DNA of 64,000 nucleotides, from NCBI GenBank assembly GCA_965228855.1, contig CBDDIJ010000005.1, positions 635,856 through 699,855 on the forward strand, read 5' to 3'. The translations under genes were made by a program, and so were the position numbers. Shown here piece after piece: positions 1 through 64,000 of the stretch. The DNA is from Candidatus Obscuribacterales bacterium (GTDB lineage: Bacteria; Cyanobacteriota; Vampirovibrionia; Obscuribacterales; Obscuribacteraceae). Within the stretch, counting starts at the first letter, position 1, and every line of letters begins with the position of its first letter. Below the pieces are notes generated by a model. It worked only from the letters and a program-made list of their open reading frames with translations. It had not been told where the DNA came from and ran no database searches.

Positions 1-426
1 CGCTTTGCAAGCAAATTCGTCGAGAATCAAAATGTCATTGCCATAAACTGGAGGCGAAAGAGATTCCGAGACGGCGCCTCCTTCGGATGCCGCCGAGTCA
101 GCCGCAGCGGATGACAGACTTTTTTGCGCAGAAAAATTGCCTGCAGCTACGGTAGGCTCTACCGAAACGAGCCTACCGTCGGCAATTCGATAGGTCTTAA
201 CTCCTAGATCTTCCCAGCCCTGGTGGGAAATAGTTCGCAACATCGGGCGCAGGTTTGAGACGAAAACATTCTGCGCAGCCGCATTATTGTTAACGGTAGT
301 CGGCGGTGGCTCCAGCGCACCCGCAGATAAACCCGTGCTCAGATTGAAACCGGAGCACAGCAGCTGACTCCCAACGATGAAGAGTGCTTGGACCGCCGAC
401 TTGTGCTTTTGTGATTTCAACTTCAA
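1..426 (-). CDS. hypothetical secreted protein, N-terminal part only (gene runs off the left window edge)
   Basis: The minus-strand frame is open from the in-frame TAA at 562-564 down to position 1. It is absent from the ORF track because it leaves the window. The translated ...LKSQKHKSAVQALFIVGSQLLCSGFNLSTGLSAGA... looks like a signal peptide and is followed by an S/A-rich sequence. There is no in-frame ATG; candidate TTG starts lie at 426 or 420 and no clear SD is present. Confidence 0.3.
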   Translation of the reverse strand, partial: MKLKSQKHKSAVQALFIVGSQLLCSGFNLSTGLSAGALEPPPTTVNNNAAAQNVFVSNLRPMLRTISHQGWEDLGVKTYRIADGRLVSVEPTVAAGNFSAQKSLSSAAADSAASEGGAVSESLSPPVYGNDILILDEFACKA

Positions 427-499
427 ACATGAGATGGAACAAACACAGTTTATCAAATGACAAATATCCAAGTCTTGGCGACTTGGATATTTGTTTCCC

Positions 500-522
500 T
501 TCTCGGCTCGAGCAGCCGAGAA
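500..522 (-). terminator. stem-loop downstream of the 562..936 gene (possible terminator, no U-tract)
   Basis: Perfect 9-bp stem ttctcggct / agccgagaa with a 5-nt loop, about 40 nt after the stop at 562-564. No T-run follows on either strand, so terminator function is uncertain. Confidence 0.3.
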
Positions 523-561
523 CCACTCACACCGTAGGTTCTGTTTAAAGATTTTCTGCGT

Positions 562-936
562 TTATTTTGATCGCGCTGCTCTTCTATCAAAGATTACGGT
601 TGGCACGCCGTGAGAATTTGATTCGGAGCCGAAATTCTGCTTGATTGCTTGAACGCCGAGATAACCTATGGTTCCCAGCTCACACATAAGCCCGGTCGCC
701 ATCAACACCCCTGAAAATTCGGCGATGCCAATGGCTGTCACCGCACCGCCAAGCACCAGAGCACCAGCTTCGACAGGATGCTCTTTTGAATATTCCAGAG
801 CAGACTTGGCGACATCAGGTCCGTACCGCCTCACGTCGTCAGGCAGTTTGCCCATGGCATCAAAAATATCAGCGAAATCCAGAGAATTTTGCTTCGGCTC
901 AGATTTGGCATTCTGATTGAAATTCTCATATCCCAT
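562..936 (-). CDS. hypothetical small protein (124 aa) with one hydrophobic Gly/Ala-rich segment
   Basis: ATG at 936 is preceded by GAGGA 7 nt upstream. Contains the hydrophobic stretch AGALVLGGAVTAIGIAEFSGVLMATGLM. No family recognised. Confidence 0.5.
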   Translation of the reverse strand: MGYENFNQNAKSEPKQNSLDFADIFDAMGKLPDDVRRYGPDVAKSALEYSKEHPVEAGALVLGGAVTAIGIAEFSGVLMATGLMCELGTIGYLGVQAIKQNFGSESNSHGVPTVIFDRRAARSK

Positions 937-1099
937 GTTCTTATCCTCAATCTCATATGTTCGGCTCGATTTGTGAAACCAATGTAATTCGTTGCGCGAG
1001 GAATAGAACTGTTGAATTCAACAGTTGGAATTGAATCGGATGTACCAAATCCATTGCCAAGGTTTAAACTGAGCCCGTGAATTGACTTGAGCTTTTGCA

Positions 1100-3526
1100 A
1101 TGACAGAGAGTTCTGCACCGGCAGACCGAAGAGTTGAAAACATCTATAGCGGAAAAACTGATGCGTGGCTTGTCGCGACGCTCATCATTCTCGTCGTAAT
1201 CGGTTACGGCTCCACACTTACATTCTTTTTTACAGCAGACGATCTGTGGCAGGTTCACTACGCATACCGAATCTTTAACGGCGACACAGAGCTCGCCTGG
1301 CGCAACTTCGTCGGCAATTATATTCAAATTCCCAGTTTCGAATTTTACCGGCCGCTCCTCGGTCTGACTTTCTGGTGCGACTATCTGCTGGGCAAGACAA
1401 ATCCGCTTATTTACCACATTACAAGCACACTGCTATACGTAGCCGATGTGGTGCTGCTGTTTGGATTTATGAAACGCCTGATCTCCACGTTCGTTACACG
1501 CGACACGCTCACAGTCAGGGCATCCGCCTTCGCGACGGCGGCGATGTTCGCCGTCAGCCCGTTGCATTGCGAAGCAGTAACCTGGTTATCGGGGCGAGCT
1601 GATGTTCTTGCAGCCCTTTTCTATCTGACGACACTAAATATGGTGCTTGACGGTTTAAATAATCAAAAGCACGGTTTGAAACATTTGGCGCTGCCATGCC
1701 TGACATTCATACTCGCCCTGGGAGCAAAAGAGATTGCTATCGGTCTTCCGTTTGTGATTTTTGCTCTGGCATCGTTGCGCCCATCCCCATTAGGCTCATC
1801 GAATGGCAAATCGCAAAGCCTCTCTAGTTCAAGTTCTACAAACGCCCTTGGAGGAAGAACAGCCCAGAGGTTCGAAACCTTTGGTTTCGCATTGAAGATT
1901 TCACTTCCGTTTATCCTCATAGCTCTGTTCTACCTTATCTTGCGATTGATCATGTTCGGCTCAATGTTCGGTGGCTACACCGGCAGTTTTGGACTGGTGA
2001 AAGCAAAATACGCATCGCTGCTCTGGTTTGATCCGCAAGTCTGGCTGCGAATAATCTTTCCATTCAATCACACCATGCTTAAACCGCTTGGAGTCTATGA
2101 AATCGCACTGTTAGTTCAACTCCTGCTCGGCGGTTTTATTTGCGTAATTCAAGCGCTGCTGACCAGAAGAATTCACTGGAGGCTGGCGGCATTTCTTTCG
2201 CTCTGGACCCTCACGCTAGTTATTCCACTCACAACCGTATGGGGTCTAGACCCGGCGCGACATAACAGCCGGCTGCTGTTTTTCCTGACTATGCCGCTTT
2301 CGGCATGGCTGCCTTGTTGGACGTTCGCACCTGTGGCATCGTGGCAAACGTCAGCGGATAAAGCAGGCTGGTGGAAGGCAGTTCAAACCACCGCGTCGAT
2401 CTTTCTCTGCGGAATGGTAGCACTGTTGCTTTGCGCAACCGTGATATCGAATCAAGCATGGCGCACCGCGGGCGACATCGTAAATCAAGTTCGACTTCAA
2501 TGCTCTGAGCTAACGGCTGGACTTGCTAAAGACGAAAAAATAATGGTGCTCGGAATACCCGACGACTACAACGGCGCAATGGTAATTCTAAATGGCTCGA
2601 CTCTTCATCACTTGCTGTCACCGCCTTTCTGCCAGAGAAAAGTGATTGAGCAAGTCGTTTCCTTCAAACCGTTTTTGATCGGACCGGGAGACCTCATTGA
2701 CTCGAGCAGGGTAAAGGAACTGTTGCGACACGGCACTGTCAAAACTGTTTACGCCTGGAACAGCGAAACTCAGAAATTAGAATGGATTCCACTAACCCAG
2801 TCAGGTTTATGCAATGGGAAGAGGGTCGGGTTGGAACCTTATGAAAGTGTTGAACCTGGTTATTATGCAAATTTGAAACTGAATCCATTGAACTTTGACT
2901 ATTTGACATTCACACTAAACTCCAGGTCAACGAAAAACAAATTCGCGCCGATTACGCTTTGGTGGAATGATGAGACGCAGAATCGCTCACGAGGTATGAT
3001 TCGCTTACTTCCGCCACCTGGCAAAACCCCTGTTGTCATCGGTCTTTCCGACAACTGGCGCTGGTATTCATCGCCTGTAGTTGATACGCTGCGACTCAGG
3101 TTAGGAACGCTGACCTTTGACGCTCTCGAAAATCCAGAGTTGGTGTCAGCTGATCTGTTGATGCCAAGTCTCGAAATTTCGACGCCGGCGCGCACTACCG
3201 GGGAGCACGTCGTGAAGCCAGATTCCGTTAATATCAGCTGGAACGCTAACGCAATTGAGCGGGTGTCGAAAGTTGTTTTGGAAGTCACCCGACCTAATTT
3301 TTTCTTTGGTGGTTCAGAAATGATTCCTGTCGAACAGATCATTGCTCACAAACAGGTTCTACCAACAAAGGGCAGCATGCGCGTTCCGGAAACGTGGTTT
3401 CACCAGGAAGGCTTTTATGAAATGCGCGTCCATGCGTATGATGCAAATGGGGAACCCGTGGGCGAATTTTCTCAACCGGCAACAATTTATTGCAGCACCT
3501 CCGGAGCATGCGCTTATCTGGACTAG
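1100..3526 (+). CDS. GT-C fold membrane glycosyltransferase-like protein (PMT_2 / TMTC-DUF1736-like N-terminal half) with a ~350-aa soluble C-terminal domain
   Basis: 808-aa ORF with many predicted TM helices. The N-terminal pattern FTADDLW...YRPLLGLTFWCDYLLGKTNPLIYHITSTLLYV...AAMFAVSPLHCEAVTWLSGRADVLAALFYLTTL matches the conserved loop and helix pattern of ArnT/PMT/TMTC-type glycosyltransferases. Confidence 0.8.
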   Translation: MTESSAPADRRVENIYSGKTDAWLVATLIILVVIGYGSTLTFFFTADDLWQVHYAYRIFNGDTELAWRNFVGNYIQIPSFEFYRPLLGLTFWCDYLLGKTNPLIYHITSTLLYVADVVLLFGFMKRLISTFVTRDTLTVRASAFATAAMFAVSPLHCEAVTWLSGRADVLAALFYLTTLNMVLDGLNNQKHGLKHLALPCLTFILALGAKEIAIGLPFVIFALASLRPSPLGSSNGKSQSLSSSSSTNALGGRTAQRFETFGFALKISLPFILIALFYLILRLIMFGSMFGGYTGSFGLVKAKYASLLWFDPQVWLRIIFPFNHTMLKPLGVYEIALLVQLLLGGFICVIQALLTRRIHWRLAAFLSLWTLTLVIPLTTVWGLDPARHNSRLLFFLTMPLSAWLPCWTFAPVASWQTSADKAGWWKAVQTTASIFLCGMVALLLCATVISNQAWRTAGDIVNQVRLQCSELTAGLAKDEKIMVLGIPDDYNGAMVILNGSTLHHLLSPPFCQRKVIEQVVSFKPFLIGPGDLIDSSRVKELLRHGTVKTVYAWNSETQKLEWIPLTQSGLCNGKRVGLEPYESVEPGYYANLKLNPLNFDYLTFTLNSRSTKNKFAPITLWWNDETQNRSRGMIRLLPPPGKTPVVIGLSDNWRWYSSPVVDTLRLRLGTLTFDALENPELVSADLLMPSLEISTPARTTGEHVVKPDSVNISWNANAIERVSKVVLEVTRPNFFFGGSEMIPVEQIIAHKQVLPTKGSMRVPETWFHQEGFYEMRVHAYDANGEPVGEFSQPATIYCSTSGACAYLD

Positions 3527-3593
3527 CCGCAACAGTCTCGAATCGCCATTAAGACATCGTCTTTCAACAAGCTCGACTGAAGCATTCGCGCTG

Positions 3594-4298
3594 CTACATT
3601 TTGCGCGAGAGTTTTTCTCTACTGATGTAGTTTACGCACGCTAAAGCGAGCTTGTTGGTAGGTTTTGCCCGCAGCGCACGCCTGGCTTCCCTGAGAGCTT
3701 CTGACCTTTTCCCAAGATACGCAAACGCCCATGCTCGTTCAGCATAAATAGTAGAACTGGGATTAGCCTTTACTGCACGATCAAAATATTCGAAAGCGGA
3801 ATCCTTATCACCGAGCCGAAGCAAAGCCCAACCAAGATTCACAAGTTTCTTGGAGTTATGTGGATCGGTAAGTAGATCATGATCCATCACGACAACAGTA
3901 TCATCGATTTCTACGGCAGAAGGTTCACCACGAGTGGCGGAATCCAAATCGATCGCCTCACCGTGCCAGGAGCAATCGACAGGTTCGCGCTCTAATATGC
4001 TCTTAGTGGGCAGCTGGGCAGACACGTCCTCCACTCGTGAGTCCTCTGCGAGTTCGTTCATGACAGCATTTACGGATGTAACCACATTTGGTGTCACCTG
4101 TTTTTCGCCGCTCAGCGGTGTCCCCCAACTCAATCCGATCAAAAACAGCACGAGAACGGAGAGCACAGAAAGCTTCCAGAATCTGGTAGATCCAAGCTTA
4201 AGCAAATAGGTCGGCAGGAACTTACTCGCAAAGCAAACTGCAACTGCAGCAGCGAGAAGTCCGGTGGCTAGAAGCAAGAACATCATTGGCGTACCCAT
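3594..4298 (-). CDS. membrane-anchored TPR repeat protein
   Basis: 234 aa. ATG is preceded by AAGG. Two N-terminal hydrophobic helices. The C-terminus carries TPR-like repeats (LVNLGWALLRLGDKDSAFEYFDRAVKANP..., YAERAWAFAYLGKRSEALREARRALRAKP). Confidence 0.7.
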   Translation of the reverse strand: MGTPMMFLLLATGLLAAAVAVCFASKFLPTYLLKLGSTRFWKLSVLSVLVLFLIGLSWGTPLSGEKQVTPNVVTSVNAVMNELAEDSRVEDVSAQLPTKSILEREPVDCSWHGEAIDLDSATRGEPSAVEIDDTVVVMDHDLLTDPHNSKKLVNLGWALLRLGDKDSAFEYFDRAVKANPSSTIYAERAWAFAYLGKRSEALREARRALRAKPTNKLALACVNYISREKLSRKM

Positions 4299-4371
4299 CC
4301 AACCTTCTGCTTCTACATTAAGCTTCGTCTGTAATTAGGAGGGAAACGCGATGTAAGGTGTTTGTGAAACG

Positions 4372-5406
4372 TCAAAGCGCATCGCGTCGGTCTTTTGTAC
4401 CGCTGATCAAAGAACAGCCAGGTTTTGCCTTTCGAAAACGGGCGACGCCCGCGTCTGAAATCATTTGATTATCTCGGACTCCCAGACTTTGAAGACTCGC
4501 CATTTTCGACAGACCATCAAGAGTTTTGTCCGAAACGTTATTGTCATTCAGCTCGATTCGCCTGAGACCGGGAAACTTCAATAGCGCCGATGCCATCTCG
4601 TCATCCACGGAACATCCCTTCAAGCGAAGTTCGTTTAAGCGAGGCAAGGCAGACAGTTTCTCTAAACCTGTTTTGGTGATTTTTGTTCTTCCAAAGTCAA
4701 TCTCCTCTAGGTTCGGCAGCTTTGCAATTGACTCAAAGCCGCTCTCTGATATGGATGTCCCCTTCATGTTAAGATGGGTCAGATTCGAAAAATCAGCAAG
4801 TTGCTCGAGCTCCGTATCGCTAAGCGAAGCTGCATTGATAGACAAATGAGTCAGACTGGAACTTAATGGTTCCAAAATCTCAAAAGCTTTGCCACTAATG
4901 CCGGTATCATAAATCTCAAGTTTCTTGAGCGTTTTTATCTTCGCAACATACTTCAGACCGTCGTCGGTCACTACAGTACCCGCCAGGTCTAGCGATGTTA
5001 ACGGCAAATGAGTGATATATCGGAGCCACGAATCCTTAAATGTGCAATCAGACAAACTCAATTGGGTCAACGTGTCGAGTTTCCCAATTGTTTTCATGTT
5101 GTCTTTCGTCAGATCCCAGTGTTGAAACTGTAATTCGGTTCGATATGGATCCTCATCAATAATTTTCTTAAGCGCGAGATCGGCCTCACCCGCATCGGGG
5201 CGCAAATTAGCCCTGTCAACTTTTATCTTGATACTTTTGACGGAGTCCACGTGCTCTTCAGACTGTTGGACCAGCCGCAACACAGTGAAAATCATAGCGC
5301 CCACAAGCAGTACAGTGACTCCCATCAGTAGCCACATGTCGTTTTTGATTCGGAACGGTTTCTCAGAGCTAATAAACAGGTCCCCAGAATCTTCTACTAG
5401 GTACAT
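4372..5406 (-). CDS. membrane-anchored leucine-rich repeat (RNI-like LRR) protein
   Basis: 344 aa. N-terminal TM helix (MWLLMGVTVLLVGAMIFTVL) followed by about 24-25-aa LRR units (L..L.L....I.D.GL..L..L..L). Confidence 0.75.
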   Translation of the reverse strand: MYLVEDSGDLFISSEKPFRIKNDMWLLMGVTVLLVGAMIFTVLRLVQQSEEHVDSVKSIKIKVDRANLRPDAGEADLALKKIIDEDPYRTELQFQHWDLTKDNMKTIGKLDTLTQLSLSDCTFKDSWLRYITHLPLTSLDLAGTVVTDDGLKYVAKIKTLKKLEIYDTGISGKAFEILEPLSSSLTHLSINAASLSDTELEQLADFSNLTHLNMKGTSISESGFESIAKLPNLEEIDFGRTKITKTGLEKLSALPRLNELRLKGCSVDDEMASALLKFPGLRRIELNDNNVSDKTLDGLSKMASLQSLGVRDNQMISDAGVARFRKAKPGCSLISGTKDRRDAL

Positions 5407-5523
5407 GCCACTCTGTTGAAATACGAAACGAGAACGGTATATCGATTCCGAAATATGAAGCCTGATAAGGGTTTCGGGTAATTTGACCGAATATTTTCTC
5501 AGACTGCGCAGACAGTCTCAGTT

Positions 5524-5685
5524 CTAACGAAGAATACCGTCTTGTCGTGCCGCCATTTGAGCTAATCCTGCATCATGACGGGATTCAAGAGATGGATCAG
5601 CTGCGAAGTATTGAACGTCCAACCAGACCACTCCTGAAACTACGGCGGTAACTAGCATCAACATTGATATAGATCGAGCGCTCAT
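5524..5685 (-). CDS. possible small membrane/secreted protein (53 aa), below the ORF-track cutoff
   Basis: ATG at 5685 has AAGGAA about 8 nt upstream. Translation: MSARSISMLMLVTAVVSGVVWLDVQYFAADPSLESRHDAGLAQMAARQDGILR, with a TAG stop at 5524-5526. A hairpin (agactg/cagtct, 5501-5518) follows. Confidence 0.3.
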   Translation of the reverse strand: MSARSISMLMLVTAVVSGVVWLDVQYFAADPSLESRHDAGLAQMAARQDGILR

Positions 5686-5955
5686 AGTTCATTCCTTATA
5701 ATCGGTGCGCATGTTCGTTGCGGTCCGCTATGTGCAGTTTTTGCATGACTGCCGCCTGTACGGAGCAGGGTAACCAACGGTCTGCGCTGATAGTTTTTTA
5801 GCATCTAAACGTCCAGCCGATGCAACGGGATCGGTTTGAAACCAGTTTAAGCATCGCGCTTGAAAGTTTGGGCTATGAATTGGTCACGCAGCGGCATCAA
5901 ACCGCCCGAGTACCTTCTTAAAGACCATCGGCACTCGGTTAACCACTAAAGAGGT

Positions 5956-6426
5956 ATGAACATGAGCACGTTGAAAGACTATGGCAAAATCACATCGAGA
6001 TTAGCTATTGCAGCTGTTGTAGCAGGTATGTTCGCGGTTCCGCAAGTCTCTGCCGACTCCATGGCGGGTGGTATGGCTGCTAGCCAGGCGACAACCCAGA
6101 ATAGCTCGAACGCAGATACAGACTCGACCACTCGTTCCGGAGGTCCATGGGGCAGCGCATCATCGTCGCACTCAGCCACTCAGAACGAATCTCAGACCGG
6201 CGGTCCGCAAGAGACATCGTCCACATCTCAATCAGGCGGAGTCGGCGGCATCCGAGCCAAAACAGTTCAAGAAACCGGCACGCAGGTGAAAACGACTTCC
6301 GGAACTACTCCAGGACGCACAGTTTCGATGAAGAGTACGACCGTCAGAAGCAAGAAACCTGTGAAACGGAAAGCCGGTTGGAAAGTCGTTAACTACAATT
6401 GGAAAAACGGTAAGAAAGTTCATTAA
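5956..6426 (+). CDS. hypothetical secreted S/T/G-rich protein with basic C-terminus
   Basis: Signal-peptide-like N-terminus (RLAIAAVVAGMFAVPQVSADS), a low-complexity S/T/G/Q body and a K-rich tail. AAGAGG precedes the ATGs; the second ATG (5962) has the better spacing. Confidence 0.55.
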   Translation: MNMSTLKDYGKITSRLAIAAVVAGMFAVPQVSADSMAGGMAASQATTQNSSNADTDSTTRSGGPWGSASSSHSATQNESQTGGPQETSSTSQSGGVGGIRAKTVQETGTQVKTTSGTTPGRTVSMKSTTVRSKKPVKRKAGWKVVNYNWKNGKKVH

Positions 6427-6429
6427 ACA

Positions 6430-6819
6430 ATGAGTTATATCCCTGATGGCTACACGGAAGTTACGCCATATCTCACAGTCGTCAATGCGCACGGATTGCT
6501 GCAATTTCTAGTGACCGTGTTCGATGCCCAGGCAATTCGCAAAGTCGAATTGCCTGATGGCACGCTTAAGCATGCAGCTGTGAAGATCGCCGGAGGTGCT
6601 CCGATTGAACTTTCCGAGGCCACGGAAGAGTGGCCGCCGACCCCAGCCGCGGTTCACATCTACGTCCCGGATGTTGACACAACTCATGCTCGAGCTGTCG
6701 AAGCCGGAGCGAGTGTACTTCTCGAACCTCAGGAAATGGACTACGGAGAGCGCAGCTCTGCTGTAAAAGATCCGTTCGGCAATTGCTGGTACATCGCCAC
6801 CTTCAAAAAAGGCGAGTAA
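6430..6819 (+). CDS. VOC (glyoxalase/bleomycin-resistance/PhnB-like) family protein
   Basis: 129 aa with the typical pattern ...TPYLTV.NA..L..FL...F.A......DG.L.HA..KI.G...E.S......P....HIYV.DVD....RA..AGA.....P....YGERS..VKDPFGN.WYIAT. It starts 3 nt after the upstream stop. Confidence 0.85.
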   Translation: MSYIPDGYTEVTPYLTVVNAHGLLQFLVTVFDAQAIRKVELPDGTLKHAAVKIAGGAPIELSEATEEWPPTPAAVHIYVPDVDTTHARAVEAGASVLLEPQEMDYGERSSAVKDPFGNCWYIATFKKGE

Positions 6820-6821
6820 GC

Positions 6822-7652
6822 TTACTTCTTGCGAAATCCCTTTTTTTTCTTGCGCTGCTTATTTTGTGGCGGCGCAGGTTTGCTTTGTTCGCGTTCTTTA
6901 CTGTAGTCGGCTTTATCACTTCGTTGAGCCGGCGTTTCCATATTCGAAGAAGAGTTCTCGACTGTTTTTTCCTTGTCGGACGACTCTCCTTTGGGTTTGG
7001 GAGGCCTAAATGCTAAAAATAGAAGTAAAACCCAGAACGGCGGAAACCAGCCTATCAAGCCATTTACGAAAAAGTATCTCACCCATGTGGATCGTTTCAA
7101 CTTCGACGCCACTATAGTCGGCAAGAAGATCGAGCTCACAGCGATGCCCAGGAGAAAGGCTGTGTAAGCATACTCAAGCGCGAACTTGGATTGCGAACCT
7201 GCACTCTTCACGTAATCCGCGACCGGCTGCAATCCATAATTGGTCAGAAGAAACATCAGTCCTGCGCCGAGCAAAAACGCAATCGGTGCTCGCAGGTTTC
7301 GATGATAAAGAAGTGCAACGCCGGCAAGCAAATAGTCCCCCGCTCCTGGAATGACGTAATTGCTGCCTTTGAGAAACTCAATCAGCTTGTCAAAAATAAA
7401 AGCGACATTCGATGTAAAAGTCGAGTTGCTGTTTATCGGAATAAGAGCTGCTGCGGTCAAAGGCACCGCGATTAACAGCAGCACAAGATAAACAATCCCT
7501 ACGAATCGGAGCAGCGCCAGCCCGTTGTCGCGGATGTCGTCGAACAAAACTTCGAAGGCATTGCGCAGCGGTCTAAGCGTATTCGGTTTTTCTGCTCGTC
7601 TGCGAATTACCACGAGGCTTATCCAAAGAGGGTTGCGGCTATTGTACAGCAC
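6822..7652 (-). CDS. hypothetical polytopic membrane protein with polybasic C-terminal tail
   Basis: Several hydrophobic helices. The C-terminus is ...KPAPPQNKQRKKKKGFRKK. The longest ORF begins at a GTG (7652) and the true start is unresolved. It is convergent with the VOC gene, with only 2 nt between the stops. Confidence 0.5.
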   Translation of the reverse strand: MLYNSRNPLWISLVVIRRRAEKPNTLRPLRNAFEVLFDDIRDNGLALLRFVGIVYLVLLLIAVPLTAAALIPINSNSTFTSNVAFIFDKLIEFLKGSNYVIPGAGDYLLAGVALLYHRNLRAPIAFLLGAGLMFLLTNYGLQPVADYVKSAGSQSKFALEYAYTAFLLGIAVSSIFLPTIVASKLKRSTWVRYFFVNGLIGWFPPFWVLLLFLAFRPPKPKGESSDKEKTVENSSSNMETPAQRSDKADYSKEREQSKPAPPQNKQRKKKKGFRKK

Positions 7653-7712
7653 GCGCGCAACCGCCTTGAAAAGAACTTGGGTTTAAATTCGTGGAACATC
7701 AGGTCCCGCAAC

Positions 7713-8666
7713 TTATTTCAGCTCGCCAATGACTTTCTCGATGTTCTCTTTGCGCGAACCGTAATAGTCTATAGCACCATATATGCCACCAACAGCTAAA
7801 ACGCCTGCGGTAGCCAGACCACCGCGTGAAAACATTTTTGAGGCTCCACCGGCGTGATTCAGATAAGCGGTGCTTCCTCCTGCAATAGCGGCAATGTACT
7901 TCGCATCCCAGGCGCCCTTGCCTGCTGCCTCGAAGCCCATTCCAGTGCCCTCGATTTTTCCTTTCTCCAGAGCACGAATATCCGCTTTGGTAATGCCGTT
8001 ATCTTCAGAACCAAATTCGTCATTCTGGCAGTTGGAGAGAGGCTCGTACATCTGCTCCAACACGCTCATCATGTGAGCATTTTTGAGAGCAAATAGTTTA
8101 TCTTGCGAAGCCGTCTTGATATTTTCCTGGCTGATGAAACCGTCTTTGTCAGAATCAAGCACGTCCCAGTTTTCGCGAACAGACTTTACGAAACCGACAG
8201 TATCAAGCCGGGTCAGTTCTTTAGCCCCTTTTCCGAACAGTCCACCGATTACGTCGGTTAGGGAACCGCCACCGCTGCGCTTCAGCACCTGATCGGCAAC
8301 ACTCAAAGGGCCTCCCCCGACGGCGAGTTTGCCAGCTTCGACGCCGGCGTTGAAAAGCTTCTCTTTATCAGCCTGGGTTCCCTGCCCCTTTATCACACGC
8401 TCACCAGACCCGGAGAGATCGCGTGCTTGCCGGCCAATTCCGGTAGCTCCAATCTTGTCGGCGCCGTCGCCTATCGCTTGCCCAGCCTTGCCGATTGCAT
8501 TACCGACATCCTCTTTGTTGATCTTTTGAGCTTCATCTTTCACTTTGCCAAAGATGCTTTTGGCACCGTCAATCAATCCACCAAACGGATTGTGACCAGA
8601 TTCCTTCGGTTCCTGCTGCTGGTTGCCATCCGCTGCATTGCGCACCAACTCAGACGATCTTCCCAT
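7713..8666 (-). CDS. hypothetical Gly-rich protein with EF-hand-like loop and C-terminal hydrophobic segment
   Basis: ATG at 8666 (MGRSSELV...) has GGTGGG upstream; the track ORF starts at an upstream GTG (8702). Contains the DSDKDGFISQEN loop (DxDxDGxI, EF-hand-like, but residue 12 is N rather than E). The C-terminal segment is GGLATAGVLAVGGIYGAIDYYG. Confidence 0.55.
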   Translation of the reverse strand: MGRSSELVRNAADGNQQQEPKESGHNPFGGLIDGAKSIFGKVKDEAQKINKEDVGNAIGKAGQAIGDGADKIGATGIGRQARDLSGSGERVIKGQGTQADKEKLFNAGVEAGKLAVGGGPLSVADQVLKRSGGGSLTDVIGGLFGKGAKELTRLDTVGFVKSVRENWDVLDSDKDGFISQENIKTASQDKLFALKNAHMMSVLEQMYEPLSNCQNDEFGSEDNGITKADIRALEKGKIEGTGMGFEAAGKGAWDAKYIAAIAGGSTAYLNHAGGASKMFSRGGLATAGVLAVGGIYGAIDYYGSRKENIEKVIGELK

Positions 8667-8896
8667 AACGAAACCCACCTGTTCCAAACCCAACCTGCAC
8701 ACACGATAAATGTTTTGCGCTCACGAAAACAGTGGGGATATTACGCAATATGGGAATCTTCCCATGCGTTTGGAGATGGCACTTCTCAATGCCATCTCCA
8801 ATACACGCTGACCACGCCGTGTCTATTAAAGGTCAGCCGAACTTACCAGTTAAAACTCATCTACAGATTCAGGTTCACTTGTGGCGAAACCATTCA

Positions 8897-9970
8897 TTAG
8901 TAGGAAACATTCAGCTTCGCTCGCGCTTTTTTCATAGCCGCGTCATACATCAAAGAATCAAGATTGCTGTCCTTGCGATTCACGCTGGCAAAACCGGCAG
9001 AAGGTCCGGCACTAGCAGCGCTATCAGCGAAAGCGCCGTACGCTTCAGCGCCTATTGTTCCATTGGTCGCACCGGCCAGGCTCGGAACCATAGAGGCACG
9101 CGCAGACCTATAACCGGTAGTCGAGCGGGCTGCCACTACTGGCGATGCCATTACCGGTTTTGCTTTACCGGCGGCAGAAAGTGCTTTCGCTCCACTCTTC
9201 CATTCACGCGAAGCGCTGTCGGCAATTTCATAGGCAGCCCCACCGGAACTTATAACAGTCTTCTCTTTACCGGACTCGTCTTTAACGATTTGCCGATATG
9301 CAAGGTTTTCAAACTGACCGTCTGAAAGCTTTGCGATTTTCTGAAAAACTTCCATGCCACCATCGCCGGTGCTTTGCAGACCATCACATGCGAGCGTGTT
9401 GATCTGAATTCCTTTGGCAATCGCGTTCTTTGCTTCATCTTCCCATTTATAGTCGTTTGGATAATAGTGCGGTCCAGCGTCGCCGATCAAAAACAGGAGC
9501 TTAGCTGTTTTATTGGATTTGTCCCAAGAAAGGTCGTTTACCGAAGCGTGAAGTGCTTGATTAAGAGCTTCCGGACCGTCGCCTCCACCATCGGCTTGTA
9601 ACTGCGAAATATCGCCGACGAACTTATCTATATCTTCAGTGAATGGATAAACATTCGTCACATAGGCATCGCCCCGATCGCGGAACGCGACAAGACCAAC
9701 TCGAACAACCGGAGCAGGTTTTCCGCTGGAAAGTTTGGCAACGAGGTCCTTGACTTTACTCTTCACCATGTCAATTTCACCCTGCATCGAGCCGGTAGTA
9801 TCGATGCAAAACGCCAGGTCCATATGAGGCCGTTCTTTCGACTGCGCCTTGGTGGACTCGACTTTGATTTCAGGTTTTGAATCCAGATCTTTTGCAGCCA
9901 GGGTCATACTGGCACAGGTGGAGAGCAAAACCGTTCCCACAACTAGAATTCCTACCGTTTTCGCTTTCAT
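8897..9970 (-). CDS. secreted von Willebrand factor A (VWA) domain protein
   Basis: Signal peptide MKAKTVGILVVGTVLLSTCASMTLAA. MIDAS-type motif DLAFCIDTTGSM, then ...RVGLVAFRD...GGGDGPEA...LLFLIGDAGPH. The ATG at 9970 has AGGGGA about 7 nt upstream; the track start at 9976 is a TTG. Confidence 0.85.
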   Translation of the reverse strand: MKAKTVGILVVGTVLLSTCASMTLAAKDLDSKPEIKVESTKAQSKERPHMDLAFCIDTTGSMQGEIDMVKSKVKDLVAKLSSGKPAPVVRVGLVAFRDRGDAYVTNVYPFTEDIDKFVGDISQLQADGGGDGPEALNQALHASVNDLSWDKSNKTAKLLFLIGDAGPHYYPNDYKWEDEAKNAIAKGIQINTLACDGLQSTGDGGMEVFQKIAKLSDGQFENLAYRQIVKDESGKEKTVISSGGAAYEIADSASREWKSGAKALSAAGKAKPVMASPVVAARSTTGYRSARASMVPSLAGATNGTIGAEAYGAFADSAASAGPSAGFASVNRKDSNLDSLMYDAAMKKARAKLNVSY

Positions 9971-10194
9971 GCTCAATCCCCTATCGCCTGTGCCGTAATT
10001 TCTGCCGGTCGCGTTTTTTCGACCATGCTTACAGACTAACTAAGCCGCCGGAGAATTTCGGCAACTCTAGTACTGAAACAGTCCTGGGGAAATCCCTGAA
10101 TTGGCAACCTTGTAGGCCCGGTGAGCCCAAGAACCATCAGTGTATGAGAATTCGATTAACCAGGTACCTGGAAAAACCGCTTACAATCCCCCCT

Positions 10195-11682
10195 ATGAGC
10201 ACACTCTCCATCGCCCAGAGACTGGAACGTCTCCCGATTACCTCATACCAACGCATGATCTTCGTCGTGATTGCGACGGCCTGGTTTTTCGATTGCCTGG
10301 ATGTGGCAATGATGACGTTTGTGCTGTCATCTATCAAACAGGAATTTGCGCTGAGCGCCGAGAAAGCGGGATTACTCGTCAGCATGAGTTTTCTGGGCAT
10401 GTTCATCGGCGCAGGTTGCGCGGGCGTTCTCGCAGACAAATACGGACGCATCGTAGTGTTCCGCGCAAGCATCATCATCTGGGGTTTAGCGTCACTGTTT
10501 TGCGCGCTCTCGCCGAGCGTGGAAGCATTAATGTTTTTCCGCGTTCTTCTCGGAGTCGGCTTAGCTATGGAGCTTCCTGTCGGACAATCGATGATTTGCG
10601 AATTCGTGCCGGCGAGAGTACGCGGCAAGTACGTCGCGCTACTTGAAGGGATGTGGCCGGTTGGCTTCATCGCGGCCGGCTTGCTGGCGATGTTTATAGT
10701 GCCGAGCTTCGGATGGCGAGGAGCATTCGTTGCAGAGGCTATTCCCGCAATATTCGTGCTGGTTATTCGCAGAATGGTTCCCGAATCGCCACGCTGGTTG
10801 GCAGAATCCGGACAGACGGCTAAGGCGACTGAAGTCATCTGCGTCATTGAAACAAGAGTTGAGGAAGCGCTCAGGCGCAGTGGAAAAACACAATCCTCTT
10901 TATCCGGTTCCATCGGGGAAACCATTACAGATAACCATGGCGGCGGTGTGGCCGTTCTTACAAAACCGGAACCAACCGTTTCCTTGGCAACAATTGAAAA
11001 CGAAGTAAGCGAAGCGGTTTCAATTCCAGATTCAGATCCGAACGCAACATCACCGTGCGGCGATGGAAGTGGACCAGACCGAGCCTCGATCAAAACCATT
11101 TTCGGCAAGCAGTACATCAAGAGAACCGTGATGGTTTGGATGCTCTGGTTTTTCGCGCTGCTCGGCTACTACGGACTGACCTCATGGTTCGGCGCGATGC
11201 TTGAAGCCAAAGGCATGGACTTTGCCAAGTCGACGGAAAACATCATCAACATTTCACTTGCGGGAATTCCAGGGTTCTTCACTGCCGCATGGTTGGTTGA
11301 GGCGTGGGGTCGAAAGCCAATGATGATCACGAGTTTGTTGTGCTGTGCGGTCAGTGCTTACTTCTATGGCACCGCCAATGATACCAACTCCATTTTCATA
11401 TTCGGATTGATCATGCAGTTTTTCATGTTCGGTATGTGGTCTGTGATTTACGCCTACACGCCTGAACTGTATCCGACCCACGCTCGCGCCACTGGTTCTG
11501 GCTTCGCAAGTTCAATAGGTCGAGTGGGTGCCTGGCTCGGTCCCGTGCTCGTTGGCATAATTTTGACGAAAAGTGGACAGCAAGGCGCGTTCATTATGGG
11601 AGCAAGCGCATTTGTGTTGGCCGCTGCAGCTGTTTTCTTCCTGGGAGAAGAGACGAAAGGCAAAGTACTGGAAGAGATTTGA
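10195..11682 (+). CDS. MFS transporter (sugar-porter/SV2-like) with extended central loop
   Basis: Begins MSTLSIAQRLERLPITSYQRMIFVVIATAWFFDCLDV... 12-TM layout, with GR(I/L)xxF and PESPRWL signatures. The central cytoplasmic loop is about 115 aa. The upstream 106 codons of the track ORF have no transporter-like sequence. Confidence 0.9.
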   Translation: MSTLSIAQRLERLPITSYQRMIFVVIATAWFFDCLDVAMMTFVLSSIKQEFALSAEKAGLLVSMSFLGMFIGAGCAGVLADKYGRIVVFRASIIIWGLASLFCALSPSVEALMFFRVLLGVGLAMELPVGQSMICEFVPARVRGKYVALLEGMWPVGFIAAGLLAMFIVPSFGWRGAFVAEAIPAIFVLVIRRMVPESPRWLAESGQTAKATEVICVIETRVEEALRRSGKTQSSLSGSIGETITDNHGGGVAVLTKPEPTVSLATIENEVSEAVSIPDSDPNATSPCGDGSGPDRASIKTIFGKQYIKRTVMVWMLWFFALLGYYGLTSWFGAMLEAKGMDFAKSTENIINISLAGIPGFFTAAWLVEAWGRKPMMITSLLCCAVSAYFYGTANDTNSIFIFGLIMQFFMFGMWSVIYAYTPELYPTHARATGSGFASSIGRVGAWLGPVLVGIILTKSGQQGAFIMGASAFVLAAAAVFFLGEETKGKVLEEI

Positions 11683-11800
11683 GCCTTCGGTCAAAATTTG
11701 GGAACCAAAAGTTCACACTTGCGATGCTAGTCTAAGCATCTTACTAGGCCCGAACCCTTTTCTATCGCTTGCACTCAGCCCTGCGTCTGAGGAATTTTTG

Positions 11801-14059
11801 ATGGCTTCCGTTGAGAAACAACCGCAACAGGATTCAACCGACCAAAAGGCCGGTTCATCCAATGCGCTCGAGCAGTCGCAAGCGAACGTATCGCGGTCCA
11901 TGTACGACGAAGTCAGACAAAGCGGCCCCGAGAGAAAGGAGCAAGACGGAAGCGTAGACGCAAACGAGAGACAAACCGAGGGCGAGGGCGGGGGCGAGAA
12001 CGCTAACGATAAACCGGAGTCGGCTTCAGAATTGATGCTGGACGAAATCTGGAAGTCGACCTCGGACACGGTTCAAAGCGTGTCCAAGATGCTAAGCAAG
12101 GGAATCTCGCCAGCAATAGCGGAAAAATTTGGAGCACTGTCCTTTTTCGACAGTAACGAACCTGGCGGCGAGTCCGGTCTGGAAGCGGCAACACAACAAG
12201 CAGAACAAGTTGATAGAAGCGCCCTGGAATCGAAACCCGAATCGAACGGTTCCGGACCGAAGAACTTGGAAACGAGCGCTTCTGACTACGGGCTGGGCGA
12301 GGCGCTTTCGGACCTGGGTGACTGGGCATCGAAGGCATTCAATGATTACGTCGCAGAACCTTTAAATGATTACTTGAACATCTCTGACATTTTCGGCTCG
12401 GCAAGCGAGTGGAGCTTCGATCGGTCGGATCTGATTCCGCGCAATCAGGTGGACGAGAACCTGAGGTCGCTCAATGATTCAGCTAGAAATGAATTCGGCG
12501 ACGTAGAGAAAGAGATAAACAGAGCAGACAAACTCGATCTGGAGGGTGCCACCGATAGCGGTACCACAAATGCGGGCAGCAGCGGTCTGGAGCTGCCAGG
12601 AGACGCTTACGCTGACGGATCAGTAGAGATTGGCGGCAGCATGGTTACAGTGATGAGAACGCCCGGCGGCGACACGTTCCTCAAAAAGGGCGATGAAGTA
12701 ATTGCGCAGCAACGTGACGACGGCTCCTACAACCTTGCGCTAAAGGACGGTTCCACACTCGATCTTAAAATGTCCAGAGGGGATGACGGCAAATATAGTT
12801 TAGACAAGATGGAACGTTTCGATGCCGATGGCAAGTTGATGCAAAAGCTGGACGATGGCGTTTTCTTCAACTACAACTACGATGCGCAGGGTAACAAAAC
12901 CAGCGTGAATGCGGCGGCCGACCTTGAAGGTCCGCTGTCACAAGAGAAGCTGGACAAGATACGAACAGAGCTCGGAGACCGGGGAGCTGCCGCTCTCCGC
13001 GTGCAAAACGGCGACGGCACCACAAACCAATTATTGCTTCAATCGCACGACAGCAAGACACATTCCTTGACGGACGTGGATAAACAGAACGCCCAGATTT
13101 TCCACGACGGAAAAGAATATAGATTGAATGCTGCTGACCAACTGGCACTTGTAGGAGCAGATGGAAAGGAGCAGGAAGTTCCGAGCGAGATCGACGAAGC
13201 GCGGCAGAAAGTGCAAGAGCATTTAAAGGAACTCTATAAACAGCTTGGCGAGCGCGCAAGAGGAGAACGCGTTGAAGTAGACGGCGTTGGCGTAAGAAAA
13301 AACGACGACGGCTCGTTCGACATCGCGATGACCGACCCGATCACCGGCAAAGAGGAAGGTCACATTATTCTTCCTGCAGACAAGAGCGACGATCTACAGT
13401 TAATAAAGCCCGATGGCGAGAAAGCGATTATTAAACGAGAAGGCGGTTTAAGCATCGACGGCGGAGATGGAAAGACACTCGTAGATTTTAATCCCAATTC
13501 TGGCTTGAAAACGGATCAGTTCAATCTCGATGGAAGCGGATTGAAAAGCTTGGAAGATGGCACTCTGTTGAAACCAGACGGAACGCTGACAGACGCCGAC
13601 GGAAATACAATCAGCAGTGTCGGCGACGAAGAATCAGAGTGGTGGAATAAACCGGAGTGTGCCGATTGCGAAGAGCAAAAAGAAAACAGCAGCATCTCAC
13701 AAGCTACGACAAGTGAGGTAAATACTCTAGGGAGTATCTCGCTTTCCATCTCACGAAGCGGCAGCCCTGCAGCGATAACTGTCGCTAAATCGATAGCATC
13801 GGAAGCTTTTGGCGTAGCGAATGCTGCTCTCAGCGCTCTCGGCAACGACCTCCTGAACTCAATTCCGATTCAGCTATCGCTCAGCATTGCACAAACAGCT
13901 TTTAGTCAGGCAGAACGCTCCGAAAGAACCACAACCTACGCTTCGCGAGCTGGAATCTCGGATGCGACTAGACTTGCTGATCTGAACAAAATTGGAACTC
14001 TCTCGTCCACGACCTTCAGCCCGGAAGAGTTCGTTCGCGATCGCATGAAGGCTGCGTAG
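11801..14059 (+). CDS. hypothetical acidic 752-aa protein with degenerate DG/YD-like repeats
   Basis: ATG at 11801 is preceded by GAGGAA. There is no signal peptide. The N-terminal third is D/E/S/G-rich. The middle carries repeated ..DGS/DGK.. beta-hairpin-like motifs, including FFNYNYDAQGNKT (YD-repeat-like). The C-terminus is S/A/L-rich. Confidence 0.6.
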   Translation: MASVEKQPQQDSTDQKAGSSNALEQSQANVSRSMYDEVRQSGPERKEQDGSVDANERQTEGEGGGENANDKPESASELMLDEIWKSTSDTVQSVSKMLSKGISPAIAEKFGALSFFDSNEPGGESGLEAATQQAEQVDRSALESKPESNGSGPKNLETSASDYGLGEALSDLGDWASKAFNDYVAEPLNDYLNISDIFGSASEWSFDRSDLIPRNQVDENLRSLNDSARNEFGDVEKEINRADKLDLEGATDSGTTNAGSSGLELPGDAYADGSVEIGGSMVTVMRTPGGDTFLKKGDEVIAQQRDDGSYNLALKDGSTLDLKMSRGDDGKYSLDKMERFDADGKLMQKLDDGVFFNYNYDAQGNKTSVNAAADLEGPLSQEKLDKIRTELGDRGAAALRVQNGDGTTNQLLLQSHDSKTHSLTDVDKQNAQIFHDGKEYRLNAADQLALVGADGKEQEVPSEIDEARQKVQEHLKELYKQLGERARGERVEVDGVGVRKNDDGSFDIAMTDPITGKEEGHIILPADKSDDLQLIKPDGEKAIIKREGGLSIDGGDGKTLVDFNPNSGLKTDQFNLDGSGLKSLEDGTLLKPDGTLTDADGNTISSVGDEESEWWNKPECADCEEQKENSSISQATTSEVNTLGSISLSISRSGSPAAITVAKSIASEAFGVANAALSALGNDLLNSIPIQLSLSIAQTAFSQAERSERTTTYASRAGISDATRLADLNKIGTLSSTTFSPEEFVRDRMKAA

Positions 14060-14199
14060 CCCGTCAGGGCATCGAGACATCTCTTGACTATTTTTGTCCA
14101 AAAACCGCATGGGACGACACCTTTTCGGTTTAATCACCGCCGTCATGAAACTGTGCTAATTTAAATCCTTCATGATTTCGAATTTGCGACGGTGAGAAG

Positions 14200-14820
14200 A
14201 TGGATTCCAACGAAAAGAAAGATTGGACAAAGAAGAGTGTCAGCCGCAGGACCTTTTTAACGCACATGGGGCTCGCCGGCGCTGCAGCCGCAGCTGGAAA
14301 TCTTCCTGCAAAAGCAGAAGAGGAAGGAGAACCGGAGAAAGCGTCTGTGATACCGGGAGCGATACCATTAAGTTTCGTAGTCAACAAACAGCGTCAAGAT
14401 TTGAAAGTCGATCCCCGAACTACTCTGCTCGATTGCCTGCGTGAGAACCTGAATATAACGGGAACAAAAAAAGGTTGTGATCATGGTCAATGTGGCGCCT
14501 GCACAGTGCACCTTGACGGACGCCGCATCAATTCGTGCCTGACTCTGGCGATTATGTGCCAGGGCCAGGAGGTCACCACTATCGACGGACTCGGGACCCC
14601 TGAGAAGCTTCATCCCATGCAAAAGGCATTCGTGGACTGCGATGCTTACCAATGCGGTTACTGCACTTCCGGTCAAATTATGTCCGCAACCGCGCTCTTG
14701 AAAGAGGGCTGTGGAAAATCAGACGCCGATATTAGAGAAGCTATGAGCGGAAACATCTGCAGGTGCGGCGCATATCAAAATATTCTGGCAGCGATTAAAC
14801 AAGTTCGTGACGCTGGTTAG
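14200..14820 (+). CDS. (2Fe-2S)-binding small subunit of a xanthine dehydrogenase-family molybdoenzyme, with Tat signal (PaoA/YagT-like)
   Basis: Twin-arginine signal SRRTFLTHMGLAGAAAAAG. Cys clusters CDHGQCGACTV and C..C....GQ are followed by the second 2Fe-2S motif CRCGAY. RBS is GGTGAG. Confidence 0.9.
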   Translation: MDSNEKKDWTKKSVSRRTFLTHMGLAGAAAAAGNLPAKAEEEGEPEKASVIPGAIPLSFVVNKQRQDLKVDPRTTLLDCLRENLNITGTKKGCDHGQCGACTVHLDGRRINSCLTLAIMCQGQEVTTIDGLGTPEKLHPMQKAFVDCDAYQCGYCTSGQIMSATALLKEGCGKSDADIREAMSGNICRCGAYQNILAAIKQVRDAG

Positions 14821-14837
14821 ATTGGGAGCTATTTACT

Positions 14838-15839
14838 TTGAAAACCTTTGATTACGCAAAACCCAATAACTTGAGCAGCGCACTCAAGGACGCGCCAACC
14901 TCCGATAAGTTAGATGTTCCAAACTTCAGGTTCATCGCCGGCGGTACCACTCTGGTTGACCTTATGAAGTTAAACGTTGAAGTACCGTCAACTTTGATGG
15001 ACATTACAGGACTTCCCCTGGACAAGATTGAAACGACCAAGCAGGGCGGTCTCAAGATCGGTGCCCTGGTGCGCAACTCAGACTTAGCCAATCACCCCTA
15101 TGTGAAAACGCACTATTCCGCCCTGTCGGAGGCAATCCTTGCCGGAGCCTCCACGCAGCTGCGTAATCGTGCCACCACTGGTGGTAACCTACTTCAGCGG
15201 ACGAGATGTTCCTACTTCAGAGATCCGGCATATGCTTGCAACAAGCGCGAGCCGGGTTCAGGCTGTCCCGCAATCGAGGGTGAGCATAGAAATCTTGCCA
15301 TTATGGGAACGAGTGAGCACTGCGTGGCAAGCAACCCATCAGATATGAACGTTGCGCTTATGGCACTTGACGCAAAAATTGAAATCGAGAGTAAATCAGG
15401 AAAGCGCGTCGTTGCAATTACCGAGTTCTACAAAGAGCCCGGAGAGACACCACATATTGAAACGGTTTTGCAACCGGGGGAGCTCATAACTTATGTGCAC
15501 ATCGAGCCGCTTCCGGCTGGAACAATTTCACAGTATTTGAAACTGCGAGATCGAGCATCATATGAATTCGCACTCGCATCCGCAGCTGTTTTTGTTCAAA
15601 TGAACGGCAACAAAATCAATTTCTTGAGGGTCGCGATGGGCGGCATTGGAACAAAACCCTGGAGAGCCGGAGAAGTTGAGAAGGCACTAGAAGGCAAAAA
15701 TGCAGATACCGGCGCTTTCGCTGCAGCCACAGAGAAGCTGCTTAGCAGCGCGAAACCGCTCAGAGACAACAAATTCAAAGTCGAATTAGCGAAACGTTGC
15801 CTCATCCATTCCTTAAACACAGCGACGTCTCAAGCATAA
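14838..15839 (+). CDS. FAD-binding subunit M of xanthine dehydrogenase-family enzyme (PaoB/YagS-like)
   Basis: TTG start gives MKTFDYAKP...FIAGGTTLVDLMKLNV, the typical FAD_binding_5 N-terminus. ...ATTGGNLLQRTRC.YFR... points to a 4Fe-4S/FAD subunit of the Pao type. Confidence 0.9.
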   Translation: MKTFDYAKPNNLSSALKDAPTSDKLDVPNFRFIAGGTTLVDLMKLNVEVPSTLMDITGLPLDKIETTKQGGLKIGALVRNSDLANHPYVKTHYSALSEAILAGASTQLRNRATTGGNLLQRTRCSYFRDPAYACNKREPGSGCPAIEGEHRNLAIMGTSEHCVASNPSDMNVALMALDAKIEIESKSGKRVVAITEFYKEPGETPHIETVLQPGELITYVHIEPLPAGTISQYLKLRDRASYEFALASAAVFVQMNGNKINFLRVAMGGIGTKPWRAGEVEKALEGKNADTGAFAAATEKLLSSAKPLRDNKFKVELAKRCLIHSLNTATSQA

Positions 15840-15851
15840 GGTAAAATCGAC

Positions 15852-18086
15852 GTGAGTATCGAAACTGAAAAAGATATCAAAACAGTAGTAGGCAAACCGA
15901 CCAATCGCATTGACGGACCGCTCAAGGTTACCGGCGCCGCAAAGTACGCCTCGGACCATCAATTTCCGGGAATGGTCTACGCGGTCGCAGTGGGTGCCAC
16001 CATATCCAATGGCACAATCAAATCCATTGATACATCACGCGCTCAAAAAATGCCCGGAGTAATCGCGATTTATCATAAGGAGAATTTACCTAAGATCTAT
16101 CGCATCGCACCGTTAAAAGACGTCCAGCTCATCACAGACGAAGCGCGCCCGGCGCTATCGGATAATGTGATCCGCTATTACGGTCAGTACGTCGCGGTGG
16201 CCGTCGCCCAGACCTACGAACAAGCCGTTGCTGCGGCAGACGCAGTAGTGGTGTCTTACGATGCAAAAACACCAAGCGTCGATTCAAATTTGCTTGCCGA
16301 TGGCAAATTCAAAGTCGAACACGAGCGGGGTGATGCTGACGCTGCATACAAATCGGCCAAACACAAATTCGACGAAACCTACAGGCAGAAAGCTGAATTT
16401 CACTCAGCTATTGAATTACATGCATCGATCGCTACATTCGACGGAACTAATTTCACACTTTACGAAACGACTCAGGCCGTAGTTAATTTTAGAAACGTGC
16501 TGGCACAATACCTCGGAGTCGAACAGGATAACGTTCGCGTCGTTACGAAATTCCTTGGCTCCGGATTTGGTGGCAAGCTGTGGCCGTGGTCGCAAAGCGC
16601 ATTGGCAGCCACAATTGCGCGCGAGCTGAGAAAACCGGTTAAGTTAGTTCTGTCGCGCAAACAAGTTTTTCATGCCGCCGGTCATCGTCCTGCGATCGAA
16701 CAGCGCATTCGTCTGAGTGCGGATGACAACGGTCGACTGTCTTCGCTTCAACACGACTTCGCAAACCATGACTCCATTCTCGACGAATACAAAGAAGGTT
16801 GCGGCGAAGCTACAAAATACTTCTATAGCTGTCCCAACGTTGTGATTCGTTCGGCAATAGTGAAGAGAAATGTTGGAAATCCAACGTCCATGCGTGGACC
16901 TGGAGCCGTTCCCGGACTCTGGGCGACCGAGTCGGCGCTTGACGAACTGGCAGTTAAGTTAAACATGGACCCGATTGAACTTCGCAGAATAAATGAACCG
17001 AAGCATGACGAAGGGTTAGACATTCCTTTTGCAACGCGGGAGTTATTAGAGTGTTATAGAATCGGCGCCGAAAAATTCGGATGGAAAGACAGAAATGCGA
17101 CCGTCGGATCAATGAAAAAGGACGGGCTAGTACTTGGGTGGGGAACAGCCGGCGCAGGCTGGATTGCAGAACGAGTTCCAGCGGAGGTGACGGTTGAACT
17201 GATAGATGATGGCTCGATCAAAGTTGCCTGCGGAACGCAAGATATTGGAACAGGAACCTACACTGTTTTTGGCCAGATGGCTGCAGAAGAGCTGCGCGTT
17301 CCACTCGACAGAATAGATGTGGTGATTGGAGACTCCGCACTTCCTCCCGGTCCATTCTCCGGCGGCTCAATGGCAACAGGTTCGCTCGTACCTGCGCTCT
17401 GCGAAGCAGCAAAGAAAGCAACGCAATCACTGCTGGCAGCAGCTTCGCAAGCACAAGAATCCCCGTTCAAGGATGTTGACGTAAAAGAGCTTGAGTTTAA
17501 TAACGGCAAAATTTACAGAAGGAACGGTTCCGAATCCGACGGGATCGACTTCCAAAAGCTAATGCAACAAGCGGGCTTCAAGCTCATCTCAGGGAAGGGC
17601 AAGTCAGCCGGCACTTTCGGTAATAAAGAAGACGCAAAAGTGTCGAGACACGCATACGGTGCTCAATTTGTTGAAGTAACCTGGCAAAGAGAGACAGCCA
17701 GACTGCGCGTATCGAGAGTAGTTTCCGTGATCGATAGCGGACGAATCATCAACCCTAAATCCGCTCGCAATCAAATTGAGGGAGCAATCGTGATGGGAAT
17801 CGGCATGGCGCTCTTCGAAGGAGGGCACTATGAGCCGATGAAAGGCGCTCCACTCAACAGTAACTTCGCCGAATATATTCTGCCGGTCCACGCGGACATG
17901 CCGCACATTGACGTGCACTTTTTGGAAACGCCCAACAAGGAATTAAACAGCTACGGTGCAAAAGGAGTCGGAGAGATCGGTTTGGCAGGCATCGCTCCAG
18001 CAATTGCAAATGCGGTCTACCATGCCACCGGAATACGAGTCCGCGATTTGCCGATTCGCATTGAAGATTTGCTGACAAGCAATTGA
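15852..18086 (+). CDS. molybdopterin-binding large subunit of xanthine dehydrogenase-family enzyme (PaoC/YagR-like)
   Basis: 744 aa with a GTG start. Motifs: ...RIDGPLKVTGAAKYASD..., GSGFGGK, ...GTQDIGTGTYT..., ...YGAKGVGEIGLAGIAPAIANAVYHATG. Confidence 0.9.
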   Translation: MSIETEKDIKTVVGKPTNRIDGPLKVTGAAKYASDHQFPGMVYAVAVGATISNGTIKSIDTSRAQKMPGVIAIYHKENLPKIYRIAPLKDVQLITDEARPALSDNVIRYYGQYVAVAVAQTYEQAVAAADAVVVSYDAKTPSVDSNLLADGKFKVEHERGDADAAYKSAKHKFDETYRQKAEFHSAIELHASIATFDGTNFTLYETTQAVVNFRNVLAQYLGVEQDNVRVVTKFLGSGFGGKLWPWSQSALAATIARELRKPVKLVLSRKQVFHAAGHRPAIEQRIRLSADDNGRLSSLQHDFANHDSILDEYKEGCGEATKYFYSCPNVVIRSAIVKRNVGNPTSMRGPGAVPGLWATESALDELAVKLNMDPIELRRINEPKHDEGLDIPFATRELLECYRIGAEKFGWKDRNATVGSMKKDGLVLGWGTAGAGWIAERVPAEVTVELIDDGSIKVACGTQDIGTGTYTVFGQMAAEELRVPLDRIDVVIGDSALPPGPFSGGSMATGSLVPALCEAAKKATQSLLAAASQAQESPFKDVDVKELEFNNGKIYRRNGSESDGIDFQKLMQQAGFKLISGKGKSAGTFGNKEDAKVSRHAYGAQFVEVTWQRETARLRVSRVVSVIDSGRIINPKSARNQIEGAIVMGIGMALFEGGHYEPMKGAPLNSNFAEYILPVHADMPHIDVHFLETPNKELNSYGAKGVGEIGLAGIAPAIANAVYHATGIRVRDLPIRIEDLLTSN

Positions 18087-18122
18087 AGCTAAGAGCGTCA
18101 ACAAAAATAGCTTTGAAGAAAG

Positions 18123-18146
18123 AGGCGCGGACCGTAATCCGCGCCT
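18123..18146. terminator. bidirectional rho-independent terminator between the Mo-enzyme operon and giant gene 1
   Basis: 9-bp GC-rich stem aggcgcgga / tccgcgcct with a 6-nt loop. It is followed by ttcgtttactttattt on the plus strand and by ctttcttc on the minus strand. Confidence 0.65.
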
Positions 18147-18192
18147 TTCGTTTACTTTATTTCGAAACGCCGGGATGTTTCTCCCGCCCTTC

Positions 18193-21100
18193 CTACCATT
18201 GGAGGGCTACGGTTCTCGGCTTTGTGTGCAGTTCGTAGGCAGGACCGTTTGAAGTCATCTGCATGATCACTGCAGTTGTTTTCAGAACGCCGGCGCGAAC
18301 CTTCCGCGCTTCGCGGTGCTGCGATTGCACGATTGCGGCCAGCGGTTTGATCGCCTGAATGGCAGACGGAACGGAGAATTCACTGGTGAATGCTTTGTGC
18401 CCGTTGCCCAGATCATGGTGAGCCAAACCGCGGTGCATGACGGCTTCCACCGGATTGATTTCCGCGAACTGTTGGACGCTCGAATGCGTGACGATCGCAT
18501 GCTTTCCAGGTGAGAGCGGAATGCTTCTGCCGCCGGCTTCGATCACGACGCTGCGTTTGTGCTGATCATTAACGTCGTAAACCGATAAGTGATTTTGATC
18601 GACAACGACCATCGCCACTGAATCAGCAGCAATCTTAACTCGTCCCTTGGGTGTCACAACCGTGGTATCGGTTTTCGGCACAAAGAGAACGCTACCACTA
18701 TCCATCGTGACGCACTGATTGTGCGAAACCTTGCTCAGAGAGCTCATCAGGCTGTCACCGGATAGCTCGAGGTCGCTGCAGAGTTTGGCATCGACTATCG
18801 TAGCCGTCGGTTCCGAAGTCGACATATAGGAATCATCATGGCCGGGACCACCCGAAGGCACCGTCGCCAGGGTGACACCGCTAGCGGTGCTGGTCAATGA
18901 GGCAAGGCTATCTCCGCCGCTGAACGTTCCGGTGGCATTATTCAACGAGATCAATTGCATCGCTCGCATCTCATTATTCACTGAGAAAGTCGCGACTGGA
19001 TTCGTGATTGCGATCGGCGACATCGTCACCGAACCATCCAGTGAATTCGTGGACAGGTCGTTAAGGGCATTGAGCGTACCGGCTGCGGAACCGGCATTGC
19101 CGAAGGTCCGGATTGTCATCGGTGTTCCTTCTGCTACCGGCGGATCTGCAGTGATGATGTTATTGCCTTCGAAGACTATTGATTTCGGATTGAAGGTACT
19201 GACGTAAACATCAGCGCCCTGTGCGGTGAACACAATACCTCCGGAAACGGCTTGAGCCTTCTTGCCGCCGAAGAGAACGCTACCGCCGTTTTCAACGATG
19301 GTCACGAACTTCTTAGGTGTAGGCGTCTTACGACCTGGTGACTGTGGTGCGCCGAGTACGATGTTGATGTTTCCGAGACCTGGAGTCTTGGCGTTGGTGA
19401 GAACTGAAGAACCATTTCCGAAAACGATGCTATCGCGTTTCTTCGTTGAACCAAGCATCGTGATGTCGATCTGGTCGTGAGCCAAGATTGTGATGCCATC
19501 TGCGATGTCGAGAGTGTCTTGAGTCGCGGTGACAGCGAAGGCACCACCAGTCGAGGTGATGTTCTGGGTCAGATTCAAACCACCGTTTGCTGTCAGATTG
19601 ATGTCACCAGCTGCAGTGATGGCAACGAAGTTCACACCGGCAGTCGATGCGCTGGAGACAAAGAATCCATTACCCGCCGAGCCACCGATTGAAGAAACAT
19701 TCGCCGCTACAAGGAATGGATTATTGGCGTCCGTTCCAACATTTCCACTGACCGAGTTCAACAACAAAGTCGGTGTATTCAGCGTTCCGGTGATGTTGGT
19801 CAGGTCACCGTCCGTGGTGAGTGAAACGCTGGTAGTTCCATTAATCGTGCTGGTCAGGTCGAACGCTCCACCGGTGGCTAATGCGACAACCTGAGCGCTG
19901 TAGTCACCTCCGGAGACGAGATCGCCTGCGGTCGAAACATCAAGAGTGTTTGTCGCGCTGCTGGCGTTCAAAGTCGAGGCTAATGTGTTGGTGTTGTTCA
20001 CAAACACATTTTGACCTTCGACCTGGAAAGTGTTCGCGTTGATTTGCAGTCTGTTCGCGGCATCGACGCCGAGTGACGCGTTGGTATCGAGAACCACGAT
20101 ATCGCCGTTTATGACACCTGCACCGGAGCTGGTCACACCGTCGTCTGCAAAGACATTACTCGTACCGGTTGCGCCAATCGAGTTACTGACAGCTACAGTT
20201 CCATCAGCGACATTAATAGACAACGTACCAACAGTGAAGTCAGAATCAGTTGTCACAGCGCCACTGGTGACGTTGACATTCAATACATCCACGCCTTGCG
20301 AGCTGAGGATCAAGTCGTTAGCTTCGTTGATAGTCAGGGTCACGGCGTTGGCGGTGGTGGACAGGCGGTCGACGTTCGTGCTCAGGGTCACCGGACCGGT
20401 GGCGAAATCGAGGAAGAGCGTTCCGCCCTGTAGGGTGCCTGCAGTCTGCGTGATTGTTCCAGCCGAGCTGAGCTCAACATAGTTGCTACCTCCGACGCTG
20501 GCGTTGAGAACGATATCGCCGGCGGTGGTCGTCAATTCGACAATGCCTATGTTGAAAGCGCTCGTCGCCACAAGCGAGCCACCTGAGCTCACAACCAGGG
20601 ACAAGTCCGAGCCAGTTATTGCGCCAAGGTTGAGGGCGTCAACATCAGATACATCGACGGTACCCAGTCCACTGCTAGAGGCGTTGAGAGTAGCGACAGC
20701 CGTGCTGCCGAGAGTCGCCACGCCGTCGCCGACATTGACAGTCAGATTGTTGGCGCTTATCAGTCCTGGAGTCTGGCTGATCACATCGGTCGCTCCCAGC
20801 GCACCTGTGAGCACGACATTAGCCAGTCCGGCGTCAATCGTGGTGACAATCAAGTCGCCAGCAGTCTGGGCGCCGACTCCGAAACTACCAGAGAGCAATA
20901 CGCCATTCTGGACAGTGATTGGTCCTCCTACGATTGTCGGAGTCGCGACCGCCATGTTGACGTTTCCACTGGCGGTTCCACCGACAGTATTGATGGAGCC
21001 GACGGTGATCCCGCCCGGTCCGGTGATGTTGACATTGCCACCATTCACTGCGCCCGTGGTGTTGATCGTGTGAAGCACGATAGAGCCATCGTTCAGCGTG

Positions 21101-24100
21101 CCTGCGTTGGCGACAGCAGTGAAATTACCGCCGCTGCCAGCCCCGCCGTTCAGATTGATGGTGACGTTGGTCAAGTCGATTGAACCACCGTTGGCATTCA
21201 CTCCGGTTATCGTGAACAAGCCGGGGCTCTGGATCTGACCTGCAGTCGCCGGTGTGAAATCATAGCCCGCCATGAGCGTGAGTGAGCCACTTCCAGTTGG
21301 TCCTGAGAGGTTGATAGAGGTGGAGCCGGTCGTCGTGATATTTCCGGCAGCTAGAATTGCCAGGTTCTGACCGACGAATACCAAATCTGACGGAAGAAGT
21401 ACATCTCCGTTGCTATTAGCAATAGTGCCATTGTTACTGCAAACTATTACGAGCGGATTACCTGTGATAATGCCGTCGAAAGTCAGGTCGCAAGCATTAA
21501 TGGTAGTTCTGTTCACACCAGTCACAACTGCACCGGCATTCACGATGAAATTGTCTGGTTCCGCACCGACAGTAAATGCAGCCTCACCGGTTCCGTTCAA
21601 CAATATGTTTCCGGAGAGATTGATACCGGCTGCCGAGAGGACAGTGAAACCATTGGCAGTCGTGTAGGTGCCGCCGGTCATCGACAGCGCGCCGGCAGTG
21701 TTGAAGACGTTAATCTGATCGAAGTTGGCGCCGACAAGACTGGTCAGATTGCTAGTACCGAGACTCAACGTGCCAGTACCCGAAACGGCTCCATTCAAAA
21801 GTATGCTGCCACCGTTAGTGGTGTCGAGCGTGAAGAAGTCGTTTCCGGCGGTGGCCTGAACGACAACGGTTGAAGTTCCGGCGTAAACGATCGAGACATC
21901 ACCTCCACCTGTGGCGTTCGCAGTCAGAGAGAGAGGATTGGCGCCATTAGTGACGATGAGCTCATTGCCAGATCCACCGATGCCGCCGGAAGCGGCCGTC
22001 ACTGCCAGGTCTCCCGCCGTCAGAGTTCCAGAAGTTTGTTGGATGAAACCGCTTCCACCAGACGTGTCAATCGTCAGCAAAATAGCAGCATCGATGTCGG
22101 CGTCGATTGTCACATTTCCACCAGCGTTTACGATATTGACAAACGAGGCATCAATTGCTCCGGAGATTAGAACGTCTCCAGAAGCGATTTGAGATGCATT
22201 GAGAGCAAATGTTCCGACATCCGCTGATGTGACGTCGATACCATCGCGCTCATTGATAGTCAGTATCTGTGTACTGCCTCCGGTAGCAGTCACTGAGTCG
22301 ACATCTGTTACGAGCGTCACTGGACCGGTCACGAAATCAACGTTCAGAGCGCCACCGATGACGGTGCCGGACGTTTGAGTCAGACCCGCACCGGAGACCA
22401 ACGTCACAGAGTTGGTGCCCGTCACATTCGCATCGAGAGTGAGGCCGGTAGCACCATCAAGACGAACATCCGCGCCGGTCACTGCGATGTCCACCACGAG
22501 ACTGAGATTCGAGCTCGCAATGAAGGTATCCGTAGCCGCAGCGATTGTCTGTAAGTTCAACGCCGAGGTACTGGTGAAATAGACGGATCCGCCTGCACTG
22601 AGTGATGCGGTTGAAGCGTTCACCAACAGATAATCGGTAGATTCGCCGATCGAACCGAGCGCAGATGTGAGGTACAAGTCAGGCGAGTTCAATCCACCCG
22701 TGATATCAGCGTTGACGATGTCGTTCTGCGCATCCAACCGAATCTGGGTCGTAGCTGTCACAGCACCGTCAAGGTCGAACTTGTCCCCTGATTGCAGACG
22801 GACAGCGTTACCGGAGATGGCTCCGGTGCTTGTCAGAACACCGCCCGCGATGGCTTGGAAAACTTCTCCTACTGCGTTTGAAGCTGCCGAGCCACCAGGA
22901 CCGAAATTCATAGCATTTGCATCTTGAACGAAGACAGAACCAGTCGTGGCGTTCGCTGTTATGTTGTCGACATCGACCTGTAGGAAATCGAGACCAACAC
23001 CGATGTCGCCTCCAGTGGAGGTCAAATTGAGTTGCACGACTGGGATGCCGGCTCCTGAATCCAGACCTCCGACTATGTTAGCGTTCAAGATCGAGCCTGC
23101 CGACGAGAGCGTGATGCTGCTGGTTCCTCTGGTCAATCCACTGAGAACCAGGTTGCCAGTAGTTGCGGTCAGAGATACGTAAGCAGCAGAGACGGTACCG
23201 GACGAGGTCAGGTCGTTCACTGCGGTCACGTTGAAAGTACCAACCGCTGACGAAGCCGCCAGATCAACCGAATTAGAGTCGCTGACGAACGCATCTCCGA
23301 CAGATTGAATCGACAGGACAGCAGTATCCACCAAAACACTATTGCCGGAAACACCGATGGGACCAACGGTAGTGACAAGATTAATCCGTGGAGAGACGAT
23401 GTTGTTCATTCCGTCGGCAGCTACGATTCCGTTATCAGAAGATACTGTGACACTTGTCGTACCGGTCACAGCAGCATTTATCTGAACATATTGAGATGAT
23501 CCGGCTATAGCTGTGAAGTCGACGTCAGAAGCATTTACTGTCGAATCGACGGTGATCAATCCGTTCGCATGTAGACTGAAGACTCCCTGAGCGGAGGAGG
23601 CACCACCAACAGTGACAGCGCCGGCGTTCTCAACCCAGACGTTACCGAGTGCAGCATTCAAAGTCACTGTTGTGACGTTTAAAGAAAGCGGATCTAGAGC
23701 AGTTCCGATATCACCGTTGGTCGATGTAGCAACTAAGGTCGGCGTGATCAGCTGACCGAGACCCACGCCATTGAGAATGTCGTCACCGGAAGTGAGCGTA
23801 ATGCTGGTAGTGCCGCTTATCGCATTATTGAAAGTGAAACCGCCTGCCGTGGCTGTCAGGCTAACTGTCGCAGCATCGATAGTGCCATCATTAGAGATGT
23901 TCACGGGCGCTGAGGCTGTAAACGAAGTTGCCGTGGAGGCTCCAGGTCCGATGTTCATAGAGCCCGTGGTGTCGGTCAGCACAACTGTCGTAGCCGATGC
24001 ACTCACGTTTTGGAAATCAGCGGTGACATCTATAGTCGCGCCGGCATTGGTGGCGTTAAGGACAATAGTTGGTGCCGATAGCGGGTTGGCGAAGTTGGCC

Positions 24101-27100
24101 GTCAGGATATCATTGAACGAAATCAACTCAATTCTGGAACCGATCGTCACGGCGCCTGGAATTAAGATGCCACCATTCGCCGAATTCAGATACAAAGAAT
24201 CCGCCACTACAGTCTGGGCAGCCGGCACGGTAATCGTACCAGTTGACCAGAGAGCCAGGTCGCCGGTCACGGTGGACGACCTGAGGTCTATAGCACCACC
24301 GGTGTTGTTGAGATACGCATTATCAGCGCCAGCACTGATCGCCAGAGCGTTGAATGCGAATGCGTTTGCCTGACCTCCCGCCGCGCCGATGTTCCCGTCA
24401 GACTGCAGCACAAGCGATTGAACCGGCAGGCCCACTCCACCATCGAGCACGCCCGAAACTGTGCTTCCGTTGATATCTCCTGCCGAGGTCAAAGAGATTG
24501 TGCCGGCAGCGCGCACTCCACCGTCGAGATCGAAGACACCATTCGTCGCGGTCAAGCTCACCGAGCCGGTCGTCGACTGTATCAATGCGCCGGAGACAGA
24601 GCTCAAATTCTGATTGGCGGTAACGGAAATATCGTTCGCAGCCGAAGAGGCGAGGTAAATCGAAACGCTGTTGGCATCGGAGTATGTCACCGAGCCGGCG
24701 GAGTTGAACTGCAGTGAATCTACATCGAGCACAGAAACATCTATGTCGCCGGACGTTGTGGTGAGATTCGCAGCCAGAACATCGAAGGTGCCGGTCAGAT
24801 CCGCATCAACGATGCCGTTTCCAGAAGTTATGGCAATCGTAGTCCCAATCACCGAGCCCGGAATCTGCACATTCGCGGAAGTGGACGTCAAGTTGGTTAC
24901 CGGTGAAGAAATCGTGCCGGTGACAACGAGAGCGCCAGTTGCATCAACCTCGAAGACCGAACCGGAGAAATTAGTTCCGACGATGTTGAGCGCCCCGGTT
25001 CTGGTGGCATAAACAGAATTTCCCGGAGCTAACAAACTGCCAGCCGATGCCGAAAAGTTGTTTGCGTTTACGACAAAGGAGTCTCCCAGCAATCCGACAC
25101 TTCCAAACGTTGATGTAAGATTGAGAGTATCGGTAAATTGCAGACCGGTTGTAGCACTGTTGGTTATTGGACCACCAGAGCTCAACGTGACGCTGTTGGT
25201 ACCGGTAGTGGTGCCAGTGATTGTGAGGAAACCGCGCGGAGCAGAGAGCAGCAGGTCATTTGCACTCACTGTACTGGCGAGACCAATTACAATGTTTCCG
25301 AACTTCAGGTCCTCATCAGGTCTGGCGAGGTCGAATGTTCCAGTGACGACGCTGTTACCAATTAGATTCAAATCCGGCGAACCGCTGATAGCGTCTGCAA
25401 AAACATATGCTGAGCCACCCGTGTTGACGGTCAAATTGAGCGACTTCGTATTCAAGCGAGACGACGCGTCGGTTCCGATATCGCCGTTCGTGGAGCTGAG
25501 CGTCAAGAATTGCGCGCGGATCTGCGCTCCATTCACAGTATTCATGTCGGTACCGGACGACAAGGAGACGTTCGCGCCATACATATTGGCACCGATCTCC
25601 ATCAGTCCTCCGGCTGTCAAAGATATGTTCGTGATCGTTGGCGGAACGCCAAAGTCTCCAGTCCCGATAAGCCCGGAAGTGGTCAGATCATCGTCAGCTG
25701 TGACTATGAAGTCTAGTGAAGACGTATTAGTTCCGTTGATATTAACCGAGTTCGGGTCATGAACCGAAACGGTTCCGCCCTGGAGATTCAGATTGACGGC
25801 ATCGATATCGAGAGGATTTCCCATTCCTGAACCGATGTTCGCAGCTGCTTTCAAATTGATTTGGTCAGCGCTCAGAATGTTCGGGTTATTGTTTAAAGTG
25901 TTATCGTCGATAGAAGTCGCTGAGTCCAACGTGATCGACTGATTAGCAGTGAGAAGACTGAGTACCAAGATATTGCCGACGGTTGACTTGATAGTGACGT
26001 TCAGAGCATCAACAGTACCACCGAAAAATACCGCGGCATCACCTGTGATATTAAAGTTTTGCGGTGTCGTGACCGTGTTTGGAATTCCCTGAAAGCTCGC
26101 AGTGCCGGTTGCGGTAATGGTGATGTTTCCTGTGGTAGTCTCCAACGACTTGAGAAACAACACATCACCTCCAGTCGAAGTGATGTCGATAGAACCGAAT
26201 GCTGAAATTGTTCCGATACTGCTCAAGGCACTGATAACATCATTAGCTGTGATTTTGACATTGCCTGCGGTGCTGGTTATATCTCCGGCTCCAATTGACA
26301 TAGGACCATCTAAACTGATGTCACCGGGTGCTGTAATGTCGCCCAGAACTACCAGACTGTCATCGCCGGACAGCTTGACGTAGCCGCCGGTTGAGGTAAC
26401 TGGTGCACCTGGGTTCTGGATCATATTTGCCATCGATGTCAACTCGATGTTACGCCCAGCTGTCAGCGGAGCATTGATATCAAAACTGTTGTCTGTTGAC
26501 ACGAAGAAGTCGGTACCTGCGGACGAACCGGCCACAAGCTGAGTATCTATAGACGTCGCAACGTTGGAGACATACACGCCATTAGCAGCGATGAGCAACA
26601 GATTCTCGGCATTCGTAACCACCCTAGAGCCGAGTGAACCAATGCTACCGTTTGTCGATGACAGCGATAGGCTTAGGACTGGATCACCTAAATTGTTCAG
26701 CGCAACCGTTCCAAGCCCGTTAGCAGGAATGGTATTACCTGACGTGAGCGCAACATTTACCCCATACACCGCCCCAGTCAGTCCAAGCGAGCCGTTGGTT
26801 GCTGTGAGCGTGACGTTCGGAGCAGCAATGACACTGCTGGCGGTGCTCAAAATATTATTGGCCGCAATCACTGTGATGTTTGTGTTTGCCGACGCGTTAG
26901 TTATTGTTACCGAGTTCGGATCAACAATGTAGATGTCTCCAGCAGTCGCGGTGGCGCTGAGTCGATTGGCGTCGATATGCAACTGATTGCCCACTGAGCC
27001 AACCGACCCGGAGAATGACAAAAGATTCAATTCCGGCGACACGATCGTAGCGCCAGTGAAACTAGAATCGACTATCGATGCATTGGAAGAAAGGTTAATC

Positions 27101-29829
27101 TGCGAGCTGCCTGTGATCACGCTACCTAGAGAGAGCGAGCCTGCAGAGCTCACAAGCTGAACTATATCTGCGAAAATATTGCTCGTGCTCGAAATATTTC
27201 CGGCGGCGTTGGTCTGAAGTAGATTCGTCACGAACGTGTCGCCACCAGCAAAATTGATGGCCCCGGTACTGCTTATAACCGCATTGTTTGCGGTGACTGC
27301 CACATTGCCACCTGTCAAGCGCGCTGTCACAGTCCCTGTATCAGAGGTCAAGTAAGTTTGAGGAGATGTCACTTCGACGCCCAGCGCGGTATCGATGTTG
27401 CCATTTGCACGCAAGCGCACATCCGTAGTGCCGGTAACATCAGCATCTAGCTGAATCGCACCTGCGGTTGATCTCAAAACCACGTGGTCAGCAATGTGAG
27501 GAACAGCATTAGAAACTGTGAGAAGCCCTGTTGAAGTTAGGTCAGCGGTACCACCGGTCACAAAACCGGAAAGTGAGACATCATCAATGTCGCTAACGTA
27601 GAACGATCCCGTCGGACTATTCACGGCAAGATCATTAGCATCTATCCGAACGCGATTCGATGCGGAACCAATATCTCCGTTAAACGACTCAAGTTCTACT
27701 CGGTCGGAGACCAGTAATGAAGCATTGCCACCACTTACGACTCCGGCGTTCCCGCTGAGATAAATGGAGTTTATAAGAGACGTATTAGTCAACACGACTC
27801 CTGCTCCCAGAGTGATGATGCCATCAGCTGTGATCGATATACCACCCTGGCTTGTCAAATTCTTAGAGATGATGACATCACCGCCGGTAGGCGATGCACT
27901 GTAGGTGAGATTGTTTGGTGAGGTGATATTGCCTGCTGCATCAAAAACAATCGGACCACCAGTGGAAACTGGTTGCGCGGTCACAGCAGAAATCAGTCCG
28001 GATTCTAATACTCCACCTGTGGTATCAATCACACCCAGGCGTATGGCGGTCGTGCTTTGAGCTCCAGCAACGAGGAATACGTCACCATTGGTCCCGGTTC
28101 CGCTTCCACCTGTTCTTATGGTCGTGTTGGAAACGTCAATTCTGCCGGAGTTAAAGTTGAGACCGCTGAAGGCGAACATGGAGACATCGCCACCATTTGC
28201 GTTCCCGCTTGTCCCTCTCGAATCTATCGTGACACCGCTTCCCAGAAGGATACTTCCCCCTGATGAGGAAGCCAATCCTGTCAGGGTTGTTCCGGATGCG
28301 ACAGCACCATTGGTCGATGAAACATTTGTGCCACCAGCAGTCTGTTCTGCGCCAGCAGCCATGAAGATATCGAAGCCGCCTGTCGTTTGTGCGGTACTTA
28401 TCGTGATGTTGTTGGCGCTCGTAATGTTTCCACTTGCAATTATCGCGAGCTTCTCGTTGACGGAAATATCTCCGTTGATGTTGATGTTTCCGGCATTGTT
28501 CTTATATGTCGGGTCACCAGTCAGGCAAACGTTTCCAATATTGAGATCGTCAGTCGACGCACTCAGGTGAGCCTCAGAACCGGTTTGATTTACAGTCCCC
28601 GTCAGCTCGCCGACATCGGCACGCATGATGCCGCCGCCGGCGTTCAAGTTCAACTGTCTCGAAAAATAGTCTCCACCGCGAAGGTTTGTGTTCGAAGAAC
28701 CAACATAATCGGCTGCTCTCACGTTGATGTCGCGACCAGCCGAGAAGGTTCCACCAGCTCCATTCACGTTCAACTCAGCTGTTGAAGAACCATCTATGTT
28801 TATGTCACCGCGCATTGCTTGAACGGCGCCGGAGTTGTTAATCGAAGAAGCGTTGAGATTTACATCGCCCTTCGCATTTACGTTTCCAGTATTGGTCAGA
28901 ACATTGCCGGCACTTAAGGTCAGCGTTCCCCTGGACGTAATAGTTCCGTAGTTTGAAAGATTTCCGCTAGCTAGCAGTCCCAAACTGCTGTCGGCGGTGA
29001 TGCTGGCGCCGAGTTGGTTGACGATGTCGTCAGCGCGAATAACTCCACCGTTGCGTCCGTTTCCATAGGTGTAAACGGTACCCGCGTTATTTAAGTCACC
29101 GAGCAATTTGAAGTCGGAGCGCTTGCTGAAGTCACCATATGTAGTGACGTTCACAGGAACCGTTAAATCGGTAGCGCGCAGTACATCGTTATTTGCCGTG
29201 ATAGCACCGAGGTCCACCTCGCCGCCTGTCGCAGCTCCCTTACCGTCGATGACAATCTTTTGCGAGCTGCCGGAGAGAATTTGTTTAACAGCTATGTATT
29301 CGGCGGCGCTAACCTGTGAACCGGCAGCAACAGTTTTTGTCTCGCCACCAACATTGATCTCGACTGATAGCTTATTGTCGAACAGGTTGCGACCAAGTGT
29401 GATGTTTCTCACATCAGAACCAAGGTCCAGATTGACGCCATTGCGAAGATTCACCAGGGTACCATCGCCGCCCTGCACTGACTGATTGATGACGCCCTGC
29501 CGCTCCAATCTACGACTGAGGCGATCCATTCGAATCGTGTCTACTGAGTTCGAAACCGACGGGACGGCTAGATTGTTTCCGCCGCCTCCTATTGTAGGAA
29601 CAGCAATCGTGTTGACTGCCGCTCCCCGATGTTGTCCGAATTCCTGGCGGAACATCTGACGAGCAGCCTGTCTATCGATGCCAGGATTCTGTTCTCTAAA
29701 GTCGCGGAAAGATGGTCGATCGACGTCTGCGGCATGCGCTTGCATAGCCGACGCGAACAACGAACCACTTATTACCGCGATCCATTGTTTTACGAATGAC
29801 TTTCTTACTTTGACTGCCTTCTTACTCAT
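18193..29829 (-). CDS. giant secreted beta-helix-repeat protein, paralog 1 (3878 aa), unclassified family
   Basis: Uninterrupted 11,637-nt ORF. ATG has GAGGA 8 nt upstream. Signal peptide is MSKKAVKVRKSFVKQWIAVISGSLFASAMQAHA|AD. The conserved N-domain, Cys-free repeats, Cys module (INACDL...VIVCSNNG) and C-terminal FecR-like segment ending ...KPRTVALQW are collinear with the two neighbours. Confidence 0.9.
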   Translation of the reverse strand: MSKKAVKVRKSFVKQWIAVISGSLFASAMQAHAADVDRPSFRDFREQNPGIDRQAARQMFRQEFGQHRGAAVNTIAVPTIGGGGNNLAVPSVSNSVDTIRMDRLSRRLERQGVINQSVQGGDGTLVNLRNGVNLDLGSDVRNITLGRNLFDNKLSVEINVGGETKTVAAGSQVSAAEYIAVKQILSGSSQKIVIDGKGAATGGEVDLGAITANNDVLRATDLTVPVNVTTYGDFSKRSDFKLLGDLNNAGTVYTYGNGRNGGVIRADDIVNQLGASITADSSLGLLASGNLSNYGTITSRGTLTLSAGNVLTNTGNVNAKGDVNLNASSINNSGAVQAMRGDINIDGSSTAELNVNGAGGTFSAGRDINVRAADYVGSSNTNLRGGDYFSRQLNLNAGGGIMRADVGELTGTVNQTGSEAHLSASTDDLNIGNVCLTGDPTYKNNAGNININGDISVNEKLAIIASGNITSANNITISTAQTTGGFDIFMAAGAEQTAGGTNVSSTNGAVASGTTLTGLASSSGGSILLGSGVTIDSRGTSGNANGGDVSMFAFSGLNFNSGRIDVSNTTIRTGGSGTGTNGDVFLVAGAQSTTAIRLGVIDTTGGVLESGLISAVTAQPVSTGGPIVFDAAGNITSPNNLTYSASPTGGDVIISKNLTSQGGISITADGIITLGAGVVLTNTSLINSIYLSGNAGVVSGGNASLLVSDRVELESFNGDIGSASNRVRIDANDLAVNSPTGSFYVSDIDDVSLSGFVTGGTADLTSTGLLTVSNAVPHIADHVVLRSTAGAIQLDADVTGTTDVRLRANGNIDTALGVEVTSPQTYLTSDTGTVTARLTGGNVAVTANNAVISSTGAINFAGGDTFVTNLLQTNAAGNISSTSNIFADIVQLVSSAGSLSLGSVITGSSQINLSSNASIVDSSFTGATIVSPELNLLSFSGSVGSVGNQLHIDANRLSATATAGDIYIVDPNSVTITNASANTNITVIAANNILSTASSVIAAPNVTLTATNGSLGLTGAVYGVNVALTSGNTIPANGLGTVALNNLGDPVLSLSLSSTNGSIGSLGSRVVTNAENLLLIAANGVYVSNVATSIDTQLVAGSSAGTDFFVSTDNSFDINAPLTAGRNIELTSMANMIQNPGAPVTSTGGYVKLSGDDSLVVLGDITAPGDISLDGPMSIGAGDITSTAGNVKITANDVISALSSIGTISAFGSIDITSTGGDVLFLKSLETTTGNITITATGTASFQGIPNTVTTPQNFNITGDAAVFFGGTVDALNVTIKSTVGNILVLSLLTANQSITLDSATSIDDNTLNNNPNILSADQINLKAAANIGSGMGNPLDIDAVNLNLQGGTVSVHDPNSVNINGTNTSSLDFIVTADDDLTTSGLIGTGDFGVPPTITNISLTAGGLMEIGANMYGANVSLSSGTDMNTVNGAQIRAQFLTLSSTNGDIGTDASSRLNTKSLNLTVNTGGSAYVFADAISGSPDLNLIGNSVVTGTFDLARPDEDLKFGNIVIGLASTVSANDLLLSAPRGFLTITGTTTGTNSVTLSSGGPITNSATTGLQFTDTLNLTSTFGSVGLLGDSFVVNANNFSASAGSLLAPGNSVYATRTGALNIVGTNFSGSVFEVDATGALVVTGTISSPVTNLTSTSANVQIPGSVIGTTIAITSGNGIVDADLTGTFDVLAANLTTTSGDIDVSVLDVDSLQFNSAGSVTYSDANSVSIYLASSAANDISVTANQNLSSVSGALIQSTTGSVSLTATNGVFDLDGGVRAAGTISLTSAGDINGSTVSGVLDGGVGLPVQSLVLQSDGNIGAAGGQANAFAFNALAISAGADNAYLNNTGGAIDLRSSTVTGDLALWSTGTITVPAAQTVVADSLYLNSANGGILIPGAVTIGSRIELISFNDILTANFANPLSAPTIVLNATNAGATIDVTADFQNVSASATTVVLTDTTGSMNIGPGASTATSFTASAPVNISNDGTIDAATVSLTATAGGFTFNNAISGTTSITLTSGDDILNGVGLGQLITPTLVATSTNGDIGTALDPLSLNVTTVTLNAALGNVWVENAGAVTVGGASSAQGVFSLHANGLITVDSTVNASDVDFTAIAGSSQYVQINAAVTGTTSVTVSSDNGIVAADGMNNIVSPRINLVTTVGPIGVSGNSVLVDTAVLSIQSVGDAFVSDSNSVDLAASSAVGTFNVTAVNDLTSSGTVSAAYVSLTATTGNLVLSGLTRGTSSITLSSAGSILNANIVGGLDSGAGIPVVQLNLTSTGGDIGVGLDFLQVDVDNITANATTGSVFVQDANAMNFGPGGSAASNAVGEVFQAIAGGVLTSTGAISGNAVRLQSGDKFDLDGAVTATTQIRLDAQNDIVNADITGGLNSPDLYLTSALGSIGESTDYLLVNASTASLSAGGSVYFTSTSALNLQTIAAATDTFIASSNLSLVVDIAVTGADVRLDGATGLTLDANVTGTNSVTLVSGAGLTQTSGTVIGGALNVDFVTGPVTLVTDVDSVTATGGSTQILTINERDGIDVTSADVGTFALNASQIASGDVLISGAIDASFVNIVNAGGNVTIDADIDAAILLTIDTSGGSGFIQQTSGTLTAGDLAVTAASGGIGGSGNELIVTNGANPLSLTANATGGGDVSIVYAGTSTVVVQATAGNDFFTLDTTNGGSILLNGAVSGTGTLSLGTSNLTSLVGANFDQINVFNTAGALSMTGGTYTTANGFTVLSAAGINLSGNILLNGTGEAAFTVGAEPDNFIVNAGAVVTGVNRTTINACDLTFDGIITGNPLVIVCSNNGTIANSNGDVLLPSDLVFVGQNLAILAAGNITTTGSTSINLSGPTGSGSLTLMAGYDFTPATAGQIQSPGLFTITGVNANGGSIDLTNVTINLNGGAGSGGNFTAVANAGTLNDGSIVLHTINTTGAVNGGNVNITGPGGITVGSINTVGGTASGNVNMAVATPTIVGGPITVQNGVLLSGSFGVGAQTAGDLIVTTIDAGLANVVLTGALGATDVISQTPGLISANNLTVNVGDGVATLGSTAVATLNASSSGLGTVDVSDVDALNLGAITGSDLSLVVSSGGSLVATSAFNIGIVELTTTAGDIVLNASVGGSNYVELSSAGTITQTAGTLQGGTLFLDFATGPVTLSTNVDRLSTTANAVTLTINEANDLILSSQGVDVLNVNVTSGAVTTDSDFTVGTLSINVADGTVAVSNSIGATGTSNVFADDGVTSSGAGVINGDIVVLDTNASLGVDAANRLQINANTFQVEGQNVFVNNTNTLASTLNASSATNTLDVSTAGDLVSGGDYSAQVVALATGGAFDLTSTINGTTSVSLTTDGDLTNITGTLNTPTLLLNSVSGNVGTDANNPFLVAANVSSIGGSAGNGFFVSSASTAGVNFVAITAAGDINLTANGGLNLTQNITSTGGAFAVTATQDTLDIADGITILAHDQIDITMLGSTKKRDSIVFGNGSSVLTNAKTPGLGNINIVLGAPQSPGRKTPTPKKFVTIVENGGSVLFGGKKAQAVSGGIVFTAQGADVYVSTFNPKSIVFEGNNIITADPPVAEGTPMTIRTFGNAGSAAGTLNALNDLSTNSLDGSVTMSPIAITNPVATFSVNNEMRAMQLISLNNATGTFSGGDSLASLTSTASGVTLATVPSGGPGHDDSYMSTSEPTATIVDAKLCSDLELSGDSLMSSLSKVSHNQCVTMDSGSVLFVPKTDTTVVTPKGRVKIAADSVAMVVVDQNHLSVYDVNDQHKRSVVIEAGGRSIPLSPGKHAIVTHSSVQQFAEINPVEAVMHRGLAHHDLGNGHKAFTSEFSVPSAIQAIKPLAAIVQSQHREARKVRAGVLKTTAVIMQMTSNGPAYELHTKPRTVALQW
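19510..28420 (-). repeat. degenerate protein-level repeat body of giant gene 1 (long ~95-100-aa units, a ~20-aa-period block at ~25900-26470, interrupted by the conserved Cys module at ~20825-21520)
   Basis: Recurrent anchors such as L.L.S..G.IG....L.IDA..L......G.VYV.D.NSV. The composition is N/T/S/G/A/V/D/L/I-rich with almost no K/R/E/aromatics and no Cys outside the module. Boundaries are approximate. Confidence 0.7.
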
Positions 29830-29884
29830 TAACCCGATCCTCGATTATTGTCGATTGCAACTGCTTGACTACGTGCCGATGGTA

Positions 29885-29913
29885 GAAGGGCTCCGCATTT
29901 CGCGAAGCCCTTC
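29885..29913 (-). promoter_or_regulatory. intergenic RNA stem-loop directly after the stop of giant gene 2 (no U-tract)
   Basis: 12-bp stem with a 5-nt loop. The single C/A mismatch on the plus strand becomes a G-U pair in the minus-strand (sense) transcript. No U-run follows, so it is more likely a processing, stability or partial-termination element. Confidence 0.4.
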
Positions 29914-29924
29914 CAGTTAGTTGA

Positions 29925-32900
29925 TTACCATTTGAGTGCCACCGTCCTTGGTTTGGCGTGGAACTCGTACGGAGTGTTGGAAGACAACTGCATGATGATT
30001 GCGGAAGTCTTCAAGACACGCTCCTTAACTTTCTTCGCCTGACTGTGATTCGAAAGAATCATCGCCGAAAGCGGTTTAATACATTGAATTGCCCCAGGAA
30101 CGGAAAATTCGCTCGTAAACGCTCGATGTCCGTTGCCGAGCTCATGGCGGCTCAAACCTCGGTGCATGATCGATTCAACTGGATTGATGTCGGAAAACTG
30201 CTCGACACCAGCATGAGTTATGACTGCGTGGCTACCGGGCGATAACGGTATGCTACGACCGGCCGCCTCAACAACTACGCTGTTTTTATGCAGATCGTTA
30301 ACGTCGTAAACGGAGAGATGAGTGTCTTCTACTACCACCATTGCGACTGCGTTTGCAGCGACTTTGACCTTGCCCTTCGGCGTGACGACAGTCGTGTCGC
30401 TCGTCGGAGCAAAGAGAACACTGCCGGAATTTACGGAGACAACAGCGCTATGTTTCATCTTCTCGACACCGTTGAAACCGACATCGCCAACAAATTCGAT
30501 ATCGCTGCAGATGCTCGCATTGACCATCGTTCCCTGAGGCGAAGTCGTAGTCATGTATGAGTCATCGACTTGCGAAACAGCTACTGTACTCAGATCGCCG
30601 CTCGTGAGAGCGCCGGAAGCGCCAGATGTAATCGTTGCGTTGTTCATAGATATGTTCTGGACACCTTGAAGAACGGACGCTCCCAAACCGCTCAGGCTGG
30701 TAGAGTTCGCGGGTAGCAAGTTCAGCGCTGTATTGAGGGAGGAGATGGAACCAAGTTCGTTCGAAATTGTTGCGGTTCCAAGAGCACCAGGTTGGGAATC
30801 TCCGCCAACACCGGCAAATTGACGAATAAGAACCGGCGTTCCTTCGGCAACTGGAGGGTCAGCAGTTATAGTGACGTTGCCCTCGAATACAATCGATTTC
30901 GGATTGAAGGTGCTGACATAAACATCTGCGCCCTGCGCGGTGAACACGTTCCCTGGCGCCGCAGCCTGAGCTTTCTTACCGCCGAAGAGCACGCTTCCGC
31001 CATTCTCAACGATCGTTACGTTCTTCTTGGGCGTCGGAATTTTGTTACCGGGAGATTGGGGAGCACCAAGGACAATGTTTATATTGCCGAGCCCAACTGT
31101 TTTCGCATTCGTCAAAACTGATGAGCCCGCACCGAATACGATCTTATCCCGCTTCTTAACCGTTCCGACTTGAGTTATATCGATCTGGTCATGAGCCAGG
31201 AGAGTAATACCATCTGCAATATCAAGCACGTCTTGAGTGGCTTGAATGGCGAGCGCGCCACCGGTCGATGTGATGTTCTGAGTGAGGTTCAATCCCCCGT
31301 TTGCCTTCAGCGATATATCGTCACCAGCGGTGATCGCAACAAAGTTGACTCCACCGGTTGCGGCACTTGTGACGAAGAAACCACCACCTGCGGTTCCACC
31401 TATAGACGTAACGTTTGCAGCCACCAGGAAGGGGTTATTCGCGTCGGTACCGACATTGCCGCTTACTGAGTTAAGGAGTAAAGTCGGAGTGTTCAGTGTT
31501 CCTGTGATGTTGGTCAGGTCACCATCCGTGGTGAGCGATACGCTGGTCGAGCCATTTATAGTGCTGGTGAGATCGAAGGCTCCACCAGTCGAGAGAGCGA
31601 CTACAGCCGCGCTGTAGTCGCCGCCGGAGACCAGATCTCCAACCGTTGACACATCTAGAGTGCCTACAACTGAACTCGCGTTGAGCGTTGACGCTGCAAC
31701 GTTATTGTTGTTGACGAAAACATTTTGGCCCGAAACCTGGAAAGTGTTGGCATTGATTTGCAGCTTATCCGAGGCATCCACACCAAGCGCGGCATTTGTA
31801 TCCAGAGTGACGGCGTCGCCGTTTATCACTCCCGTGCCGCTAGATGTAACGCCATCATCGGCGAACACGTTTGTGGTTCCTGTAGCTCCGATGCTATTTG
31901 ATACGGCAAAGGTTCCGTTTGCAACATTGACCGTGAGGTCATCGACCGTGAAGTCTGAGTTCGTAGTGACAGCGCCGCTAGCTACGTTTACAGTCAGGAC
32001 GTCAACGCCCTGAGTGTCCAGGATCAAGTCGTCGGTCTCATTGATAGTCAGATCAGTAGAGCCGGTTCCCGCGTTCGACAACAGTGTCGAAACGCTCGTG
32101 TTCAAGGTCACTGGTCCGTTGTTGAATGTGATGCTGAACTGACCACCACCAACAACGCCGCTTGTTTGAGAGATTGTTCCATCCGCGTTGAACGTGATGA
32201 ACGTAGCGCCGGAGACATTGCCGTTCAACAGTATGTCGCCGCCTGCTGACGTCTGAAGATTCAGATTATCTATGTTGATGGCGTTGGACGTGGTCGAAAT
32301 CGTTCCGCTTGCGCTTACATCGAGATCTTGCGTGGCTCCTACGATGTTATTGAGCACAATCGGACCTGTTTGGTTAAGCAAACTAATCGTGCCGCTTCCA
32401 TTGGTATTCAACTCATTCAGTCCAGAGTTGGATATTGTTGCCGCACCATCACCGACATTTACGTTCAAACGATTGGCGTTTACGCTCTGCACGTCGATAT
32501 TATCGAGTGCGCCGAATGCACCTAGAAGGGTCACGTCCCCAGTCCCGGCAACGAGAGAGTTAACCGTCAGATCGCCACTGGTAGCCGTACCGACTCCAAA
32601 ACTTCCAGTAAGAACTAAACCGTTTTGAACCGTTACCGGACCACCGACTATGGTCGGATTCGCCACGCTCAGTGCTACATTCCCGCTGTTCGTTCCACCG
32701 TTGGTGGTGACCGAGTCGATCGTAATACCGCCAGGAGCAGTAACCGTCACGTTGCCACCATTTATGGTGCCCGTAGTGTCGACGGTACCAAGGATGACGG
32801 AACCATCATTCAACGATCCGGCATTTGCAACTGCCACGAGGTTGCCACCACTGCCAGTGCCACCTGAAAGAACTATATCGACGTTAGTTAAATCAATCGA

Positions 32901-35900
32901 CCCGCCATTGGCGCTGACGCCGGTGATCGTATACAAGCCAGGTCCCTGAATCTGACCGGCGGTAGCCGGTGTGAAGTCATAGCCAGCCATCAACGTCAAC
33001 GAGCCGGAGCCACTGGCTCCGGACAAGTTAATCAAGGTTGAGCCGGTGGTAGTGATGTTGCCGGCGGCGAGAATCGCCAGATTTTGACCGACAAATACTA
33101 GATCGGAGGGAAGCAGCACATCGCCTGTACTGTTGGCGATTGTTCCATTATTCGAGCAAACGATCACTAGCGGATTGCCGGTGATAGTTCCATTGAATAC
33201 GAGGTCGCAAGCATTGACAGTGAGCTTGTTCGTGCCTGTCACTGTCGCGCCGGCGTTGACGATAAACTGATCCGGTTCGTCGCCAACGCTGAACACTGCG
33301 TCGCCAGCTCCGTTCAGAAGAATTGCACCTGACAGGCTGATCCCGTGAGATGACGTCGCACTAAAGCCGTTTGCCGTCGTGTAAGTTCCACCAGAGATGG
33401 AAAGTGCACCAGCAGGTGAGTTATTGATGTTTATCTGGTCGAAGTTAGCAACAGAGCCGCTCGTCAAATTGTCCGTCGTGAGGCTGAGCGTGCCACTTCC
33501 TGCTATATTTCCGGCAAGCGCTATGCTGCCACCATTATCAGTGTCGATAGAGACGAAATCATTACCAGCCGATGCTTGAACGTTTACAGTTCCAGTACCC
33601 GAGTAAATTACGGATATATCACCACCACCAATTCCATTTGCCGTCAGCGATACAGGGTTAGCACCATTAGTGAAGACCAACTCATTGCCGCCAGTACCGA
33701 TTCCACCGATACCTGCAAGAACCGTTAGTGACGGTGTCAAAAGCAGTCCATTTGTTTGTTGAATAGACCCGCTGCCCCCACCCTGAGTATTGAGTGTCAT
33801 GGCGGTCGTCGCAGTGATGTCGTGGTCGATCAGAATGCTTCCGTTGTTATTAATGATATTCAGCGTGGCAACTGTGAAGTCACCTCCTGTAGTGACATTG
33901 CCGCCGCTGACCTGAGAAGCATTTATGTTGAGAGTTCCAACTGCTTGCGCGAGCAACTCGATGCCGTCAGCCTCATTGATGGTCAGAATTTGACCAGAAC
34001 CACCCAGCGTCGCTAACTTCGCAGCATCCGTAGTGAGGGTTACCGGACCGGTGACGAATGAGACAGCCAAATCGCCGGTATTGATTGAGCCTGCTGTCTG
34101 AACCAGGGTGCCACCGGAAACGAGGGATGTTCCCGTGGACGCATCTATAGTACGAGCTATCGACAGGCTGTTACCGGCATCAAGAATGACGATGGGGGCA
34201 GTCAAATTGACTCCGTTGTCTTGAACAAGAAGTGTCGTGGCCGCAGCAACCGACAGGGTACCGGTCGCGGACGAATCGGACCTCAGCGTCAGAGAATTCG
34301 AATCATCGACATAAACGGAACCGGAAAACGCGTTCGCCTTTAAAACATTCGTATCGATGGAAAGCGGCGCTAGTTCAGCTCCAATATCACCTGTGAGAGC
34401 AACCAGGTTGAGAGCCGCCGCATTCAATCCGCCGGAAATATTCGAGTTCGCGATGCCCGTTCCAGAGTTCAGCGTTATGCTCGCGACAGCATTGACTGCG
34501 CCATCCAGGTCAAAACCACCATCTGCAATCAGGGTTACGTCCTGACCACCAATAGTCGAAGAACTGCTGATGTCGCCGGTCGAGACGGCTACAAAAGCGT
34601 TGCCGGCCGAGGAAGCTCCACCACCGAAGTTAACGTTTCCTGATTCGTCGCTTAGGAAAACGGAGCCTGTCGCATTTGCTCGAATGTTAACAGCATCAAA
34701 GCTGAAGTAGTCGACGCTGGCACCGATATCACCGGCGGTGACGTTCAGATTCAGCTGGTTGACCGGAACGCCCAAGCCGGACATCAATTCGCCTATAACG
34801 TTCGAGTTCAAAATCGAGTTAGCAGAGGTCAGCGAAATGCTGTTGACGCCGATGATGTCATCATTAATCTGCAAAGTTCCAGTGTTAGCGAACAGCGCCA
34901 CATCAGTTCCAATCAATTCGCCGGCCGTGGTCAGGTTGACATTCGACGAAATCTGCAGAGTGTTCATCGCAGACGATTCATTTACGATGAGAGATCCGAC
35001 GGGTTTCGTGACAAAGGCTGAGTCAGCCGAATGCACGGACACAGTTCCTGCAGTGATGGAAATAGGCGTAGCAAGCGTCCCTATGCTTCCTGTGGTCGTA
35101 ATCAAGTTGAGTACCGGAGTCGTGATGGTCGACGCCAGGTCGGCCGAGACGATTCCCGCATCAGAAGCAATCGTGACCTGGCTCGTACCAGCGATTGCTG
35201 CGTTTACCGCGATATGACCGCCGCTGCCATCCTTTGCTTTCAATGTCACGTCGCTAGCTGAGATCGGCGCCGCAACGGTGATTGTCCCTTGAGCGGTCAA
35301 ACTGAACGCTCCAGCAGCGCCTGATGCTCCACCTACACCGAGAGCCTGAGAGTTCTCAACCCAGACAGAGCCGAGAGGCGCATTGAGCGTCACAGAAGAT
35401 ACGCTCAAAGTCAGCGGGTCAAGCGCCGCGCCGATATTTCCTGTGGTTGACGTAGCAATCAATGTTGGGGTCACGAGTTGACCAGCACCGACTCCATTAA
35501 GGATGTCATCGTTGGAGGTCAGTGTAATACTCGTGGTTCCCGAGATGACGTTATTGAATGTGAAACCGCCTGTGGTGGCGTTCAAATTCACATCGATGGC
35601 ATCTATAGTCCCATCGTTCGAGAGGCTTCCGGAGGTCGCTGTGAATGTCGTGCCCGCCGACGATGGCGCCGATCCGATGTTCATGGAACCAGCTGTGTCG
35701 GTCAAATTAACGAAGGTTGCCGCATTGGCAGTGACGGTTGAGAAGTCAACTGTCGTCACGTTAATACTACTTGTATCCGAAGTCAAATTGATGACCGGTG
35801 AACTAAGTCCACCAAGAATTGATGAATCATCGATCGCCCCATTGGCGGTCAAATTGATGTTGCTAGTTCCGGTCACCAGCGCATTGAGCGTCAGAGAGCC

Positions 35901-38900
35901 GCCCAGGGCCGTTAAATGAACGTCCTTAGCCGAGATGGTTCCAAGTGCACCGACCGTGAGATTGTTTGGCGCTGTCAGATCGAAGATATAGGAAGCTCCT
36001 GCGGAACTCGGTCCGGAGACGTTGACATCACCTGCGGTATCAGTAATGAACACGTCATTAGCAGCCACTGCGACCAGGTTGGTTGCATCAATTTCAAGCG
36101 GTGATGAAGGAATCGAACCAATACTTCCAGCGGTCGAAACAAGCGTCAGGTTTGGTACAGAACCGCCCAGTCCATCGCTCAAGCCGCCACTGATGCTATC
36201 GTTCAATATAGATCCGAACGAAGTGAGAGTAATGCTGTTGCTTCCTTCGACGCTGCCATCCAGGTCCAGAATGCCCGAGGTGGAGGTCAAGCTCACATCC
36301 GCACCAGAAATTGTGCCGGAACTGCTGAGGTCGCCAGTGCTCTCAACGGATGCAGTGGCAGACGCACTGCCGGTGAGGACATTCAGCGCACCGTTGTTCT
36401 CAACATATGCACTACCAGCTGCGGCTGAGAAAGTTAATGCTGACGTGGCTAACTGGATAGGAGCGAGGCTAGAGCCGATACTTGTTGCAGAGTCAAGCAC
36501 TACGGAAGGCGCGAGGATTGTTCCCACCGGTAAATCCGTAGCACTAATGCTGGATGCACTGATTTCAACAAAGTCCGAACTGCTTACCGAGCCGGTAATT
36601 GAAACAGTTCCCGCAGCGACAAGCATTACAGGCTCGCCCGATACCGTACCTGGTACCGTGATGTTGCCGGCGCTCTGCAAGGAGAACATACCCATGGCAG
36701 CTGAACCGCCGACCAGAGCTATATTCGCATTGTTGGAGATAACGTTTACAAAACCTGTCGGCGCGTTGAGAGTTAGTGACTGTACGTTAGTAGAAACCAG
36801 TACTGGCGCGACATCTCCCACATTGCCGTTGGTAGAGGTGACGGACAGTGTAGGAGTAAAAACGGAATTTAGTTGATTAGCTGCTGTGAAACTCTCGTAG
36901 GCTGTCAACATCGCTGAAGATGACGCTACAGCCAGCGAAACTGTAATAGCACCGTTGGTGGATGAAGCGACCAGTGAAGCGACGTCCACATCTAATAGAT
37001 GCAAGTCCCCTTCAGCCCTGATATCCAAAAGACCACCTTCCGCAATCGAAACTGTGGTGTTGCCTACGGCATCCAGGTAATCGGAACCAGTTACAAGCGA
37101 CACAACGCTCGGCGACGATAGCTTAAGTCTGCCACTAACCGATCCGACATTGCTGGCAGACAACTGCACCTGTCCAGTTGCCGTCACGAGAGAGCCGGAA
37201 TCAACTATGACATCACCGGTTGCAGAAAAGCGCGTGACGCGCGAGGTTATGCTTCCCCCGAACTGAATGTTGGCAGAAGAAGAAAGCCTGACGATGTCTG
37301 CAGTTATTTCAGCAGTCAGCGTGAGCCCAGTGGTTCCAAGCACTGAGAACGTCTGGAGCAGATTGGTTCCAGCAGAATTGATTCCTGTCAGGTTTACGCT
37401 GTTCGGATCGACTACATAAACCATTCCTGTCGGTGCATTCAACGTCAAGTTCACGGCATCGATATCAAGCTCATTACCGCTTGACCCAATCGAGCCATTC
37501 GTAGAGGTCAAATTGATTTGCGGCGCCGATAGAGCCGTTGGGCTTCCTAAGTTGACATCGCTAATATTATCGAAAGAGGTGAGGGAGATAGTGTCTGTCG
37601 CGGTTACCTGATTGACGAAAACACTACCAAGAGAAGACTCGATGGCGACATTGCGACCGCTGATTGGCTGGTAGGTGAAAACTGAAAGACTACCGGAGAG
37701 AGAGACGTCCCGCCCGGCGGTTACATCTTCGTTGATGAACAAATTGGCCGTCGTAGATGTAATTCGTACGTCGCGTCCAGCACTAAGAACTTTGTTGATG
37801 TAAATCGAATCAACCGAGTCCAAGATGATGTCACCGTTAGTGGCGGTTAATAGCTCATTAGCAAAGATGCTGTCGTTTGAGCTGATATTGATATTTCCTG
37901 CGGCAGTGATGTTGCCGTTCAAGAAAACACTATCTCCGGGAGTTGAGTTCGACTCTATAACAATGTTGCCGCCTGCATCAATTCGTCCGGCAAAAACCGA
38001 ACCACCTGAAGTTTGCGCGGTGACGTTACCGCTAGCGCTAACATCCTGATTCAGAAAAATACTGCTACCAGCTAGAAGGCTTATGTTGCCTCCAGTAGTC
38101 GACAATGGAACATCGTTAATGGAGAGAGAGTTGGCGGAGTCAAAAATTATATTGCGACCAGCGCTCACACCACTGCCGTCCGCAGTGAGGGAACCACCAG
38201 TAGTTGAATAGCTAAAATCAAGACCCGCGACACCCTGAATAAAGCTCGTAGAAATGGCACTATTCGTCAGAGTGACGCTACCTGCGGCACTAGCGTCGAC
38301 AAAGGTAGCATTGATCGCAAGCGGTTGTCCAAGCGAGCCGATGCTACCGTTAACGGAAGCGAGAGTGAGGTCAAATACTGTTGCGCCACTGCCGGCCAGA
38401 CCACCAACAATACTGCCCGCGGTGATGCTGTTCAAAGACGTCAATGAAATCGAGTCGGTTCCAGTCACCAGGCCGTTCAAACCGAGACTGCCATTGGTTG
38501 CTTGAAGAACAACATCGGTGGCTGAAATTGAGCCATCGCTCAGGATGTTGTTGTTGGCCGTTACGCTAAAATCGAACAGCGCAGTACTGGTTCCAACGGT
38601 GACAGTATTGGGGTCGCTGAAATAAACGTTATTAGCTTGAAGAGTAACATGGTTTGCGTCCAGTAACAGAGGCGTCGCGCTTGTGCCGATGTCTCCTGCG
38701 GTGGACGTGATTTGAAGGTTCGGACTAGTTAGAACTCCAGTTATAGAGGAATTCAAAATGTTTCCAGCGGCGGTTAGCGATATAAAGTTCGAAGCAGTCA
38801 GGTTACTGGCGATGTTCAATGAACCGCTTGCGATAAACGACAGCTGATTTCCGCTCACACTGCTGGTAGTCGAAAGGTTGGCAGCGTTTACCTGGAGAGT

Positions 38901-41576
38901 GCCTGAAACAAACGAAGAGCCACCACCCATGGTGAGGTCCGTCGCATCAACGATTGTCGCATTTCCGCTGAGTGCGTTAACCGTCAAATTCGTAGCTTCG
39001 ACATTACCGACAATATCTCCGGTCTCCGATCGCAAGTTCACCTGCGGAGCGGTCACTGATGCTGGAATTACAGAAGTGATGCCAGTTTGAGCCCGTATGG
39101 TTGCGCTAGTCGTTGCCGTTATGATCTCGGACAATGTGACATTGCTTGTCAGCGAACGCAAATTGACGACATCAGCGGTGATCGTATTATCAGTAATAAC
39201 AGCTCCGTTCGCTTGAAGATCGAAGATACCAGCGGCACTCCCATCAATGTTGGCGGCGCCAGTCACATTGATAAAGACAGAGCCATTCGAGGCGAATGCT
39301 CCAATATCCGGTCCGGTCAGATTCAGCCTGCCAGAGGCGGAGGATCCAATATTGCCATTCATACTCGTTAGTACGAGGAAAGCCCCGGCACCGATTGTCG
39401 AACTGGCTGTATTGGTAATGTTTCCTTCTGCAAAGATGAGCACTGCGGCTGCAGAAATACCACTGCCGCCGGATTGATTAATGTTGCCAGTCGACGCAAG
39501 AACCAAAGATCCAGCGATATCTATGACACCGCTGTTAATCTGGATGTTGCCACCAGTCGTAGGAGTTAGACTGTCGCCGACAAGTGTATTTCCTGAGGTA
39601 ATTTGACCGCTTGCATCAAAGACGACGTTCGCGCCATTCGAGGAGATCGGCTGCAGCGTGGAAATAGAGACTGAATTTAATAAGTTTGGCGAGTCAGCGT
39701 TGATGCCGCCTAACGTGATTGCGGTAGTGTTCTGAGCCCCGGCGATGATCGTGATGTCGCCAGCATCACCTGTAACGGAACTGGCATTAATTAGGGTTCC
39801 ACCCAGATTCACGCGTCCAGAATTAAAGTTCAAACCAGCGAACGCGGCAACGAGGATGTCACCTGCATTATCGCTCGCATTCAATCCGGCCGATGATATG
39901 GTCACGCCACTTCCGAGTAGAACACTGCCACCACCAGTAGAGGCATTACCGGTCAGTGTAGTTCCGGAAAACGTGCCGCCCGGGAGAGTCGAACTGTTGG
40001 TGCCACCGGGCAGTTGCTCCGCTCCAGCTATGAGCGTAATGTTATAACCCTGTCCCGCAGACGTTGCAGTGATAGTAACATTATTGGCGCTTGTGATGTT
40101 GCCACTGGCAATGATCGCCAGATCCTCAGCGACTGTAATATCGCCAGCAATGTTGATATTTCCGGCACTATTCTTGAAGGTCGGGTCACCCGTCAGACAA
40201 ACTTGACCGATGTTCAGCTCAGCAGTAGCAGCTTGCACATGAGCTTCGGCACCTGTCTGATTGATGGTTCCAGTCAGTTCGTTAACTTCGACCCGAAGGA
40301 CACCACCGCCGGCGTTCAAATTCAGCTCGCGGCTGAATAAATCCCCACCTGAGACGTTGGTGTTGAAAGGCTCTGAAAATGCTGCGTTACGAACGTTAAT
40401 TGCGCCGTTCAGAGCGGAGATTGTCCCGCCGTCGTTATTGAGGTTTAAATCAGCTGTCGCCGCTCCATCGACATTCACATCGCCTTTAAGCGATTCGACA
40501 CGACCACTGTTGACGATGGATGATGAACTCAGATTCACATCTCTGACTGCGCTGACGTCAGATGCGTTAGTTAGATTGCCACCGGCTGTAAGTGTCAAGC
40601 TGCCACTGGATGTGATACTACCGTAGTTGCTGAGGTCCCCTTTAGCGTTTAAACCGAGATCAACGGCCCCACCTTTTCCACCAAGGTCGTTTCTCTGACC
40701 GTTGTTCAAAACAGTCGAGATAACACCGCCAGCCTGATTTGTGATGTCATCGGCATAAATCGTACCGCCGCGAACAGACTTACTGCTGGATACTGCGTAC
40801 ACGAAGCCGTAGTTCGTCAGGTCGCCTTGCAATCTAAAGTCCGAACCTTTTCCGAAATCCCCGTAGGTTGTGACGCCGACGGGCACGATCAGGTCAGAGG
40901 CTTTCATGACGTCATTATTAGCTGTGATGGAGCCCAGATCAACCTGACCACCAATAGAAGCACCCGTTGCGTCCAGCGTGACTTTCTGTCCGCCACCTGC
41001 AAGGACTTGCTTGACGGCTACGTATTCGGAAGCGGTCACTTGTTGACCAGCTGAGATCGTTTTGACTTCGCCACCGACACTGATTTCAACTGAGTTGACG
41101 TTGCCAAAGAGCTTCTGCCCTAGAGTGATGTTTCTAACTGTCGAAGAAAGGTCAAGATTTACGCCATTCTTCAGTGAAACGAGATTGCCGTCAGAATTAT
41201 TTTGCAAAGACTGGTTCACGACGCCGTTGTGACGCTCGAGTCGCTGAGTCCACCTGTCAGCACGATTCGATCCAAGCGAAGCACCGGTTGATTGCGTCGT
41301 ATTTACGTTTCCGCTCAAAGAAGGAACTGCGAGGAAAGTCGATGGAGATGTTGCATTTCGAGCACCACCTGCGACACCAAACTCCTGGCGATACATACCG
41401 CGCAAAGTTTGCCTGTCAATGCCGGGATTCTGGTCTCGAAACTCCCTGAAGGTCGTTCGATCATGCTCAGGAGCAGCCTGGGCTGCCTGCATGGCTGATG
41501 CGGACAGGGAACCAATAATGACTGCCATCCACTGCTTAACAAACGACTTGCGAACTCTGACTGCCTTCTTACTCAT
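29925..41576 (-). CDS. giant secreted beta-helix-repeat protein, paralog 2 (3883 aa), unclassified family
   Basis: Uninterrupted 11,652-nt ORF. ATG has AGGA 9 nt upstream. Signal peptide is MSKKAVRVRKSFVKQWMAVIIGSLSASAMQAAQA|AP. Same architecture as paralog 1, and the C-terminus ends ...KPRTVALKW. Confidence 0.9.
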   Translation of the reverse strand: MSKKAVRVRKSFVKQWMAVIIGSLSASAMQAAQAAPEHDRTTFREFRDQNPGIDRQTLRGMYRQEFGVAGGARNATSPSTFLAVPSLSGNVNTTQSTGASLGSNRADRWTQRLERHNGVVNQSLQNNSDGNLVSLKNGVNLDLSSTVRNITLGQKLFGNVNSVEISVGGEVKTISAGQQVTASEYVAVKQVLAGGGQKVTLDATGASIGGQVDLGSITANNDVMKASDLIVPVGVTTYGDFGKGSDFRLQGDLTNYGFVYAVSSSKSVRGGTIYADDITNQAGGVISTVLNNGQRNDLGGKGGAVDLGLNAKGDLSNYGSITSSGSLTLTAGGNLTNASDVSAVRDVNLSSSSIVNSGRVESLKGDVNVDGAATADLNLNNDGGTISALNGAINVRNAAFSEPFNTNVSGGDLFSRELNLNAGGGVLRVEVNELTGTINQTGAEAHVQAATAELNIGQVCLTGDPTFKNSAGNINIAGDITVAEDLAIIASGNITSANNVTITATSAGQGYNITLIAGAEQLPGGTNSSTLPGGTFSGTTLTGNASTGGGSVLLGSGVTISSAGLNASDNAGDILVAAFAGLNFNSGRVNLGGTLINASSVTGDAGDITIIAGAQNTTAITLGGINADSPNLLNSVSISTLQPISSNGANVVFDASGQITSGNTLVGDSLTPTTGGNIQINSGVIDIAGSLVLASTGNINQSGGSGISAAAVLIFAEGNITNTASSTIGAGAFLVLTSMNGNIGSSASGRLNLTGPDIGAFASNGSVFINVTGAANIDGSAAGIFDLQANGAVITDNTITADVVNLRSLTSNVTLSEIITATTSATIRAQTGITSVIPASVTAPQVNLRSETGDIVGNVEATNLTVNALSGNATIVDATDLTMGGGSSFVSGTLQVNAANLSTTSSVSGNQLSFIASGSLNIASNLTASNFISLTAAGNILNSSITGVLTSPNLQITSTAGDIGTSATPLLLDANHVTLQANNVYFSDPNTVTVGTSTALFDFSVTANNNILSDGSISATDVVLQATNGSLGLNGLVTGTDSISLTSLNSITAGSIVGGLAGSGATVFDLTLASVNGSIGSLGQPLAINATFVDASAAGSVTLTNSAISTSFIQGVAGLDFSYSTTGGSLTADGSGVSAGRNIIFDSANSLSINDVPLSTTGGNISLLAGSSIFLNQDVSASGNVTAQTSGGSVFAGRIDAGGNIVIESNSTPGDSVFLNGNITAAGNINISSNDSIFANELLTATNGDIILDSVDSIYINKVLSAGRDVRITSTTANLFINEDVTAGRDVSLSGSLSVFTYQPISGRNVAIESSLGSVFVNQVTATDTISLTSFDNISDVNLGSPTALSAPQINLTSTNGSIGSSGNELDIDAVNLTLNAPTGMVYVVDPNSVNLTGINSAGTNLLQTFSVLGTTGLTLTAEITADIVRLSSSANIQFGGSITSRVTRFSATGDVIVDSGSLVTATGQVQLSASNVGSVSGRLKLSSPSVVSLVTGSDYLDAVGNTTVSIAEGGLLDIRAEGDLHLLDVDVASLVASSTNGAITVSLAVASSSAMLTAYESFTAANQLNSVFTPTLSVTSTNGNVGDVAPVLVSTNVQSLTLNAPTGFVNVISNNANIALVGGSAAMGMFSLQSAGNITVPGTVSGEPVMLVAAGTVSITGSVSSSDFVEISASSISATDLPVGTILAPSVVLDSATSIGSSLAPIQLATSALTFSAAAGSAYVENNGALNVLTGSASATASVESTGDLSSSGTISGADVSLTSTSGILDLDGSVEGSNSITLTSFGSILNDSISGGLSDGLGGSVPNLTLVSTAGSIGSIPSSPLEIDATNLVAVAANDVFITDTAGDVNVSGPSSAGASYIFDLTAPNNLTVGALGTISAKDVHLTALGGSLTLNALVTGTSNINLTANGAIDDSSILGGLSSPVINLTSDTSSINVTTVDFSTVTANAATFVNLTDTAGSMNIGSAPSSAGTTFTATSGSLSNDGTIDAIDVNLNATTGGFTFNNVISGTTSITLTSNDDILNGVGAGQLVTPTLIATSTTGNIGAALDPLTLSVSSVTLNAPLGSVWVENSQALGVGGASGAAGAFSLTAQGTITVAAPISASDVTLKAKDGSGGHIAVNAAIAGTSQVTIASDAGIVSADLASTITTPVLNLITTTGSIGTLATPISITAGTVSVHSADSAFVTKPVGSLIVNESSAMNTLQISSNVNLTTAGELIGTDVALFANTGTLQINDDIIGVNSISLTSANSILNSNVIGELMSGLGVPVNQLNLNVTAGDIGASVDYFSFDAVNIRANATGSVFLSDESGNVNFGGGASSAGNAFVAVSTGDISSSSTIGGQDVTLIADGGFDLDGAVNAVASITLNSGTGIANSNISGGLNAAALNLVALTGDIGAELAPLSIDTNVLKANAFSGSVYVDDSNSLTLRSDSSATGTLSVAAATTLLVQDNGVNLTAPIVILDAGNSLSIARTIDASTGTSLVSGGTLVQTAGSINTGDLAVSFVTGPVTLTTDAAKLATLGGSGQILTINEADGIELLAQAVGTLNINASQVSGGNVTTGGDFTVATLNIINNNGSILIDHDITATTAMTLNTQGGGSGSIQQTNGLLLTPSLTVLAGIGGIGTGGNELVFTNGANPVSLTANGIGGGDISVIYSGTGTVNVQASAGNDFVSIDTDNGGSIALAGNIAGSGTLSLTTDNLTSGSVANFDQININNSPAGALSISGGTYTTANGFSATSSHGISLSGAILLNGAGDAVFSVGDEPDQFIVNAGATVTGTNKLTVNACDLVFNGTITGNPLVIVCSNNGTIANSTGDVLLPSDLVFVGQNLAILAAGNITTTGSTLINLSGASGSGSLTLMAGYDFTPATAGQIQGPGLYTITGVSANGGSIDLTNVDIVLSGGTGSGGNLVAVANAGSLNDGSVILGTVDTTGTINGGNVTVTAPGGITIDSVTTNGGTNSGNVALSVANPTIVGGPVTVQNGLVLTGSFGVGTATSGDLTVNSLVAGTGDVTLLGAFGALDNIDVQSVNANRLNVNVGDGAATISNSGLNELNTNGSGTISLLNQTGPIVLNNIVGATQDLDVSASGTISTTSNAINIDNLNLQTSAGGDILLNGNVSGATFITFNADGTISQTSGVVGGGQFSITFNNGPVTLNTSVSTLLSNAGTGSTDLTINETDDLILDTQGVDVLTVNVASGAVTTNSDFTVDDLTVNVANGTFAVSNSIGATGTTNVFADDGVTSSGTGVINGDAVTLDTNAALGVDASDKLQINANTFQVSGQNVFVNNNNVAASTLNASSVVGTLDVSTVGDLVSGGDYSAAVVALSTGGAFDLTSTINGSTSVSLTTDGDLTNITGTLNTPTLLLNSVSGNVGTDANNPFLVAANVTSIGGTAGGGFFVTSAATGGVNFVAITAGDDISLKANGGLNLTQNITSTGGALAIQATQDVLDIADGITLLAHDQIDITQVGTVKKRDKIVFGAGSSVLTNAKTVGLGNINIVLGAPQSPGNKIPTPKKNVTIVENGGSVLFGGKKAQAAAPGNVFTAQGADVYVSTFNPKSIVFEGNVTITADPPVAEGTPVLIRQFAGVGGDSQPGALGTATISNELGSISSLNTALNLLPANSTSLSGLGASVLQGVQNISMNNATITSGASGALTSGDLSTVAVSQVDDSYMTTTSPQGTMVNASICSDIEFVGDVGFNGVEKMKHSAVVSVNSGSVLFAPTSDTTVVTPKGKVKVAANAVAMVVVEDTHLSVYDVNDLHKNSVVVEAAGRSIPLSPGSHAVITHAGVEQFSDINPVESIMHRGLSRHELGNGHRAFTSEFSVPGAIQCIKPLSAMILSNHSQAKKVKERVLKTSAIIMQLSSNTPYEFHAKPRTVALKW
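31235..40100 (-). repeat. degenerate protein-level repeat body of giant gene 2 (short-period block ~37565-38170; Cys module ~32545-33235)
   Basis: Same repeat grammar and composition as paralog 1. Boundaries are approximate. Confidence 0.7.
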
Positions 41577-41627
41577 TATGTTAGGTCCTGCAAAATAAAT
41601 TGAAGTGAGAAACGAAAGAAACGCGAG

Positions 41628-41670
41628 ACGCCCCCGAGCACGGAACCTCAGTTCTCATGATCGGGAGCGT
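41628..41670 (-). promoter_or_regulatory. intergenic RNA stem-loop directly after the stop of giant gene 3
   Basis: 10-bp outer stem acgcccccga / tcgggagcgt. Its single C/A mismatch on the plus strand is a G-U pair in the sense transcript. The 23-nt loop holds an inner 4-bp stem (gaac/gttc). On the sense strand a U-rich run (uuucuuucguuucu) begins 6 nt after the stem. Confidence 0.35.
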
Positions 41671-41675
41671 TGCAA

Positions 41676-44600
41676 TTACCAGTTGAGCGCAACTGTTTTC
41701 GGCTTGGTGTGGAATTCGTAAGCGGTTCCGTTCTGACCGAGTTGCAACACGATTGCAGAGGTTTTAACTACCTTCGCTGCGACTTTCTGAGCTTCTGGAT
41801 GCTTGGAGCTTAGCAACGCCTTGAGCGGTTTCAGCACTTGAATTGCGCCTGGCAGCGAGAATTCAGTAGTGAAGGCTTTGCGCCCGTTGCCCATGTCGTG
41901 ATGACCGACGTTTCTGTGCATCATCGCTTCGATTGCATTAACTTCAGCGAACTGAGCGCATTTATCGTTGGTCACGGTCACGTGTCTTCCCGGAGCCAAT
42001 GGGATGCTTCTGCCGCCGACTTCAACTTCAACGCTTCTCTTATGATGATCGTTTACATCGTAAACCGACAGGTGAGTTGCATCAGCGACAACCAGGGCGA
42101 TCGCGCCGGCGGCCAACTTGACCGTTCCCTTTGGTGAAACGACAGTTGTATCCTTCGATGCAACGAAAAGAACACTGCCATGGTCCATCGTCACGCAATC
42201 CGAATGTGGCCTTGTTGAAACACCGTTTTCGCCAGCGGAGAAACCAAGTTCCATGTCGGTACAGAGTTGAACATCGAAGGTCATCGAACTTGGCGCGTTG
42301 GTCGTCATGTACGAATTATCCGCAGTCGTGCTTACCGCTCCAGCCAATCCGTTGGTTGAAGCCGTCGCCAGATTAGTGGCGGAGTCGCTTGAATTCAACA
42401 GATTGCTGCTTCCAAGCGAGTTGGTGGCGGTCATGTTGTTGAGGGAAACCAACTGCAATGCAGCGGTTGAAGCGACCGGTGCTGAGCTAATCAGCTCGGA
42501 AGCGAAAGCACTATCCGTGGTGGCGGCTGGAGAAGATGTGGTGGCATCAGCTCCGTGCATTACGCCTTTGCCATAGCTGATGTAGACAGGAGTTCCCACC
42601 GGCACAGGCGGGTCGGCTGTCACGGTGACGCCGCCTCGAATCTCAATGAGGTTGTTTCTCAAGTTATTGCTGACCAGAATATCAGCACCCTGCGCCGTGA
42701 ATATGTTCTGAGGAGATAGACCCTTAGCCCGTCTTCCCGAGAAACTGACAGTACCGCCGTTTTCGACAACAGTCGTGAACTTCGGTGTTTTGTTACCGCC
42801 CGGGGGAAGGATGCTCGGTCCGATCGCAATGGTGACGTCGCCCAGACCGGCGATTTTGGCATTCGTGACAATGGTTGAACCGGTTCCAAGAATGAGCTTG
42901 GCTTTCTTATCACTGGTCGTATTGATCACGTTGATGCTGCTGAAGGCCGTCAGTGTGGTGTTGTCACCGATGGTGAGGAACCCGCCTGAACCCAGGACAG
43001 ACAGGTCACCGTTGACCGAGGTCAGATCGCCCGTCACGGTGAGTGCGCCTGCTGATGCGAGGCTCAAATCGTTGCCGGCCGTTGATTCTGCGAAGTTCAC
43101 GCCCACTGTTGATGCGCTGTTGATAAACACACTTCCGGTTGCAGCGAGTGCGTTACCGGAAATAGTGCCGATTCCGGCTGCAACATTGAATGGATTATTT
43201 TCATCGACGCCGATCGAACCGGTCACGGAGGTGAGCTTCAACGAAGGCGTCGTGAGCGTACCTGTGAGGTCGGCGTTTACGATGTTGTTGTTAGCAGTCA
43301 GAGTCAGGGTAGTGGTACCGGTCAGTGCACCGGTGAGAGCGAACTTGCCGCCGGTAGCGAGCACTGTATTTGCTGAGCTGGCAGTTCCAGCTCCGGTCAG
43401 ATCACCGACAGTGAAGATATCCAGCGTGTTGGTGGCGATGCTGTTGCCGAGAACGACTGCACCGGCCAAGGTGTTGTTGACGAAGGCATTCTGCGCTGCT
43501 GCCACACGCATGTTGTTAGCGACGATCGTGAACCTGTTTGCAGAGTCGGTTCCAATCGCGCCAGCAGAGGAGAGAACGGCATTATTCGTTATGACCGACC
43601 CACCGAGCGTCGTTGTCATACCGCCTGAGGCAGTCAACGTCGCAGAGTTTGTCGCGGTAATATCGTTTGTAATACCGATCGTTCCAGCGGTGGCTGTAAG
43701 CGTGAGATCGTTGACGAGGAAGTCTGCGCTGGTTGTTATATTTCCAGCCGTCGAGTTCACCGTCAAGGCAGTTACGGCTTGCGAGCCGATCGTGATGTCG
43801 TTAGCTTCGTTGATGGTTAGCGTTCCAGCCGACAACGTCGTCAGTGACGCAACTGAAGTATTCAACGTTACCGGTCCGCTTCCGAATGAAACGCTCAATG
43901 CGTTACCTGAAACCGTTCCAGCCGTCTGCGTAATCGCTCCGTTCGAGTTGAAATCGACGGAGTTGTTACCGGTCAGAGCTGCACCGAGTTGGATGTTGCC
44001 CGTGGCCGAGATCAAGTCTACGTCGTTTGCTGTCGTGGCAGCGTTGATGACGATCGCATTGCCGGATGCGCTATTACCTGTCAATGTCAATTGATCGACA
44101 TTGACGCCAGTGCCTTGAACGGTGATTGTTCCTCCTGCGTTGATGACGACATCTTGTCCTACGCCGGCGACACCATTGAGGATGATGCCGTCAGCTTCGT
44201 TTAACAAAGTTATAGCGCCGCCGCCAGAGGTGTTCAACTCACCGACGCTGGTGCTCGCGAATGTCGCGGTACCAACTCCCGTGTTGACAATCAATTTGTT
44301 CGAAGCAATCGAGGTGGCGACTCGCTGAGAAATATCGTCGCCGGCTCCGAGAGCTCCAAGAATGGTCACATCGCGACCTGGCGCGGTTATGTTACCTACA
44401 AGCACATCGCCATTGGTGGCAACACCGGTCGTGAATGAACCACCGGTTACAGCACCGTTCTGAACAAATATGGTGCCACTGATGACCGGTTTGGCGACCG
44501 CTATGTTTATGTTGCCGCTAGTGATACCACCCGTCGTATCGATGTCTCCAGTGAATACGCCTCCAGCTCCGATAATGCGAACCTGACCGCTGGTAGCGGT

Positions 44601-47600
44601 GCCGGATGTGTCAATGTTTCCGAGGTTCACGATACCAGCATTAGTGATTCCATTGTTCGCGATCGCAGTGACAGCACCTCCGTTGCCGTTGTTGCCAACG
44701 GTTAGAATGTTGACGGTACTCAGGTTGATGTTACCGCCCTGGGTGCTGAATCCGGTAATGGTGTAGGTATCAGCATTCTGGGTCTGACCAGGTGTTGTCG
44801 GAGTGAAGGTGACACCCGCCATCAAAGTCAAGTTGCCACCGTTTGTGGTGCCGGTCAAATCGATCAGAGTTGCTCCGGAAGTGTTGATGTTGCCGGACGC
44901 GATGATCGCGAATGGTCCACCGTTGAATATGATGTTACCGCTCAAATTAACGTCGCCGGATCCATTGTTATTAGCGATGGTACCAGCGTCCGCGCAGTTG
45001 ACGACGAGCGGATTACCAGAAAGTGAACCGGTAAGAATCAAGTCGCAGGCGTTGACAGTCAATTGATTTTGACCGACAACCGAAACACCGCCGTTAACCG
45101 TGAAGAAATTGTTGATACCGCCGAGGTCTTTGACAGTGAGGATGGCTTCGCCATTGCCGCCGAACGTGGTGTTGCCGGCGAAGGTCATGTCGCCTTCAAG
45201 CGTGTCAAAGGTGGTTCCGTTTTCAGAGTTGAAGAAACCGCCAGTACCACTGATTGTGAGATTGCTTCCGGAGCCGGCTGTCGCGACCTCAATCGTATCG
45301 AAATCGAAAGTATTCGAATGAATGATGTTGCTCGTGGTCAGCTTCAAGTGCCCGGTACCATCGATGTCATCGAGGGTTTGAATTGTTCCGGTTAGCGCAG
45401 CTACTGAGAAGTTGTTGTTGCCGGTAGAGCCATCCAGGGAGATGGTGTTGGTTCCGGTGTATGTGATATTCACGTCGCCACCGACGGCTTCAGCGATTAC
45501 CGTTATCGCGCCGGCACCCGTTCCAACGACACGAATAGGCAGTGCACCAGTTCCGATACCACCGGCTGCGGAGAACATCGTCAACAGAGGAGTCGTTATT
45601 AAAGTTCCCGCTGTCTGCGTGATGCTTCCGTTTCCTGTCGAAGTGTCGAACGTGACAGCACCGGTCGCAGTGATGTTGTTGGAGATGTCGATATTTCCGG
45701 TGTCAGACGTGAGGACCAATGCCGTCAGGCTCAGGTCAGCGCCTGTCGTGATACTTCCGTTGGCGGAGTTTACATCTAAAACGTCAACGACTTGAGACAA
45801 CAATTGAATGTTGTCGGCTTCAAGGACCGTGAGATCCGTTGCATCACCGACAGTCGTTAGTTGGGCTACGTTGGTGGAAAGTGTCGCAGAAGCAGCGCCA
45901 AAGTCGACGGTCAGTAAACCACCGGACACAATGCCGGCGGTCTGTGTCAGCTCATCGCCTGCATTTAGCGAAACACCGGTAGCTCCCGCTACATCAGCGT
46001 TCAGAATTATATCGTCCCCTGCCGTGAGCGCTACGATCGGAGCGGTTACGTTCGAATTCACGGTGATATCTCCACCGGACAGAATTCCGAAAGCCACACC
46101 TGCAGCCGATGAACCACCGCCGAGCGTAATATTGTTGGCGTCCTCCACGAACACCGTTCCGGTAGCAGCATTTGCTCTGAGCACGTCAGCGTCGACATTG
46201 AGGAAGTCGAGGATGTCGCCTATGTTGCCGTTGGTCGAGGTCAGGTCAAGGAAGGCTGCCGGAATACCGATGCCGGAATTCAGACCGCCTGAAACGTTTG
46301 CGTCGAGAATACTGGCAGAGCTTGTCAGTTTTATCGAAGTTGTTCCAGTGACTGCGCCGTCAAGGTCGAAAGCTCCGCCTGTAGCAGTTAAATCTACATC
46401 CACGGCAGTGATGGTACCAGCTGCGGTGCTGTTTAGATTGATAGGAGCAACTGCGGTGAAACTGGTTCCAGCAGAGGATGCGCCGTTAAAAGTCATGGAA
46501 TCGGTTGTGTCGCTCAGAGAGACGAAACCGAAAGCATTAGCGATTACGTTGGTCAGATTCAACGAACTCAACGAAATATCGCCGGCAGTCGATTCGAAGT
46601 TGAAGTTGTCAGCGGTCAAACCGCCAACGACGTTTGCATCCAGAATCGAATCGTTGGACGATAGCGCGATGGTCACCGCTTCCAGAGGAGCATTGACGTT
46701 TACTGAACCGCCAGTCGCTGTGAGTGACAGAGTGGTTCCAGCCGTGATTGCACCAGTGACGGTTACGCTGCCAGCGGCTGTGACAGTGAACGAAATTCCA
46801 GAAAGTGAACTGTCGGCACCGATCGAAATGTCGTTCGCATCCGCAAGGTTGACATAACCGTTGGCGGCGAGCGCACTAACCTGTGCAAAGTCGATGCTCG
46901 TGATGTCGATGTTGTTGGCGCTCGAAGCCAGGTTGATTTGAGGAGAGCTCAACCCGCCGACTACAGCAGCATTGTCTATAGTGCCGTTAGACGTAAGATT
47001 GATTTCGGCAAGACCCTGGACAGAACCAGCCAGAGTGAAGCTTCCACCTAGAGCATTCAAGAACACAGTCGTACCGGAGATGCCGGCAGACGAAGTGAGG
47101 TCGGTGTTGGCAGTCAACTCAAAAGTGTCCTGCGCAGCCGAAGCAACGTTGACATTAATGTTGTCGTCTCCAAGGTGACCGTCATCGGTGATGAAGACGC
47201 TGCCGGCCGGTGTATTGGCACCCAGATTGACGGCATCGATCTTCAGAGTATCGAGACCAGCTCCGATGTCACCGTTATCCGAAGTCAACACCAGATTGGC
47301 TACGGCGGCGGTACCGCCAGCTCCTGTCAAACCACCGGCGATGTTGGCGTTCAAAATGCTATCGAAGGAACGCAATGTGATTGTATCGACGGCTCTCACT
47401 TCGCCGTTCAACAGGAAGTCGCCATTTACCGCACGCAGGGTGACATCATCTCCGGCACTGATCAGCCCGGAGCTGTGCAAGTTACCCGTAGCTACGATAT
47501 CGATGCTGGCAGTCGCGGATGCGCTGTTAACGTCGAGGTCATCAGCATCTGCCACAAAGACACCACCGGCAGTGGCGGTCGCGATGAGGTTGTCGGTGTT

Positions 47601-50600
47601 GATGTCCAGACGATCTGCCGAGCCCGCTCCAATTTGTTGTGCAGTCAATATCAATGTCGGCGCATTCAATCCGCCGGCAATATTGGCGTCAATAATCAGG
47701 TTAGTGGTCGCTGTCAGAGCGATGCTGCTTGTGCCGGTTACCGCGCCATTGAGGGTGAAGAAGCCACCCGACGTCGTCAAATTGACCGCATTGGCGTCGA
47801 TCGTACCAGCCACTGTGCTGGTGATGTTTCCAGTGGCGTTGAGGAGGAACACATCGAAGGCACCGGATGCACCATTGACGTTGATACCGCCCGCCGTATC
47901 ACTGATAAACACGTTGGCGATTGGTGCGTTCGCGGTCAAGTTGACAGCATCAATGCTCAGCGCCCCACCGACACCGAGAGCGCCGATTTCACCATTGTTT
48001 ACCAGCAGGTTGAGCTGGTTGACGGCCCCACCTGAAGTGAACAAACCACCTGCGATGCTTGAATTGAGAATTGAATCATTAGAAACGAGGTTGATCGTTT
48101 GCGCGTCGACAAAAGCATCAAGCACGAGCTTGCCACCAACTGCAGTCAGTGAAGCCGTTGTTCCGGCAGTCACCGTTCCACTGCTGGTCAGATCGACAGG
48201 AGCGCTTGCCGTGAAGAACGTTCCAGCGCTGCTTGCGCCGGGACCAAAGTTCATATTGCCCGTGGTATCAACCAGCGTGACGGAACCTGTCGCGTTCGCC
48301 ACCACATTCGTGAAATCAACAGTCGTAATGTTGATGTCGTTCAAGCTGCTGAGATTGATATTCGGAGCGAACAATCCACCAGAAATTGACGCATCGCTTA
48401 TTGTTGCGCCGGAGAACAAATTGATCGTGAGCGCAGTCACTGGTCCGTCAAGGACAAAGCTACCGGTCGACGTTGCATCTACGTCAAATGTGATTGTGCC
48501 ACCCGCAAAGACAGCAGAATTGCTGGTCAAGTTACCGTTGGCAATAGTTACGGTGATATCCCCGCCCGCTGATGTGTCGTCGACACCAAAATTGAAGCCA
48601 TTCGCATCAGACAGGATGATGTCCCCGGAGGCGATTGCCGAAAGATTAACGAAGTCAATCGTTGAGAGATTGATCGAATTCGAGAAACTGTTCAGATTAA
48701 TCTGTGGGGCAGACACTCCACCAGTCACGCTGGCGTTCACAATCGAGTCGTCGGATCTCAGGGATACTGATGTTGTACCAGTGACCGAACCTGCAAGAGT
48801 CAAACCGCCACCAGTAGCCTCAAGGGCAACTACATCCGCGGCGATCGCTCCGGAGCTGGAGAGATCATCGAAAGCAACAATGTCGATTGTCGATAAAGCA
48901 GTTGCACTGACAATGTTCGTCGAGAAGATATCGCGAACAAACGCAGAGCCGGCGGTAGCCGAAAGCGTGAGATTGTCGGAGTCGACGGTGAAGCGAGACG
49001 AATCGTCGGTTCCGATACTTCCCGTATTAGCATCGAGGGTAATGGTAGGTGCGATAACAGCACTTCCAACAACGTTTGTGATGTTGGTTTCCGCCAATAA
49101 ATTGGCGGCGGTCGTCGCCGTCACATCAGAGCCGAGGTTGATTGCCCCAAGTTCAGAGGTGAGATTCACGGTGTCAGCCGAAATCGTGCCGGTGCTCGTG
49201 ATATCTCCCGCAGTGGCAACGATGTTGAACGAGTTAAGCGCACTGCTTCCACCTGCATTATCGGCAAGATTGACGCCGTTTGCAGCCCGCACGAATACAT
49301 CGCCGAAGCCGGCGTTAGCGGTGAGGTCAGTCACATCAACGTTCAGATAGTCGCCAGATGCACCGATGTCACCGCTGTACGACGTCAGATTGAGAGCCGG
49401 CGTCGACAAGCCACCAACTAGATTGGCGTTAAGAATATCGTCATCAGAAGCTATGCTGACGGCTGTGACTGCAGTGACCAGGTTATTCAACTGAACGAAT
49501 GCAGAACCGGACGAAAGGTTGACTTCATCACCCGATAGAGGACCATTGACAGTGACACCATTCTCGCCGTCCAGGCTGATGTCATCAGTCGTCGTGATGT
49601 TCTGAGTCGTCAACTGATTGTCCGCTTGCATAAACACCGGACCGCTGGCGTTCACGTTGCCGCCGGAATTGATGTCATTACCGGCGTAGATGTCTATAGA
49701 TGTTCCAGAAGTGATGTCCGAAACGATAACATCGTTGTTGGCGAAGACAAACACGTCCGTGCCGGTGTTGAGTGCGCCGTTAACAGTTGCATCATTGCCT
49801 GCCACGATACTGATGGATGACGTCGCGGATGTGACGTCGCCGTTTGTGGTGATATCACTGCCATCGATACTGATCAAATCAACTGCGTTCAATACATCGA
49901 GCGTATCAACGTCTCCACCGGTGGAGCTGATGAACAGACCGAATCCGGAGTTAACAGAGCTGTTGACACTGATGTCACCGACTGCGGAGATGACCACATC
50001 CCCTGTATTCGTCGTTATGGCGCCGAGTGTGGTGAGTGTCGATTGAGAATCGATAGAGACGAGGTTACCGGCGGAAAGTGTATTTGAAGTCGTCACACCG
50101 TTGCCGCTGATATCGATGTCGACGCCGGCGGAAACCAATCCGGTTATGTTGGCAGTTCCGACGTTCGCAGCCAGAATCACAGAGCCGGAGGTAGCGGAAA
50201 CAGTTCCGAGAGTTTGAATCGAGTCTCCGGAAATCGTGGCGTCACCACCGGCGGTGATGCCCTGGAACGTTGTAATGTTGCCGCCGGTCGCAAAGAGTGT
50301 GACATCACCAGCCGCGTTGACAGTGTCGAAAGTATTTATCGCGCCGTTCGCGGTCGCAAAAACATCACCATTAGCGGAAACCGGTCCACTCGTGGAGATC
50401 GAGCCGTTAGAGTCCAGATCGATATTATTGTCAGCCGTCAACGCTGCACTCGCCGTTAGAGTGGTGTTGGCTGATAGAGCAATATTGCCGCCAGCTGTGA
50501 TGTCGTTCTGAACATCAATCGAATCGGCAGTGATATCGGTCGAGTTGCCGCTGTCGATTGTTCCGACATTGCTGAATGCTCCATCGGCAACAAGACCGAT

Positions 50601-53600
50601 GTTGAACTGGGCAAACGAATTACCCAAAACGGTGACGTCGTTCAAATCGTGGATGTAAGCAGAGCCGTTGGTGGCCGTGAAGGTCAAATTGTCAGCATCG
50701 ATATCGAGGTCGTTCGAAACCGAACCAATATCTCCTGCTGTGGAGGTCAACTCAAGGTTGGCAACTGCGCCGCCGAAGCCGTTGCTCAAGCCACCCGAGA
50801 TGCTGGTGTTGAGAATTGAGTTGGCGGATGTAAGCTTGATGCTGTTGGTACCAGCCACAGCTCCATCGAGATCAAAACCGCCTGCAGTGGCAGTGAGATT
50901 CACATCAGTAGCGAACACAGAGCCGGTGCTAGTCAGGTTGTTCGCAGCCGTGACTTCAAATGTCGAGAGGGCAGACGATGCGCCTGGTCCGAGGTTAACT
51001 GAGTTCGGATCGGAGAACCAGACGTTGCCATTTGCGGCGTTCAACGTGACGCTCTGCGCATCAAGGTTCAACGGAAGCGCCGAATTCGTTCCTATATTTG
51101 CGAGCAACGAAGTCAGATTGATTCGAGGCGAAACCAGAGATGCTCCGAGGTCGACAGTTTGAATACTTTGACCGGCCGTGAGATTGATCGAAGTCAATCC
51201 TGTGATGACAGTACCGGCACCCAGAGTGAAGACACCGTTAGTGGCGGTCAAGTCAACAACGTTTGCAGTGATGTTGCTTGTGTTACTGATACCGAAATCA
51301 GCGGTTAATTTCAATGTTCCGAAAACGTTCGAGGCACCGCCGCCGAGATTGACAGAGTTCAAATCCGTCAGTGTTGCGCTGCCGTTTGGAGCAGTGATGC
51401 GGAGGTCGTCGACGTCAATGATGAGCGAGCTGACCGAGCCGATGTTGGCTAGGTCAGATTGAACGGAAAGAACGGGTGATGTTATCTGAGCCGTACCTTC
51501 GACATTGAAGCTGGCGCGCAGGTCGACTCCACTCACACCGGTGATGGTGTTGAGAATATTGATGTTACCGCCTGACGAGCGCAGAGTGACGGTATCACCC
51601 GCGATGGCGCCCGAGTTACTCAGGGTGCCCTGAGCTAAAATGTTGAAGTCGCCTTGAACCGTGGCAGCAAGGAGGTTGACCTCGTCGATGTCCTGGACGT
51701 AAACCGAACCCAGCGGAGCGTCTACGTAGAGGTTATTTGCATCCACGCGCACTCTTTGAGAGACCGAACCGATATCGGTGTTCTGTGATACCAGATTGAC
51801 TGTGGGTGCCGAGACGAGAGAACCGACTCCGGCGCCGATGATGCCGTTGACAGAGGTAAAGTTGATTGTTCCGAAATTACTCGTCACGGAAGAGCCGGTC
51901 AGAGTCGTGATGGTGTCGGCATCAACGAACACATCTACGTTGGTCAGCGAGTTGCGCACGAAGGTGACGTTTGCGTCAACTCCGACTCCTGGTCCTGCGA
52001 TCAAGCCGTTTCCTGACGCTATGGTTCCGTTGAGGTTGTAAACGATGTTGCCACCGTTGGACGATATAGGCTGAGTTGTCGTGATGTTGATTTGGCCGGT
52101 GGAGGTGTTGCCACCGGTCGTGTTTATAAATCCGACGTTGACTGCATTGCCATTTTGCAAACCAGCGATGATCGTGACATTACCATTGGCATCACCAGCC
52201 GTTCTGCCGCCGGTATTGATCGTCGTCGTTCCACCACCGATGTTGACACGTCCGGAGCCGACGGTTCCGCCTTCAAATGCAGCGAGCAATACGTTGCCGC
52301 CCGCTCCGGCTGCGCCAGTTGAACGAGACGAGATCGTGACGTTATTTCCGAGGAGGATGCTACCACCGGTAGCGGAAGCGAGCCCGGTAAGCGTTGTCCC
52401 TTGTGCGGTTCCTCCGCCGGGCAGAGTGGTGGAGTTCGTTCCAGCTACAAGTTGATCGGCGCCAGCTACGATTGTTATCGGGTAACCGGTCGCACCATCG
52501 CCAGCCGTGATAGTGATGTTGTTGACGCTGGATACGTTTCCACTGGCAATGATCGCCAGTTGTTCATTGACCGTAATGTTGCCGGCAATTGTGATATTCC
52601 CGCTATCATTTTTGAATGTTGGGTCGCCGGTCAGGCAAACTTCGCCAAGAACCAGCTCATCGGTTGAGGCGGTGACATGGGCTTCGGATCCCGTTTGATT
52701 CAAAACACCTGTCAGTTCGCCGACATGCGTTTGCATCACGCCGTTACCAGCGTTCAAGTTCAATTCCTTCGAGAAGAAATCACCACCGGTAACGTTGGTG
52801 TTGAATGCGCCGGCATATTCTGAGTTTCTTACATTGATAGCGTTTGCAGCGGTGAAGGTACCGCCACCTGCATTGACATTCAACTCGGCTGTCGTGGGAC
52901 CATCAATATTGATATCGCCCTTGAGCGATGTGACGGAGCCGGAATTTAAAATGTTTGGTGCGTTGAGATTTACGTCACGCTTAGCGCTGACTTCAGACGC
53001 GTTTGTCAGGGTGTCGCCCGCGCTGAGTGTCAAATTGCCTTTGGACGTTATGGTGCCATAGTTCGAGAGGTTGCCGCTAGCAAACAAGCCGAGGTCTGTT
53101 TCGGAGGATATAAGTGCTCCGGCTTGGTTGGTGATATCGTCGGCGCGAATTGCTCCACCATTTTTGTGGCTCGAATAGGTGTGAACAGTTCCGGCGTTAG
53201 TTAAGTCGCCCAAAAGTTTGAAATCTGAGCGTTTGCTGAAGTCACCATATGTGGTGACGTTGACAGGAACAACGAGGTCGGATGCTCTCATCACGTCATT
53301 ATTTGAGGTGATGCTGCCGAGATCGACTTCACCACCGATCGCCGAACCGGAATTGTCGATTGTGATTTTCTGAGAGTTGCCAGAAAGGATTTGTTTAACG
53401 GCGATATACTCCGCCGCGCTCACTTGCGAACCAGCCTGAACTGTTTTGGTTTCGCCGCCGACGTTGATTTCAACTGCGGAAACCTTGCCGAACAGATTAT
53501 TACCGAGCGTGATGTTGCGCGTCGTGGAAGTGAGGTCGAGACTCACACCACCGCGTATATTGACAAGATTACTATCGACTTGCTGAATCGACTGATTGAT

Positions 53601-53933
53601 AACACCTTGACGTTCGAGACGTTTTTCAATCCGCCTTGTAGTACCGGTGACTCGGACAGCATCGCTTATCGAGCTGACAGCCGGCATCGGGATAGAAGGA
53701 ATCGAGATAACGGCTGGATCGGCGCTCCGGCCGCCGCCACCAAATTCGGTGCGATACATTCTGCGCAATGCGCTGCGGTCGATACCGGCATTCGCATCGC
53801 GAAATTCGCGGAAGCTAGGTCTATCGTCTGCGGCTGCAGCTGAGTGAGCCGCCACGAGAAACAGGGAAGCGCTGATTACGCCAGCCCATCTTCTGCTGAA
53901 CGAATTTCTTACACGTACGCTCTTCTTACTCAT
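41676..53933 (-). CDS. giant secreted beta-helix-repeat protein, paralog 3 (~4085 aa from the MSKK start), unclassified family
   Basis: The track ORF extends to 54128. The ATG at 53933 (GGGGGA upstream) gives MSKKSVRVRNSFSRRWAGVISASLFLVAAHSAAA|ADD, which is collinear with the starts of paralogs 1 and 2. Same five-part architecture, ending ...KPKTVALNW. Confidence 0.85.
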   Translation of the reverse strand: MSKKSVRVRNSFSRRWAGVISASLFLVAAHSAAAADDRPSFREFRDANAGIDRSALRRMYRTEFGGGGRSADPAVISIPSIPMPAVSSISDAVRVTGTTRRIEKRLERQGVINQSIQQVDSNLVNIRGGVSLDLTSTTRNITLGNNLFGKVSAVEINVGGETKTVQAGSQVSAAEYIAVKQILSGNSQKITIDNSGSAIGGEVDLGSITSNNDVMRASDLVVPVNVTTYGDFSKRSDFKLLGDLTNAGTVHTYSSHKNGGAIRADDITNQAGALISSETDLGLFASGNLSNYGTITSKGNLTLSAGDTLTNASEVSAKRDVNLNAPNILNSGSVTSLKGDINIDGPTTAELNVNAGGGTFTAANAINVRNSEYAGAFNTNVTGGDFFSKELNLNAGNGVMQTHVGELTGVLNQTGSEAHVTASTDELVLGEVCLTGDPTFKNDSGNITIAGNITVNEQLAIIASGNVSSVNNITITAGDGATGYPITIVAGADQLVAGTNSTTLPGGGTAQGTTLTGLASATGGSILLGNNVTISSRSTGAAGAGGNVLLAAFEGGTVGSGRVNIGGGTTTINTGGRTAGDANGNVTIIAGLQNGNAVNVGFINTTGGNTSTGQINITTTQPISSNGGNIVYNLNGTIASGNGLIAGPGVGVDANVTFVRNSLTNVDVFVDADTITTLTGSSVTSNFGTINFTSVNGIIGAGVGSLVSAPTVNLVSQNTDIGSVSQRVRVDANNLYVDAPLGSVYVQDIDEVNLLAATVQGDFNILAQGTLSNSGAIAGDTVTLRSSGGNINILNTITGVSGVDLRASFNVEGTAQITSPVLSVQSDLANIGSVSSLIIDVDDLRITAPNGSATLTDLNSVNLGGGASNVFGTLKLTADFGISNTSNITANVVDLTATNGVFTLGAGTVITGLTSINLTAGQSIQTVDLGASLVSPRINLTSLLANIGTNSALPLNLDAQSVTLNAANGNVWFSDPNSVNLGPGASSALSTFEVTAANNLTSTGSVFATDVNLTATAGGFDLDGAVAGTNSIKLTSANSILNTSISGGLSNGFGGAVANLELTSTAGDIGSVSNDLDIDADNLTFTATNGSAYIHDLNDVTVLGNSFAQFNIGLVADGAFSNVGTIDSGNSTDITADSIDVQNDITAGGNIALSANTTLTASAALTADNNIDLDSNGSISTSGPVSANGDVFATANGAINTFDTVNAAGDVTLFATGGNITTFQGITAGGDATISGDSIQTLGTVSATSGSVILAANVGTANITGLVSAGVDIDISGNGVTTSNTLSAGNLVSIDSQSTLTTLGAITTNTGDVVISAVGDISVNSSVNSGFGLFISSTGGDVDTLDVLNAVDLISIDGSDITTNGDVTSATSSISIVAGNDATVNGALNTGTDVFVFANNDVIVSDITSGTSIDIYAGNDINSGGNVNASGPVFMQADNQLTTQNITTTDDISLDGENGVTVNGPLSGDEVNLSSGSAFVQLNNLVTAVTAVSIASDDDILNANLVGGLSTPALNLTSYSGDIGASGDYLNVDVTDLTANAGFGDVFVRAANGVNLADNAGGSSALNSFNIVATAGDITSTGTISADTVNLTSELGAINLGSDVTATTAANLLAETNITNVVGSAVIAPTITLDANTGSIGTDDSSRFTVDSDNLTLSATAGSAFVRDIFSTNIVSATALSTIDIVAFDDLSSSGAIAADVVALEATGGGLTLAGSVTGTTSVSLRSDDSIVNASVTGGVSAPQINLNSFSNSINLSTIDFVNLSAIASGDIILSDANGFNFGVDDTSAGGDITVTIANGNLTSNSAVFAGGTITFDVDATSTGSFVLDGPVTALTINLFSGATISDASISGGLFAPNINLSSLNDINITTVDFTNVVANATGSVTLVDTTGNMNFGPGASSAGTFFTASAPVDLTSSGTVTAGTTASLTAVGGKLVLDAFVDAQTINLVSNDSILNSSIAGGLFTSGGAVNQLNLLVNNGEIGALGVGGALSIDAVNLTANAPIANVFISDTAGGINVNGASGAFDVFLLNATGNITSTVAGTIDANAVNLTTSGGFFTLNGAVTGTSSIALTATTNLIIDANIAGGLNAPTLILTAQQIGAGSADRLDINTDNLIATATAGGVFVADADDLDVNSASATASIDIVATGNLHSSGLISAGDDVTLRAVNGDFLLNGEVRAVDTITLRSFDSILNANIAGGLTGAGGTAAVANLVLTSDNGDIGAGLDTLKIDAVNLGANTPAGSVFITDDGHLGDDNINVNVASAAQDTFELTANTDLTSSAGISGTTVFLNALGGSFTLAGSVQGLAEINLTSNGTIDNAAVVGGLSSPQINLASSANNIDITSIDFAQVSALAANGYVNLADANDISIGADSSLSGISFTVTAAGSVTVTGAITAGTTLSLTATGGSVNVNAPLEAVTIALSSNDSILDANVVGGLTADNFNFESTAGDISLSSLNLTNVIANAFGFVSLSDTTDSMTFNGASSAGTSFTAVAPINLNSTAAGTITAVDVDLTATGGAFDLDGAVTGTTSIKLTSSASILDANVSGGLNSGIGIPAAFLDLTSTNGNIGDILDFLNVDADVLRANAATGTVFVEDANNITLGGGSSAAGVAFGILSGGDITVNSNVTAPIVALTAGDDIILNADVAGATGVSLNAGDELTQTAGIVSGGLLTVDFGAASATLSTNVAQLTTVGDATDLTVLEADNIQLLSQVVDVLDVNSANGSITTGADLSLTALVLTSDTGNIDISNNITATGAVTFDTSTGNGSITQTAGTLITTPLLTMFSAAGGIGTGALPIRVVGTGAGAITVIAEAVGGDVNITYTGTNTISLDGSTGNNNFSVAALTGTIQTLDDIDGTGHLKLTTSNIIHSNTFDFDTIEVATAGSGSNLTISGTGGFFNSENGTTFDTLEGDMTFAGNTTFGGNGEAILTVKDLGGINNFFTVNGGVSVVGQNQLTVNACDLILTGSLSGNPLVVNCADAGTIANNNGSGDVNLSGNIIFNGGPFAIIASGNINTSGATLIDLTGTTNGGNLTLMAGVTFTPTTPGQTQNADTYTITGFSTQGGNINLSTVNILTVGNNGNGGAVTAIANNGITNAGIVNLGNIDTSGTATSGQVRIIGAGGVFTGDIDTTGGITSGNINIAVAKPVISGTIFVQNGAVTGGSFTTGVATNGDVLVGNITAPGRDVTILGALGAGDDISQRVATSIASNKLIVNTGVGTATFASTSVGELNTSGGGAITLLNEADGIILNGVAGVGQDVVINAGGTITVQGTGVNVDQLTLTGNSASGNAIVINAATTANDVDLISATGNIQLGAALTGNNSVDFNSNGAITQTAGTVSGNALSVSFGSGPVTLNTSVASLTTLSAGTLTINEANDITIGSQAVTALTVNSTAGNITTSADFLVNDLTLTATAGTIGITNDITATNSATLTASGGMTTTLGGSVITNNAVLSSAGAIGTDSANRFTIVANNMRVAAAQNAFVNNTLAGAVVLGNSIATNTLDIFTVGDLTGAGTASSANTVLATGGKFALTGALTGTTTLTLTANNNIVNADLTGTLTTPSLKLTSVTGSIGVDENNPFNVAAGIGTISGNALAATGSVFINSASTVGVNFAESTAGNDLSLASAGALTVTGDLTSVNGDLSVLGSGGFLTIGDNTTLTAFSSINVINTTSDKKAKLILGTGSTIVTNAKIAGLGDVTIAIGPSILPPGGNKTPKFTTVVENGGTVSFSGRRAKGLSPQNIFTAQGADILVSNNLRNNLIEIRGGVTVTADPPVPVGTPVYISYGKGVMHGADATTSSPAATTDSAFASELISSAPVASTAALQLVSLNNMTATNSLGSSNLLNSSDSATNLATASTNGLAGAVSTTADNSYMTTNAPSSMTFDVQLCTDMELGFSAGENGVSTRPHSDCVTMDHGSVLFVASKDTTVVSPKGTVKLAAGAIALVVADATHLSVYDVNDHHKRSVEVEVGGRSIPLAPGRHVTVTNDKCAQFAEVNAIEAMMHRNVGHHDMGNGRKAFTTEFSLPGAIQVLKPLKALLSSKHPEAQKVAAKVVKTSAIVLQLGQNGTAYEFHTKPKTVALNW
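42990..52540 (-). repeat. degenerate protein-level repeat body of giant gene 3 (expanded ~350-aa short-period block ~49480-50545; Cys module ~44350-45070)
   Basis: Same repeat grammar. The ~20-aa-period block (..AGGD.T...GD.I.T.G.V.A..) is roughly twice as long as in paralogs 1 and 2. Boundaries are approximate. Confidence 0.7.
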
Positions 53934-54419
53934 ATTTCCCCCGACTGGAATGTATGCTAAAGCGAGAAGACATGCGCCTTTTCCAGGCACAAACCTACTC
54001 GAATCTATTTTTAATTGGTCGTAGTTAACCGCGACACACGTCAAACCGAACCACAAGTCCGTCAAGCGCCGGATTCGAGTCGAGCCACGACTGTCATCCC
54101 AGGTCGACGCCTGCGGAAACTGGGTCAAAAGTTACCATGCTGGAGATCCGGTAATCTTAACTCCACGTGCGCAGGCTTTACGTGACAATGCTCACCTGCA
54201 CTGGGGGTACGGTGAAAACTCGAGCAAAGGATTGGGAAAATTTAAGATTAAACTCGGTTTCGGGGCGTTAGAAGTGCGCAATTAAGTTCGTACTTGTTAC
54301 ATTCTGACAACAGCGGCGATACCGTTTCTGATACCAGCACATACATGCATGCATCGAAAAATCAAATCGGTTCGTGGCCCGTACCTTTAATAGATAAACA
54401 CCAAGAACTTGACCACCAC

Positions 54420-55526
54420 CTATTTCTTTTTAGCCGAGAGAAATTTTTCTTTTCGACTGACGAATTTACTGTACCGTCGAATTGATCCCTGGAAGATTCG
54501 AACGCGAATGATTGCATAAAGGATAGAACACAACGCATAGATCGCAAACTGACGCAAATCATCATCCTTGGGACATTCCCTCAGGGCATCGCTAATCTCT
54601 TTGCGGGTGACGTATAGAGCGCCGAAAGCCGTTTGAACATCTGCATTACCACAGTCATTCAACGCGCTCAAGATATGCTTAGTTGCAACTGCCGAAACGC
54701 CATCGTTTGCAGCCGCATACATTGCGTCTACAAGCATCTGGTCGGCTTCTGCAGTAAAGCACATATCTACGCTACCACCGCGGGCGATGGCAGACATTCG
54801 GTCAAAACTCAGGGGATTCGCTCCATCGATTACTTTCCTTGCCGTCCCTGCTAAATCGCCTAACCCATAGGGTTTTCCAATCGCATTCAAATGCAAAGAC
54901 AGCATCAACTGCCCAGCAGCAAAGCCATGATTGGTCAGAAGTGCAAGCAACACATGCTCGCAACCTATTTCCTGGCACCCCTGTCGCAGAGCCTCGGTCT
55001 TCGAAGCAGCCAGAATCAGCATTGCCGTCTGGCTCAAGCGAACGGTGCCACTATATTTAACACCAGACCCGAAATTGATCTGAGGGTAGTAAATCATGTT
55101 GTTGGCCGTCAGACGAAAGTTCTTCTGACGAACCACGTTATTATCGAAAAACTCTTTGTACGCTTGGGGTGAAACAGTAGCTCCGAGGTTTAACTTCTGA
55201 GTCTCGCTATCACCAGAGACAAAAGCCTGGAGTTCCTCCTCATCAGGCCAGAGCTGAGCCGGTAGCCTGGAGTTCGAGCTCTCAGCCTTCTTAGACTCAG
55301 CTTTTGGAACAGGCTTCGAACTGCGCTTTTCTCCGGACGCCTCGTTATTCCTGGAAGGAGGAGGCAAGATCGACTCCACGTTGGAATCTTCCGGAGCAAA
55401 AGACTCGAGCGGATGAAATTCGATCTCGTCTACATCAATTTCGCGCAAGTCAATGCCGTCGACCATAAAGCCAACGCTGTCGTTTCGCTCGGGCTCAGGA
55501 TTTTTCAAATCCCCATCATCCGCCAT
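54420..55526 (-). CDS. orphan Clp_N (Clp amino-terminal repeat) domain protein with acidic disordered N-terminus and hydrophobic C-terminal segment; no AAA+ module
   Basis: ATG has GAGGAA 5 nt upstream. Two Clp_N-like repeats are present: LSQTAMLILAASKTEALRQGCQEIGCEHVLLALLTNHGFAAGQLMLSLHLN and FTAEADQMLVDAMYAAANDGVSAVATKHILSALNDCGNADVQTAFGALYVTRKEISDAL. The C-terminal segment is FAIYALCSILYAIIRVRIF. Confidence 0.65.
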   Translation of the reverse strand: MADDGDLKNPEPERNDSVGFMVDGIDLREIDVDEIEFHPLESFAPEDSNVESILPPPSRNNEASGEKRSSKPVPKAESKKAESSNSRLPAQLWPDEEELQAFVSGDSETQKLNLGATVSPQAYKEFFDNNVVRQKNFRLTANNMIYYPQINFGSGVKYSGTVRLSQTAMLILAASKTEALRQGCQEIGCEHVLLALLTNHGFAAGQLMLSLHLNAIGKPYGLGDLAGTARKVIDGANPLSFDRMSAIARGGSVDMCFTAEADQMLVDAMYAAANDGVSAVATKHILSALNDCGNADVQTAFGALYVTRKEISDALRECPKDDDLRQFAIYALCSILYAIIRVRIFQGSIRRYSKFVSRKEKFLSAKKK

Positions 55527-55597
55527 CGAATTTCCTCAACAAAAGCACAGATAGCACTCATCTCGAAGAGGCAAACTCGCGGTCATGGAGAGTTGCC

Positions 55598-56545
55598 TTA
55601 CTTCGCACCAACAGTGGGAACTTGGGTCTCGAACCATGCAATAGTTTGCTTTAAACCATCCAGCAGCTCGGTTTGGGGATTCCAACCAAGTACTTCCCTG
55701 GCTCTAGTTATATCAGGAAGGCGACGGCGAGGATCATCGATCGGGAGTTCTTTGAAGACGATTTCACTGCGAGTTTTGGTTAGCTCTTTGATTATTTTCG
55801 CGATTTCGGAAACCGTTTTTTCCTGCGGATTTCCGAGGTTGATGGGCTGGTGACAGTCGGAGTTCATCGTGCGAACGATTCCATCTACCAGATCGGAAAC
55901 GTACTGAAAGCTGCGCGTTTGTGAGCCGTCACCATATACGGTGAGTGGTTCTTTCTCCAAGGCCTGCCGTATGAAATTCGAAATCACTCTGCCATCGTCA
56001 AGGCGCAATCGAGGACCGTAGCAATTGAAGATACGAATGATACGCGTATCGAGACCGTGCATTTTGTGATATGCCATCGTGATTGCCTCGGCAAAGCGCT
56101 TAGCTTCATCATATACACCGCGCGGACCGATCGGGTTAACATTGCCCCAGTACGCTTCGGTTTGCGGATGAACCTCGGGATCCCCGTAGACTTCACTAGT
56201 ACTGGCAAGCAGATACTTTGCGTTTTTCGTCGACGCCAGTCCGAGTGTGTTGTGAGTACCTAACGAATTGACCTTCAATGTTTGAATCGGCAATTCCAGA
56301 TAATCGACTGGTGACGCTGGCGAGGCAAGGTGGACGACAAAGTCGATATCACCTTTCACGTAAATATAATTCGACACATCGTGGTGGATGAATTCAAACT
56401 TGCTATTGCTCGTGTGTTGCTGAATGTTCTCGAATTTTCCGGTGATCAGGTTATCCATGGCAATCACATAATTGCCTTCGGACATAAGTCGATCCACTAG
56501 ATGGGAGCCGATGAAACCAGCCGCGCCAGTAACTAAAATTCTCAA
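55598..56545 (-). CDS. uxs: UDP-glucuronate decarboxylase (UDP-xylose synthase), SDR family
   Basis: TTG start gives [16 protein letters not shown]. Motifs: ...[36 protein letters not shown]...[21 protein letters not shown]...[19 protein letters not shown]. The start overlaps the ugd stop by 4 nt (TTGA). Confidence 0.9.
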
Positions 56546-57936
56546 CGTCCAACCCCCCGATAAGTCATGCCGTGCGAGGAGATCTCCTCTTCTTGCAAAA
56601 CGTTTCTGCCGTCGACGACCAACGGCCAGCGCATGACGCGTGATACTTCACGCCAATTTGCGCGCTTGAACTCATCCCACTCTGTGACGAGCACCAGAGC
56701 ATCACTATCGGTGGCAAGGTCGACCAGATCGGTAGCATAGGAGATGTCGAGATCGGGATGCTGACGTTTGCATTCCTCCATCGCGACAGGATCATACGCC
56801 TTGACGTGCACGCCCATTTTTGTGAGCTGTCGTGCGATTGTTAAGCTTGGCGCATCCCGCAAATCATCGGTATTGGGCTTGAAAGACAAACCCATCAAAC
56901 CAACGGTGCGACCTTTAATGATCTTGAGTTCGTCCTGAAGTTTTTGAATGACGATCATGCGCTGATGTTCATTCACTTTGATAGTAGCTTCCAGCAGATG
57001 GGTCGGATAGTGATACTCGCGCGCCACTTGCATCAACGCCAAAATATCCTTACCGAAACAACTGCCGCCCCATCCGACACCGGCGTTTAAAAACGGCGAG
57101 CCGATGCGCTGGTCAAGCCCAATCCCGCGAGTAACTTGCTTGATATCAGCACCAACCTTTTCGCACAACCCGGAGATTTCATTGGCGAAACTGATCTTCA
57201 TAGCGAGAAACGCGTTCGCCGAGTATTTGATCAGCTCAGCCGAGGCCAAGTCGGTGAGAACGAACGGCACATGATCGAAACCTTTCGGACGCGGTGAGCA
57301 CCACTCGGGCGACTCAAAATCTTGAGTCAGAATAGGATTGTAGAGTTTGCGCATCGAGTCAATCGCGGACTCATCCGTGCTGCCCACAACGATGCGGTCC
57401 GGATAAAACGAGTCGTCGAGAGCACTTCCTTCACGCAAAAATTCAGGATTGCTGACCACCGAAAATGACGGTGCTTCAGGACGAGCGCTGCGAGCCGGAA
57501 CCGGCTGCACCGATTGAACGCCCTGATTGACCAGCATCTCGACCCAGTTGCCTGAACCGACTGGAACTGTGGATTTATTGACGATTATGCGTTTGCGCTT
57601 GTTATCCAGAGCGCCCCCGATTCCTCGCGCGACGCTCATGACCTGCGACAGGTCAGAATCGCCGTTCGGCAAGGGTGGTGTACCCACGCATATGAAAATT
57701 ACTTCGGAGCTTTTGACGCCTTCTTCGAGATTAGCAGTGAATCTGAGGGTTCCTTTAGCGAGGCAGTTTTTAACAAACTCTTCCATGCCAGGTTCGAAAA
57801 ACGGCATGACACCCTTGTTCAAGCTCTCAAGCTTCGTAGCGTTCGCTTCGACAGCAACGACCTGATTGCCAAAGTGGGCTAAGCAAGCACTGGTAACAAG
57901 CCCTACATAACCAGCTCCAACTACACAAATATCCAC
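56542..57936 (-). CDS. ugd: UDP-glucose 6-dehydrogenase
   Basis: GTG start gives [20 protein letters not shown]. Motifs: ...[10 protein letters not shown]..., [11 protein letters not shown] (catalytic Cys), ...[16 protein letters not shown]... Confidence 0.9.
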
Positions 57937-58282
57937 GCGTCAAAACTCCGGGTTTCTTGCTAGCCTGATATAGTCGAGATTACCAGACGAAGCCGGTTTC
58001 CCTCAAATATAAGTACAAGCCTGTCTCAATGTATAGAAACAAGTATATGTTAGCCCTTATCCATAGCAGAGGACTATCCTTGACAGGGCTTTATTGCGGC
58101 TTTCGCGCGGTTGTGAAGCGACGTTTTTTGTTAATTATCCAGGAGCCGTCCTACCTGTCAGCCGCCTGAGTTCTGGCGTCAGGCGATTTCTGCGTATGAA
58201 TGAGACGCATTGATGCCAAGCAGGCAGCAACTGGAGGTGCGGTACACTAGGCTTTCGCGTACTTCGTTTCGAGAAAATCATC

Positions 58283-59098
58283 GTGCCGGAATCTCAACTT
58301 GAGCAATTCGTTAAAACCATCGCGCGCCTGCGTGCCCCGGATGGATGTCCCTGGGACAGAGAGCAGACCCACGACAGTTTAGCTCGCTACCTGCTGGAAG
58401 AAACTTACGAAGTCCTCGAAGCCATCCATTCAGGCGACAGCAAAGAGATGTGCGAAGAACTCGGCGATCTGTTGCTGCAAATCGTGCTCAATGCACAAGT
58501 TGCCAAGGACGCCGGCACCTTTGACATCGAGGATGTCGCGCGCGGTATCAACGAAAAAATGATTGAACGGCATCCGCACGTTTTTGGCGACAAAACAGTT
58601 GATTCTGCAGGTGCGGTGAAAACCCAGTGGGAAGAAATCAAGGACGCAGAGCGTAAAAAGAAAAACCCGGACCAGTCATCAATGGACGGCATCTCAAAGG
58701 TCTTACCGGCACTTCTGCAGGCGCTAAAGGTTTCAGAGAAGGCTGTAAGTCAAGGTTTTGAATGGAAAACCGAAGGCGACGTCTGGAAACAACTCGAAAG
58801 CGAGCTAAAGGAATTGCAGGAAGCTATCTCCAACCCGGAGATGGATCATCCGGAAAAACATGTACAGGCAAAACGAGAAGTAGAGCTAGAGTTCGGCGAT
58901 GTGCTCTTCTGCATGGTAAACGTCGCACGTTGGCATGCGGTCGACCCGGAAGGGTCTTTATTGCTGGCAATCGAAAAGTTCAAGGATCGCTTCCGCACAG
59001 TAGAAAAATTAAGCACTGTTCCGCTAAAAGATCTGACGACAGACGAGCTTGAAGAACTTTGGCTTGAAGCAAAAAAGGAAGTGTCCGGAAAGAAGTAG
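58283..59098 (+). CDS. mazG: nucleoside triphosphate pyrophosphohydrolase MazG (tandem-domain type)
   Basis: LRAPDGCPWDREQTHDSLARYLLEETYEVLEAI...ELGDLLLQIVLNAQ...ERHPHVF, plus a second EEXXE/D half (ELEFGDVLFCMVNVARW). Confidence 0.9.
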   Translation: MPESQLEQFVKTIARLRAPDGCPWDREQTHDSLARYLLEETYEVLEAIHSGDSKEMCEELGDLLLQIVLNAQVAKDAGTFDIEDVARGINEKMIERHPHVFGDKTVDSAGAVKTQWEEIKDAERKKKNPDQSSMDGISKVLPALLQALKVSEKAVSQGFEWKTEGDVWKQLESELKELQEAISNPEMDHPEKHVQAKREVELEFGDVLFCMVNVARWHAVDPEGSLLLAIEKFKDRFRTVEKLSTVPLKDLTTDELEELWLEAKKEVSGKK

Positions 59099-59145
59099 CT
59101 CTTCTACCTGGTATCACAAGTGGTGACCAAAGGAGTGAAAGATAA

Positions 59146-59526
59146 TTGGATCAATCAGTTTCGAAACCGAATAGAAAGGACGAGAATACGACAGTCGAGC
59201 AGTTGCGTGAGGCGATGCAAGACTTCGTCATCGAGCGGGATTGGCAGCGGTTTCACACACCGAAAAATCTGGCTGGAAGTGTTTCGATTGAAGCGGCCGA
59301 ATTAGTCGAACTGTTCCAATGGATGACTACCGAAGAGGCGAGCGAACGAGCGAAATCAGACGAAACGCTCCGTGGCGAGATCGCAGATGAGATGGCAGAT
59401 GTCTTCCTCTACCTGCTCTCAATGGCCAACGCTCTGAATATCGATCTGGCAAAATCTACCTTCGCCAAGATCGAGAAAAACAATATCAAGTACCCGGTTG
59501 AAACAGCGCATCAGTTTAAATCGTGA
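59146..59526 (+). CDS. small single-domain MazG-like nucleotide pyrophosphohydrolase
   Basis: TTG start with AAGGAG 10 nt upstream. ...FVIERDWQRFHTPKNLAGSVSIEAAELVELFQW...EIADEMADVFLYLLSMANALNIDL... is typical of the ~110-125-aa MazG-like family. Confidence 0.8.
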   Translation: MDQSVSKPNRKDENTTVEQLREAMQDFVIERDWQRFHTPKNLAGSVSIEAAELVELFQWMTTEEASERAKSDETLRGEIADEMADVFLYLLSMANALNIDLAKSTFAKIEKNNIKYPVETAHQFKS

Positions 59527-59601
59527 TGTTGAGCCTTATTTATGCTCAAACGCGAGAACAGAGGCGGATACGCGAAGAGGTTTTAACGCTTCAAGGACGA
59601 A

Positions 59602-60516
59602 TTACAATGTATTCGTGGTGCTAGTGGTGGCAGTTGAAGGGATAACGGGCTGTTGATTGATCAGCACCTTGGTCTTTGCCAGGGCTGCGGCTTTCGCCTC
59701 AGCGGCCGCCTTACCTTCCAGCTTCTTAGAGACCTTCAACGGAATGTTGTTGTCGAGCGAAAGGTCAACATACTCGAGCCTATCCTGGTACTGAGCAAGT
59801 GTCGGCAGAATCGAAGTAAGCCGTCCAAGACGCTGTGTCAAAGCGGCATCCGGAATACCAATCTTGAGGGTCAAGGTCGGAGTGTGAGCGATCACGTCGA
59901 ACGGTTTTCGCATGTCGACAGATTCGACCGGTTGTTTGGTCTGGCTCTCGATGAATGTCACCCAGGTTGCCCACTGTTTCACATCAGCCGGCGTCATCTT
60001 CAAATTGTTGCCCGCGTATATCTTGAGCGCCGGAGACATCACATTTGGAAACTTTTTGAGAGGGATGACGCGCCCGGTTTCCGAAATCACGGCATGTGTA
60101 GGTTGCTCAGGATCGGTTCCGAGTGACGCCCAAGGTTGTTCCTCAAGCACTTCTACAACGACGTGCGGACGCGGAAATGCGTAGCGTCTGACGAAAGCAT
60201 TGTTGATAGTTTCAAGCGCTTCGACTTTCTTCTCTTGCTTCTTCGGGTCAACTACATATACGGGAGCATAAAGCGCGTCGACCAGCGCCTCGCGAATTTG
60301 CTGCTTGGATGTGAAGTGATTTCCTTTAACGATGATTTCACTGGAACCGTCGCTCACGGACCATGGCAGGTACGCGAAGCCCGTATAACCAAGCGCAAGC
60401 ACTGTCATCACCAGAAGTAAGCGAAGGATTTGCCGACGCAGGCGGGCACCGCGGGCGGTTTTACGCTTATTGCGGCGACTCTTGATCCAATCTTTTCTCT
60501 GATCTACTGGAAGCAT
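59602..60516 (-). CDS. ftsQ: FtsQ/DivIB-like cell division protein (basic N-terminus, one TM, POTRA)
   Basis: RRNKRKTARGARLRR, then TM helix LRLLLVMTVLALGYTGFAYL, then a POTRA-like IIVKGNHFTSKQQIREAL...VVVEVLEEQPWA. The ATG shares one base with the dapF stop (TAATG). Confidence 0.7.
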   Translation of the reverse strand: MLPVDQRKDWIKSRRNKRKTARGARLRRQILRLLLVMTVLALGYTGFAYLPWSVSDGSSEIIVKGNHFTSKQQIREALVDALYAPVYVVDPKKQEKKVEALETINNAFVRRYAFPRPHVVVEVLEEQPWASLGTDPEQPTHAVISETGRVIPLKKFPNVMSPALKIYAGNNLKMTPADVKQWATWVTFIESQTKQPVESVDMRKPFDVIAHTPTLTLKIGIPDAALTQRLGRLTSILPTLAQYQDRLEYVDLSLDNNIPLKVSKKLEGKAAAEAKAAALAKTKVLINQQPVIPSTATTSTTNTL

Positions 60517-61727
60517 TATTTGCAGTTCGCCTCCGCCTTGCTATCAGAGCATAACTCAAGTCCGGCCAAATGCTCCAGCTTGAATACTCCCGAAAAAATC
60601 TCAGACGCTGGACCGGTAATACGCACTCGATCGTCCGGCTCTGTGAACGAAATCTCGAGCGTGCCACCAGGCAGCTGTACCTTGGTCGTGCGCTCGAGGA
60701 GATCGGCAAGGACGCCGGCGACTACGACTGCAGCAGCACCGCTCGCGCAAGCGAGGGTAAAACCGCAACCGCGCTCGTAAACGTAACATCGAACCAGGTC
60801 GCGTGATACCACTTGCACGAACTCGACATTAACACCTTGCGGGAATGCTGGGTTGTTCTGAACGAACTGGGCGATCGCAACGAGTTCCTGCCGGGAAACA
60901 CCATCTAATTGATCGGGCTCTCTCAGTCTCTCGTCCGACATGCCGGGTGACTGCACAGCTCCATCCCAGCCATTCCAGACGGAGTCGTCAAAAATTACTC
61001 CATGCGGATTTCCCATCCCGACCGCAATGATAGGAATATTCCCACCGGCGATCGCCAGATCCAGTTTTATCAAGCCGGAAGCGGAGGCAGTCGGTTGCCT
61101 GACCGGTATCCTATCGGCGTCCAAAATCGGCTGACCCACGTCGACGCAAATGCGCTTGTCACTTGAGATTTGGACGGAAACTGCGCCTTTGGCAGTAGCG
61201 ATTTTGAATTCCTTGTCCTCGACGCCGCCTCTTAAGCGAGCCCAGAGAGCCAGACAGCGCAACCCATTTCCACACATAACGGCGTTGCTGCCGTCGGAGT
61301 TGGTATAGACCCAGCTCAGTTCGCAAGAGTCGACTTGCGGATAGTCGCCGGTCAATGCTGCGACGGCCTTGCGGTACTCCATTGCAAGGAAGGCAGCACC
61401 GCTAGCTTCCGTTGCAGCGCTCGAATTGTGTCGAGCCGGAAATTCACCGATTGATTTTTTACCGCGGTTTTTAAACTGCGACTCGAAAGGTTCGGTTTCC
61501 GTCGCACCGTAAAGAGGCATGGCAAGTATGATTCCATCGGCACCAACACCATGGTGCCTGTCGCAGAGTCGTGGAGCCAGCTCTTGTACGACGGTCTTCC
61601 AGTCAGCCAGAAGCGGAGCCAGAGCAGGGTCGAAGACCAGCTCTCTTGCGTCGATGAGGACGAAGTCATTCCCCAGACCGTGATATTTGGTGAAGGGGAG
61701 AAGAGCGCGCAAATGAAACTGCCTCAA
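60516..61727 (-). CDS. dapF: diaminopimelate epimerase, unusually long variant (403 aa)
   Basis: FTKYHGLGNDFVLID, NSDGSNAVMCGNGLRC, VGMGNPHGVIF and ERGCGFTLACASGA (both catalytic Cys motifs). There are large insertions between the canonical blocks. The start is a TTG (61727, or 61712); no ATG is available. Confidence 0.85.
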   Translation of the reverse strand: MRQFHLRALLPFTKYHGLGNDFVLIDARELVFDPALAPLLADWKTVVQELAPRLCDRHHGVGADGIILAMPLYGATETEPFESQFKNRGKKSIGEFPARHNSSAATEASGAAFLAMEYRKAVAALTGDYPQVDSCELSWVYTNSDGSNAVMCGNGLRCLALWARLRGGVEDKEFKIATAKGAVSVQISSDKRICVDVGQPILDADRIPVRQPTASASGLIKLDLAIAGGNIPIIAVGMGNPHGVIFDDSVWNGWDGAVQSPGMSDERLREPDQLDGVSRQELVAIAQFVQNNPAFPQGVNVEFVQVVSRDLVRCYVYERGCGFTLACASGAAAVVVAGVLADLLERTTKVQLPGGTLEISFTEPDDRVRITGPASEIFSGVFKLEHLAGLELCSDSKAEANCK

Positions 61728-62074
61728 AAGGAAACCAAAGAACCTTGAGATTATAACGTCTTGAGCTTGACATGGTCGGAGAATTGAAAGTCTCTAAGGC
61801 GACGGTGCTCCCTTGGACATGCTTTCAATACATCAAAACCCTACCGAGGAGTGGACTTTTCTCTTGTAAACCGAAGGTTACTGCAAGGGCAATTGCGGCT
61901 GTTTTGAAAAAGTCGCATTAAATTTGTTAAATATTCCTCTTGACTTGTAGGGACGCGCATAAAACCCGGGTATCTATCAATTGCCAGGATATATTCCGGC
62001 ATTCATACATTCTCCTCCGCAGCGAATAGCTTTCGCTCGGATCAGGCATATCACGCATTCATCAGGCTGGATAT

Positions 62075-62557
62075 ATGTTCAACTCGAATTCTTCCTATAA
62101 CACATCGCAACTCGTCAGACAGCAAGTCATTGCACTCAATCAGAGCTACCCGTGCCCCCGCTGCAACTGCGGAGTACTGGAGACGTATGGATTGACCGAA
62201 ACACTGAAATGCAATGGCTGTTCGCGCTCCTTCGTTCCTCTGCGCAACGGTCGCTGCCTGTACCCGTCAAACCGAATGGGTTTCAAAATCGCCCCAACCT
62301 TCTGGTGGGATGGTCTTCACTGGCACTGGGCGGGCACAACCGCTACGGCAAGCCAGCTAGCTGCGATTGTCTGCATGTTCATGATTCCTCTTATGGCATT
62401 GAACGGAGCTTTCCACTACGGGCACATCTGGGCCGAACGACCGGAATGGCTCAGCCCAGCACTCCTGTCGGCTGTTGTAGGTCTCGTGACAATACAGGCC
62501 ATCTACTTCATGTGCTGGGACTTCGACTTCGTATCAAGACGCAGAGCGGCAAGATAG
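62075..62557 (+). CDS. hypothetical zinc-ribbon membrane protein
   Basis: CPRC...(17 aa)...CNGC zinc-ribbon pattern, followed by two hydrophobic helices. 160 aa. Confidence 0.5.
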   Translation: MFNSNSSYNTSQLVRQQVIALNQSYPCPRCNCGVLETYGLTETLKCNGCSRSFVPLRNGRCLYPSNRMGFKIAPTFWWDGLHWHWAGTTATASQLAAIVCMFMIPLMALNGAFHYGHIWAERPEWLSPALLSAVVGLVTIQAIYFMCWDFDFVSRRRAAR

Positions 62558-62586
62558 CAGAACAGAAAATACTGAGTACTAACGTT

Positions 62587-62615
62587 AAGGGGAGTTGCAG
62601 CACGCAGCTCCCCTT
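62587..62615 (+). terminator. probable intrinsic terminator after the zinc-ribbon gene
   Basis: 12-bp stem aaggggagttgc / gcagctcccctt (one G-U pair) with a 5-nt loop. It ends in a short ttt run. Confidence 0.45.
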
Positions 62616-62739
62616 TCGGCATGTACGGATGCAAACAAGATATGCTTTCAACATACCGCCATAGCTGCACTCGACGGGGCGGCGGCGAAACTCGCGACAA
62701 CTACAGCCTGACTCGTTAGCGCGGACGCCATAGGACAGA

Positions 62740-63711
62740 ATGAAAGACAGTAACAAACAGGAACTACCGCCGCCGCATATACCTGTCATGCTCAAAGAAA
62801 GCATGGACTTGCTCAATCTGACGGAAGGCAAAACATATGTTGATGCCACGGCCGGTGCGGGTGGACATCTATTAAGCATCGCCCGCGGTGCAGGTCCGAG
62901 CAGCACTGTATATGGTATCGATCGCGACGTCGACGCCATCGGCAGATTACAAGGGCTAATGCCGGATAACGTAAAACTCATTCATTCGAACTATAGCCGA
63001 ATGAAAGAAGAACTTGCCGCTTTGAATATACACACCATAGACGGTGGCATACTGGCAGACCTCGGTGTGTCTTCTATGCAGCTCGACGAACCCCACAGGG
63101 GCTTTAGTTTCATGAACGACGGACCACTCGATATGAGAATGGATCAATCGCGCGGCATGACTGCTGAAGAATTGCTCAATTCTTTGAGCGAGAATGAACT
63201 TGCTGACATCATCTTTCGATACGGCGAGGAGCGCTTCGGAAGGCAAATCGCGCGTGCGATTGTGCGGCAGCGTCCAATAAAAACAACACGGCAATTATCT
63301 GATTTAGTCGCCAGTACATTGAGAAAATTTCAGAAACAGAAGGGGCGCGGAGAAAAAGGTGGTTTCTCCAAACACCCAGCTACGCGTACGTTTCAGGCAA
63401 TTCGCATCGCTCTTAACGAAGAACTTCAAAGCCTGGAAAAATTTTTAGAAGACGCCGTATCACTGCTGGCACCCGGCGCTCGGCTGGTGGTGATAACTTT
63501 TCATTCGCTTGAAGATCGTCTGGTTAAGCAATTTCTCAGAAGTGAGTCCACAAGCTGCGTTTGCCCGCCCAGGCAGCCACTTTGCACGTGCAACAAAAAG
63601 TCGCAATTACTGATAATTACGCGTAAACCAGTTGTTGCTACCGGTGAAGAAGTACTTGCCAATGTGCGCTCCCGTAGTGCTAAACTACGGGCAGGAGAAA
63701 AGTTGGTTTAG
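62740..63711 (+). CDS. rsmH: 16S rRNA (cytosine1402-N4)-methyltransferase RsmH
   Basis: HIPVML.E...L......YVDATAGAGGH, DLGVSSMQLD...RGFSF..DGPLDMRMD, HPATRTFQAIRIALNEEL, ITFHSLEDRLVK, SRSAKLR. Confidence 0.95.
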   Translation: MKDSNKQELPPPHIPVMLKESMDLLNLTEGKTYVDATAGAGGHLLSIARGAGPSSTVYGIDRDVDAIGRLQGLMPDNVKLIHSNYSRMKEELAALNIHTIDGGILADLGVSSMQLDEPHRGFSFMNDGPLDMRMDQSRGMTAEELLNSLSENELADIIFRYGEERFGRQIARAIVRQRPIKTTRQLSDLVASTLRKFQKQKGRGEKGGFSKHPATRTFQAIRIALNEELQSLEKFLEDAVSLLAPGARLVVITFHSLEDRLVKQFLRSESTSCVCPPRQPLCTCNKKSQLLIITRKPVVATGEEVLANVRSRSAKLRAGEKLV

Positions 63712-63720
63712 GAAACATAT

Positions 63721-64000
63721 ATGACCGCTAGCCTTCAATCGCCGCCTCGGCGCAATTCACAGGTAGTCGCTTTTACTAACAATCGAGTTTCACGTGGTAC
63801 CACCGGCGACTCCATGCCGACGGCACCGGCTTCGATGAATACTCGGGGTACATGGCCAGTCGCATTCACCGACAATACTGTCCCGGTCGAATCCATCCAA
63901 CAACCGACACCGGTAGTAAAACCACATCTGGTGCCACTTGAAGCACCAAGCACCAAGACCCGCAAACAGCCGTTGCTCGCGAAATTCAACCGCGGCATTC
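63721..64000 (+). CDS. hypothetical protein, N-terminal part only (position corresponds to ftsL in dcw clusters)
   Basis: The ATG at 63721, 10 nt after the rsmH stop, opens a frame that stays open to the window edge (MTASLQSPPRRNSQVVAFTNNRV...). No TM helix has appeared yet, so identity is not established. Confidence 0.4.
   Translation, partial: MTASLQSPPRRNSQVVAFTNNRVSRGTTGDSMPTAPASMNTRGTWPVAFTDNTVPVESIQQPTPVVKPHLVPLEAPSTKTRKQPLLAKFNRGI

What the first reader, a model, noticed from the sequence alone, without database searches (positions are those of the whole stretch)
18193..53933. Three tandem giant paralogous secreted repeat proteins whose architecture fits no canonical giant-adhesin class
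Seen in sequence:
- Three uninterrupted, co-directional ORFs of 11,637, 11,652 and 12,258 nt, separated by only 95 and 99 nt, fill 55% of the window.
- All three share one collinear five-part plan. (1) A signal peptide, MSKK.V.VR.SF...W..VI..SL....A.A. (2) An N-domain of about 470 aa, with DR.(S/T)FR(D/E)FRD.N.GIDR and RLERQGVINQS, ending at CLTGDPT(F/Y)KN...AIIASGN. (3) About 2300-2600 aa of repeats rich in N/T/S/G/A/V/D/L/I, with almost no K/R/E/aromatics and no Cys. (4) A conserved Cys-bearing module of about 230 aa. (5) More repeats, then a conserved C-terminal region of about 440 aa.

Established knowledge: giant bacterial surface proteins usually belong to one of these classes.
- TpsA/FhaB: TPS domain with NPNL/NPNGI motifs plus an adjacent TpsB.
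- Autotransporters: a C-terminal beta-barrel.
- RTX/T1SS adhesins: no N-terminal signal, GGxGxD nonapeptides, adjacent ABC/MFP genes.
- Ig-like repeat adhesins.

I could not see any of these hallmarks, and no exporter gene lies in the window.

Inference: this is a distinct family of secreted fibre or adhesin proteins, kept as three ancient copies, possibly with an unknown export route.
Basis: partly seen in the sequence, partly recalled or inferred. Interest (0 to 1): 0.9.

Follow-up and report, generated by a model that had tools for sequence, protein, structure and literature searches.

The report
Melainabacterial giant beta-helix fibre proteins
Three neighbouring genes of about 12 kb each encode real, conserved, roughly 80-nm rod-shaped secreted proteins of a large, so far unnamed family found only in the non-photosynthetic relatives of cyanobacteria; they resemble known bacterial "haemagglutinin" fibres but lack the parts that normally explain how such fibres leave the cell.

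Summary
Three co-directional minus-strand ORFs (3,878, 3,883 and 4,085 aa) are collinear paralogues. They are intact, syntenic and under purifying selection (dN/dS 0.145) in independently assembled relatives. The organism is a Candidatus Obscuribacterales bacterium (Vampirovibrionia/Melainabacteria).

The proteins belong to a large lineage-restricted family with a fixed head, a variable stalk and a fixed tail:
- a long Sec signal peptide;
- a conserved helical FRxFRxxNPxxxR motif and a disordered spacer;
- a ~500-aa beta-helical head;
- a stalk of degenerate ~20-aa coils;
- a C-cap;
- in some members, a disordered linker plus a ~200-aa C-terminal globular domain.

The C-terminal domain alone defines 2,274 clusters at 50% identity. 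It always sits at the extreme C-terminus of proteins up to 7,943 aa. Its predicted fold is FecR-like.

Pfam, NCBIfam and PDB sequence searches recognise nothing in the window proteins. A genuine TpsA control scores strongly for the TPS domain, which these proteins lack. No TpsB, T1SS or barrel gene lies near any of about 15 family loci.

The nearest known kind is the FHA/TpsA beta-helix, by repeat type and weak fold matches. The export route remains unknown. Verdict: a new variant of a known kind, moderately to highly interesting.

The parts
18193..29829 (-). Gene A, 3,878 aa giant beta-helix fibre protein
   Evidence: ORF. Translation and composition. Orthologue MBX3148659.1/P0119 with dN/dS 0.145.
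29925..41576 (-). Gene B, 3,883 aa paralogue (50% identical to A)
   Evidence: A 3,885-aa orthologue sits upstream of the A orthologue in JAHBVO010000001.1.
41676..53933 (-). Gene C, 4,085 aa paralogue (38% identical to A and B); start at ATG 53933
   Evidence: A 4,087-aa orthologue (P0120) has the same upstream synteny in a third assembly.
29731..29829 (-). A aa 1-33: long Sec-type signal peptide (MSKKAVKVRKSFVKQWIAVISGSLFASAMQAHA|AD)
   Evidence: Read directly from the sequence. A comparable N-terminus occurs in nearly all full-length family members. The cleavage site was judged by eye; no predictor was run.
29632..29724 (-). A aa 36-66: conserved post-signal motif FRxFRxxNPxxxRxxxRxxF, predicted as two short helices; followed by a disordered spacer (aa 67-120)
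   Evidence: Consensus of alignments A2 and A4. Model has helices 41-47 and 53-64 at pLDDT ~92, and pLDDT below 50 for 67-120.
27910..29457 (-). A aa 125-640: family-defining beta-helical head (N-domain) with the invariant C-L-T-G-D-P-T motif
   Evidence: Most conserved part among the paralogues. 118 clusters of homologues with E down to 1e-214. AlphaFold2 model with pLDDT above 90. Weak fold matches to TpsA proteins.
21550..27909 (-). A aa 641-2760: proximal stalk of degenerate ~20-aa beta-helix coils
   Evidence: Autocorrelation peak at lag 19-21. Low paralogue identity and many indels. That this part is a beta-helix is inferred, not modelled.
20830..21549 (-). A aa 2761-3000: 'Cys module', an internal duplicate of the second half of the head
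   Evidence: BLASTP of A 2761-2995 against A 430-637: 33% identity over 204 aa, E = 9e-8. Conserved among paralogues. Cys at 2780 and 2797.
19135..20829 (-). A aa 3001-3565: distal stalk and family C-cap, ending ...ITAD
   Evidence: Aligns with the C-termini of the ~1,000-aa family members. Modelled as beta-helix with pLDDT ~90.
18814..19134 (-). A aa 3566-3672: linker that starts Pro-rich (PPVAEGTP) and is predicted disordered
   Evidence: pLDDT ~30 for model residues 180-273. Lowest conservation and highest gap content of the tail region.
18196..18813 (-). A aa 3673-3878: C-terminal globular domain, a beta-sandwich plus helical tail with a FecR-like predicted fold
   Evidence: Model pLDDT ~90. 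Foldseek top hits 4m0n/4m0h and 6ovk_R, prob 0.99-1.00, E 0.03-0.09. 2,274 representative clusters, always C-terminal.
29928..30581 (-). B C-terminal globular domain (aa 3666-3883)
   Evidence: Alignments A3 and A5: 63% identical to A.
41679..42338 (-). C C-terminal globular domain (aa 3866-4085)
   Evidence: Alignments A3 and A5: 57% identical to A.
39597..41576 (-). B signal peptide, motif and head (aa 1-660)
   Evidence: Alignments A1 and A2.
52014..53933 (-). C signal peptide, motif and head (aa 1-640)
   Evidence: Alignments A1 and A2. Sub-threshold PF05594 hit of 17.1 bits at aa 262-312.
18121..18148 (.). GC-rich hairpin between the convergent ends of gene A and the xanthine-dehydrogenase operon; a likely bidirectional terminator
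   Evidence: 10-11 bp stem with 7 GC pairs on both strands. This is a consensus match only.

Best explanation
The three genes encode Sec-exported, rod-like beta-helical fibre proteins of a large family restricted to Vampirovibrionia/Melainabacteria. The window comes from a Candidatus Obscuribacterales bacterium.

Shown:
- Every full-length member starts with a long signal peptide, a conserved short helical motif (FRxFRxxNPxxxR), a disordered spacer and a ~500-aa beta-helical head.
- A stalk of degenerate ~20-residue FHA-type coils follows. Its length varies from a few hundred to more than 7,000 residues between members.
- The stalk ends in a conserved C-cap.
- A subset of members, including all three here, adds a ~100-residue disordered linker and a ~200-aa globular domain with a FecR-like predicted fold.
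- In the window proteins the second half of the head is duplicated once, about 70% of the way along the rod.

Inferred:
- The rod is about 80-90 nm long.
- After Sec transport the protein crosses the outer membrane N-terminus-first through a translocator encoded elsewhere in the genome, most likely an Omp85/TpsB-like or otherwise shared channel.
- The conserved head and post-signal motif take the role that the TPS domain plays in two-partner secretion.
- The linker and C-terminal domain stay on the cell side as a protein-binding foot, as FecR-type periplasmic domains bind partner proteins. They tether the fibre, while short members that lack this domain are released or held in another way.
- The function is surface attachment or cell-to-cell or cell-to-prey contact.
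- Three old paralogues, with the stalk as the fastest-evolving part, suggest diversification of binding or antigenic properties.
For: Real genes under selection: (dN/dS 0.145).

Organism and restriction of the family: all 10 genome loci and every named protein are Obscuribacterales, Melainabacteria or 'Cyanobacteria bacterium' MAGs.

Head family: 118 clusters, E down to 1e-214. Head model pLDDT above 90, a right-handed beta-helix. Top fold matches are the TpsA proteins HxuA, HMW1-PP and EtpA.

FHA-type coils: ~20-aa periodicity. P0011 passes PF05594 and TIGR01731. Sub-threshold PF05594 hits in A and C. tblastn and hhalign similarity only to the coil regions of true TpsA proteins.

Shared C-cap with short members.

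C-terminal domain: 2,274 clusters, always at the extreme C-terminus. It is linked to the head in all full-length large carriers. It also occurs as 1-3 tandem copies in small signal-peptide proteins, so it is a soluble module. Model plus FecR-family fold hits.

No transmembrane runs and no barrel-like C-terminus.

Head, duplicated module and tail are far more conserved than the stalk.
Against: - No translocator has been identified. None lies near any of about 15 loci examined, and the whole genome could not be searched.
- Extracellular location, adhesion and the topology (which end is cell-proximal) are inferred only from analogy with FHA/CdiA-type fibres.
- Fold matches are weak. No PDB hit reaches E <= 1e-3 for either model, and TM-scores are 0.1-0.34.
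- FecR likeness is structural only. PF04773 gives no hit. hhalign against E. coli FecR gives probability 0.1%.
- The stalk between aa 700 and 3400 was not modelled.
- Most family members lack the C-terminal domain, so it cannot be needed for export.
Confidence: 0.55

Rival explanations
1. They are ordinary but highly divergent TpsA exoproteins of two-partner (type Vb) secretion. The head is a degenerate TPS domain recognised by the POTRA domains of one or a few TpsB transporters encoded elsewhere, which serve the many paralogues.
For: Sec signal plus an N-terminal conserved beta-helical domain plus FHA-type 20-aa coils is the TpsA plan. The top Foldseek hits of the head are TpsA proteins, including three secretion domains. 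Paralogues hit PF05594 and TIGR01731. IMG auto-names some members 'filamentous hemagglutinin' or 'HecA-like'.
Against: PF05860 and TIGR01901 give no hit at E up to 1-10, while a genuine TpsA control scores 3e-26 and 2.4e-13. hhalign of the head profile aligns only to coils downstream of the control's TPS domain. There are no NPNL or NPNG motifs. A helical motif and a ~55-residue disordered spacer precede the helix, unlike TPS domains. No TpsB lies next to any of about 15 loci, whereas tpsA-tpsB linkage is the rule.
Confidence: 0.25
2. The C-terminal domain is a C-terminal sorting or secretion tag for a dedicated, undescribed outer-membrane export or attachment pathway. This would be analogous to the beta-sandwich C-terminal domains of type IX secretion cargo, which also combine a Sec signal with a C-terminal tag.
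For: The domain sits at the extreme C-terminus in all 150 best carriers out of 2,274 clusters, on proteins of very different length. It is also found alone behind a signal peptide and linker in small proteins such as P0132. It is a compact beta-sandwich preceded by a flexible linker. No known exporter is linked to it.
Against: Most family members (~1,000 aa) lack the domain yet share the signal peptide, head and cap, so export cannot depend on it. Some small proteins carry 2-3 tandem copies, including internal ones, which suits a binding module better than a tag. At ~200 aa with a helical tail it is larger than known sorting tags. No conserved neighbouring machinery was seen.
Confidence: 0.12
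3. They are CdiA-like contact-dependent toxin or effector delivery fibres. The C-terminal domain would be the delivered cargo, used in competition or predation.
For: They are giant FHA-like rods with a linker and a distinct C-terminal domain. Relatives of this lineage (Vampirovibrio) are predators (own knowledge).
Against: The C-terminal domain is conserved across the whole family, not polymorphic. No small immunity-like gene follows: gene A ends at a convergent terminator, and B and C are each followed directly by the next giant gene. There is no VENN/PT-type demarcation motif and no toxin family hit. The fold resembles a regulatory or binding domain, not an enzyme.
Confidence: 0.05
4. Artefact: the giant ORFs are assembly chimeras of repeats, or are non-coding.
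For: The window comes from an uncultured lineage known only from MAGs. Repeat-rich genes are prone to misassembly.
Against: The repeats are degenerate, with no long exact repeats and only a weak ~20-aa periodicity. The ORFs are uninterrupted for 11.6-12.3 kb. An independent assembly has the same gene with 92% aa identity, dN/dS 0.145 and 5 gapped columns. Two further assemblies keep the tandem order and synteny. Hundreds of relatives share the same head-to-tail order.
Confidence: 0.02

Closest known systems
TpsA exoproteins of two-partner (type Vb) secretion: FHA/FhaB, HMW1, HxuA, EtpA, CdiA
   Same: An N-terminal Sec signal, unusually long. A conserved N-terminal beta-helical domain followed by a very long right-handed beta-helix of ~20-aa FHA-type coils. 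These are the best structural neighbours. Paralogues pass PF05594 and TIGR01731. As in FhaB and CdiA, a Pro-containing linker and a separate C-terminal region follow the rod.
   Different: No TPS domain by HMM or profile-profile comparison. No NPNL or NPNGI motifs. A helical FRxFRxxNPxxxR motif and a disordered spacer precede the helix. There is never an adjacent TpsB (about 15 loci). The C-terminal domain is a conserved FecR-like module, not a prodomain or a polymorphic toxin.
FecR/PupR-type periplasmic domains of cell-surface-signalling anti-sigma regulators (PDB 4m0n, 4m0h, 6ovk)
   Same: The predicted beta-sandwich of the C-terminal domain gives these as top fold matches: prob 0.99-1.00, rmsd 3.9 A over ~90 residues. 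In the known systems this fold is a periplasmic protein-binding module.
   Different: No sequence-level relation. PF04773 is silent. hhalign against E. coli FecR gives probability 0.1%. Foldseek E is only 0.03-0.09. There is no transmembrane segment, no sigma or anti-sigma context and no TonB-dependent transducer nearby. The domain sits at the end of a giant fibre or in tandem in small secreted proteins.
Classical autotransporter passengers (type Va; e.g. pertactin, EspP, IgA1 protease, IcsA)
   Same: A signal peptide and a beta-helical passenger. These structures appear among weak fold matches.
   Different: No C-terminal beta-barrel. PF03797 is silent. The last 200 aa are modelled as a beta-sandwich with helices, and the same domain occurs in tandem in soluble proteins.
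Type IX secretion cargo with a C-terminal sorting domain
   Same: A Sec signal at the N-terminus and a conserved beta-sandwich domain at the extreme C-terminus of many otherwise different-length proteins.
   Different: A different lineage: T9SS is a Bacteroidota system (own knowledge). No NCBIfam sorting-domain hit. The domain is larger and sometimes internal or tandem. Most family members lack it.

Membership tests
TpsA (two-partner secretion exoprotein) | N-terminal TPS secretion domain (Pfam PF05860 / NCBIfam TIGR01901) | tested here: not met
   No hit on whole proteins or on head tiles at E up to 1-10. The control TpsA (L016) scores 3e-26 on PF05860 and 2.4e-13 on TIGR01901. hhalign of head profile A2 against the control aligns only to residues 417-557, downstream of its TPS domain.
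TpsA (two-partner secretion exoprotein) | Conserved NPNL and NPNG(I/M) motifs in the secretion domain | tested here: not met
   Zero occurrences of NPNL, NPNG[ILMV] or NPxG in A, B and C.
TpsA (two-partner secretion exoprotein) | Cognate TpsB (POTRA_2 + ShlB-type barrel), usually adjacent | tested here: not met
   Adjacency is not met. None is in the window or in the flanks of about 15 family loci.
TpsA (two-partner secretion exoprotein) | Long right-handed beta-helix built of FHA-type ~20-aa repeats (PF05594 / TIGR01731) | tested here: inconclusive
   Window proteins: PF05594 at 16.1 and 17.1 bits, below the 21.5 cut-off, and ~20-aa periodicity. Paralogue P0011 passes both cut-offs. Head and stalk end are modelled as beta-helix. 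Top fold hits are TpsA proteins, but with E >= 8e-3.
Classical autotransporter (type Va) | C-terminal 12-stranded beta-barrel translocator (PF03797) | tested here: not met
   No Pfam hit. The C-terminal 200 aa are modelled as a beta-sandwich plus helices after a disordered linker. The same domain is tandem in small soluble proteins.
RTX / type I secreted adhesins | No N-terminal signal peptide; GGxGxD nonapeptide repeats; adjacent ABC/MFP genes | tested here: not met
   A signal peptide is present. GGxGxD occurs 0-1 times, as expected by chance, and the nonapeptide 0 times. There are no ABC/MFP neighbours.
Ig-like / cadherin-like repeat adhesins | Tandem ~90-110-aa Ig-fold domains detectable by Pfam | tested here: not met
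   No Pfam repeat-domain hits. The period is ~20 aa, not ~100. The modelled parts are beta-helix.
FecR family (PF04773) | Sequence match to the FecR domain model | tested here: not met
   No PF04773 hit in A or C tail tiles or in six small carriers. PDB profile search is empty. hhalign against E. coli FecR gives probability 0.1%.
FecR family (PF04773) | FecR-type periplasmic beta-sandwich fold | tested here: inconclusive
   Foldseek top four hits are the FecR-family structures 4m0n, 4m0h and 6ovk_R with prob 0.99-1.00, but E is 0.03-0.11 and only 74-90 columns align. The beta-helix-only head model gave no such hits, so the match is attributed to the globular domain.
Extended signal peptide region (ESPR, PF13018) of type V proteins | ESPR motif at the start of the signal peptide | tested here: not met
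   No PF13018 hit. By eye, the 33-aa signal peptide with a long basic n-region and 'W-[IV]-A-V-I-S' loosely recalls ESPR. This is a lead only.

The most novel reading that the evidence does not exclude
Vampirovibrionia/Melainabacteria use a so far undescribed way to export and anchor giant beta-helical surface fibres. A lineage-specific N-terminal module (the helical FRxFRxxNPxxxR motif plus a ~500-aa head) would replace the TPS domain as the outer-membrane targeting element. A widespread, unannotated ~200-aa FecR-like C-terminal domain (2,274 clusters) would dock the fibre to a periplasmic or outer-membrane partner, or act as a sorting domain. That would amount to a new branch or type of secretion and attachment system in the sister lineage of cyanobacteria.
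Probability: 0.25. Interest if true: 0.85.

Novelty: new variant of a known kind. Interest (0 to 1): 0.58.

Why it matters
Giant surface fibres govern how bacteria attach to surfaces, hosts, prey and each other. Almost all known ones fall into a few secretion classes whose hallmarks annotate them automatically.

This family has hundreds to thousands of sequence clusters and proteins of up to about 8,000 residues. It takes up a large share of coding capacity in an uncultured lineage that matters for the evolutionary history of cyanobacteria. Yet it is invisible to Pfam and NCBIfam and is labelled 'hypothetical'.

Defining its head and tail domains would give two new domain families. It would improve annotation of Melainabacteria genomes. 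It also poses a concrete, testable question: which outer-membrane machine exports FHA-like rods that have no TPS domain and no linked TpsB? A FecR-like domain used as the foot or tag of a fibre would also be a new use of that fold.

Tried and rejected
- Whole-protein Pfam and NCBIfam scans gave nothing. I repeated them on tiles in case composition filters hid hits. Only sub-threshold PF05594 appeared.
- PDB sequence and profile searches with the head and tail were empty.
- Two word-indexed protein searches with the C-terminal domain returned nothing. These were false negatives. Known positives (P0106, P0114-P0116) were missed, and the exhaustive HMMER search later found 2,274 clusters. They are not used as evidence.
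- Conserved-neighbour analysis across the window and 10 loci found no shared partner gene. Neighbourhood look-ups for seven further proteins found no TpsB, T1SS, secretin or sigma/anti-sigma partner.
- The two large unannotated neighbours in the window (1100-3526 and 11573-14059) were inspected as possible exporters. One is a multi-pass inner-membrane-type protein and the other an acidic low-complexity protein. Neither looks like an outer-membrane barrel.
- The ETEC plasmid accession for EtpA was not in the collection, so a Paraburkholderia TpsA served as the positive control instead.
- The N-glycosylation idea was dropped: sequons are not enriched over composition.
- Literature searches for this family in Obscuribacter, Melainabacteria or FecR-fibre contexts found nothing relevant.
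Full report
OBSERVATION

The window contains three uninterrupted, co-directional ORFs on the minus strand:
- A: 18193-29829, 3,878 aa.
- B: 29925-41576, 3,883 aa.
- C: 41676-53933, 4,085 aa.

They are separated by 95 and 99 nt and occupy 55% of the window. They are collinear paralogues over their whole length: A-B 50% identity, A/B-C 38%. The proteins are rich in G, T, S, A, V, N and L. Each has about 1-2% of K, R and E, 0.1% W, and only 5-6 Cys. All stated coordinates and sizes are correct. The only omission is that the genes lie on the minus strand.

REALITY OF THE GENES

A genome-collection scan found a 92-93% DNA-identical, syntenic stretch in the MAG JAHBVO010000001.1, Candidatus Obscuribacterales bacterium ACE_CYA3. 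Gene A and its orthologue there (MBX3148659.1) share 92.1% aa identity. They have only 5 gapped columns, dS 0.32, dN 0.046 and dN/dS 0.145. A 3,885-aa B orthologue lies upstream of the A orthologue.

In a third assembly, a 4,087-aa C orthologue follows the same upstream genes and is itself followed by the next giant gene. Those upstream genes are RsmH, DapF, an FtsQ-like gene, MazG, UDP-glucose dehydrogenase, an epimerase and a Clp_N-like gene. The ORFs are therefore real, selected coding genes and not assembly chimeras.

ORGANISM AND FAMILY

All 10 related genome loci are from Candidatus Obscuribacterales MAGs. They hold 16 further family members of 944 to more than 4,000 aa, often in tandem. 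A profile of 16 heads retrieved 118 protein clusters (E down to 1e-214). Every named one is from Obscuribacterales. Most are about 1,000 aa. IMG auto-names some 'filamentous hemagglutinin' or 'HecA-like'; NCBI calls them hypothetical.

More divergent carriers are named Candidatus Melainabacteria bacterium or 'Cyanobacteria bacterium' MAGs. Single MAGs carry at least six paralogues, shown by the locus tags K2X93_*.

ANATOMY

(1) Signal peptide. It is 33 aa long, with a long basic n-region and an AxA-type site, read from the sequence.

(2) Post-signal motif. Directly behind the signal peptide is a motif conserved across the family, FRxFRxxNPxxxRxxxRxxF. It is modelled as two short helices at pLDDT ~92. 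A ~55-residue disordered spacer follows.

(3) Head. This beta-helical domain spans A aa ~125-640. It is the most conserved region among the paralogues (three-way identity 0.43-0.58) and holds invariant residues including C-L-T-G-D-P-T. AlphaFold2 with a 109-sequence alignment gives pLDDT above 90 for residues 130-640, a right-handed beta-helix with a small alpha/beta cap.

(4) Stalk. It has low conservation and many indels. A weak but consistent ~20-residue periodicity fits one beta-helix coil.

It is homologous to the second half of the head (A 436-627): 33% identity over 204 aa, E = 9e-8 (first seen). It is an internal duplication, not a new module.

(6) C-cap. The last ~170 residues of the rod (to ...ITAD, A ~3565) align with the C-termini of the ~1,000-aa members, most of which stop exactly there.

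(7) Linker and tail. The giants and a subset of other members continue with PPVxEGTP, a ~100-residue linker modelled as disordered, and a ~200-aa globular domain. That domain is modelled at pLDDT ~90 as a ten-strand beta-sandwich followed by helices.

If the whole rod is beta-helix at ~20 aa and 0.48 nm per coil, it would be about 82-87 nm long (inference).

THE C-TERMINAL DOMAIN IS A LARGE HIDDEN FAMILY

An exhaustive HMMER search of 1.84 billion representative proteins found 2,274 clusters at E <= 1e-3, of which 647 reach E <= 1e-30. In the 150 best carriers, which range from 155 to 7,943 aa, the best-scoring copy lies at the extreme C-terminus in almost all. The exceptions are a few small proteins with tandem copies.

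All full-length large carriers (1.1-7.9 kaa) start with a signal peptide and the family head. Those without a head are N-terminally truncated fragments. The family plan is thus fixed head, variable stalk, fixed tail.

The domain also occurs behind a signal peptide in small proteins, either singly (P0132) or as 2-3 tandem copies (P0126, P0128, P0145, P0163). It is therefore an autonomous soluble module rather than a membrane barrel.

COMPARISON WITH KNOWN CLASSES

Pfam-A and NCBIfam report nothing for whole proteins. On tiles, the only results are sub-threshold PF05594 hits in the heads of A and C (16.1 and 17.1 bits against a cut-off of 21.5). PDB sequence and profile searches are empty.

As a positive control I used a genuine TpsA from a Paraburkholderia plasmid. 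It scores 3e-26 on PF05860 and 2.4e-13 on TIGR01901. hhalign of the head profile against this control aligns only to coils downstream of its TPS domain, at probability 61%. tblastn hits to TpsA genes likewise fall in repeat regions and are not significant.

NPNL/NPNG motifs, RTX nonapeptides and transmembrane runs are all absent.

The short paralogue P0011 does pass the cut-offs for the FHA repeat models PF05594 and TIGR01731.

Foldseek of the head against the PDB ranks TpsA proteins first: HxuA at E = 8e-3, the HMW1 secretion domain at 0.38 and the EtpA secretion domain at 1.1. Generic beta-helices follow. No hit reaches E <= 1e-3 and TM-scores are 0.1-0.34.

Foldseek of the tail model ranks FecR-family periplasmic domains first: 4m0n and 4m0h, then PupR 6ovk. 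Probability is 0.99-1.00, E is 0.03-0.11 and rmsd is 3.9 A over 90 columns. The beta-helix-only head model produced no such hits, so I attribute these matches to the globular domain. At sequence level there is no link to FecR.

NEIGHBOURHOOD

The window around the genes is housekeeping: xanthine-dehydrogenase subunits, an MFS transporter, VWA, LRR and TPR proteins, UDP-sugar enzymes, MazG, an FtsQ-type POTRA_1 protein, DapF and RsmH.

No TpsB/ShlB, POTRA_2, T1SS ABC/MFP, secretin or sigma/anti-sigma gene lies there or beside any other family locus examined. No gene is conserved next to family members across loci.

INTERPRETATION

Shown:
- a real, selected, lineage-restricted family of signal-peptide-bearing beta-helical giants;
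- a family-specific head;
- FHA-type coils;
- a shared C-cap;
- an optional C-terminal domain with a FecR-like fold;
- absence of the sequence hallmarks and gene linkage of type Va, type Vb and type I secreted adhesins.

Inferred:
- They are extracellular or surface fibres that cross the outer membrane through an unlinked translocator.
- The conserved head and motif act as the targeting or folding-nucleation element.
- The linker and C-terminal domain act as a cell-side docking foot.
- Adhesion or contact is the function.

The main rival is that they are simply very divergent TpsA proteins with unlinked TpsB partners. This cannot be excluded without a whole-genome search. A sorting-tag role for the C-terminal domain is less likely, because most family members lack it. 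A CdiA-like toxin role and an assembly artefact are both unlikely.

NOVELTY AND SCORE

I found no paper describing this family, and neither Pfam nor NCBIfam models it. It is best filed as a new variant of the FHA-like beta-helical fibre kind, with two undescribed domain families and an open export question.

The claim that it fits no class is too strong, and the three genes are typical members of a very large family rather than a singular oddity. Interest: 0.58.

Noticed in passing
window 1100-3526 (+): An 808-aa ORF with many hydrophobic segments and a large C-terminal soluble part, and no Pfam hit at E <= 1e-3. By eye it resembles GT-C-type (ArnT/PMT-like) membrane glycosyltransferases. Not tested.
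   Followed up: partly
window 11573-14059 (+): An 828-aa highly acidic, low-complexity ORF with no Pfam hit, in a region of strong AT skew (0.23). It is conserved in the sister MAG, where it is called as 747 aa. Function unknown.
   Followed up: partly
window 4372-5406 (-); L004, L006, L009: A leucine-rich-repeat protein in the window has homologues (up to ~950 aa) within 10 kb of fibre-family genes in three other Obscuribacterales loci. This may be chance in an LRR-rich lineage, or a loose association.
   Followed up: no
window 54420-55526 (-): A 368-aa protein with a weak Clp_N repeat hit lies directly upstream of and co-directional with gene C. This position is conserved in a third assembly. 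It is preceded by a UDP-glucose dehydrogenase and an NAD-dependent sugar epimerase on the same strand.
   Followed up: partly
window 29830-29924 and 41577-41675 (- strand intergenic): The short spacers between the giant genes contain GC-rich inverted repeats, for example GAAGGGCT...AGCCCTTC just after the stop of B. There is no T-run and no sigma-70-like promoter. The three genes may be co-transcribed with internal attenuating or processing hairpins.
   Followed up: partly
L014 8001-11647 (ENA ERZ2854975 contig): P0126, a small secreted protein made of three tandem copies of the C-terminal domain, is followed immediately by a 597-aa trypsin-like serine protease.
   Followed up: no
tool behaviour: The word-indexed protein search returned no hits for the C-terminal domain, even though four database proteins carrying it were part of the query alignment. 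The exhaustive search found 2,274 clusters. The word-indexed search also returned no protein longer than ~1,200 aa for the head profile, although giants such as P0119 are in the collection. Null results from that tool should be treated with caution for such domains.
   Followed up: yes
window 60516-61727 (-): The DapF (diaminopimelate epimerase) ORF is 403 aa from its TTG start, with three matched stretches. It is longer than typical DapF (~275 aa), and the orthologue is called at 398 aa in another assembly. This may be an N-terminal extension.
   Followed up: no

Follow-up and report, generated by a model that had tools for sequence, protein, structure and literature searches.

TpsA proteins (FhaB, HMW1, EtpA, HxuA) are huge, Cys-poor β-helical fibres that carry a signal peptide and are built of ~20-residue rungs. 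CdiA, a giant FHA-like fibre, has a distinct conserved domain set between long repeat regions, and the solenoid of insect antifreeze β-helices is cross-linked by Cys placed at matching positions on neighboring rungs, roughly one coil from each other. Obscuribacterales are uncultured, non-photosynthetic cyanobacterial relatives. The window analyzed here, a 64,000-nt stretch of DNA from this order, holds three minus-strand ORFs in tandem (g1, g2, and g3; Table 1). The product of g1 is a giant secreted β-solenoid protein composed of a signal peptide, an N-terminal domain, a variable stalk, a conserved module, a post-module region, and a C-terminal domain. The three proteins have the size (~3900–4100 residues) and the scarcity of Cys (5–6 per protein) that a first-pass annotation had ascribed to them: 5 Cys in g1, 5 in g2, and 6 in g3. 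In g3, the mechanical ORF reaches back to a TTG at 54128 that is unlikely to be the true start; the orthologous ORF in L003 begins at the ATG and is likewise 4085 aa long.

Table 1. Features of the three tandem genes and their conserved segments (window coordinates).
Feature	Coordinates	Strand	Details
g1	18193..29829	(-)	3878 aa; ORF and translation
g2	29925..41576	(-)	3883 aa; paralogue of g1 (ORF, translation)
g3	41676..53933	(-)	4085 aa from ATG, MSKKSVRV (ORF, translation)
g1 N-terminal domain	28150..29829	(-)	aa 1–560, including signal peptide
g1 distal N-domain, module-like segment	27856..28530	(-)	aa 434–658; C435 at 28525–28527
g2 N-domain module-like segment	39576..40202	(-)	aa 459–667; C460
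g3 N-domain module-like segment	52008..52640	(-)	aa 432–642; C433
g1 module copy	20809..21597	(-)	aa 2745–3007; HMM boundaries, 338 bits; coordinates checked
g2 module copy	32526..33311	(-)	aa 2756–3017; HMM 339 bits; coordinates checked
g3 module copy	44361..45182	(-)	aa 2918–3191; HMM 324 bits; coordinates checked
g1 Cys pair	21439..21492	(-)	C2780 (21490–21492), C2797 (21439–21441), 17 residues apart; putative inter-rung disulfide
g2 Cys pair	33156..33209	(-)	C2790, C2807
g3 Cys pair	44994..45047	(-)	C2963, C2980
g1 C-terminal domain	18196..18792	(-)	aa 3680–3878; non-repetitive

How close do these proteins come to the described fibres? They share with TpsA the size, the paucity of Cys, the predicted ~20-residue rungs, and a signal peptide: the N-terminus, MSKKAVKVRKSFVKQ-WIAVISGSLFASAM-QAHA/A, reads as a Sec-type signal peptide (aa 1–33) with predicted cleavage after AHA. 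The Pfam haemagglutinin repeat (PF05594) matches 17 of 26 family members (best E 1.2e-7; four of the five inspected score above the gathering threshold), at positions equivalent to g1 aa ~270–340; the window proteins, unlike TpsA, fall below the threshold, with g1 reaching only E 6.6. Also unlike TpsA, Pfam finds no TPS secretion domain (PF05860, NPNL/NPNGI motifs) in the whole proteins, their N-terminal 500 aa, or the 26 relatives, the N-domain profile matches no PDB TPS domain at E≤10, and neither a TpsB (Omp85/POTRA) gene nor any conserved neighbor gene occurs among the window ORFs or in the flanks of L006 and L008. At the C-terminus stands a conserved globular domain rather than the prodomain or toxin of TpsA proteins. 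A 12-strand C-terminal β-barrel translocator (PF03797), the mark of classical autotransporters (T5aSS), has no Pfam match; assignment to the RTX/T1SS giant adhesins, which lack a signal peptide and have RTX nonapeptide repeats and a C-terminal secretion signal, is not indicated either, given a signal peptide here and no match to HemolysinCabind or any other Pfam model. Like CdiA, the fibre embeds a conserved domain between repeats, but it has no VENN/pretoxin motif and a conserved rather than polymorphic C-terminus, and its module has a solenoid-like character of its own, may occur in several copies, and has no sequence link to solved structures.

Pfam and NCBIfam searches with the whole g1–g3 proteins and sub-pieces gave no match, and neither g1 nor a profile of 20 module copies or of 26 N-domain members found a PDB sequence, even at E≤10; beyond the weak haemagglutinin repeats, the family has no Pfam or NCBIfam model. 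At E≤0.001, an exhaustive HMMER search recovered the representatives of 1994 clusters (50% identity), most of them through the N-terminal domain, which is conserved more widely than any other part of the family (0.48 of its columns are invariant in the three-way alignment). A word-indexed homologue search returned one partial match to the module and none to the C-terminal domain; evidently, a word index misses this low-complexity family. All named members are "hypothetical proteins" from Obscuribacterales or a related cyanobacterial MAG, and a literature search on this fibre-protein family found nothing relevant. The proteins encoded by g1–g3 would be Sec-exported, Cys-poor, Gly/Thr/Asn/Ser-rich β-solenoid fibres of a large unannotated Obscuribacterales family. 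Its layout would run from the signal peptide through an N-terminal domain of ~560 aa that carries haemagglutinin-type repeats, a stalk of variable length (indel-rich, recombining, and fast-evolving), zero to five modules, and ~600 aa to a ~200-aa globular C-terminal domain. The latter was found in 87 of 151 relatives scanned. Its AF2 model is mixed α/β and of low confidence (pLDDT 52); on this model Foldseek ranks FecR-type anti-sigma periplasmic domains highest (4m0n/4m0h, E 2e-4, probability 1.0; PupR 6ovk, E 1.5e-3), but with a TM of ~0.3 and no match to Pfam FecR (PF04773). The domain is possibly FecR-like, a lead only.

The first-pass annotation had singled out a Cys-bearing module at 20825–21520, 32545–33235, and 44350–45070 as a functional core rather than filler repeat. 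Its motifs (NACDL, GNPLV(I/V)(V/N)C, GTIAN, LTLMAG, FTP, TITG, and GG(S/N)I(D/N)L) do lie there, at aa 2770–3002 of g1, 2781–3011 of g2, and 2955–3195 of g3 (numbered from the ATG), and the g1 span falls within the HMM-bounded copy. Judged from its sequence, the ~265-aa module stands as a distinct, conserved domain rather than filler: its HMM scores 285–351 bits on true copies, against 25–42 bits for the N-domain segment and negative values for the stalk; indel events number 1.9 per 100 columns vs 7.8 in the stalk; and it recurs, with 70 of 151 scanned relatives having at least one copy at ≥60 bits and one to five copies per carrying protein. The module lies at a fairly constant distance from the C-terminal domain (median 616 aa, IQR 537–712); its separation from the N-domain spreads over a broad range (median 1213 aa, IQR 804–1750). 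"Core", however, overstates its rank: other domains are equally constrained (see below), and 24 of 74 scanned relatives with both terminal domains lack it. The module is one among several conserved parts of an unannotated haemagglutinin-like fibre family, neither unique nor a catalytic core.

Structure prediction, proposed at first pass as a check, yields an all-β solenoid for the g1 module, with three strands per ~20-residue rung (pLDDT 78, pTM 0.84), in an AF2 model built from only four sequences. Foldseek searches of the PDB and a viral library list mostly generic β-helices, with TPS secretion domains on top, a further resemblance to TpsA, and no match is significant. A conserved FTPATxGQ loop protrudes from the model, where AF2 confidence is low. 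Only G, N, A, I, L, P, T, and Q occupy positions that are conserved family-wide. The module would be a structurally exacting stretch of ~13 rungs with a Gly/Asn ladder and this one protruding loop, and would act, in an otherwise tolerant stalk, as a rigid in-register folding or stabilizing element or as a docking platform that the paralogues share.

Where did the module come from? The distal N-terminal domain of g1 contains a segment that opens with a near-invariant lone-Cys motif, VCLTGDPTYKN, and aligns with the module by blastp (31% identity, E 2e-17) and by the module HMM (34–44 bits); hhalign of the module profile against the N-domain profile gives a probability of 98.8% (E 4.5e-17, 206 columns). 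By these alignments, the module arose by internal duplication of ~230 aa from the distal part of the N-terminal domain, with the N-domain segment as the ancestral paralogue.

The alignment confirms that four Cys columns are common to all three proteins (C435, C2780, C2797, and C3684 in g1) and that two of them, C2780 and C2797, lie inside the module, as stated at first pass. Over 102 module copies, 36 have both members of this pair, 65 have neither, and 1 has a single Cys; the pattern survives clustering at 60% identity (19, 59, and 1 clusters, respectively). The Cys are 17–19 residues apart, compared with a predicted rung of ~20 residues; in the model, C2780 would sit just ahead of its rung's first strand and C2797 just past its third, and the two would thus occupy the same corner of adjacent rungs. 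From this covariation, we infer that the pair most likely forms an inter-rung disulfide that staples the coil in this clade; the bond would be dispensable, which fits the finding that other clades do without the Cys pair. The module resembles insect antifreeze β-helices in the one-rung spacing but differs from them in having a single Cys pair in 265 aa, no regular ladder, and a bond deduced from covariation only. Because the homologous N-domain Cys is highly conserved yet partnerless, this position may do more than serve as an intramolecular staple.

How old is the triplet? Whole-protein identity between g1 and g2 is 52.5%, and over the module it is ~77% (up to 90% in the best 50-column stretch); two 100-column windows spanning the module give 84% and 77%, vs about 50% with g3. 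The g1 and g2 module DNA is 67% identical, with no exact run longer than 14 nt. The codon examples put forward at first pass (VIVCSNNG and (K/R)VRKSFVKQW) are correct letter for letter. Among paralogues, pS over the module is 0.76–0.81, and this saturation is a whole-gene property, with pS about 0.75–0.8 in every window for all three gene pairs; at conserved module residues, g1 and g2 have 66 identical codons vs 62.7 expected under random codon draws (z = 0.5). Recent gene conversion, to which unelevated dS would have pointed, is rejected, given this random codon choice and the short shared run. A related genome, MAG ACE_CYA3, has the same triplet, with orthologue dS of 0.19–0.32 and saturated paralogues, in line with the old duplication under purifying selection proposed at first pass; an old, stably maintained triplet is the best explanation of g1–g3.

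Because pS is at least 0.75 nearly everywhere, paralogue dN/dS was not computable and was replaced by dN alone, codon-identity statistics, and orthologue dN/dS. The ACE_CYA3 orthologue gives an ω of 0.145 for g1, and orthologous ω is 0.137 for g2. With pooled data, ω is 0.054 for the module vs 0.128 for the stalk (Fisher p = 2.6e-5). A scan of orthologues in 150-aa bins had left the module indistinguishable from its surroundings, a result overturned for g1 and g2 by pooling with HMM-defined boundaries; in g3 alone, module and stalk do not differ (0.037 vs 0.046). The contrast with surrounding repeats expected at first pass thus holds in g1 and g2, not in g3, and the N-terminal domain (0.067), the C-terminal domain (0.044), and the post-module region (0.079) are constrained as strongly as the module.

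Could g1–g2 gene conversion, or a late partial duplication between the two genes, account for the apparent conservation in place of module-specific constraint? The history of the genes is indeed mosaic: g1 is nearest g2 over the C-terminal third, with identity of 62–92% in blocks from about aa 2600 to 3560, and nearest g3 in the N-terminal domain. Part of the g1–g2 near-identity follows from this history, and other blocks equal or exceed the module in similarity (83–88% over g1 aa 3218–3510); the near-identity reported at first pass is therefore real over the module but extends elsewhere. Donors of the divergent stalk patches were not found among all sampled paralogues. The codon statistics, however, make any conversion ancient, the module is kept also in g3, in L004–L008, and in dozens of distant relatives, and its orthologous ω is lower than that of the stalk; as sole explanation, conversion is largely refuted and is the least probable reading weighed here. 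Near-identity on saturated codons would instead reflect long purifying selection plus a closer ancient g1–g2 relationship across the whole C-terminal third. Catalysis or self-processing through the Cys or the GNP/GDP motif (autoproteolysis, a thioester, or a cross-link) is very unlikely as well. In its favor, these proteins have few Cys, the module contains two of the four they share, and the N-domain motif C-L-T-G-D-P-T, with its Asp-Pro bond, is nearly invariant; yet both module Cys are replaced in most copies (65/102), the GDP of the N-domain is GNP in the module, and no Pfam, NCBIfam, or PDB sequence family matches. Since conservation stays at or below 72% for every His, Asp, Glu, Lys, or Arg position in the family, a catalytic or Cys-dependent processing role, an option raised at first pass, is not borne out, and the module is unlikely to be an enzyme or a processing site.

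A more serious contender, although we doubt it, is a ligand-, receptor-, or partner-binding domain akin to the central receptor-binding domain of CdiA, exposed on the fibre and held constant since all paralogues bind the same target or anchoring machinery. The module is the sole interior island common to the three paralogues and two further ACE_CYA3 paralogues, and its retention in co-resident paralogues suits a shared partner just as well; its spacing from the C-terminal domain is fairly fixed, and the low AF2 confidence of the conserved protruding loop is as expected for a solenoid excursion. Against binding, charged and aromatic residues are few (5.3% DEKRH), conservation falls mainly on Gly, Asn, and aliphatic residues, as in solenoid packing, and the module duplicates part of the N-domain, occurs in up to five copies, and is missing from 24 of the 74 double-domain relatives. 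A bolder proposal, which we consider improbable, holds that the module and its N-domain parent make up a novel functional unit in a secretion or fibre system specific to this lineage of non-photosynthetic cyanobacterial relatives: the near-invariant lone Cys (C-L-T-G-D-P-T, and its module counterpart) would do covalent chemistry, either intermolecular disulfides that join the three paralogues in a heteromeric fibre or Asp-Pro self-processing, and the module would be a docking or registration site for that assembly. Taken as a whole, an old triplet of solenoid fibres with the module as a structural or docking element explains the data best, at somewhat better than even confidence; the structural role and the disulfide are inferences.

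No concept is overturned by these findings, as giant β-helical surface proteins with embedded conserved domains are a familiar theme. Rather, a family of 1–8 kaa secreted fibre proteins now has a domain layout, annotators gain three new domain models, and experimental targets are defined: the Cys pair, the lone-Cys motif, and the hypervariable stalk patches. The triplet also offers a clear case of tandem paralogues maintained long enough for every synonymous site to be randomized.

The motifs that the first-pass annotation had read in the three tandem giant genes (g1, g2 and g3, predicted to encode secreted beta-solenoid fibres) are all present where it had placed them, and both of its codon examples match exactly. 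The genes are separated by gaps of 95 and 99 bp, and their products are, as claimed, poor in Cys, with 5, 5 and 6 residues in g1, g2 and g3. Four Cys columns are common to all three proteins (g1 C435, C2780, C2797 and C3684), two of them in the module, a solenoid domain of ~265 aa (g1 aa 2745-3007) that lies between a variable stalk, itself preceded by an N-domain, and a post-module region that leads to a C-domain. The upstream extension of g3 is probably not translated, since the orthologue starts at the ATG (MSKKSVRV). Two more large ORFs in the window, 1100-3526 (+) and 11573-14059 (+), encode 808 and 828 aa; neither has a Pfam match or, by local HMM search, any kinship to the giant family, and the N-terminal sequence of the 808-aa product looks like that of a multi-pass membrane protein.

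Features of the three giant genes (window coordinates)
Feature	Position	Strand	Remark
g1	18193-29829	-	3878 aa ORF
g2	29925-41576	-	3883 aa ORF
g3	41676-53933	-	4085 aa, counted from ATG also used by orthologue
g3 upstream ORF extension	53934-54128	-	65 codons to TTG, two Cys added
Lone-Cys motif VCLTGDPT, g1	C435-T441, 28507-28527	-	
Lone-Cys motif, g2	C460, 40197-40199	-	
Lone-Cys motif, g3	C433, 52635-52637	-	
C-domain, g1 (~200 aa, non-repetitive)	18196-18792	-	
C-domain, g2	29928-30521	-	
C-domain, g3	41679-42272	-	
Mosaic patches vs ACE_CYA3, g1	25789-26679 (aa 1051-1347), 21739-22188 (aa 2548-2697)	-	sharp divergence
Mosaic patches vs ACE_CYA3, g2	39327-39776, 36633-37079	-	sharp divergence

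As had been argued, the module is not filler repeat. It is a discrete domain that recurs: against an HMM trained on nine copies, genuine copies reach 285-351 bits, and the stalk stays below zero throughout. The one other site that the HMM picks out (25-42 bits) is the part of the N-domain that directly follows the first shared Cys, and profile-profile comparison matches module and N-domain over 206 columns (probability 98.8%, E 4.5e-17), the second module Cys being aligned with C435; the module is thus an internal duplicate of the distal N-domain. Its copy number per paralogue varies among related loci (three in L004 and L005, two in L007, one in L006 and L008), only 5.3% of its residues are charged, and indels are rarer in it than in the stalk (1.9 vs 7.8 events per 100 columns). 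A motif of the N-domain, (I/L)G..C(L)TGDPT(Y/F).N, is itself nearly invariant: of the 119 relatives that bear it, 102 keep the Cys, and in 72 of these 102 the domain has no other Cys. So conserved a lone Cys, next to an Asp-Pro that never varies and in a secreted product, could serve an intermolecular disulfide or covalent chemistry.

How widespread is this architecture? An exhaustive HMMER search with a composite of the g1 N-domain, module and C-domain retrieved 1994 cluster representatives at E<=0.001, mostly through the N-domain, and 551 at E<=1e-30; the named members, which belong to Obscuribacterales or to SZAS LIN-3, are all annotated as "hypothetical protein". A word-indexed protein search had returned 1 and 0 matches for pieces of the family, against ~2000 by HMMER: an empty indexed search of Gly/Asn/Thr-rich solenoid proteins is no evidence of rarity. 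Local HMM scans of the best 150 of the 1994 representatives found mainly three layouts: 58 proteins with the N-domain only (mostly about 1000 aa), 24 with N- and C-domains and no module, and 50 in which one to five modules lie between the two. The distance from the last module to the C-domain is fairly constant (median 616 aa, IQR 537-712), and that from N-domain to module widely variable (median 1213 aa, IQR 804-1750). Short N-domain-only members (P0029-P0090, ~1000 aa) are numerous, and in Candidatus Obscuribacter sp. MP9P1 a 1064-aa protein with a borderline Fil_haemagg match (L006 13460-16654, minus strand) adjoins the giant gene. The two size classes may act jointly. Pfam PF05594 (haemagglutinin repeat) is matched by 17 of 26 members (best E 1.2e-7), exceeds its gathering score in four of five inspected members and stays below threshold in g1-g3; Pfam found no TPS domain, autotransporter barrel or RTX repeat in the window proteins, and no TpsB neighbour gene was found among window ORFs or the flanks of L006 and L008.

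Sequence profiles of module and N-domain found nothing in the PDB. Modelled by AF2 from four sequences (pLDDT 78, pTM 0.84), g1 aa 2740-3010 comes out all-beta, each rung of ~20 residues holding three short strands; Foldseek gave this model no significant match, the best being the EtpA TPS domain (E 0.045, TM 0.2) in a list of mostly beta-helices. In the model the two Cys flank a rung, C2780 directly ahead of its first strand and C2797 directly behind its third, which would put both at the same corner of adjacent rungs, a predicted position that fits a putative inter-rung disulfide. The C-domain, found in 87 of 151 relatives scanned, gives a weak model (pLDDT 52) whose top matches are FecR/PupR-type anti-sigma periplasmic domains (E 2e-4 to 1.5e-3); this likeness is a lead only, and hints at periplasmic or outer-membrane anchoring.

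Whole-protein identity is 52.5% for g1-g2, 42.5% for g1-g3 and 43.0% for g2-g3. The first-pass annotation was right that synonymous sites in the module are saturated, but so are those of the whole genes: the share of synonymous sites that differ is 0.76-0.78 over the full genes and ~0.75-0.8 in practically all 100-column windows. Likewise, g1 and g2 share 84% and 77% of residues in module windows (~50% with g3), and 83-88% at g1 aa 3218-3510, outside the module. The N-terminal ~560 aa and C-terminal ~200 aa are at least as conserved among the three proteins as the module, which ranks in the top 11% of 230-residue windows for three-way invariance and is the strongest interior island. The closest pair changes along the genes: g1 aa ~190-370, in the N-domain, is nearest to g3 (75% and 68%, versus 59% and 58% for g1-g2), g2 pairs best with g3 at aa ~940-1035 and ~1800-1895, and with g1 from about aa 1940 onward, including the C-terminal third. 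Such switching along 18193-53933 implies ancient inter-paralogue exchange older than synonymous saturation; because this history is mosaic, part of the striking g1-g2 identity is genealogical rather than module-specific.

Orthologues are less diverged. Scanning the GTDB species genomes with a degenerate pattern brought up eight loci, all in Candidatus Obscuribacterales/Obscuribacteraceae or in SZAS LIN-3, a cyanobacterial MAG; the MAG ACE_CYA3 has the same tandem triplet, with a module 97% identical to that of g1, and two additional paralogues on another contig. These orthologue pairs are unsaturated (dS 0.19-0.32), with whole-gene omega (dN/dS) of 0.145, 0.137 and 0.047 for g1, g2 and g3. Pooled over the three pairs within HMM-defined boundaries, omega is 0.054 in the module, 0.128 in the stalk (Fisher p = 2.6e-5 vs module), 0.067 in the N-domain, 0.044 in the C-domain and 0.079 in the post-module region. 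The module is more constrained than the stalk in two of three genes, given omega of 0.061 vs 0.173 in g1, 0.079 vs 0.180 in g2 and 0.037 vs 0.046 in g3; the proposed stronger selection thus holds against the stalk of g1 and g2 but not against the N-domain, C-domain or post-module region. The stalk also contains divergent patches: g1 aa 1051-1347 is 67% identical to ACE_CYA3 in nucleotides (dS 1.3-1.5), whereas dS is 0.03-0.06 in the 300 codons before it. Omega in these patches stays ~0.2 and no donor was found among sampled paralogues, a pattern that suggests recombination with unsampled divergent alleles.

What, then, is the module for? Recent duplication or conversion is excluded, in keeping with the old duplication first proposed: where g1 and g2 share a residue within the module they also share its codon 66 times, and random codon choice would give 62.7 (z = 0.5); their DNA is 67% identical there, with no exact match longer than 14 nt. 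That conversion alone explains module conservation is largely refuted and the least probable account. A chemical or processing element is scarcely more plausible. Both module Cys are present in 36 of 102 copies, both absent in 65 and single in one (19, 59 and 1 clusters at 60% identity); they are retained where the GNPLV motif is lost (e.g., P0013, P0015, P0024) and replaced elsewhere by Ser, Asp, Pro, Asn or others. Across the family, conservation falls on Gly, Asn, Ala, Ile/Leu, Pro, Thr and Gln, and no charged position surpasses the 72% of one Asp; catalysis or Cys-dependent processing, among the roles first suggested, is therefore unlikely. A binding domain is a more serious but still doubtful candidate.

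We somewhat favor a structural role: the module would be a rigid segment that sets the register of, or stabilizes, a haemagglutinin-like solenoid fibre or, alternatively, a docking segment common to the fibres; it derives from the N-domain and, in the g1-g3 clade, would be stapled by a dispensable disulfide. Thus, the initial observation (a Cys module, protein identity, saturated codons) stands, and its interpretation as a functional core does so only in part. The case is of moderate interest, chiefly for annotation and evolution: the module is a new, unannotated domain, and its host proteins are a new lineage-specific variant of familiar giant surface proteins.

Follow-up and report, generated by a model that had tools for sequence, protein, structure and literature searches.

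Classical (type Va) autotransporters carry a Sec signal, a beta-helical passenger and a linker in one polypeptide with a 12-stranded barrel, as in the translocators of NalP and EstA. Two-partner secretion (FhaB/TpsA with TpsB) delivers giant haemagglutinin-like beta-helical fibres with conserved N- and C-terminal ends, and the C-terminal prodomain of FhaB is kept in the periplasm. In the type 11 secretion system (T11SS, Slam), which is described only in Proteobacteria (10.1101/2024.09.26.615229), variable cargo has a common C-terminal domain and a dedicated outer-membrane protein (OMP) is encoded alongside. LapA-type giant adhesins, which are T1SS substrates with an N-terminal retention module and a TolC-like channel, provide the idea of a giant adhesin that is kept tethered by a folded periplasmic domain plugging the pore in the outer membrane, and the Pseudomonas amyloid transporter FapF is a 12-stranded barrel with a preceding helix that passes unfolded polypeptide. 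In FecR/PupR-type sigma regulators, the PupR domain resides in the periplasm, where its binding partner is the periplasmic domain of a barrel protein in the outer membrane; contact with such a protein is the known role of these domains (PMC7186176).

The locus compared here with these systems lies in a window of 64,000 nucleotides, the whole stretch of DNA that was analysed, from Candidatus Obscuribacterales, and consists of three tandem giant genes on the minus strand with a common C-terminal non-repeat region (Table 1). Each of the three proteins has a cleavable Sec signal peptide and a beta-helical shaft, and Pfam and NCBIfam scans of their C-termini, N-termini and repeats found nothing. 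A sequence-only reading of this DNA had described the last ~440 residues as one region; it is conserved, but the final ~440 codons of each gene divide into three modules, namely a beta-helix end cap, a low-complexity spacer of 83-88 residues and a compact C-terminal domain (CTD) of ~215 residues. Every motif listed in that reading is present in alignment A1 of the three C-termini, including TNAK..GLG, VENGG, FTAQGAD, ITADPPV, D(D/N)SYM, (L/I)C(S/T)D.E, GSVLF, DTTVV(T/S)PKG, HLSVYDVND.HK and KP(R/K)TVAL.W-stop. Identity in the last 170 residues is 64-85% between paralogs and orthologs, compared with 38-58% in the repeats and 29-42% in the spacer; this conservation is well beyond chance, and the segment is the best conserved of the giant proteins. 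The true start of gene 3 is likely the methionine of MSKKSVRV at 53933, which would give a protein of ~4085 aa; its database ortholog P0005 (4087 aa) begins at MSKKSVRV.

Table 1. Features of the three giant fibre genes in the window. The coordinates of all modules were confirmed by translation.
Feature	Position	Strand	Description	Evidence
Giant fibre gene 1	18193..29829	-	3878 aa	ORF list and translation
Gene 1, domain order		-	signal peptide, ~480-aa conserved N-domain, repeat shaft, cap, spacer, CTD	N-domain HMM
Gene 1, shaft end cap	19117..19491	-	125 aa, ending ITADPPV..GTP	cap HMM; coordinates checked by translation
Gene 1, spacer	18853..19116	-	88 aa, low-complexity, S/T/A/G/N-rich	29-42% identity between paralogs
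Gene 1, CTD	18196..18852	-	219 aa	alignments A2 and A3, AlphaFold, Foldseek
Gene 1, conserved core of CTD	18196-18705	-	last 170 aa	
Giant fibre gene 2	29925..41576	-	3883 aa	ORF list and translation
Gene 2, shaft end cap	30831..31205	-		cap HMM and translation
Gene 2, spacer	30582..30830	-	83 aa	paralog identity and translation
Gene 2, CTD	29928..30581	-	218 aa	alignment and translation
Giant fibre gene 3	41676..54128	-	ORF of 4150 aa from upstream TTG	ORF list and translation
Gene 3, shaft end cap	42585..42959	-		cap HMM and translation
Gene 3, spacer	42336..42584	-	83 aa	paralog identity and translation
Gene 3, CTD	41679..42335	-	219 aa	alignment and translation

The cap HMM also matches paralogs that have no CTD and end 3 residues past the cap. 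The CTD is not required to make a fibre: 18 paralogs that share the N-domain have none and end at the cap. Cap and conserved core are separated by 104-176 aa in 25 of the 30 CTD paralogs of the window's genome, and the intervening spacer of ~85 residues is disordered-looking. Matches to Fil_haemagg in the paralogs are weak.

A database search for other carriers of the C-terminal domain, a step that the sequence-only reading had suggested, revealed a large family of 1,451 clusters at 50% identity. The CTD is found in 33 of 41 Obscuribacterales genomes, with 30 copies in the window's genome and up to 55 in relatives, and was not found in 200 other genomes of the phylum. Searches yielded no Pfam, NCBIfam or PDB sequence match, PDB sequence searches with the profiles of alignments A2 and A3 giving nothing meaningful; the family is restricted to Obscuribacterales and uncatalogued. 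Its carriers are Sec-signal proteins of 219 to 14,400 aa in which the CTD always occupies the extreme C-terminus, with five or fewer residues after the profile in 111 of 153 proteins. The argument that a conserved C-terminus makes a CDI-type toxin tip unlikely was sound and gains strength from these family data. Residues D96, P115 and K191 are invariant, and N133, T192, R141 and E158 are more than 90% conserved. The terminal Trp that had been called invariant does end these three proteins and those of a few close relatives, but family-wide it is found in only 7 of 150 representatives (4 of the 30 paralogs of the window's genome); K or R is the last residue in 84 of the 150. A related-locus search with alignment A2 returned the sister MAG only, and a literature search gave no relevant work on giant genes or haemagglutinins in Obscuribacterales.

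The AlphaFold model of the CTD (pLDDT 95.8, pTM 0.90) predicts a beta-sandwich followed by a helical bundle and a final strand formed by the very last residues. The beta segment placed by the sequence-only reading at 18485-18725 of gene 1 corresponds to CTD residues 43-122, which is exactly the strand run of the model. Its "helical-looking tail" does hold three helices, but two further long strands precede them and a final strand from the terminal R-T-V-A follows. An outer-membrane beta-signal, of which the terminal residues were reminiscent in that reading, and a terminal-Trp sorting motif were rejected, with the terminal Trp rare in the family and the end strand belonging to a soluble domain. 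A cupin identity was also considered and dropped: MPI_cupin_dom matched 25 of 142 members (best E 0.003), and about a quarter of members showed MPI_cupin or AraC_binding_2 matches, but these are weak and cover one 28-residue hairpin, the metal ligands are not conserved, and cupin structures are absent from the Foldseek matches.

The proposed FecR-like fold fared better in structure than in sequence. The best four PDB matches of the CTD in Foldseek, all at probability 1.00, are 4m0n and 4m0h (chains A and B), the putative anti-sigma factor BDI_1681, and 6ovk chain R, the C-terminal cell-surface signalling domain of PupR. These FecR-type matches are weak and span only part of the domain (E 0.003-0.025, TM 0.23-0.29, 62-97 columns aligned). 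All remaining matches had probabilities of 0.28 or lower, except one 51-column match at 0.72, and the ESM Atlas cluster nearest to the CTD has only FecR-domain proteins as structural neighbours (TM 0.47-0.58). For the predicted model, the periplasmic domains of FecR-type anti-sigma factors are the sole consistent structural matches. Sequence profiles, on the other hand, show no FecR relationship: the three proteins had zero Pfam matches, PF04773 included, at E<=1, FecR is not among the 25 Pfam families most often matched by 142 scanned CTD members and does not appear in 10 further members, and genuine FecR proteins of the same genome score 28-32 bits against PF04773. Alignment of A3 with 17 and with 10 FecR domains of this order in hhalign gave probabilities of 0.8-0.9%, a weak negative because the FecR alignment is shallow and misses PDB FecR structures too. 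Resemblance of the modelled fold to a FecR/PupR-type periplasmic domain is therefore partly supported, at the level of structure only, and the sequence methods lend it no support.

The likeness to FecR/PupR-type sigma regulators concerns the beta-sandwich, for which PF04773-type structures (6ovk, 4m0n) are the best matches. The CTD has a helical bundle and terminal strand where the STN-like subdomain would be, lacks an anti-sigma or transmembrane part, and either forms one protein with secreted cargo or takes its place. The remaining elements of a FecR-type sigma regulator (anti-sigma domain, transmembrane helix, ECF sigma factor and TonB-dependent transducer) were not found in the giant proteins or their neighbours, the adjoining genes being unrelated. 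A signalling role, in which the CTD would mainly report the state of fibre or barrel to a membrane sensor such as a CHASE2 histidine kinase or Ser/Thr kinase and not serve chiefly as an anchor, was nevertheless weighed, as CHASE2 kinases are known to partner with periplasmic proteins that carry FecR domains (PMC5192318). Directly downstream of the CTD paralog that diverges most within the genome (C3:561344-562453) come genes for a genuine PF04773 protein and a CHASE2 histidine kinase, and Ser/Thr kinase genes are found near 7 of the 30 CTD genes. However, the CTD-FecR-CHASE2 adjacency is kept within the genus only, the CTD proteins have no transmembrane or anti-sigma part, and it would be strange for one genome to encode 30 to 55 sensors that are nearly identical. 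The only conserved neighbours around the 30 paralogs are abundant Ser/Thr and histidine kinases, judged non-specific, so that their recurrence may be chance. We consider this role improbable.

FecR/FoxR-type regulators self-cleave. The CTD might likewise be a maturation domain that cleaves itself or the spacer and releases the fibre, in the manner of Gly-Thr self-cleavage in the FecR family or of FhaB prodomain removal, and the invariant polar residues D96, N133 (in an N-P pair) and K191-T192 could be read in this way. There is no conserved Gly-Thr pair in the CTD, however, the Pro following N133 is only 69% conserved, and the candidate metal-binding His residues are conserved at 74% or less. 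With the weak cupin matches confined to the hairpin described above, self-processing is the most far-fetched of the readings considered here.

The window's genome (8.2 Mb, 95% complete) holds ~45 haemagglutinin-like fibre genes, and relatives have open reading frames of up to 14,400 codons. No match to TpsB (ShlB, PF03865) was found in the 8.2 Mb, and Omp85 is represented by a single gene, so these ~45 fibres need another route. A genome-wide search for the TPS domain (PF05860) was negative, but control genomes were silent too; a Pfam scan of residues 1-500 of the giant proteins returned zero families. In contrast to two-partner systems, no TPS domain and no ShlB/TpsB gene turned up in the genome, and the candidate partner of the fibres, a barrel of 12 strands, lacks POTRA domains; that the C-terminus stays in the periplasm, as the FhaB prodomain does, is a proposal in our case. 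Obscuribacterales give a very large share of the genome to haemagglutinin-like fibres, yet a recognisable exporter is missing in this genome.

A candidate partner is encoded beside CTD genes in related genomes. It belongs to an unannotated outer-membrane protein family (alignments A5 and A7) of 341 homologs, and none of six partner OMPs had a Pfam match at E<=1. The model shows 12 strands with pLDDT above 90 across the barrel and matches 232 PDB barrels at E<=0.001. FapF, a polypeptide transporter, is among them, as is NalP, an autotransporter translocator, and the barrel also resembles the EstA translocator. About 20 of 34 inspected "type-1" barrel genes, a class separated from a single-copy type by an E-value threshold of our own choosing, immediately adjoin a CTD-bearing gene, in at least 10 genomes, compared with a chance expectation of roughly 0.1-1.5% per gene. 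The gap is often 4-90 bp, with the barrel gene on the same strand directly after the end of the CTD-coding sequence (G017:C22, G004:C1, G004:C10, G021:C44, G008:C1), and in genome G004 all three CTD genes are paired with the three type-1 barrel genes. About 14 of the 34 have no CTD neighbour within 6 kb. Six of the barrel-adjacent partners consist of a signal peptide, a short linker and the CTD only, with no N-domain and no shaft; the barrel link is therefore to the CTD and not to the fibre. Two small CTD homologs from databases had no partner in their gene context. What is new here is that CTD genes, small ones included, directly abut unannotated 12-stranded barrel genes in relatives.

The CTD and barrel families also tend to be present or absent together: among 41 genomes, both are present in 29, the barrel only in 1, the CTD only in 4 and neither in 7, with gains or losses falling inside three genera. 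The window's genome has a single type-1 barrel gene (C2:1341101-1342219), which none of its 30 CTD genes adjoins and which has TolC-like and HlyD-like neighbours instead, so that one barrel would serve 30 proteins. The FecR-like fold of the CTD and the adjacent barrel genes together suggest that surface fibres are docked or exported by an as yet undescribed route in a non-photosynthetic cyanobacterial relative.

We propose, with a probability of roughly one half, that the CTD is a constant docking module that couples variable cargo to the 12-stranded barrel. After Sec export the CTD would fold in the periplasm and bind to an outer-membrane beta-barrel of 12 strands dedicated to it, the spacer would be threaded through this barrel or run along it, and the fibre would be displayed outside the cell, held by its C-terminus. 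Functionally, this would be equivalent to an autotransporter whose barrel is a separate polypeptide or, in other words, to a reuse of the contact between FecR and an outer-membrane protein for anchoring. The high paralogy and conservation of the CTD fit the binding of one common self component and not of diverse targets. In classical autotransporters the 12-stranded barrel is the C-terminus of the same polypeptide; the giant proteins end instead in a folded domain that is soluble in the model and has no covalent join to the barrel, which is a separate gene product. The barrel resembles FapF (TM by target 0.44-0.53), with a helix ahead of the strands in both, but the two are unrelated in sequence and have different substrates, and FapF has no known CTD-like partner. 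Unlike LapA, the fibres are Sec-dependent, with a C-terminal module and a small candidate barrel, and this barrel, in contrast to the partners of FecR/PupR-type domains, is not a TonB-dependent transducer.

The same gene arrangement could mean that the CTD is a secretion signal at the C-terminus, read by the barrel much as in type 11 (Slam) or type 9 systems, and that the CTD itself crosses the outer membrane with the cargo. The logic matches that of T11SS and T9SS cargo, with a Sec signal, a variable body, a constant C-terminal domain and an adjoining OMP gene (10.1101/2024.09.26.615229); in the ESM Atlas, BBP2_2 and SlipAM/DUF560 clusters are close to the barrel in both features and structure, and the small proteins that are almost CTD alone resemble small cargo. 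We nevertheless regard this as unlikely. The barrel has 12 strands and not the 14 of T11SS, has no TPR domain and no SlipAM match, and a genome-wide search for PF04575 (Slam) was negative, though the controls were silent. The CTD model, a beta-sandwich with helices, is not the 8-stranded barrel of T11SS cargo and gave no TbpB-like matches; nor is it the Ig-like T9SS domain of ~80-100 aa (Por_Secre_tail), to which there was no Pfam or NCBIfam match at E<=1, the CTD being 170-215 aa and of other architecture. In addition, a folded domain of 215 residues would not fit through the pore of a 12-stranded barrel, and the nearest fold relatives of the CTD are periplasmic domains.

Alternatively, the CTD could form the far, target-binding end of the fibre, an adhesin or lectin head comparable to the C-terminal domain of mature FHA, since the mature C-terminus is distal in two-partner-secreted fibres and the CTD is globular and conserved. 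Its conservation over 30-55 paralogs with diverging shafts, its presence on tiny shaft-less proteins encoded beside a barrel gene, the periplasmic docking domains that are its nearest folds, and the lack of any lectin or adhesin family match in Pfam and NCBIfam make a distal tip very improbable.

Docking of the CTD to the barrel may be extended, more tentatively, to a "split autotransporter", in which CTD and neighbouring barrel would be the defining parts of an undescribed display or secretion system of the outer membrane found only in Obscuribacterales. Dozens of cargo proteins per genome, of 220 to 14,400 residues, would be recognised through the FecR-fold CTD, and one small barrel shared by them would export or tether them, in a lineage without TpsB; we hold this possible, at somewhat less than even odds. 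If it is true, the role of the FecR fold in contacting outer-membrane barrels would extend from signalling to surface display. A constant, lineage-specific CTD genetically coupled to an unannotated barrel is a testable candidate for surface delivery and retention of fibres, and both families, neither of which has a Pfam or NCBIfam entry, merit database models. In a midpoint-rooted tree of the CTD, which is suggestive only, the barrel-adjacent domains branch deep.

Candidatus Obscuribacterales is a non-photosynthetic sister lineage of the cyanobacteria, and a near-identical locus in a public MAG assigns the source of the window to it. In the window, three giant open reading frames are arranged in tandem on the minus strand, and each product carries a basic Sec-type signal peptide at its N-terminus. 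Database labels for these giant proteins are "hypothetical", "S-layer family protein" or "filamentous hemagglutinin", and no paper on them was found in the literature. Gene 3 probably starts at the methionine of MSKKSVRV at 53933. As its reading frame runs a further 65 codons upstream to a TTG (53934-54128) and orthologs begin at the MSKKSVRV methionine, this upstream stretch is probably untranslated.

Giant open reading frames of the window and the gene just upstream of the array
Feature	Coordinates	Strand	Description
Giant ORF 1	18193-29829	minus	3878 residues, no internal stops
Giant ORF 2	29925-41576	minus	3883 residues, no internal stops
Giant ORF 3	41676-54128	minus	4150 residues, no internal stops
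Upstream gene	54420-55526	minus	368-aa protein; sole match a weak Clp_N repeat

The sequence-only reading had described a single shared C-terminal region of ~440 residues. Alignment of the last ~500 residues of the three proteins recovered every motif it listed, and the region is real, consisting of three modules instead of one. The first spans 125 residues, closes with ITADPPV..GTP and caps the end of a beta-helical shaft; its HMM also detects paralogs that share the ~480-residue N-domain but terminate three residues past the cap. The second is a spacer of 83-88 residues rich in S/T/A/G/N, the least conserved part (29-42% identity). The third is the ~215-residue terminal domain (CTD); no other part of the protein is as well conserved as its last 170 residues (64-85% identity vs 38-58% for the repeats). 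In 25/30 paralogs of this genome, the CTD core is preceded by an ADPP-type cap motif at a distance of 104-176 residues (median 134). Across the genome, 45 ORFs carry the N-domain, and 18 of them have no CTD. This CTD-less set (e.g., C2:1159632-1162736, C5:806740-809856 and C5:1622691-1625513, outside the window) includes roughly ten proteins with lengths of ~940-1140 aa, of which at least two end three residues past an ADPP-type cap, and five ~1700-aa proteins with C-terminal Gly-rich GGxGG repeats.

The CTD defines a large family that is uncatalogued and restricted to one lineage. Scans of the C-termini against Pfam and NCBIfam gave no match at E<=1, and PDB sequence searches with CTD profiles yielded nothing. 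A profile built from the three window CTDs detected 30 copies in the 8.2-Mb genome, all at the extreme C-terminus of ORFs of 344 to 9534 residues. The wider database search that had been proposed for other carriers found 1,451 representative clusters (50% identity; 909 at E<=1e-10) in a global library, with the domain always C-terminal, and placed it in 33 of 41 sampled Obscuribacterales genomes covering all 19 genera, with up to 55 copies per genome and host ORFs of up to 14,400 codons; 200 further genomes of the phylum yielded none. ORFs of 14,400, 10,978 and 13,976 codons in two relatives, convergent or neighbouring, end in a CTD (G024:C12:216755-217381, G024:C12:217956-218579 and G023:C5:128684-129151) and are among the longest bacterial ORFs. 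Across 142 diverse members (numbered on P0001:3660-3878, the CTD of a giant protein), D96, P115 and K191 are invariant, and G53, P59, T67, G70, G116, N133, R141, E158, F159, S177, T192, A194 and A216 are conserved in >90%. The terminal tryptophan, previously taken to be invariant, is found in only 7 of 150 representatives and 4 of the 30 local paralogs, while 84 of the 150 end in Lys or Arg.

An AlphaFold2 model of the CTD from the 142-sequence alignment (mean pLDDT 95.8, pTM 0.90) consists of roughly twelve strands and a segment of three helices (161-199), with the last residues, the R-T-V-A of the TVAL motif noted earlier, forming a closing strand (213-216); the beta-segment noted earlier coincides exactly with the strand-rich part of the domain. 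Foldseek returned no PDB match at E<=0.001. The top four, each with probability 1.00, are FecR-type periplasmic domains, namely 4m0n and 4m0h (putative anti-sigma factor BDI_1681; E 0.003-0.01, 92-97 columns, TM 0.27-0.29) and 6ovk_R (PupR C-terminal cell-surface signalling domain; E 0.025, 62 columns, rmsd 2.1), and the remainder have probability <=0.28 except for one 51-column match at 0.72. In the ESM Atlas cluster nearest to two CTD members, all structural neighbours are FecR-domain proteins (TM 0.47-0.58). PF04773 was absent from the 25 Pfam families hit most often by 142 members and gave no match in 10 further members, and hhalign against genuine FecR domains of Obscuribacterales gave a probability of 0.8%, a weak negative because that FecR profile also misses solved FecR structures. 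The proposed FecR likeness is partly supported, as a partial structural resemblance to which sequence methods are blind: the CTD is predicted to be a FecR-like beta-sandwich with a helical extension of its own, and by its sequence it appears not to be a member of PF04773. A cupin identity was rejected, as the weak matches are confined to one hairpin and the metal ligands are not conserved.

No consistent neighbour gene was found around the window and the 30 local paralogs. In ten other genomes, the regions flanking CTD genes contain a recurrent gene, placed immediately downstream of the CTD-coding end and encoding a signal peptide and ~300 core residues with alternating-hydrophobic strands. 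The family matched no Pfam family, and its 341 database homologs are all "hypothetical" and all from Obscuribacterales. Its model is a 12-stranded beta-barrel (pLDDT >90 through the barrel) with a short helix before it and a helix after. At E<=0.001 it gave 232 PDB barrel matches, among them OmpG, PcoB, a COG4313 channel, the polypeptide transporter FapF and the autotransporter translocators NalP and EstA. In the ESM Atlas it lies near BBP2_2, DUF2860 and SlipAM/DUF560 clusters, but it lacks Slam's TPR repeats and differs from Slam in strand number. The family is present in 38/41 Obscuribacterales genomes in two grades, separated by our own cut-off of E<1e-90: a single-copy type and a higher-scoring type-1 with 1-6 copies. 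The single-copy ("housekeeping") barrel, which in this genome (C3:1060000-1068000) is convergent to a 924-aa TPR-CHAT protein, occurs even in genomes without CTD proteins. In some relatives, the barrel forms part of fused ORFs of 1100-1385 aa that match no Pfam family. This genome's single type-1 barrel gene (C2:1341101-1342219) is far from all 30 CTD genes; it is a 625-aa ORF with a ~250-aa C-terminal extension, and in its locus (C2:1336000-1346000) a TolC-like OEP gene and a HlyD-like membrane-fusion gene follow it on the same strand.

Type-1 barrels and CTDs occur together in 29 of the 41 genomes and are both absent from 7, with one genome having only the barrel and four only the CTD (three of these marginal), and their presence varies within three genera. 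Of ~34 type-1 barrel genes whose surroundings were read, ~20 have a CTD-bearing gene as immediate neighbour, against a chance expectation of ~0.1-1.5% per gene. Many of these pairs share a strand and are only 4-90 bp apart (G017:C22, G004:C1, G004:C10, G021:C44, G008:C1, G008:C5, G023:C20, G016:C1 and G009:C23), and in G004 each of three CTD genes adjoins one of three type-1 barrel genes. As six of the barrel partners are small proteins that contain nothing but a signal peptide, a short linker and the CTD, the barrel is linked to the CTD itself and not to the N-domain or shaft. The N-domain has a similar, slightly poorer profile (27/41 genomes), and G015, G025 and G035 have CTD and barrel with no N-domain.

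We interpret the feature as a C-terminal domain for docking or sorting, unannotated and specific to the order, for which the barrel is a candidate partner. Since FecR/PupR folds are known to contact outer-membrane barrel proteins in the periplasm (PMC7186176), and genome-wide searches found no TpsB, TPS domain (PF05860) or Slam (PF04575) and a single Omp85 (control genomes were also silent for TPS and Slam), we favour the CTD as a constant docking module that would link the variable cargo exported by Sec to the 12-stranded barrel. It would most likely remain periplasmic as a stopper, with the ~85-residue spacer passing the barrel and the shaft displayed outside, in effect an autotransporter with a separate barrel. 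Anatomy, family, fold resemblance and genetic linkage are established here; location, binding and threading are inferred. Against docking stand the only partial fold match, the ~40% of type-1 barrel genes without a CTD neighbour, the 18 CTD-less paralogs, and the position of this genome's type-1 barrel beside TolC-like and HlyD-like genes. The main rival, a T11SS/T9SS-like export tag that exits the cell along with its cargo, fits about half as well; T11SS is described in Proteobacteria only, with a different cargo domain (10.1101/2024.09.26.615229). Roles for the CTD as a tip adhesin, in signalling or in self-cleavage are less likely. We give roughly one chance in three to the CTD marking a genuinely new surface-display system.

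Other genes were also observed near CTD paralogs. The most divergent paralog of this genome has 370 aa, made up of a signal peptide, a basic Pro/Lys-rich linker and the CTD. In its locus (C3:561344-567428), the genes directly downstream encode a genuine PF04773 FecR-domain protein (514-aa ORF) and a CHASE2 histidine kinase, an arrangement kept in one same-genus genome and absent from four other genera. Around 7 of the 30 CTD genes (e.g., C3:2206583-2209201, C3:3415456-3417036 and C3:1499044-1507384), the flanking 8 kb contain in total 15 genes for Ser/Thr protein kinases with LRR or TPR repeats, one of which is fused to a receiver domain; this may reflect the mere abundance of this kinase family.
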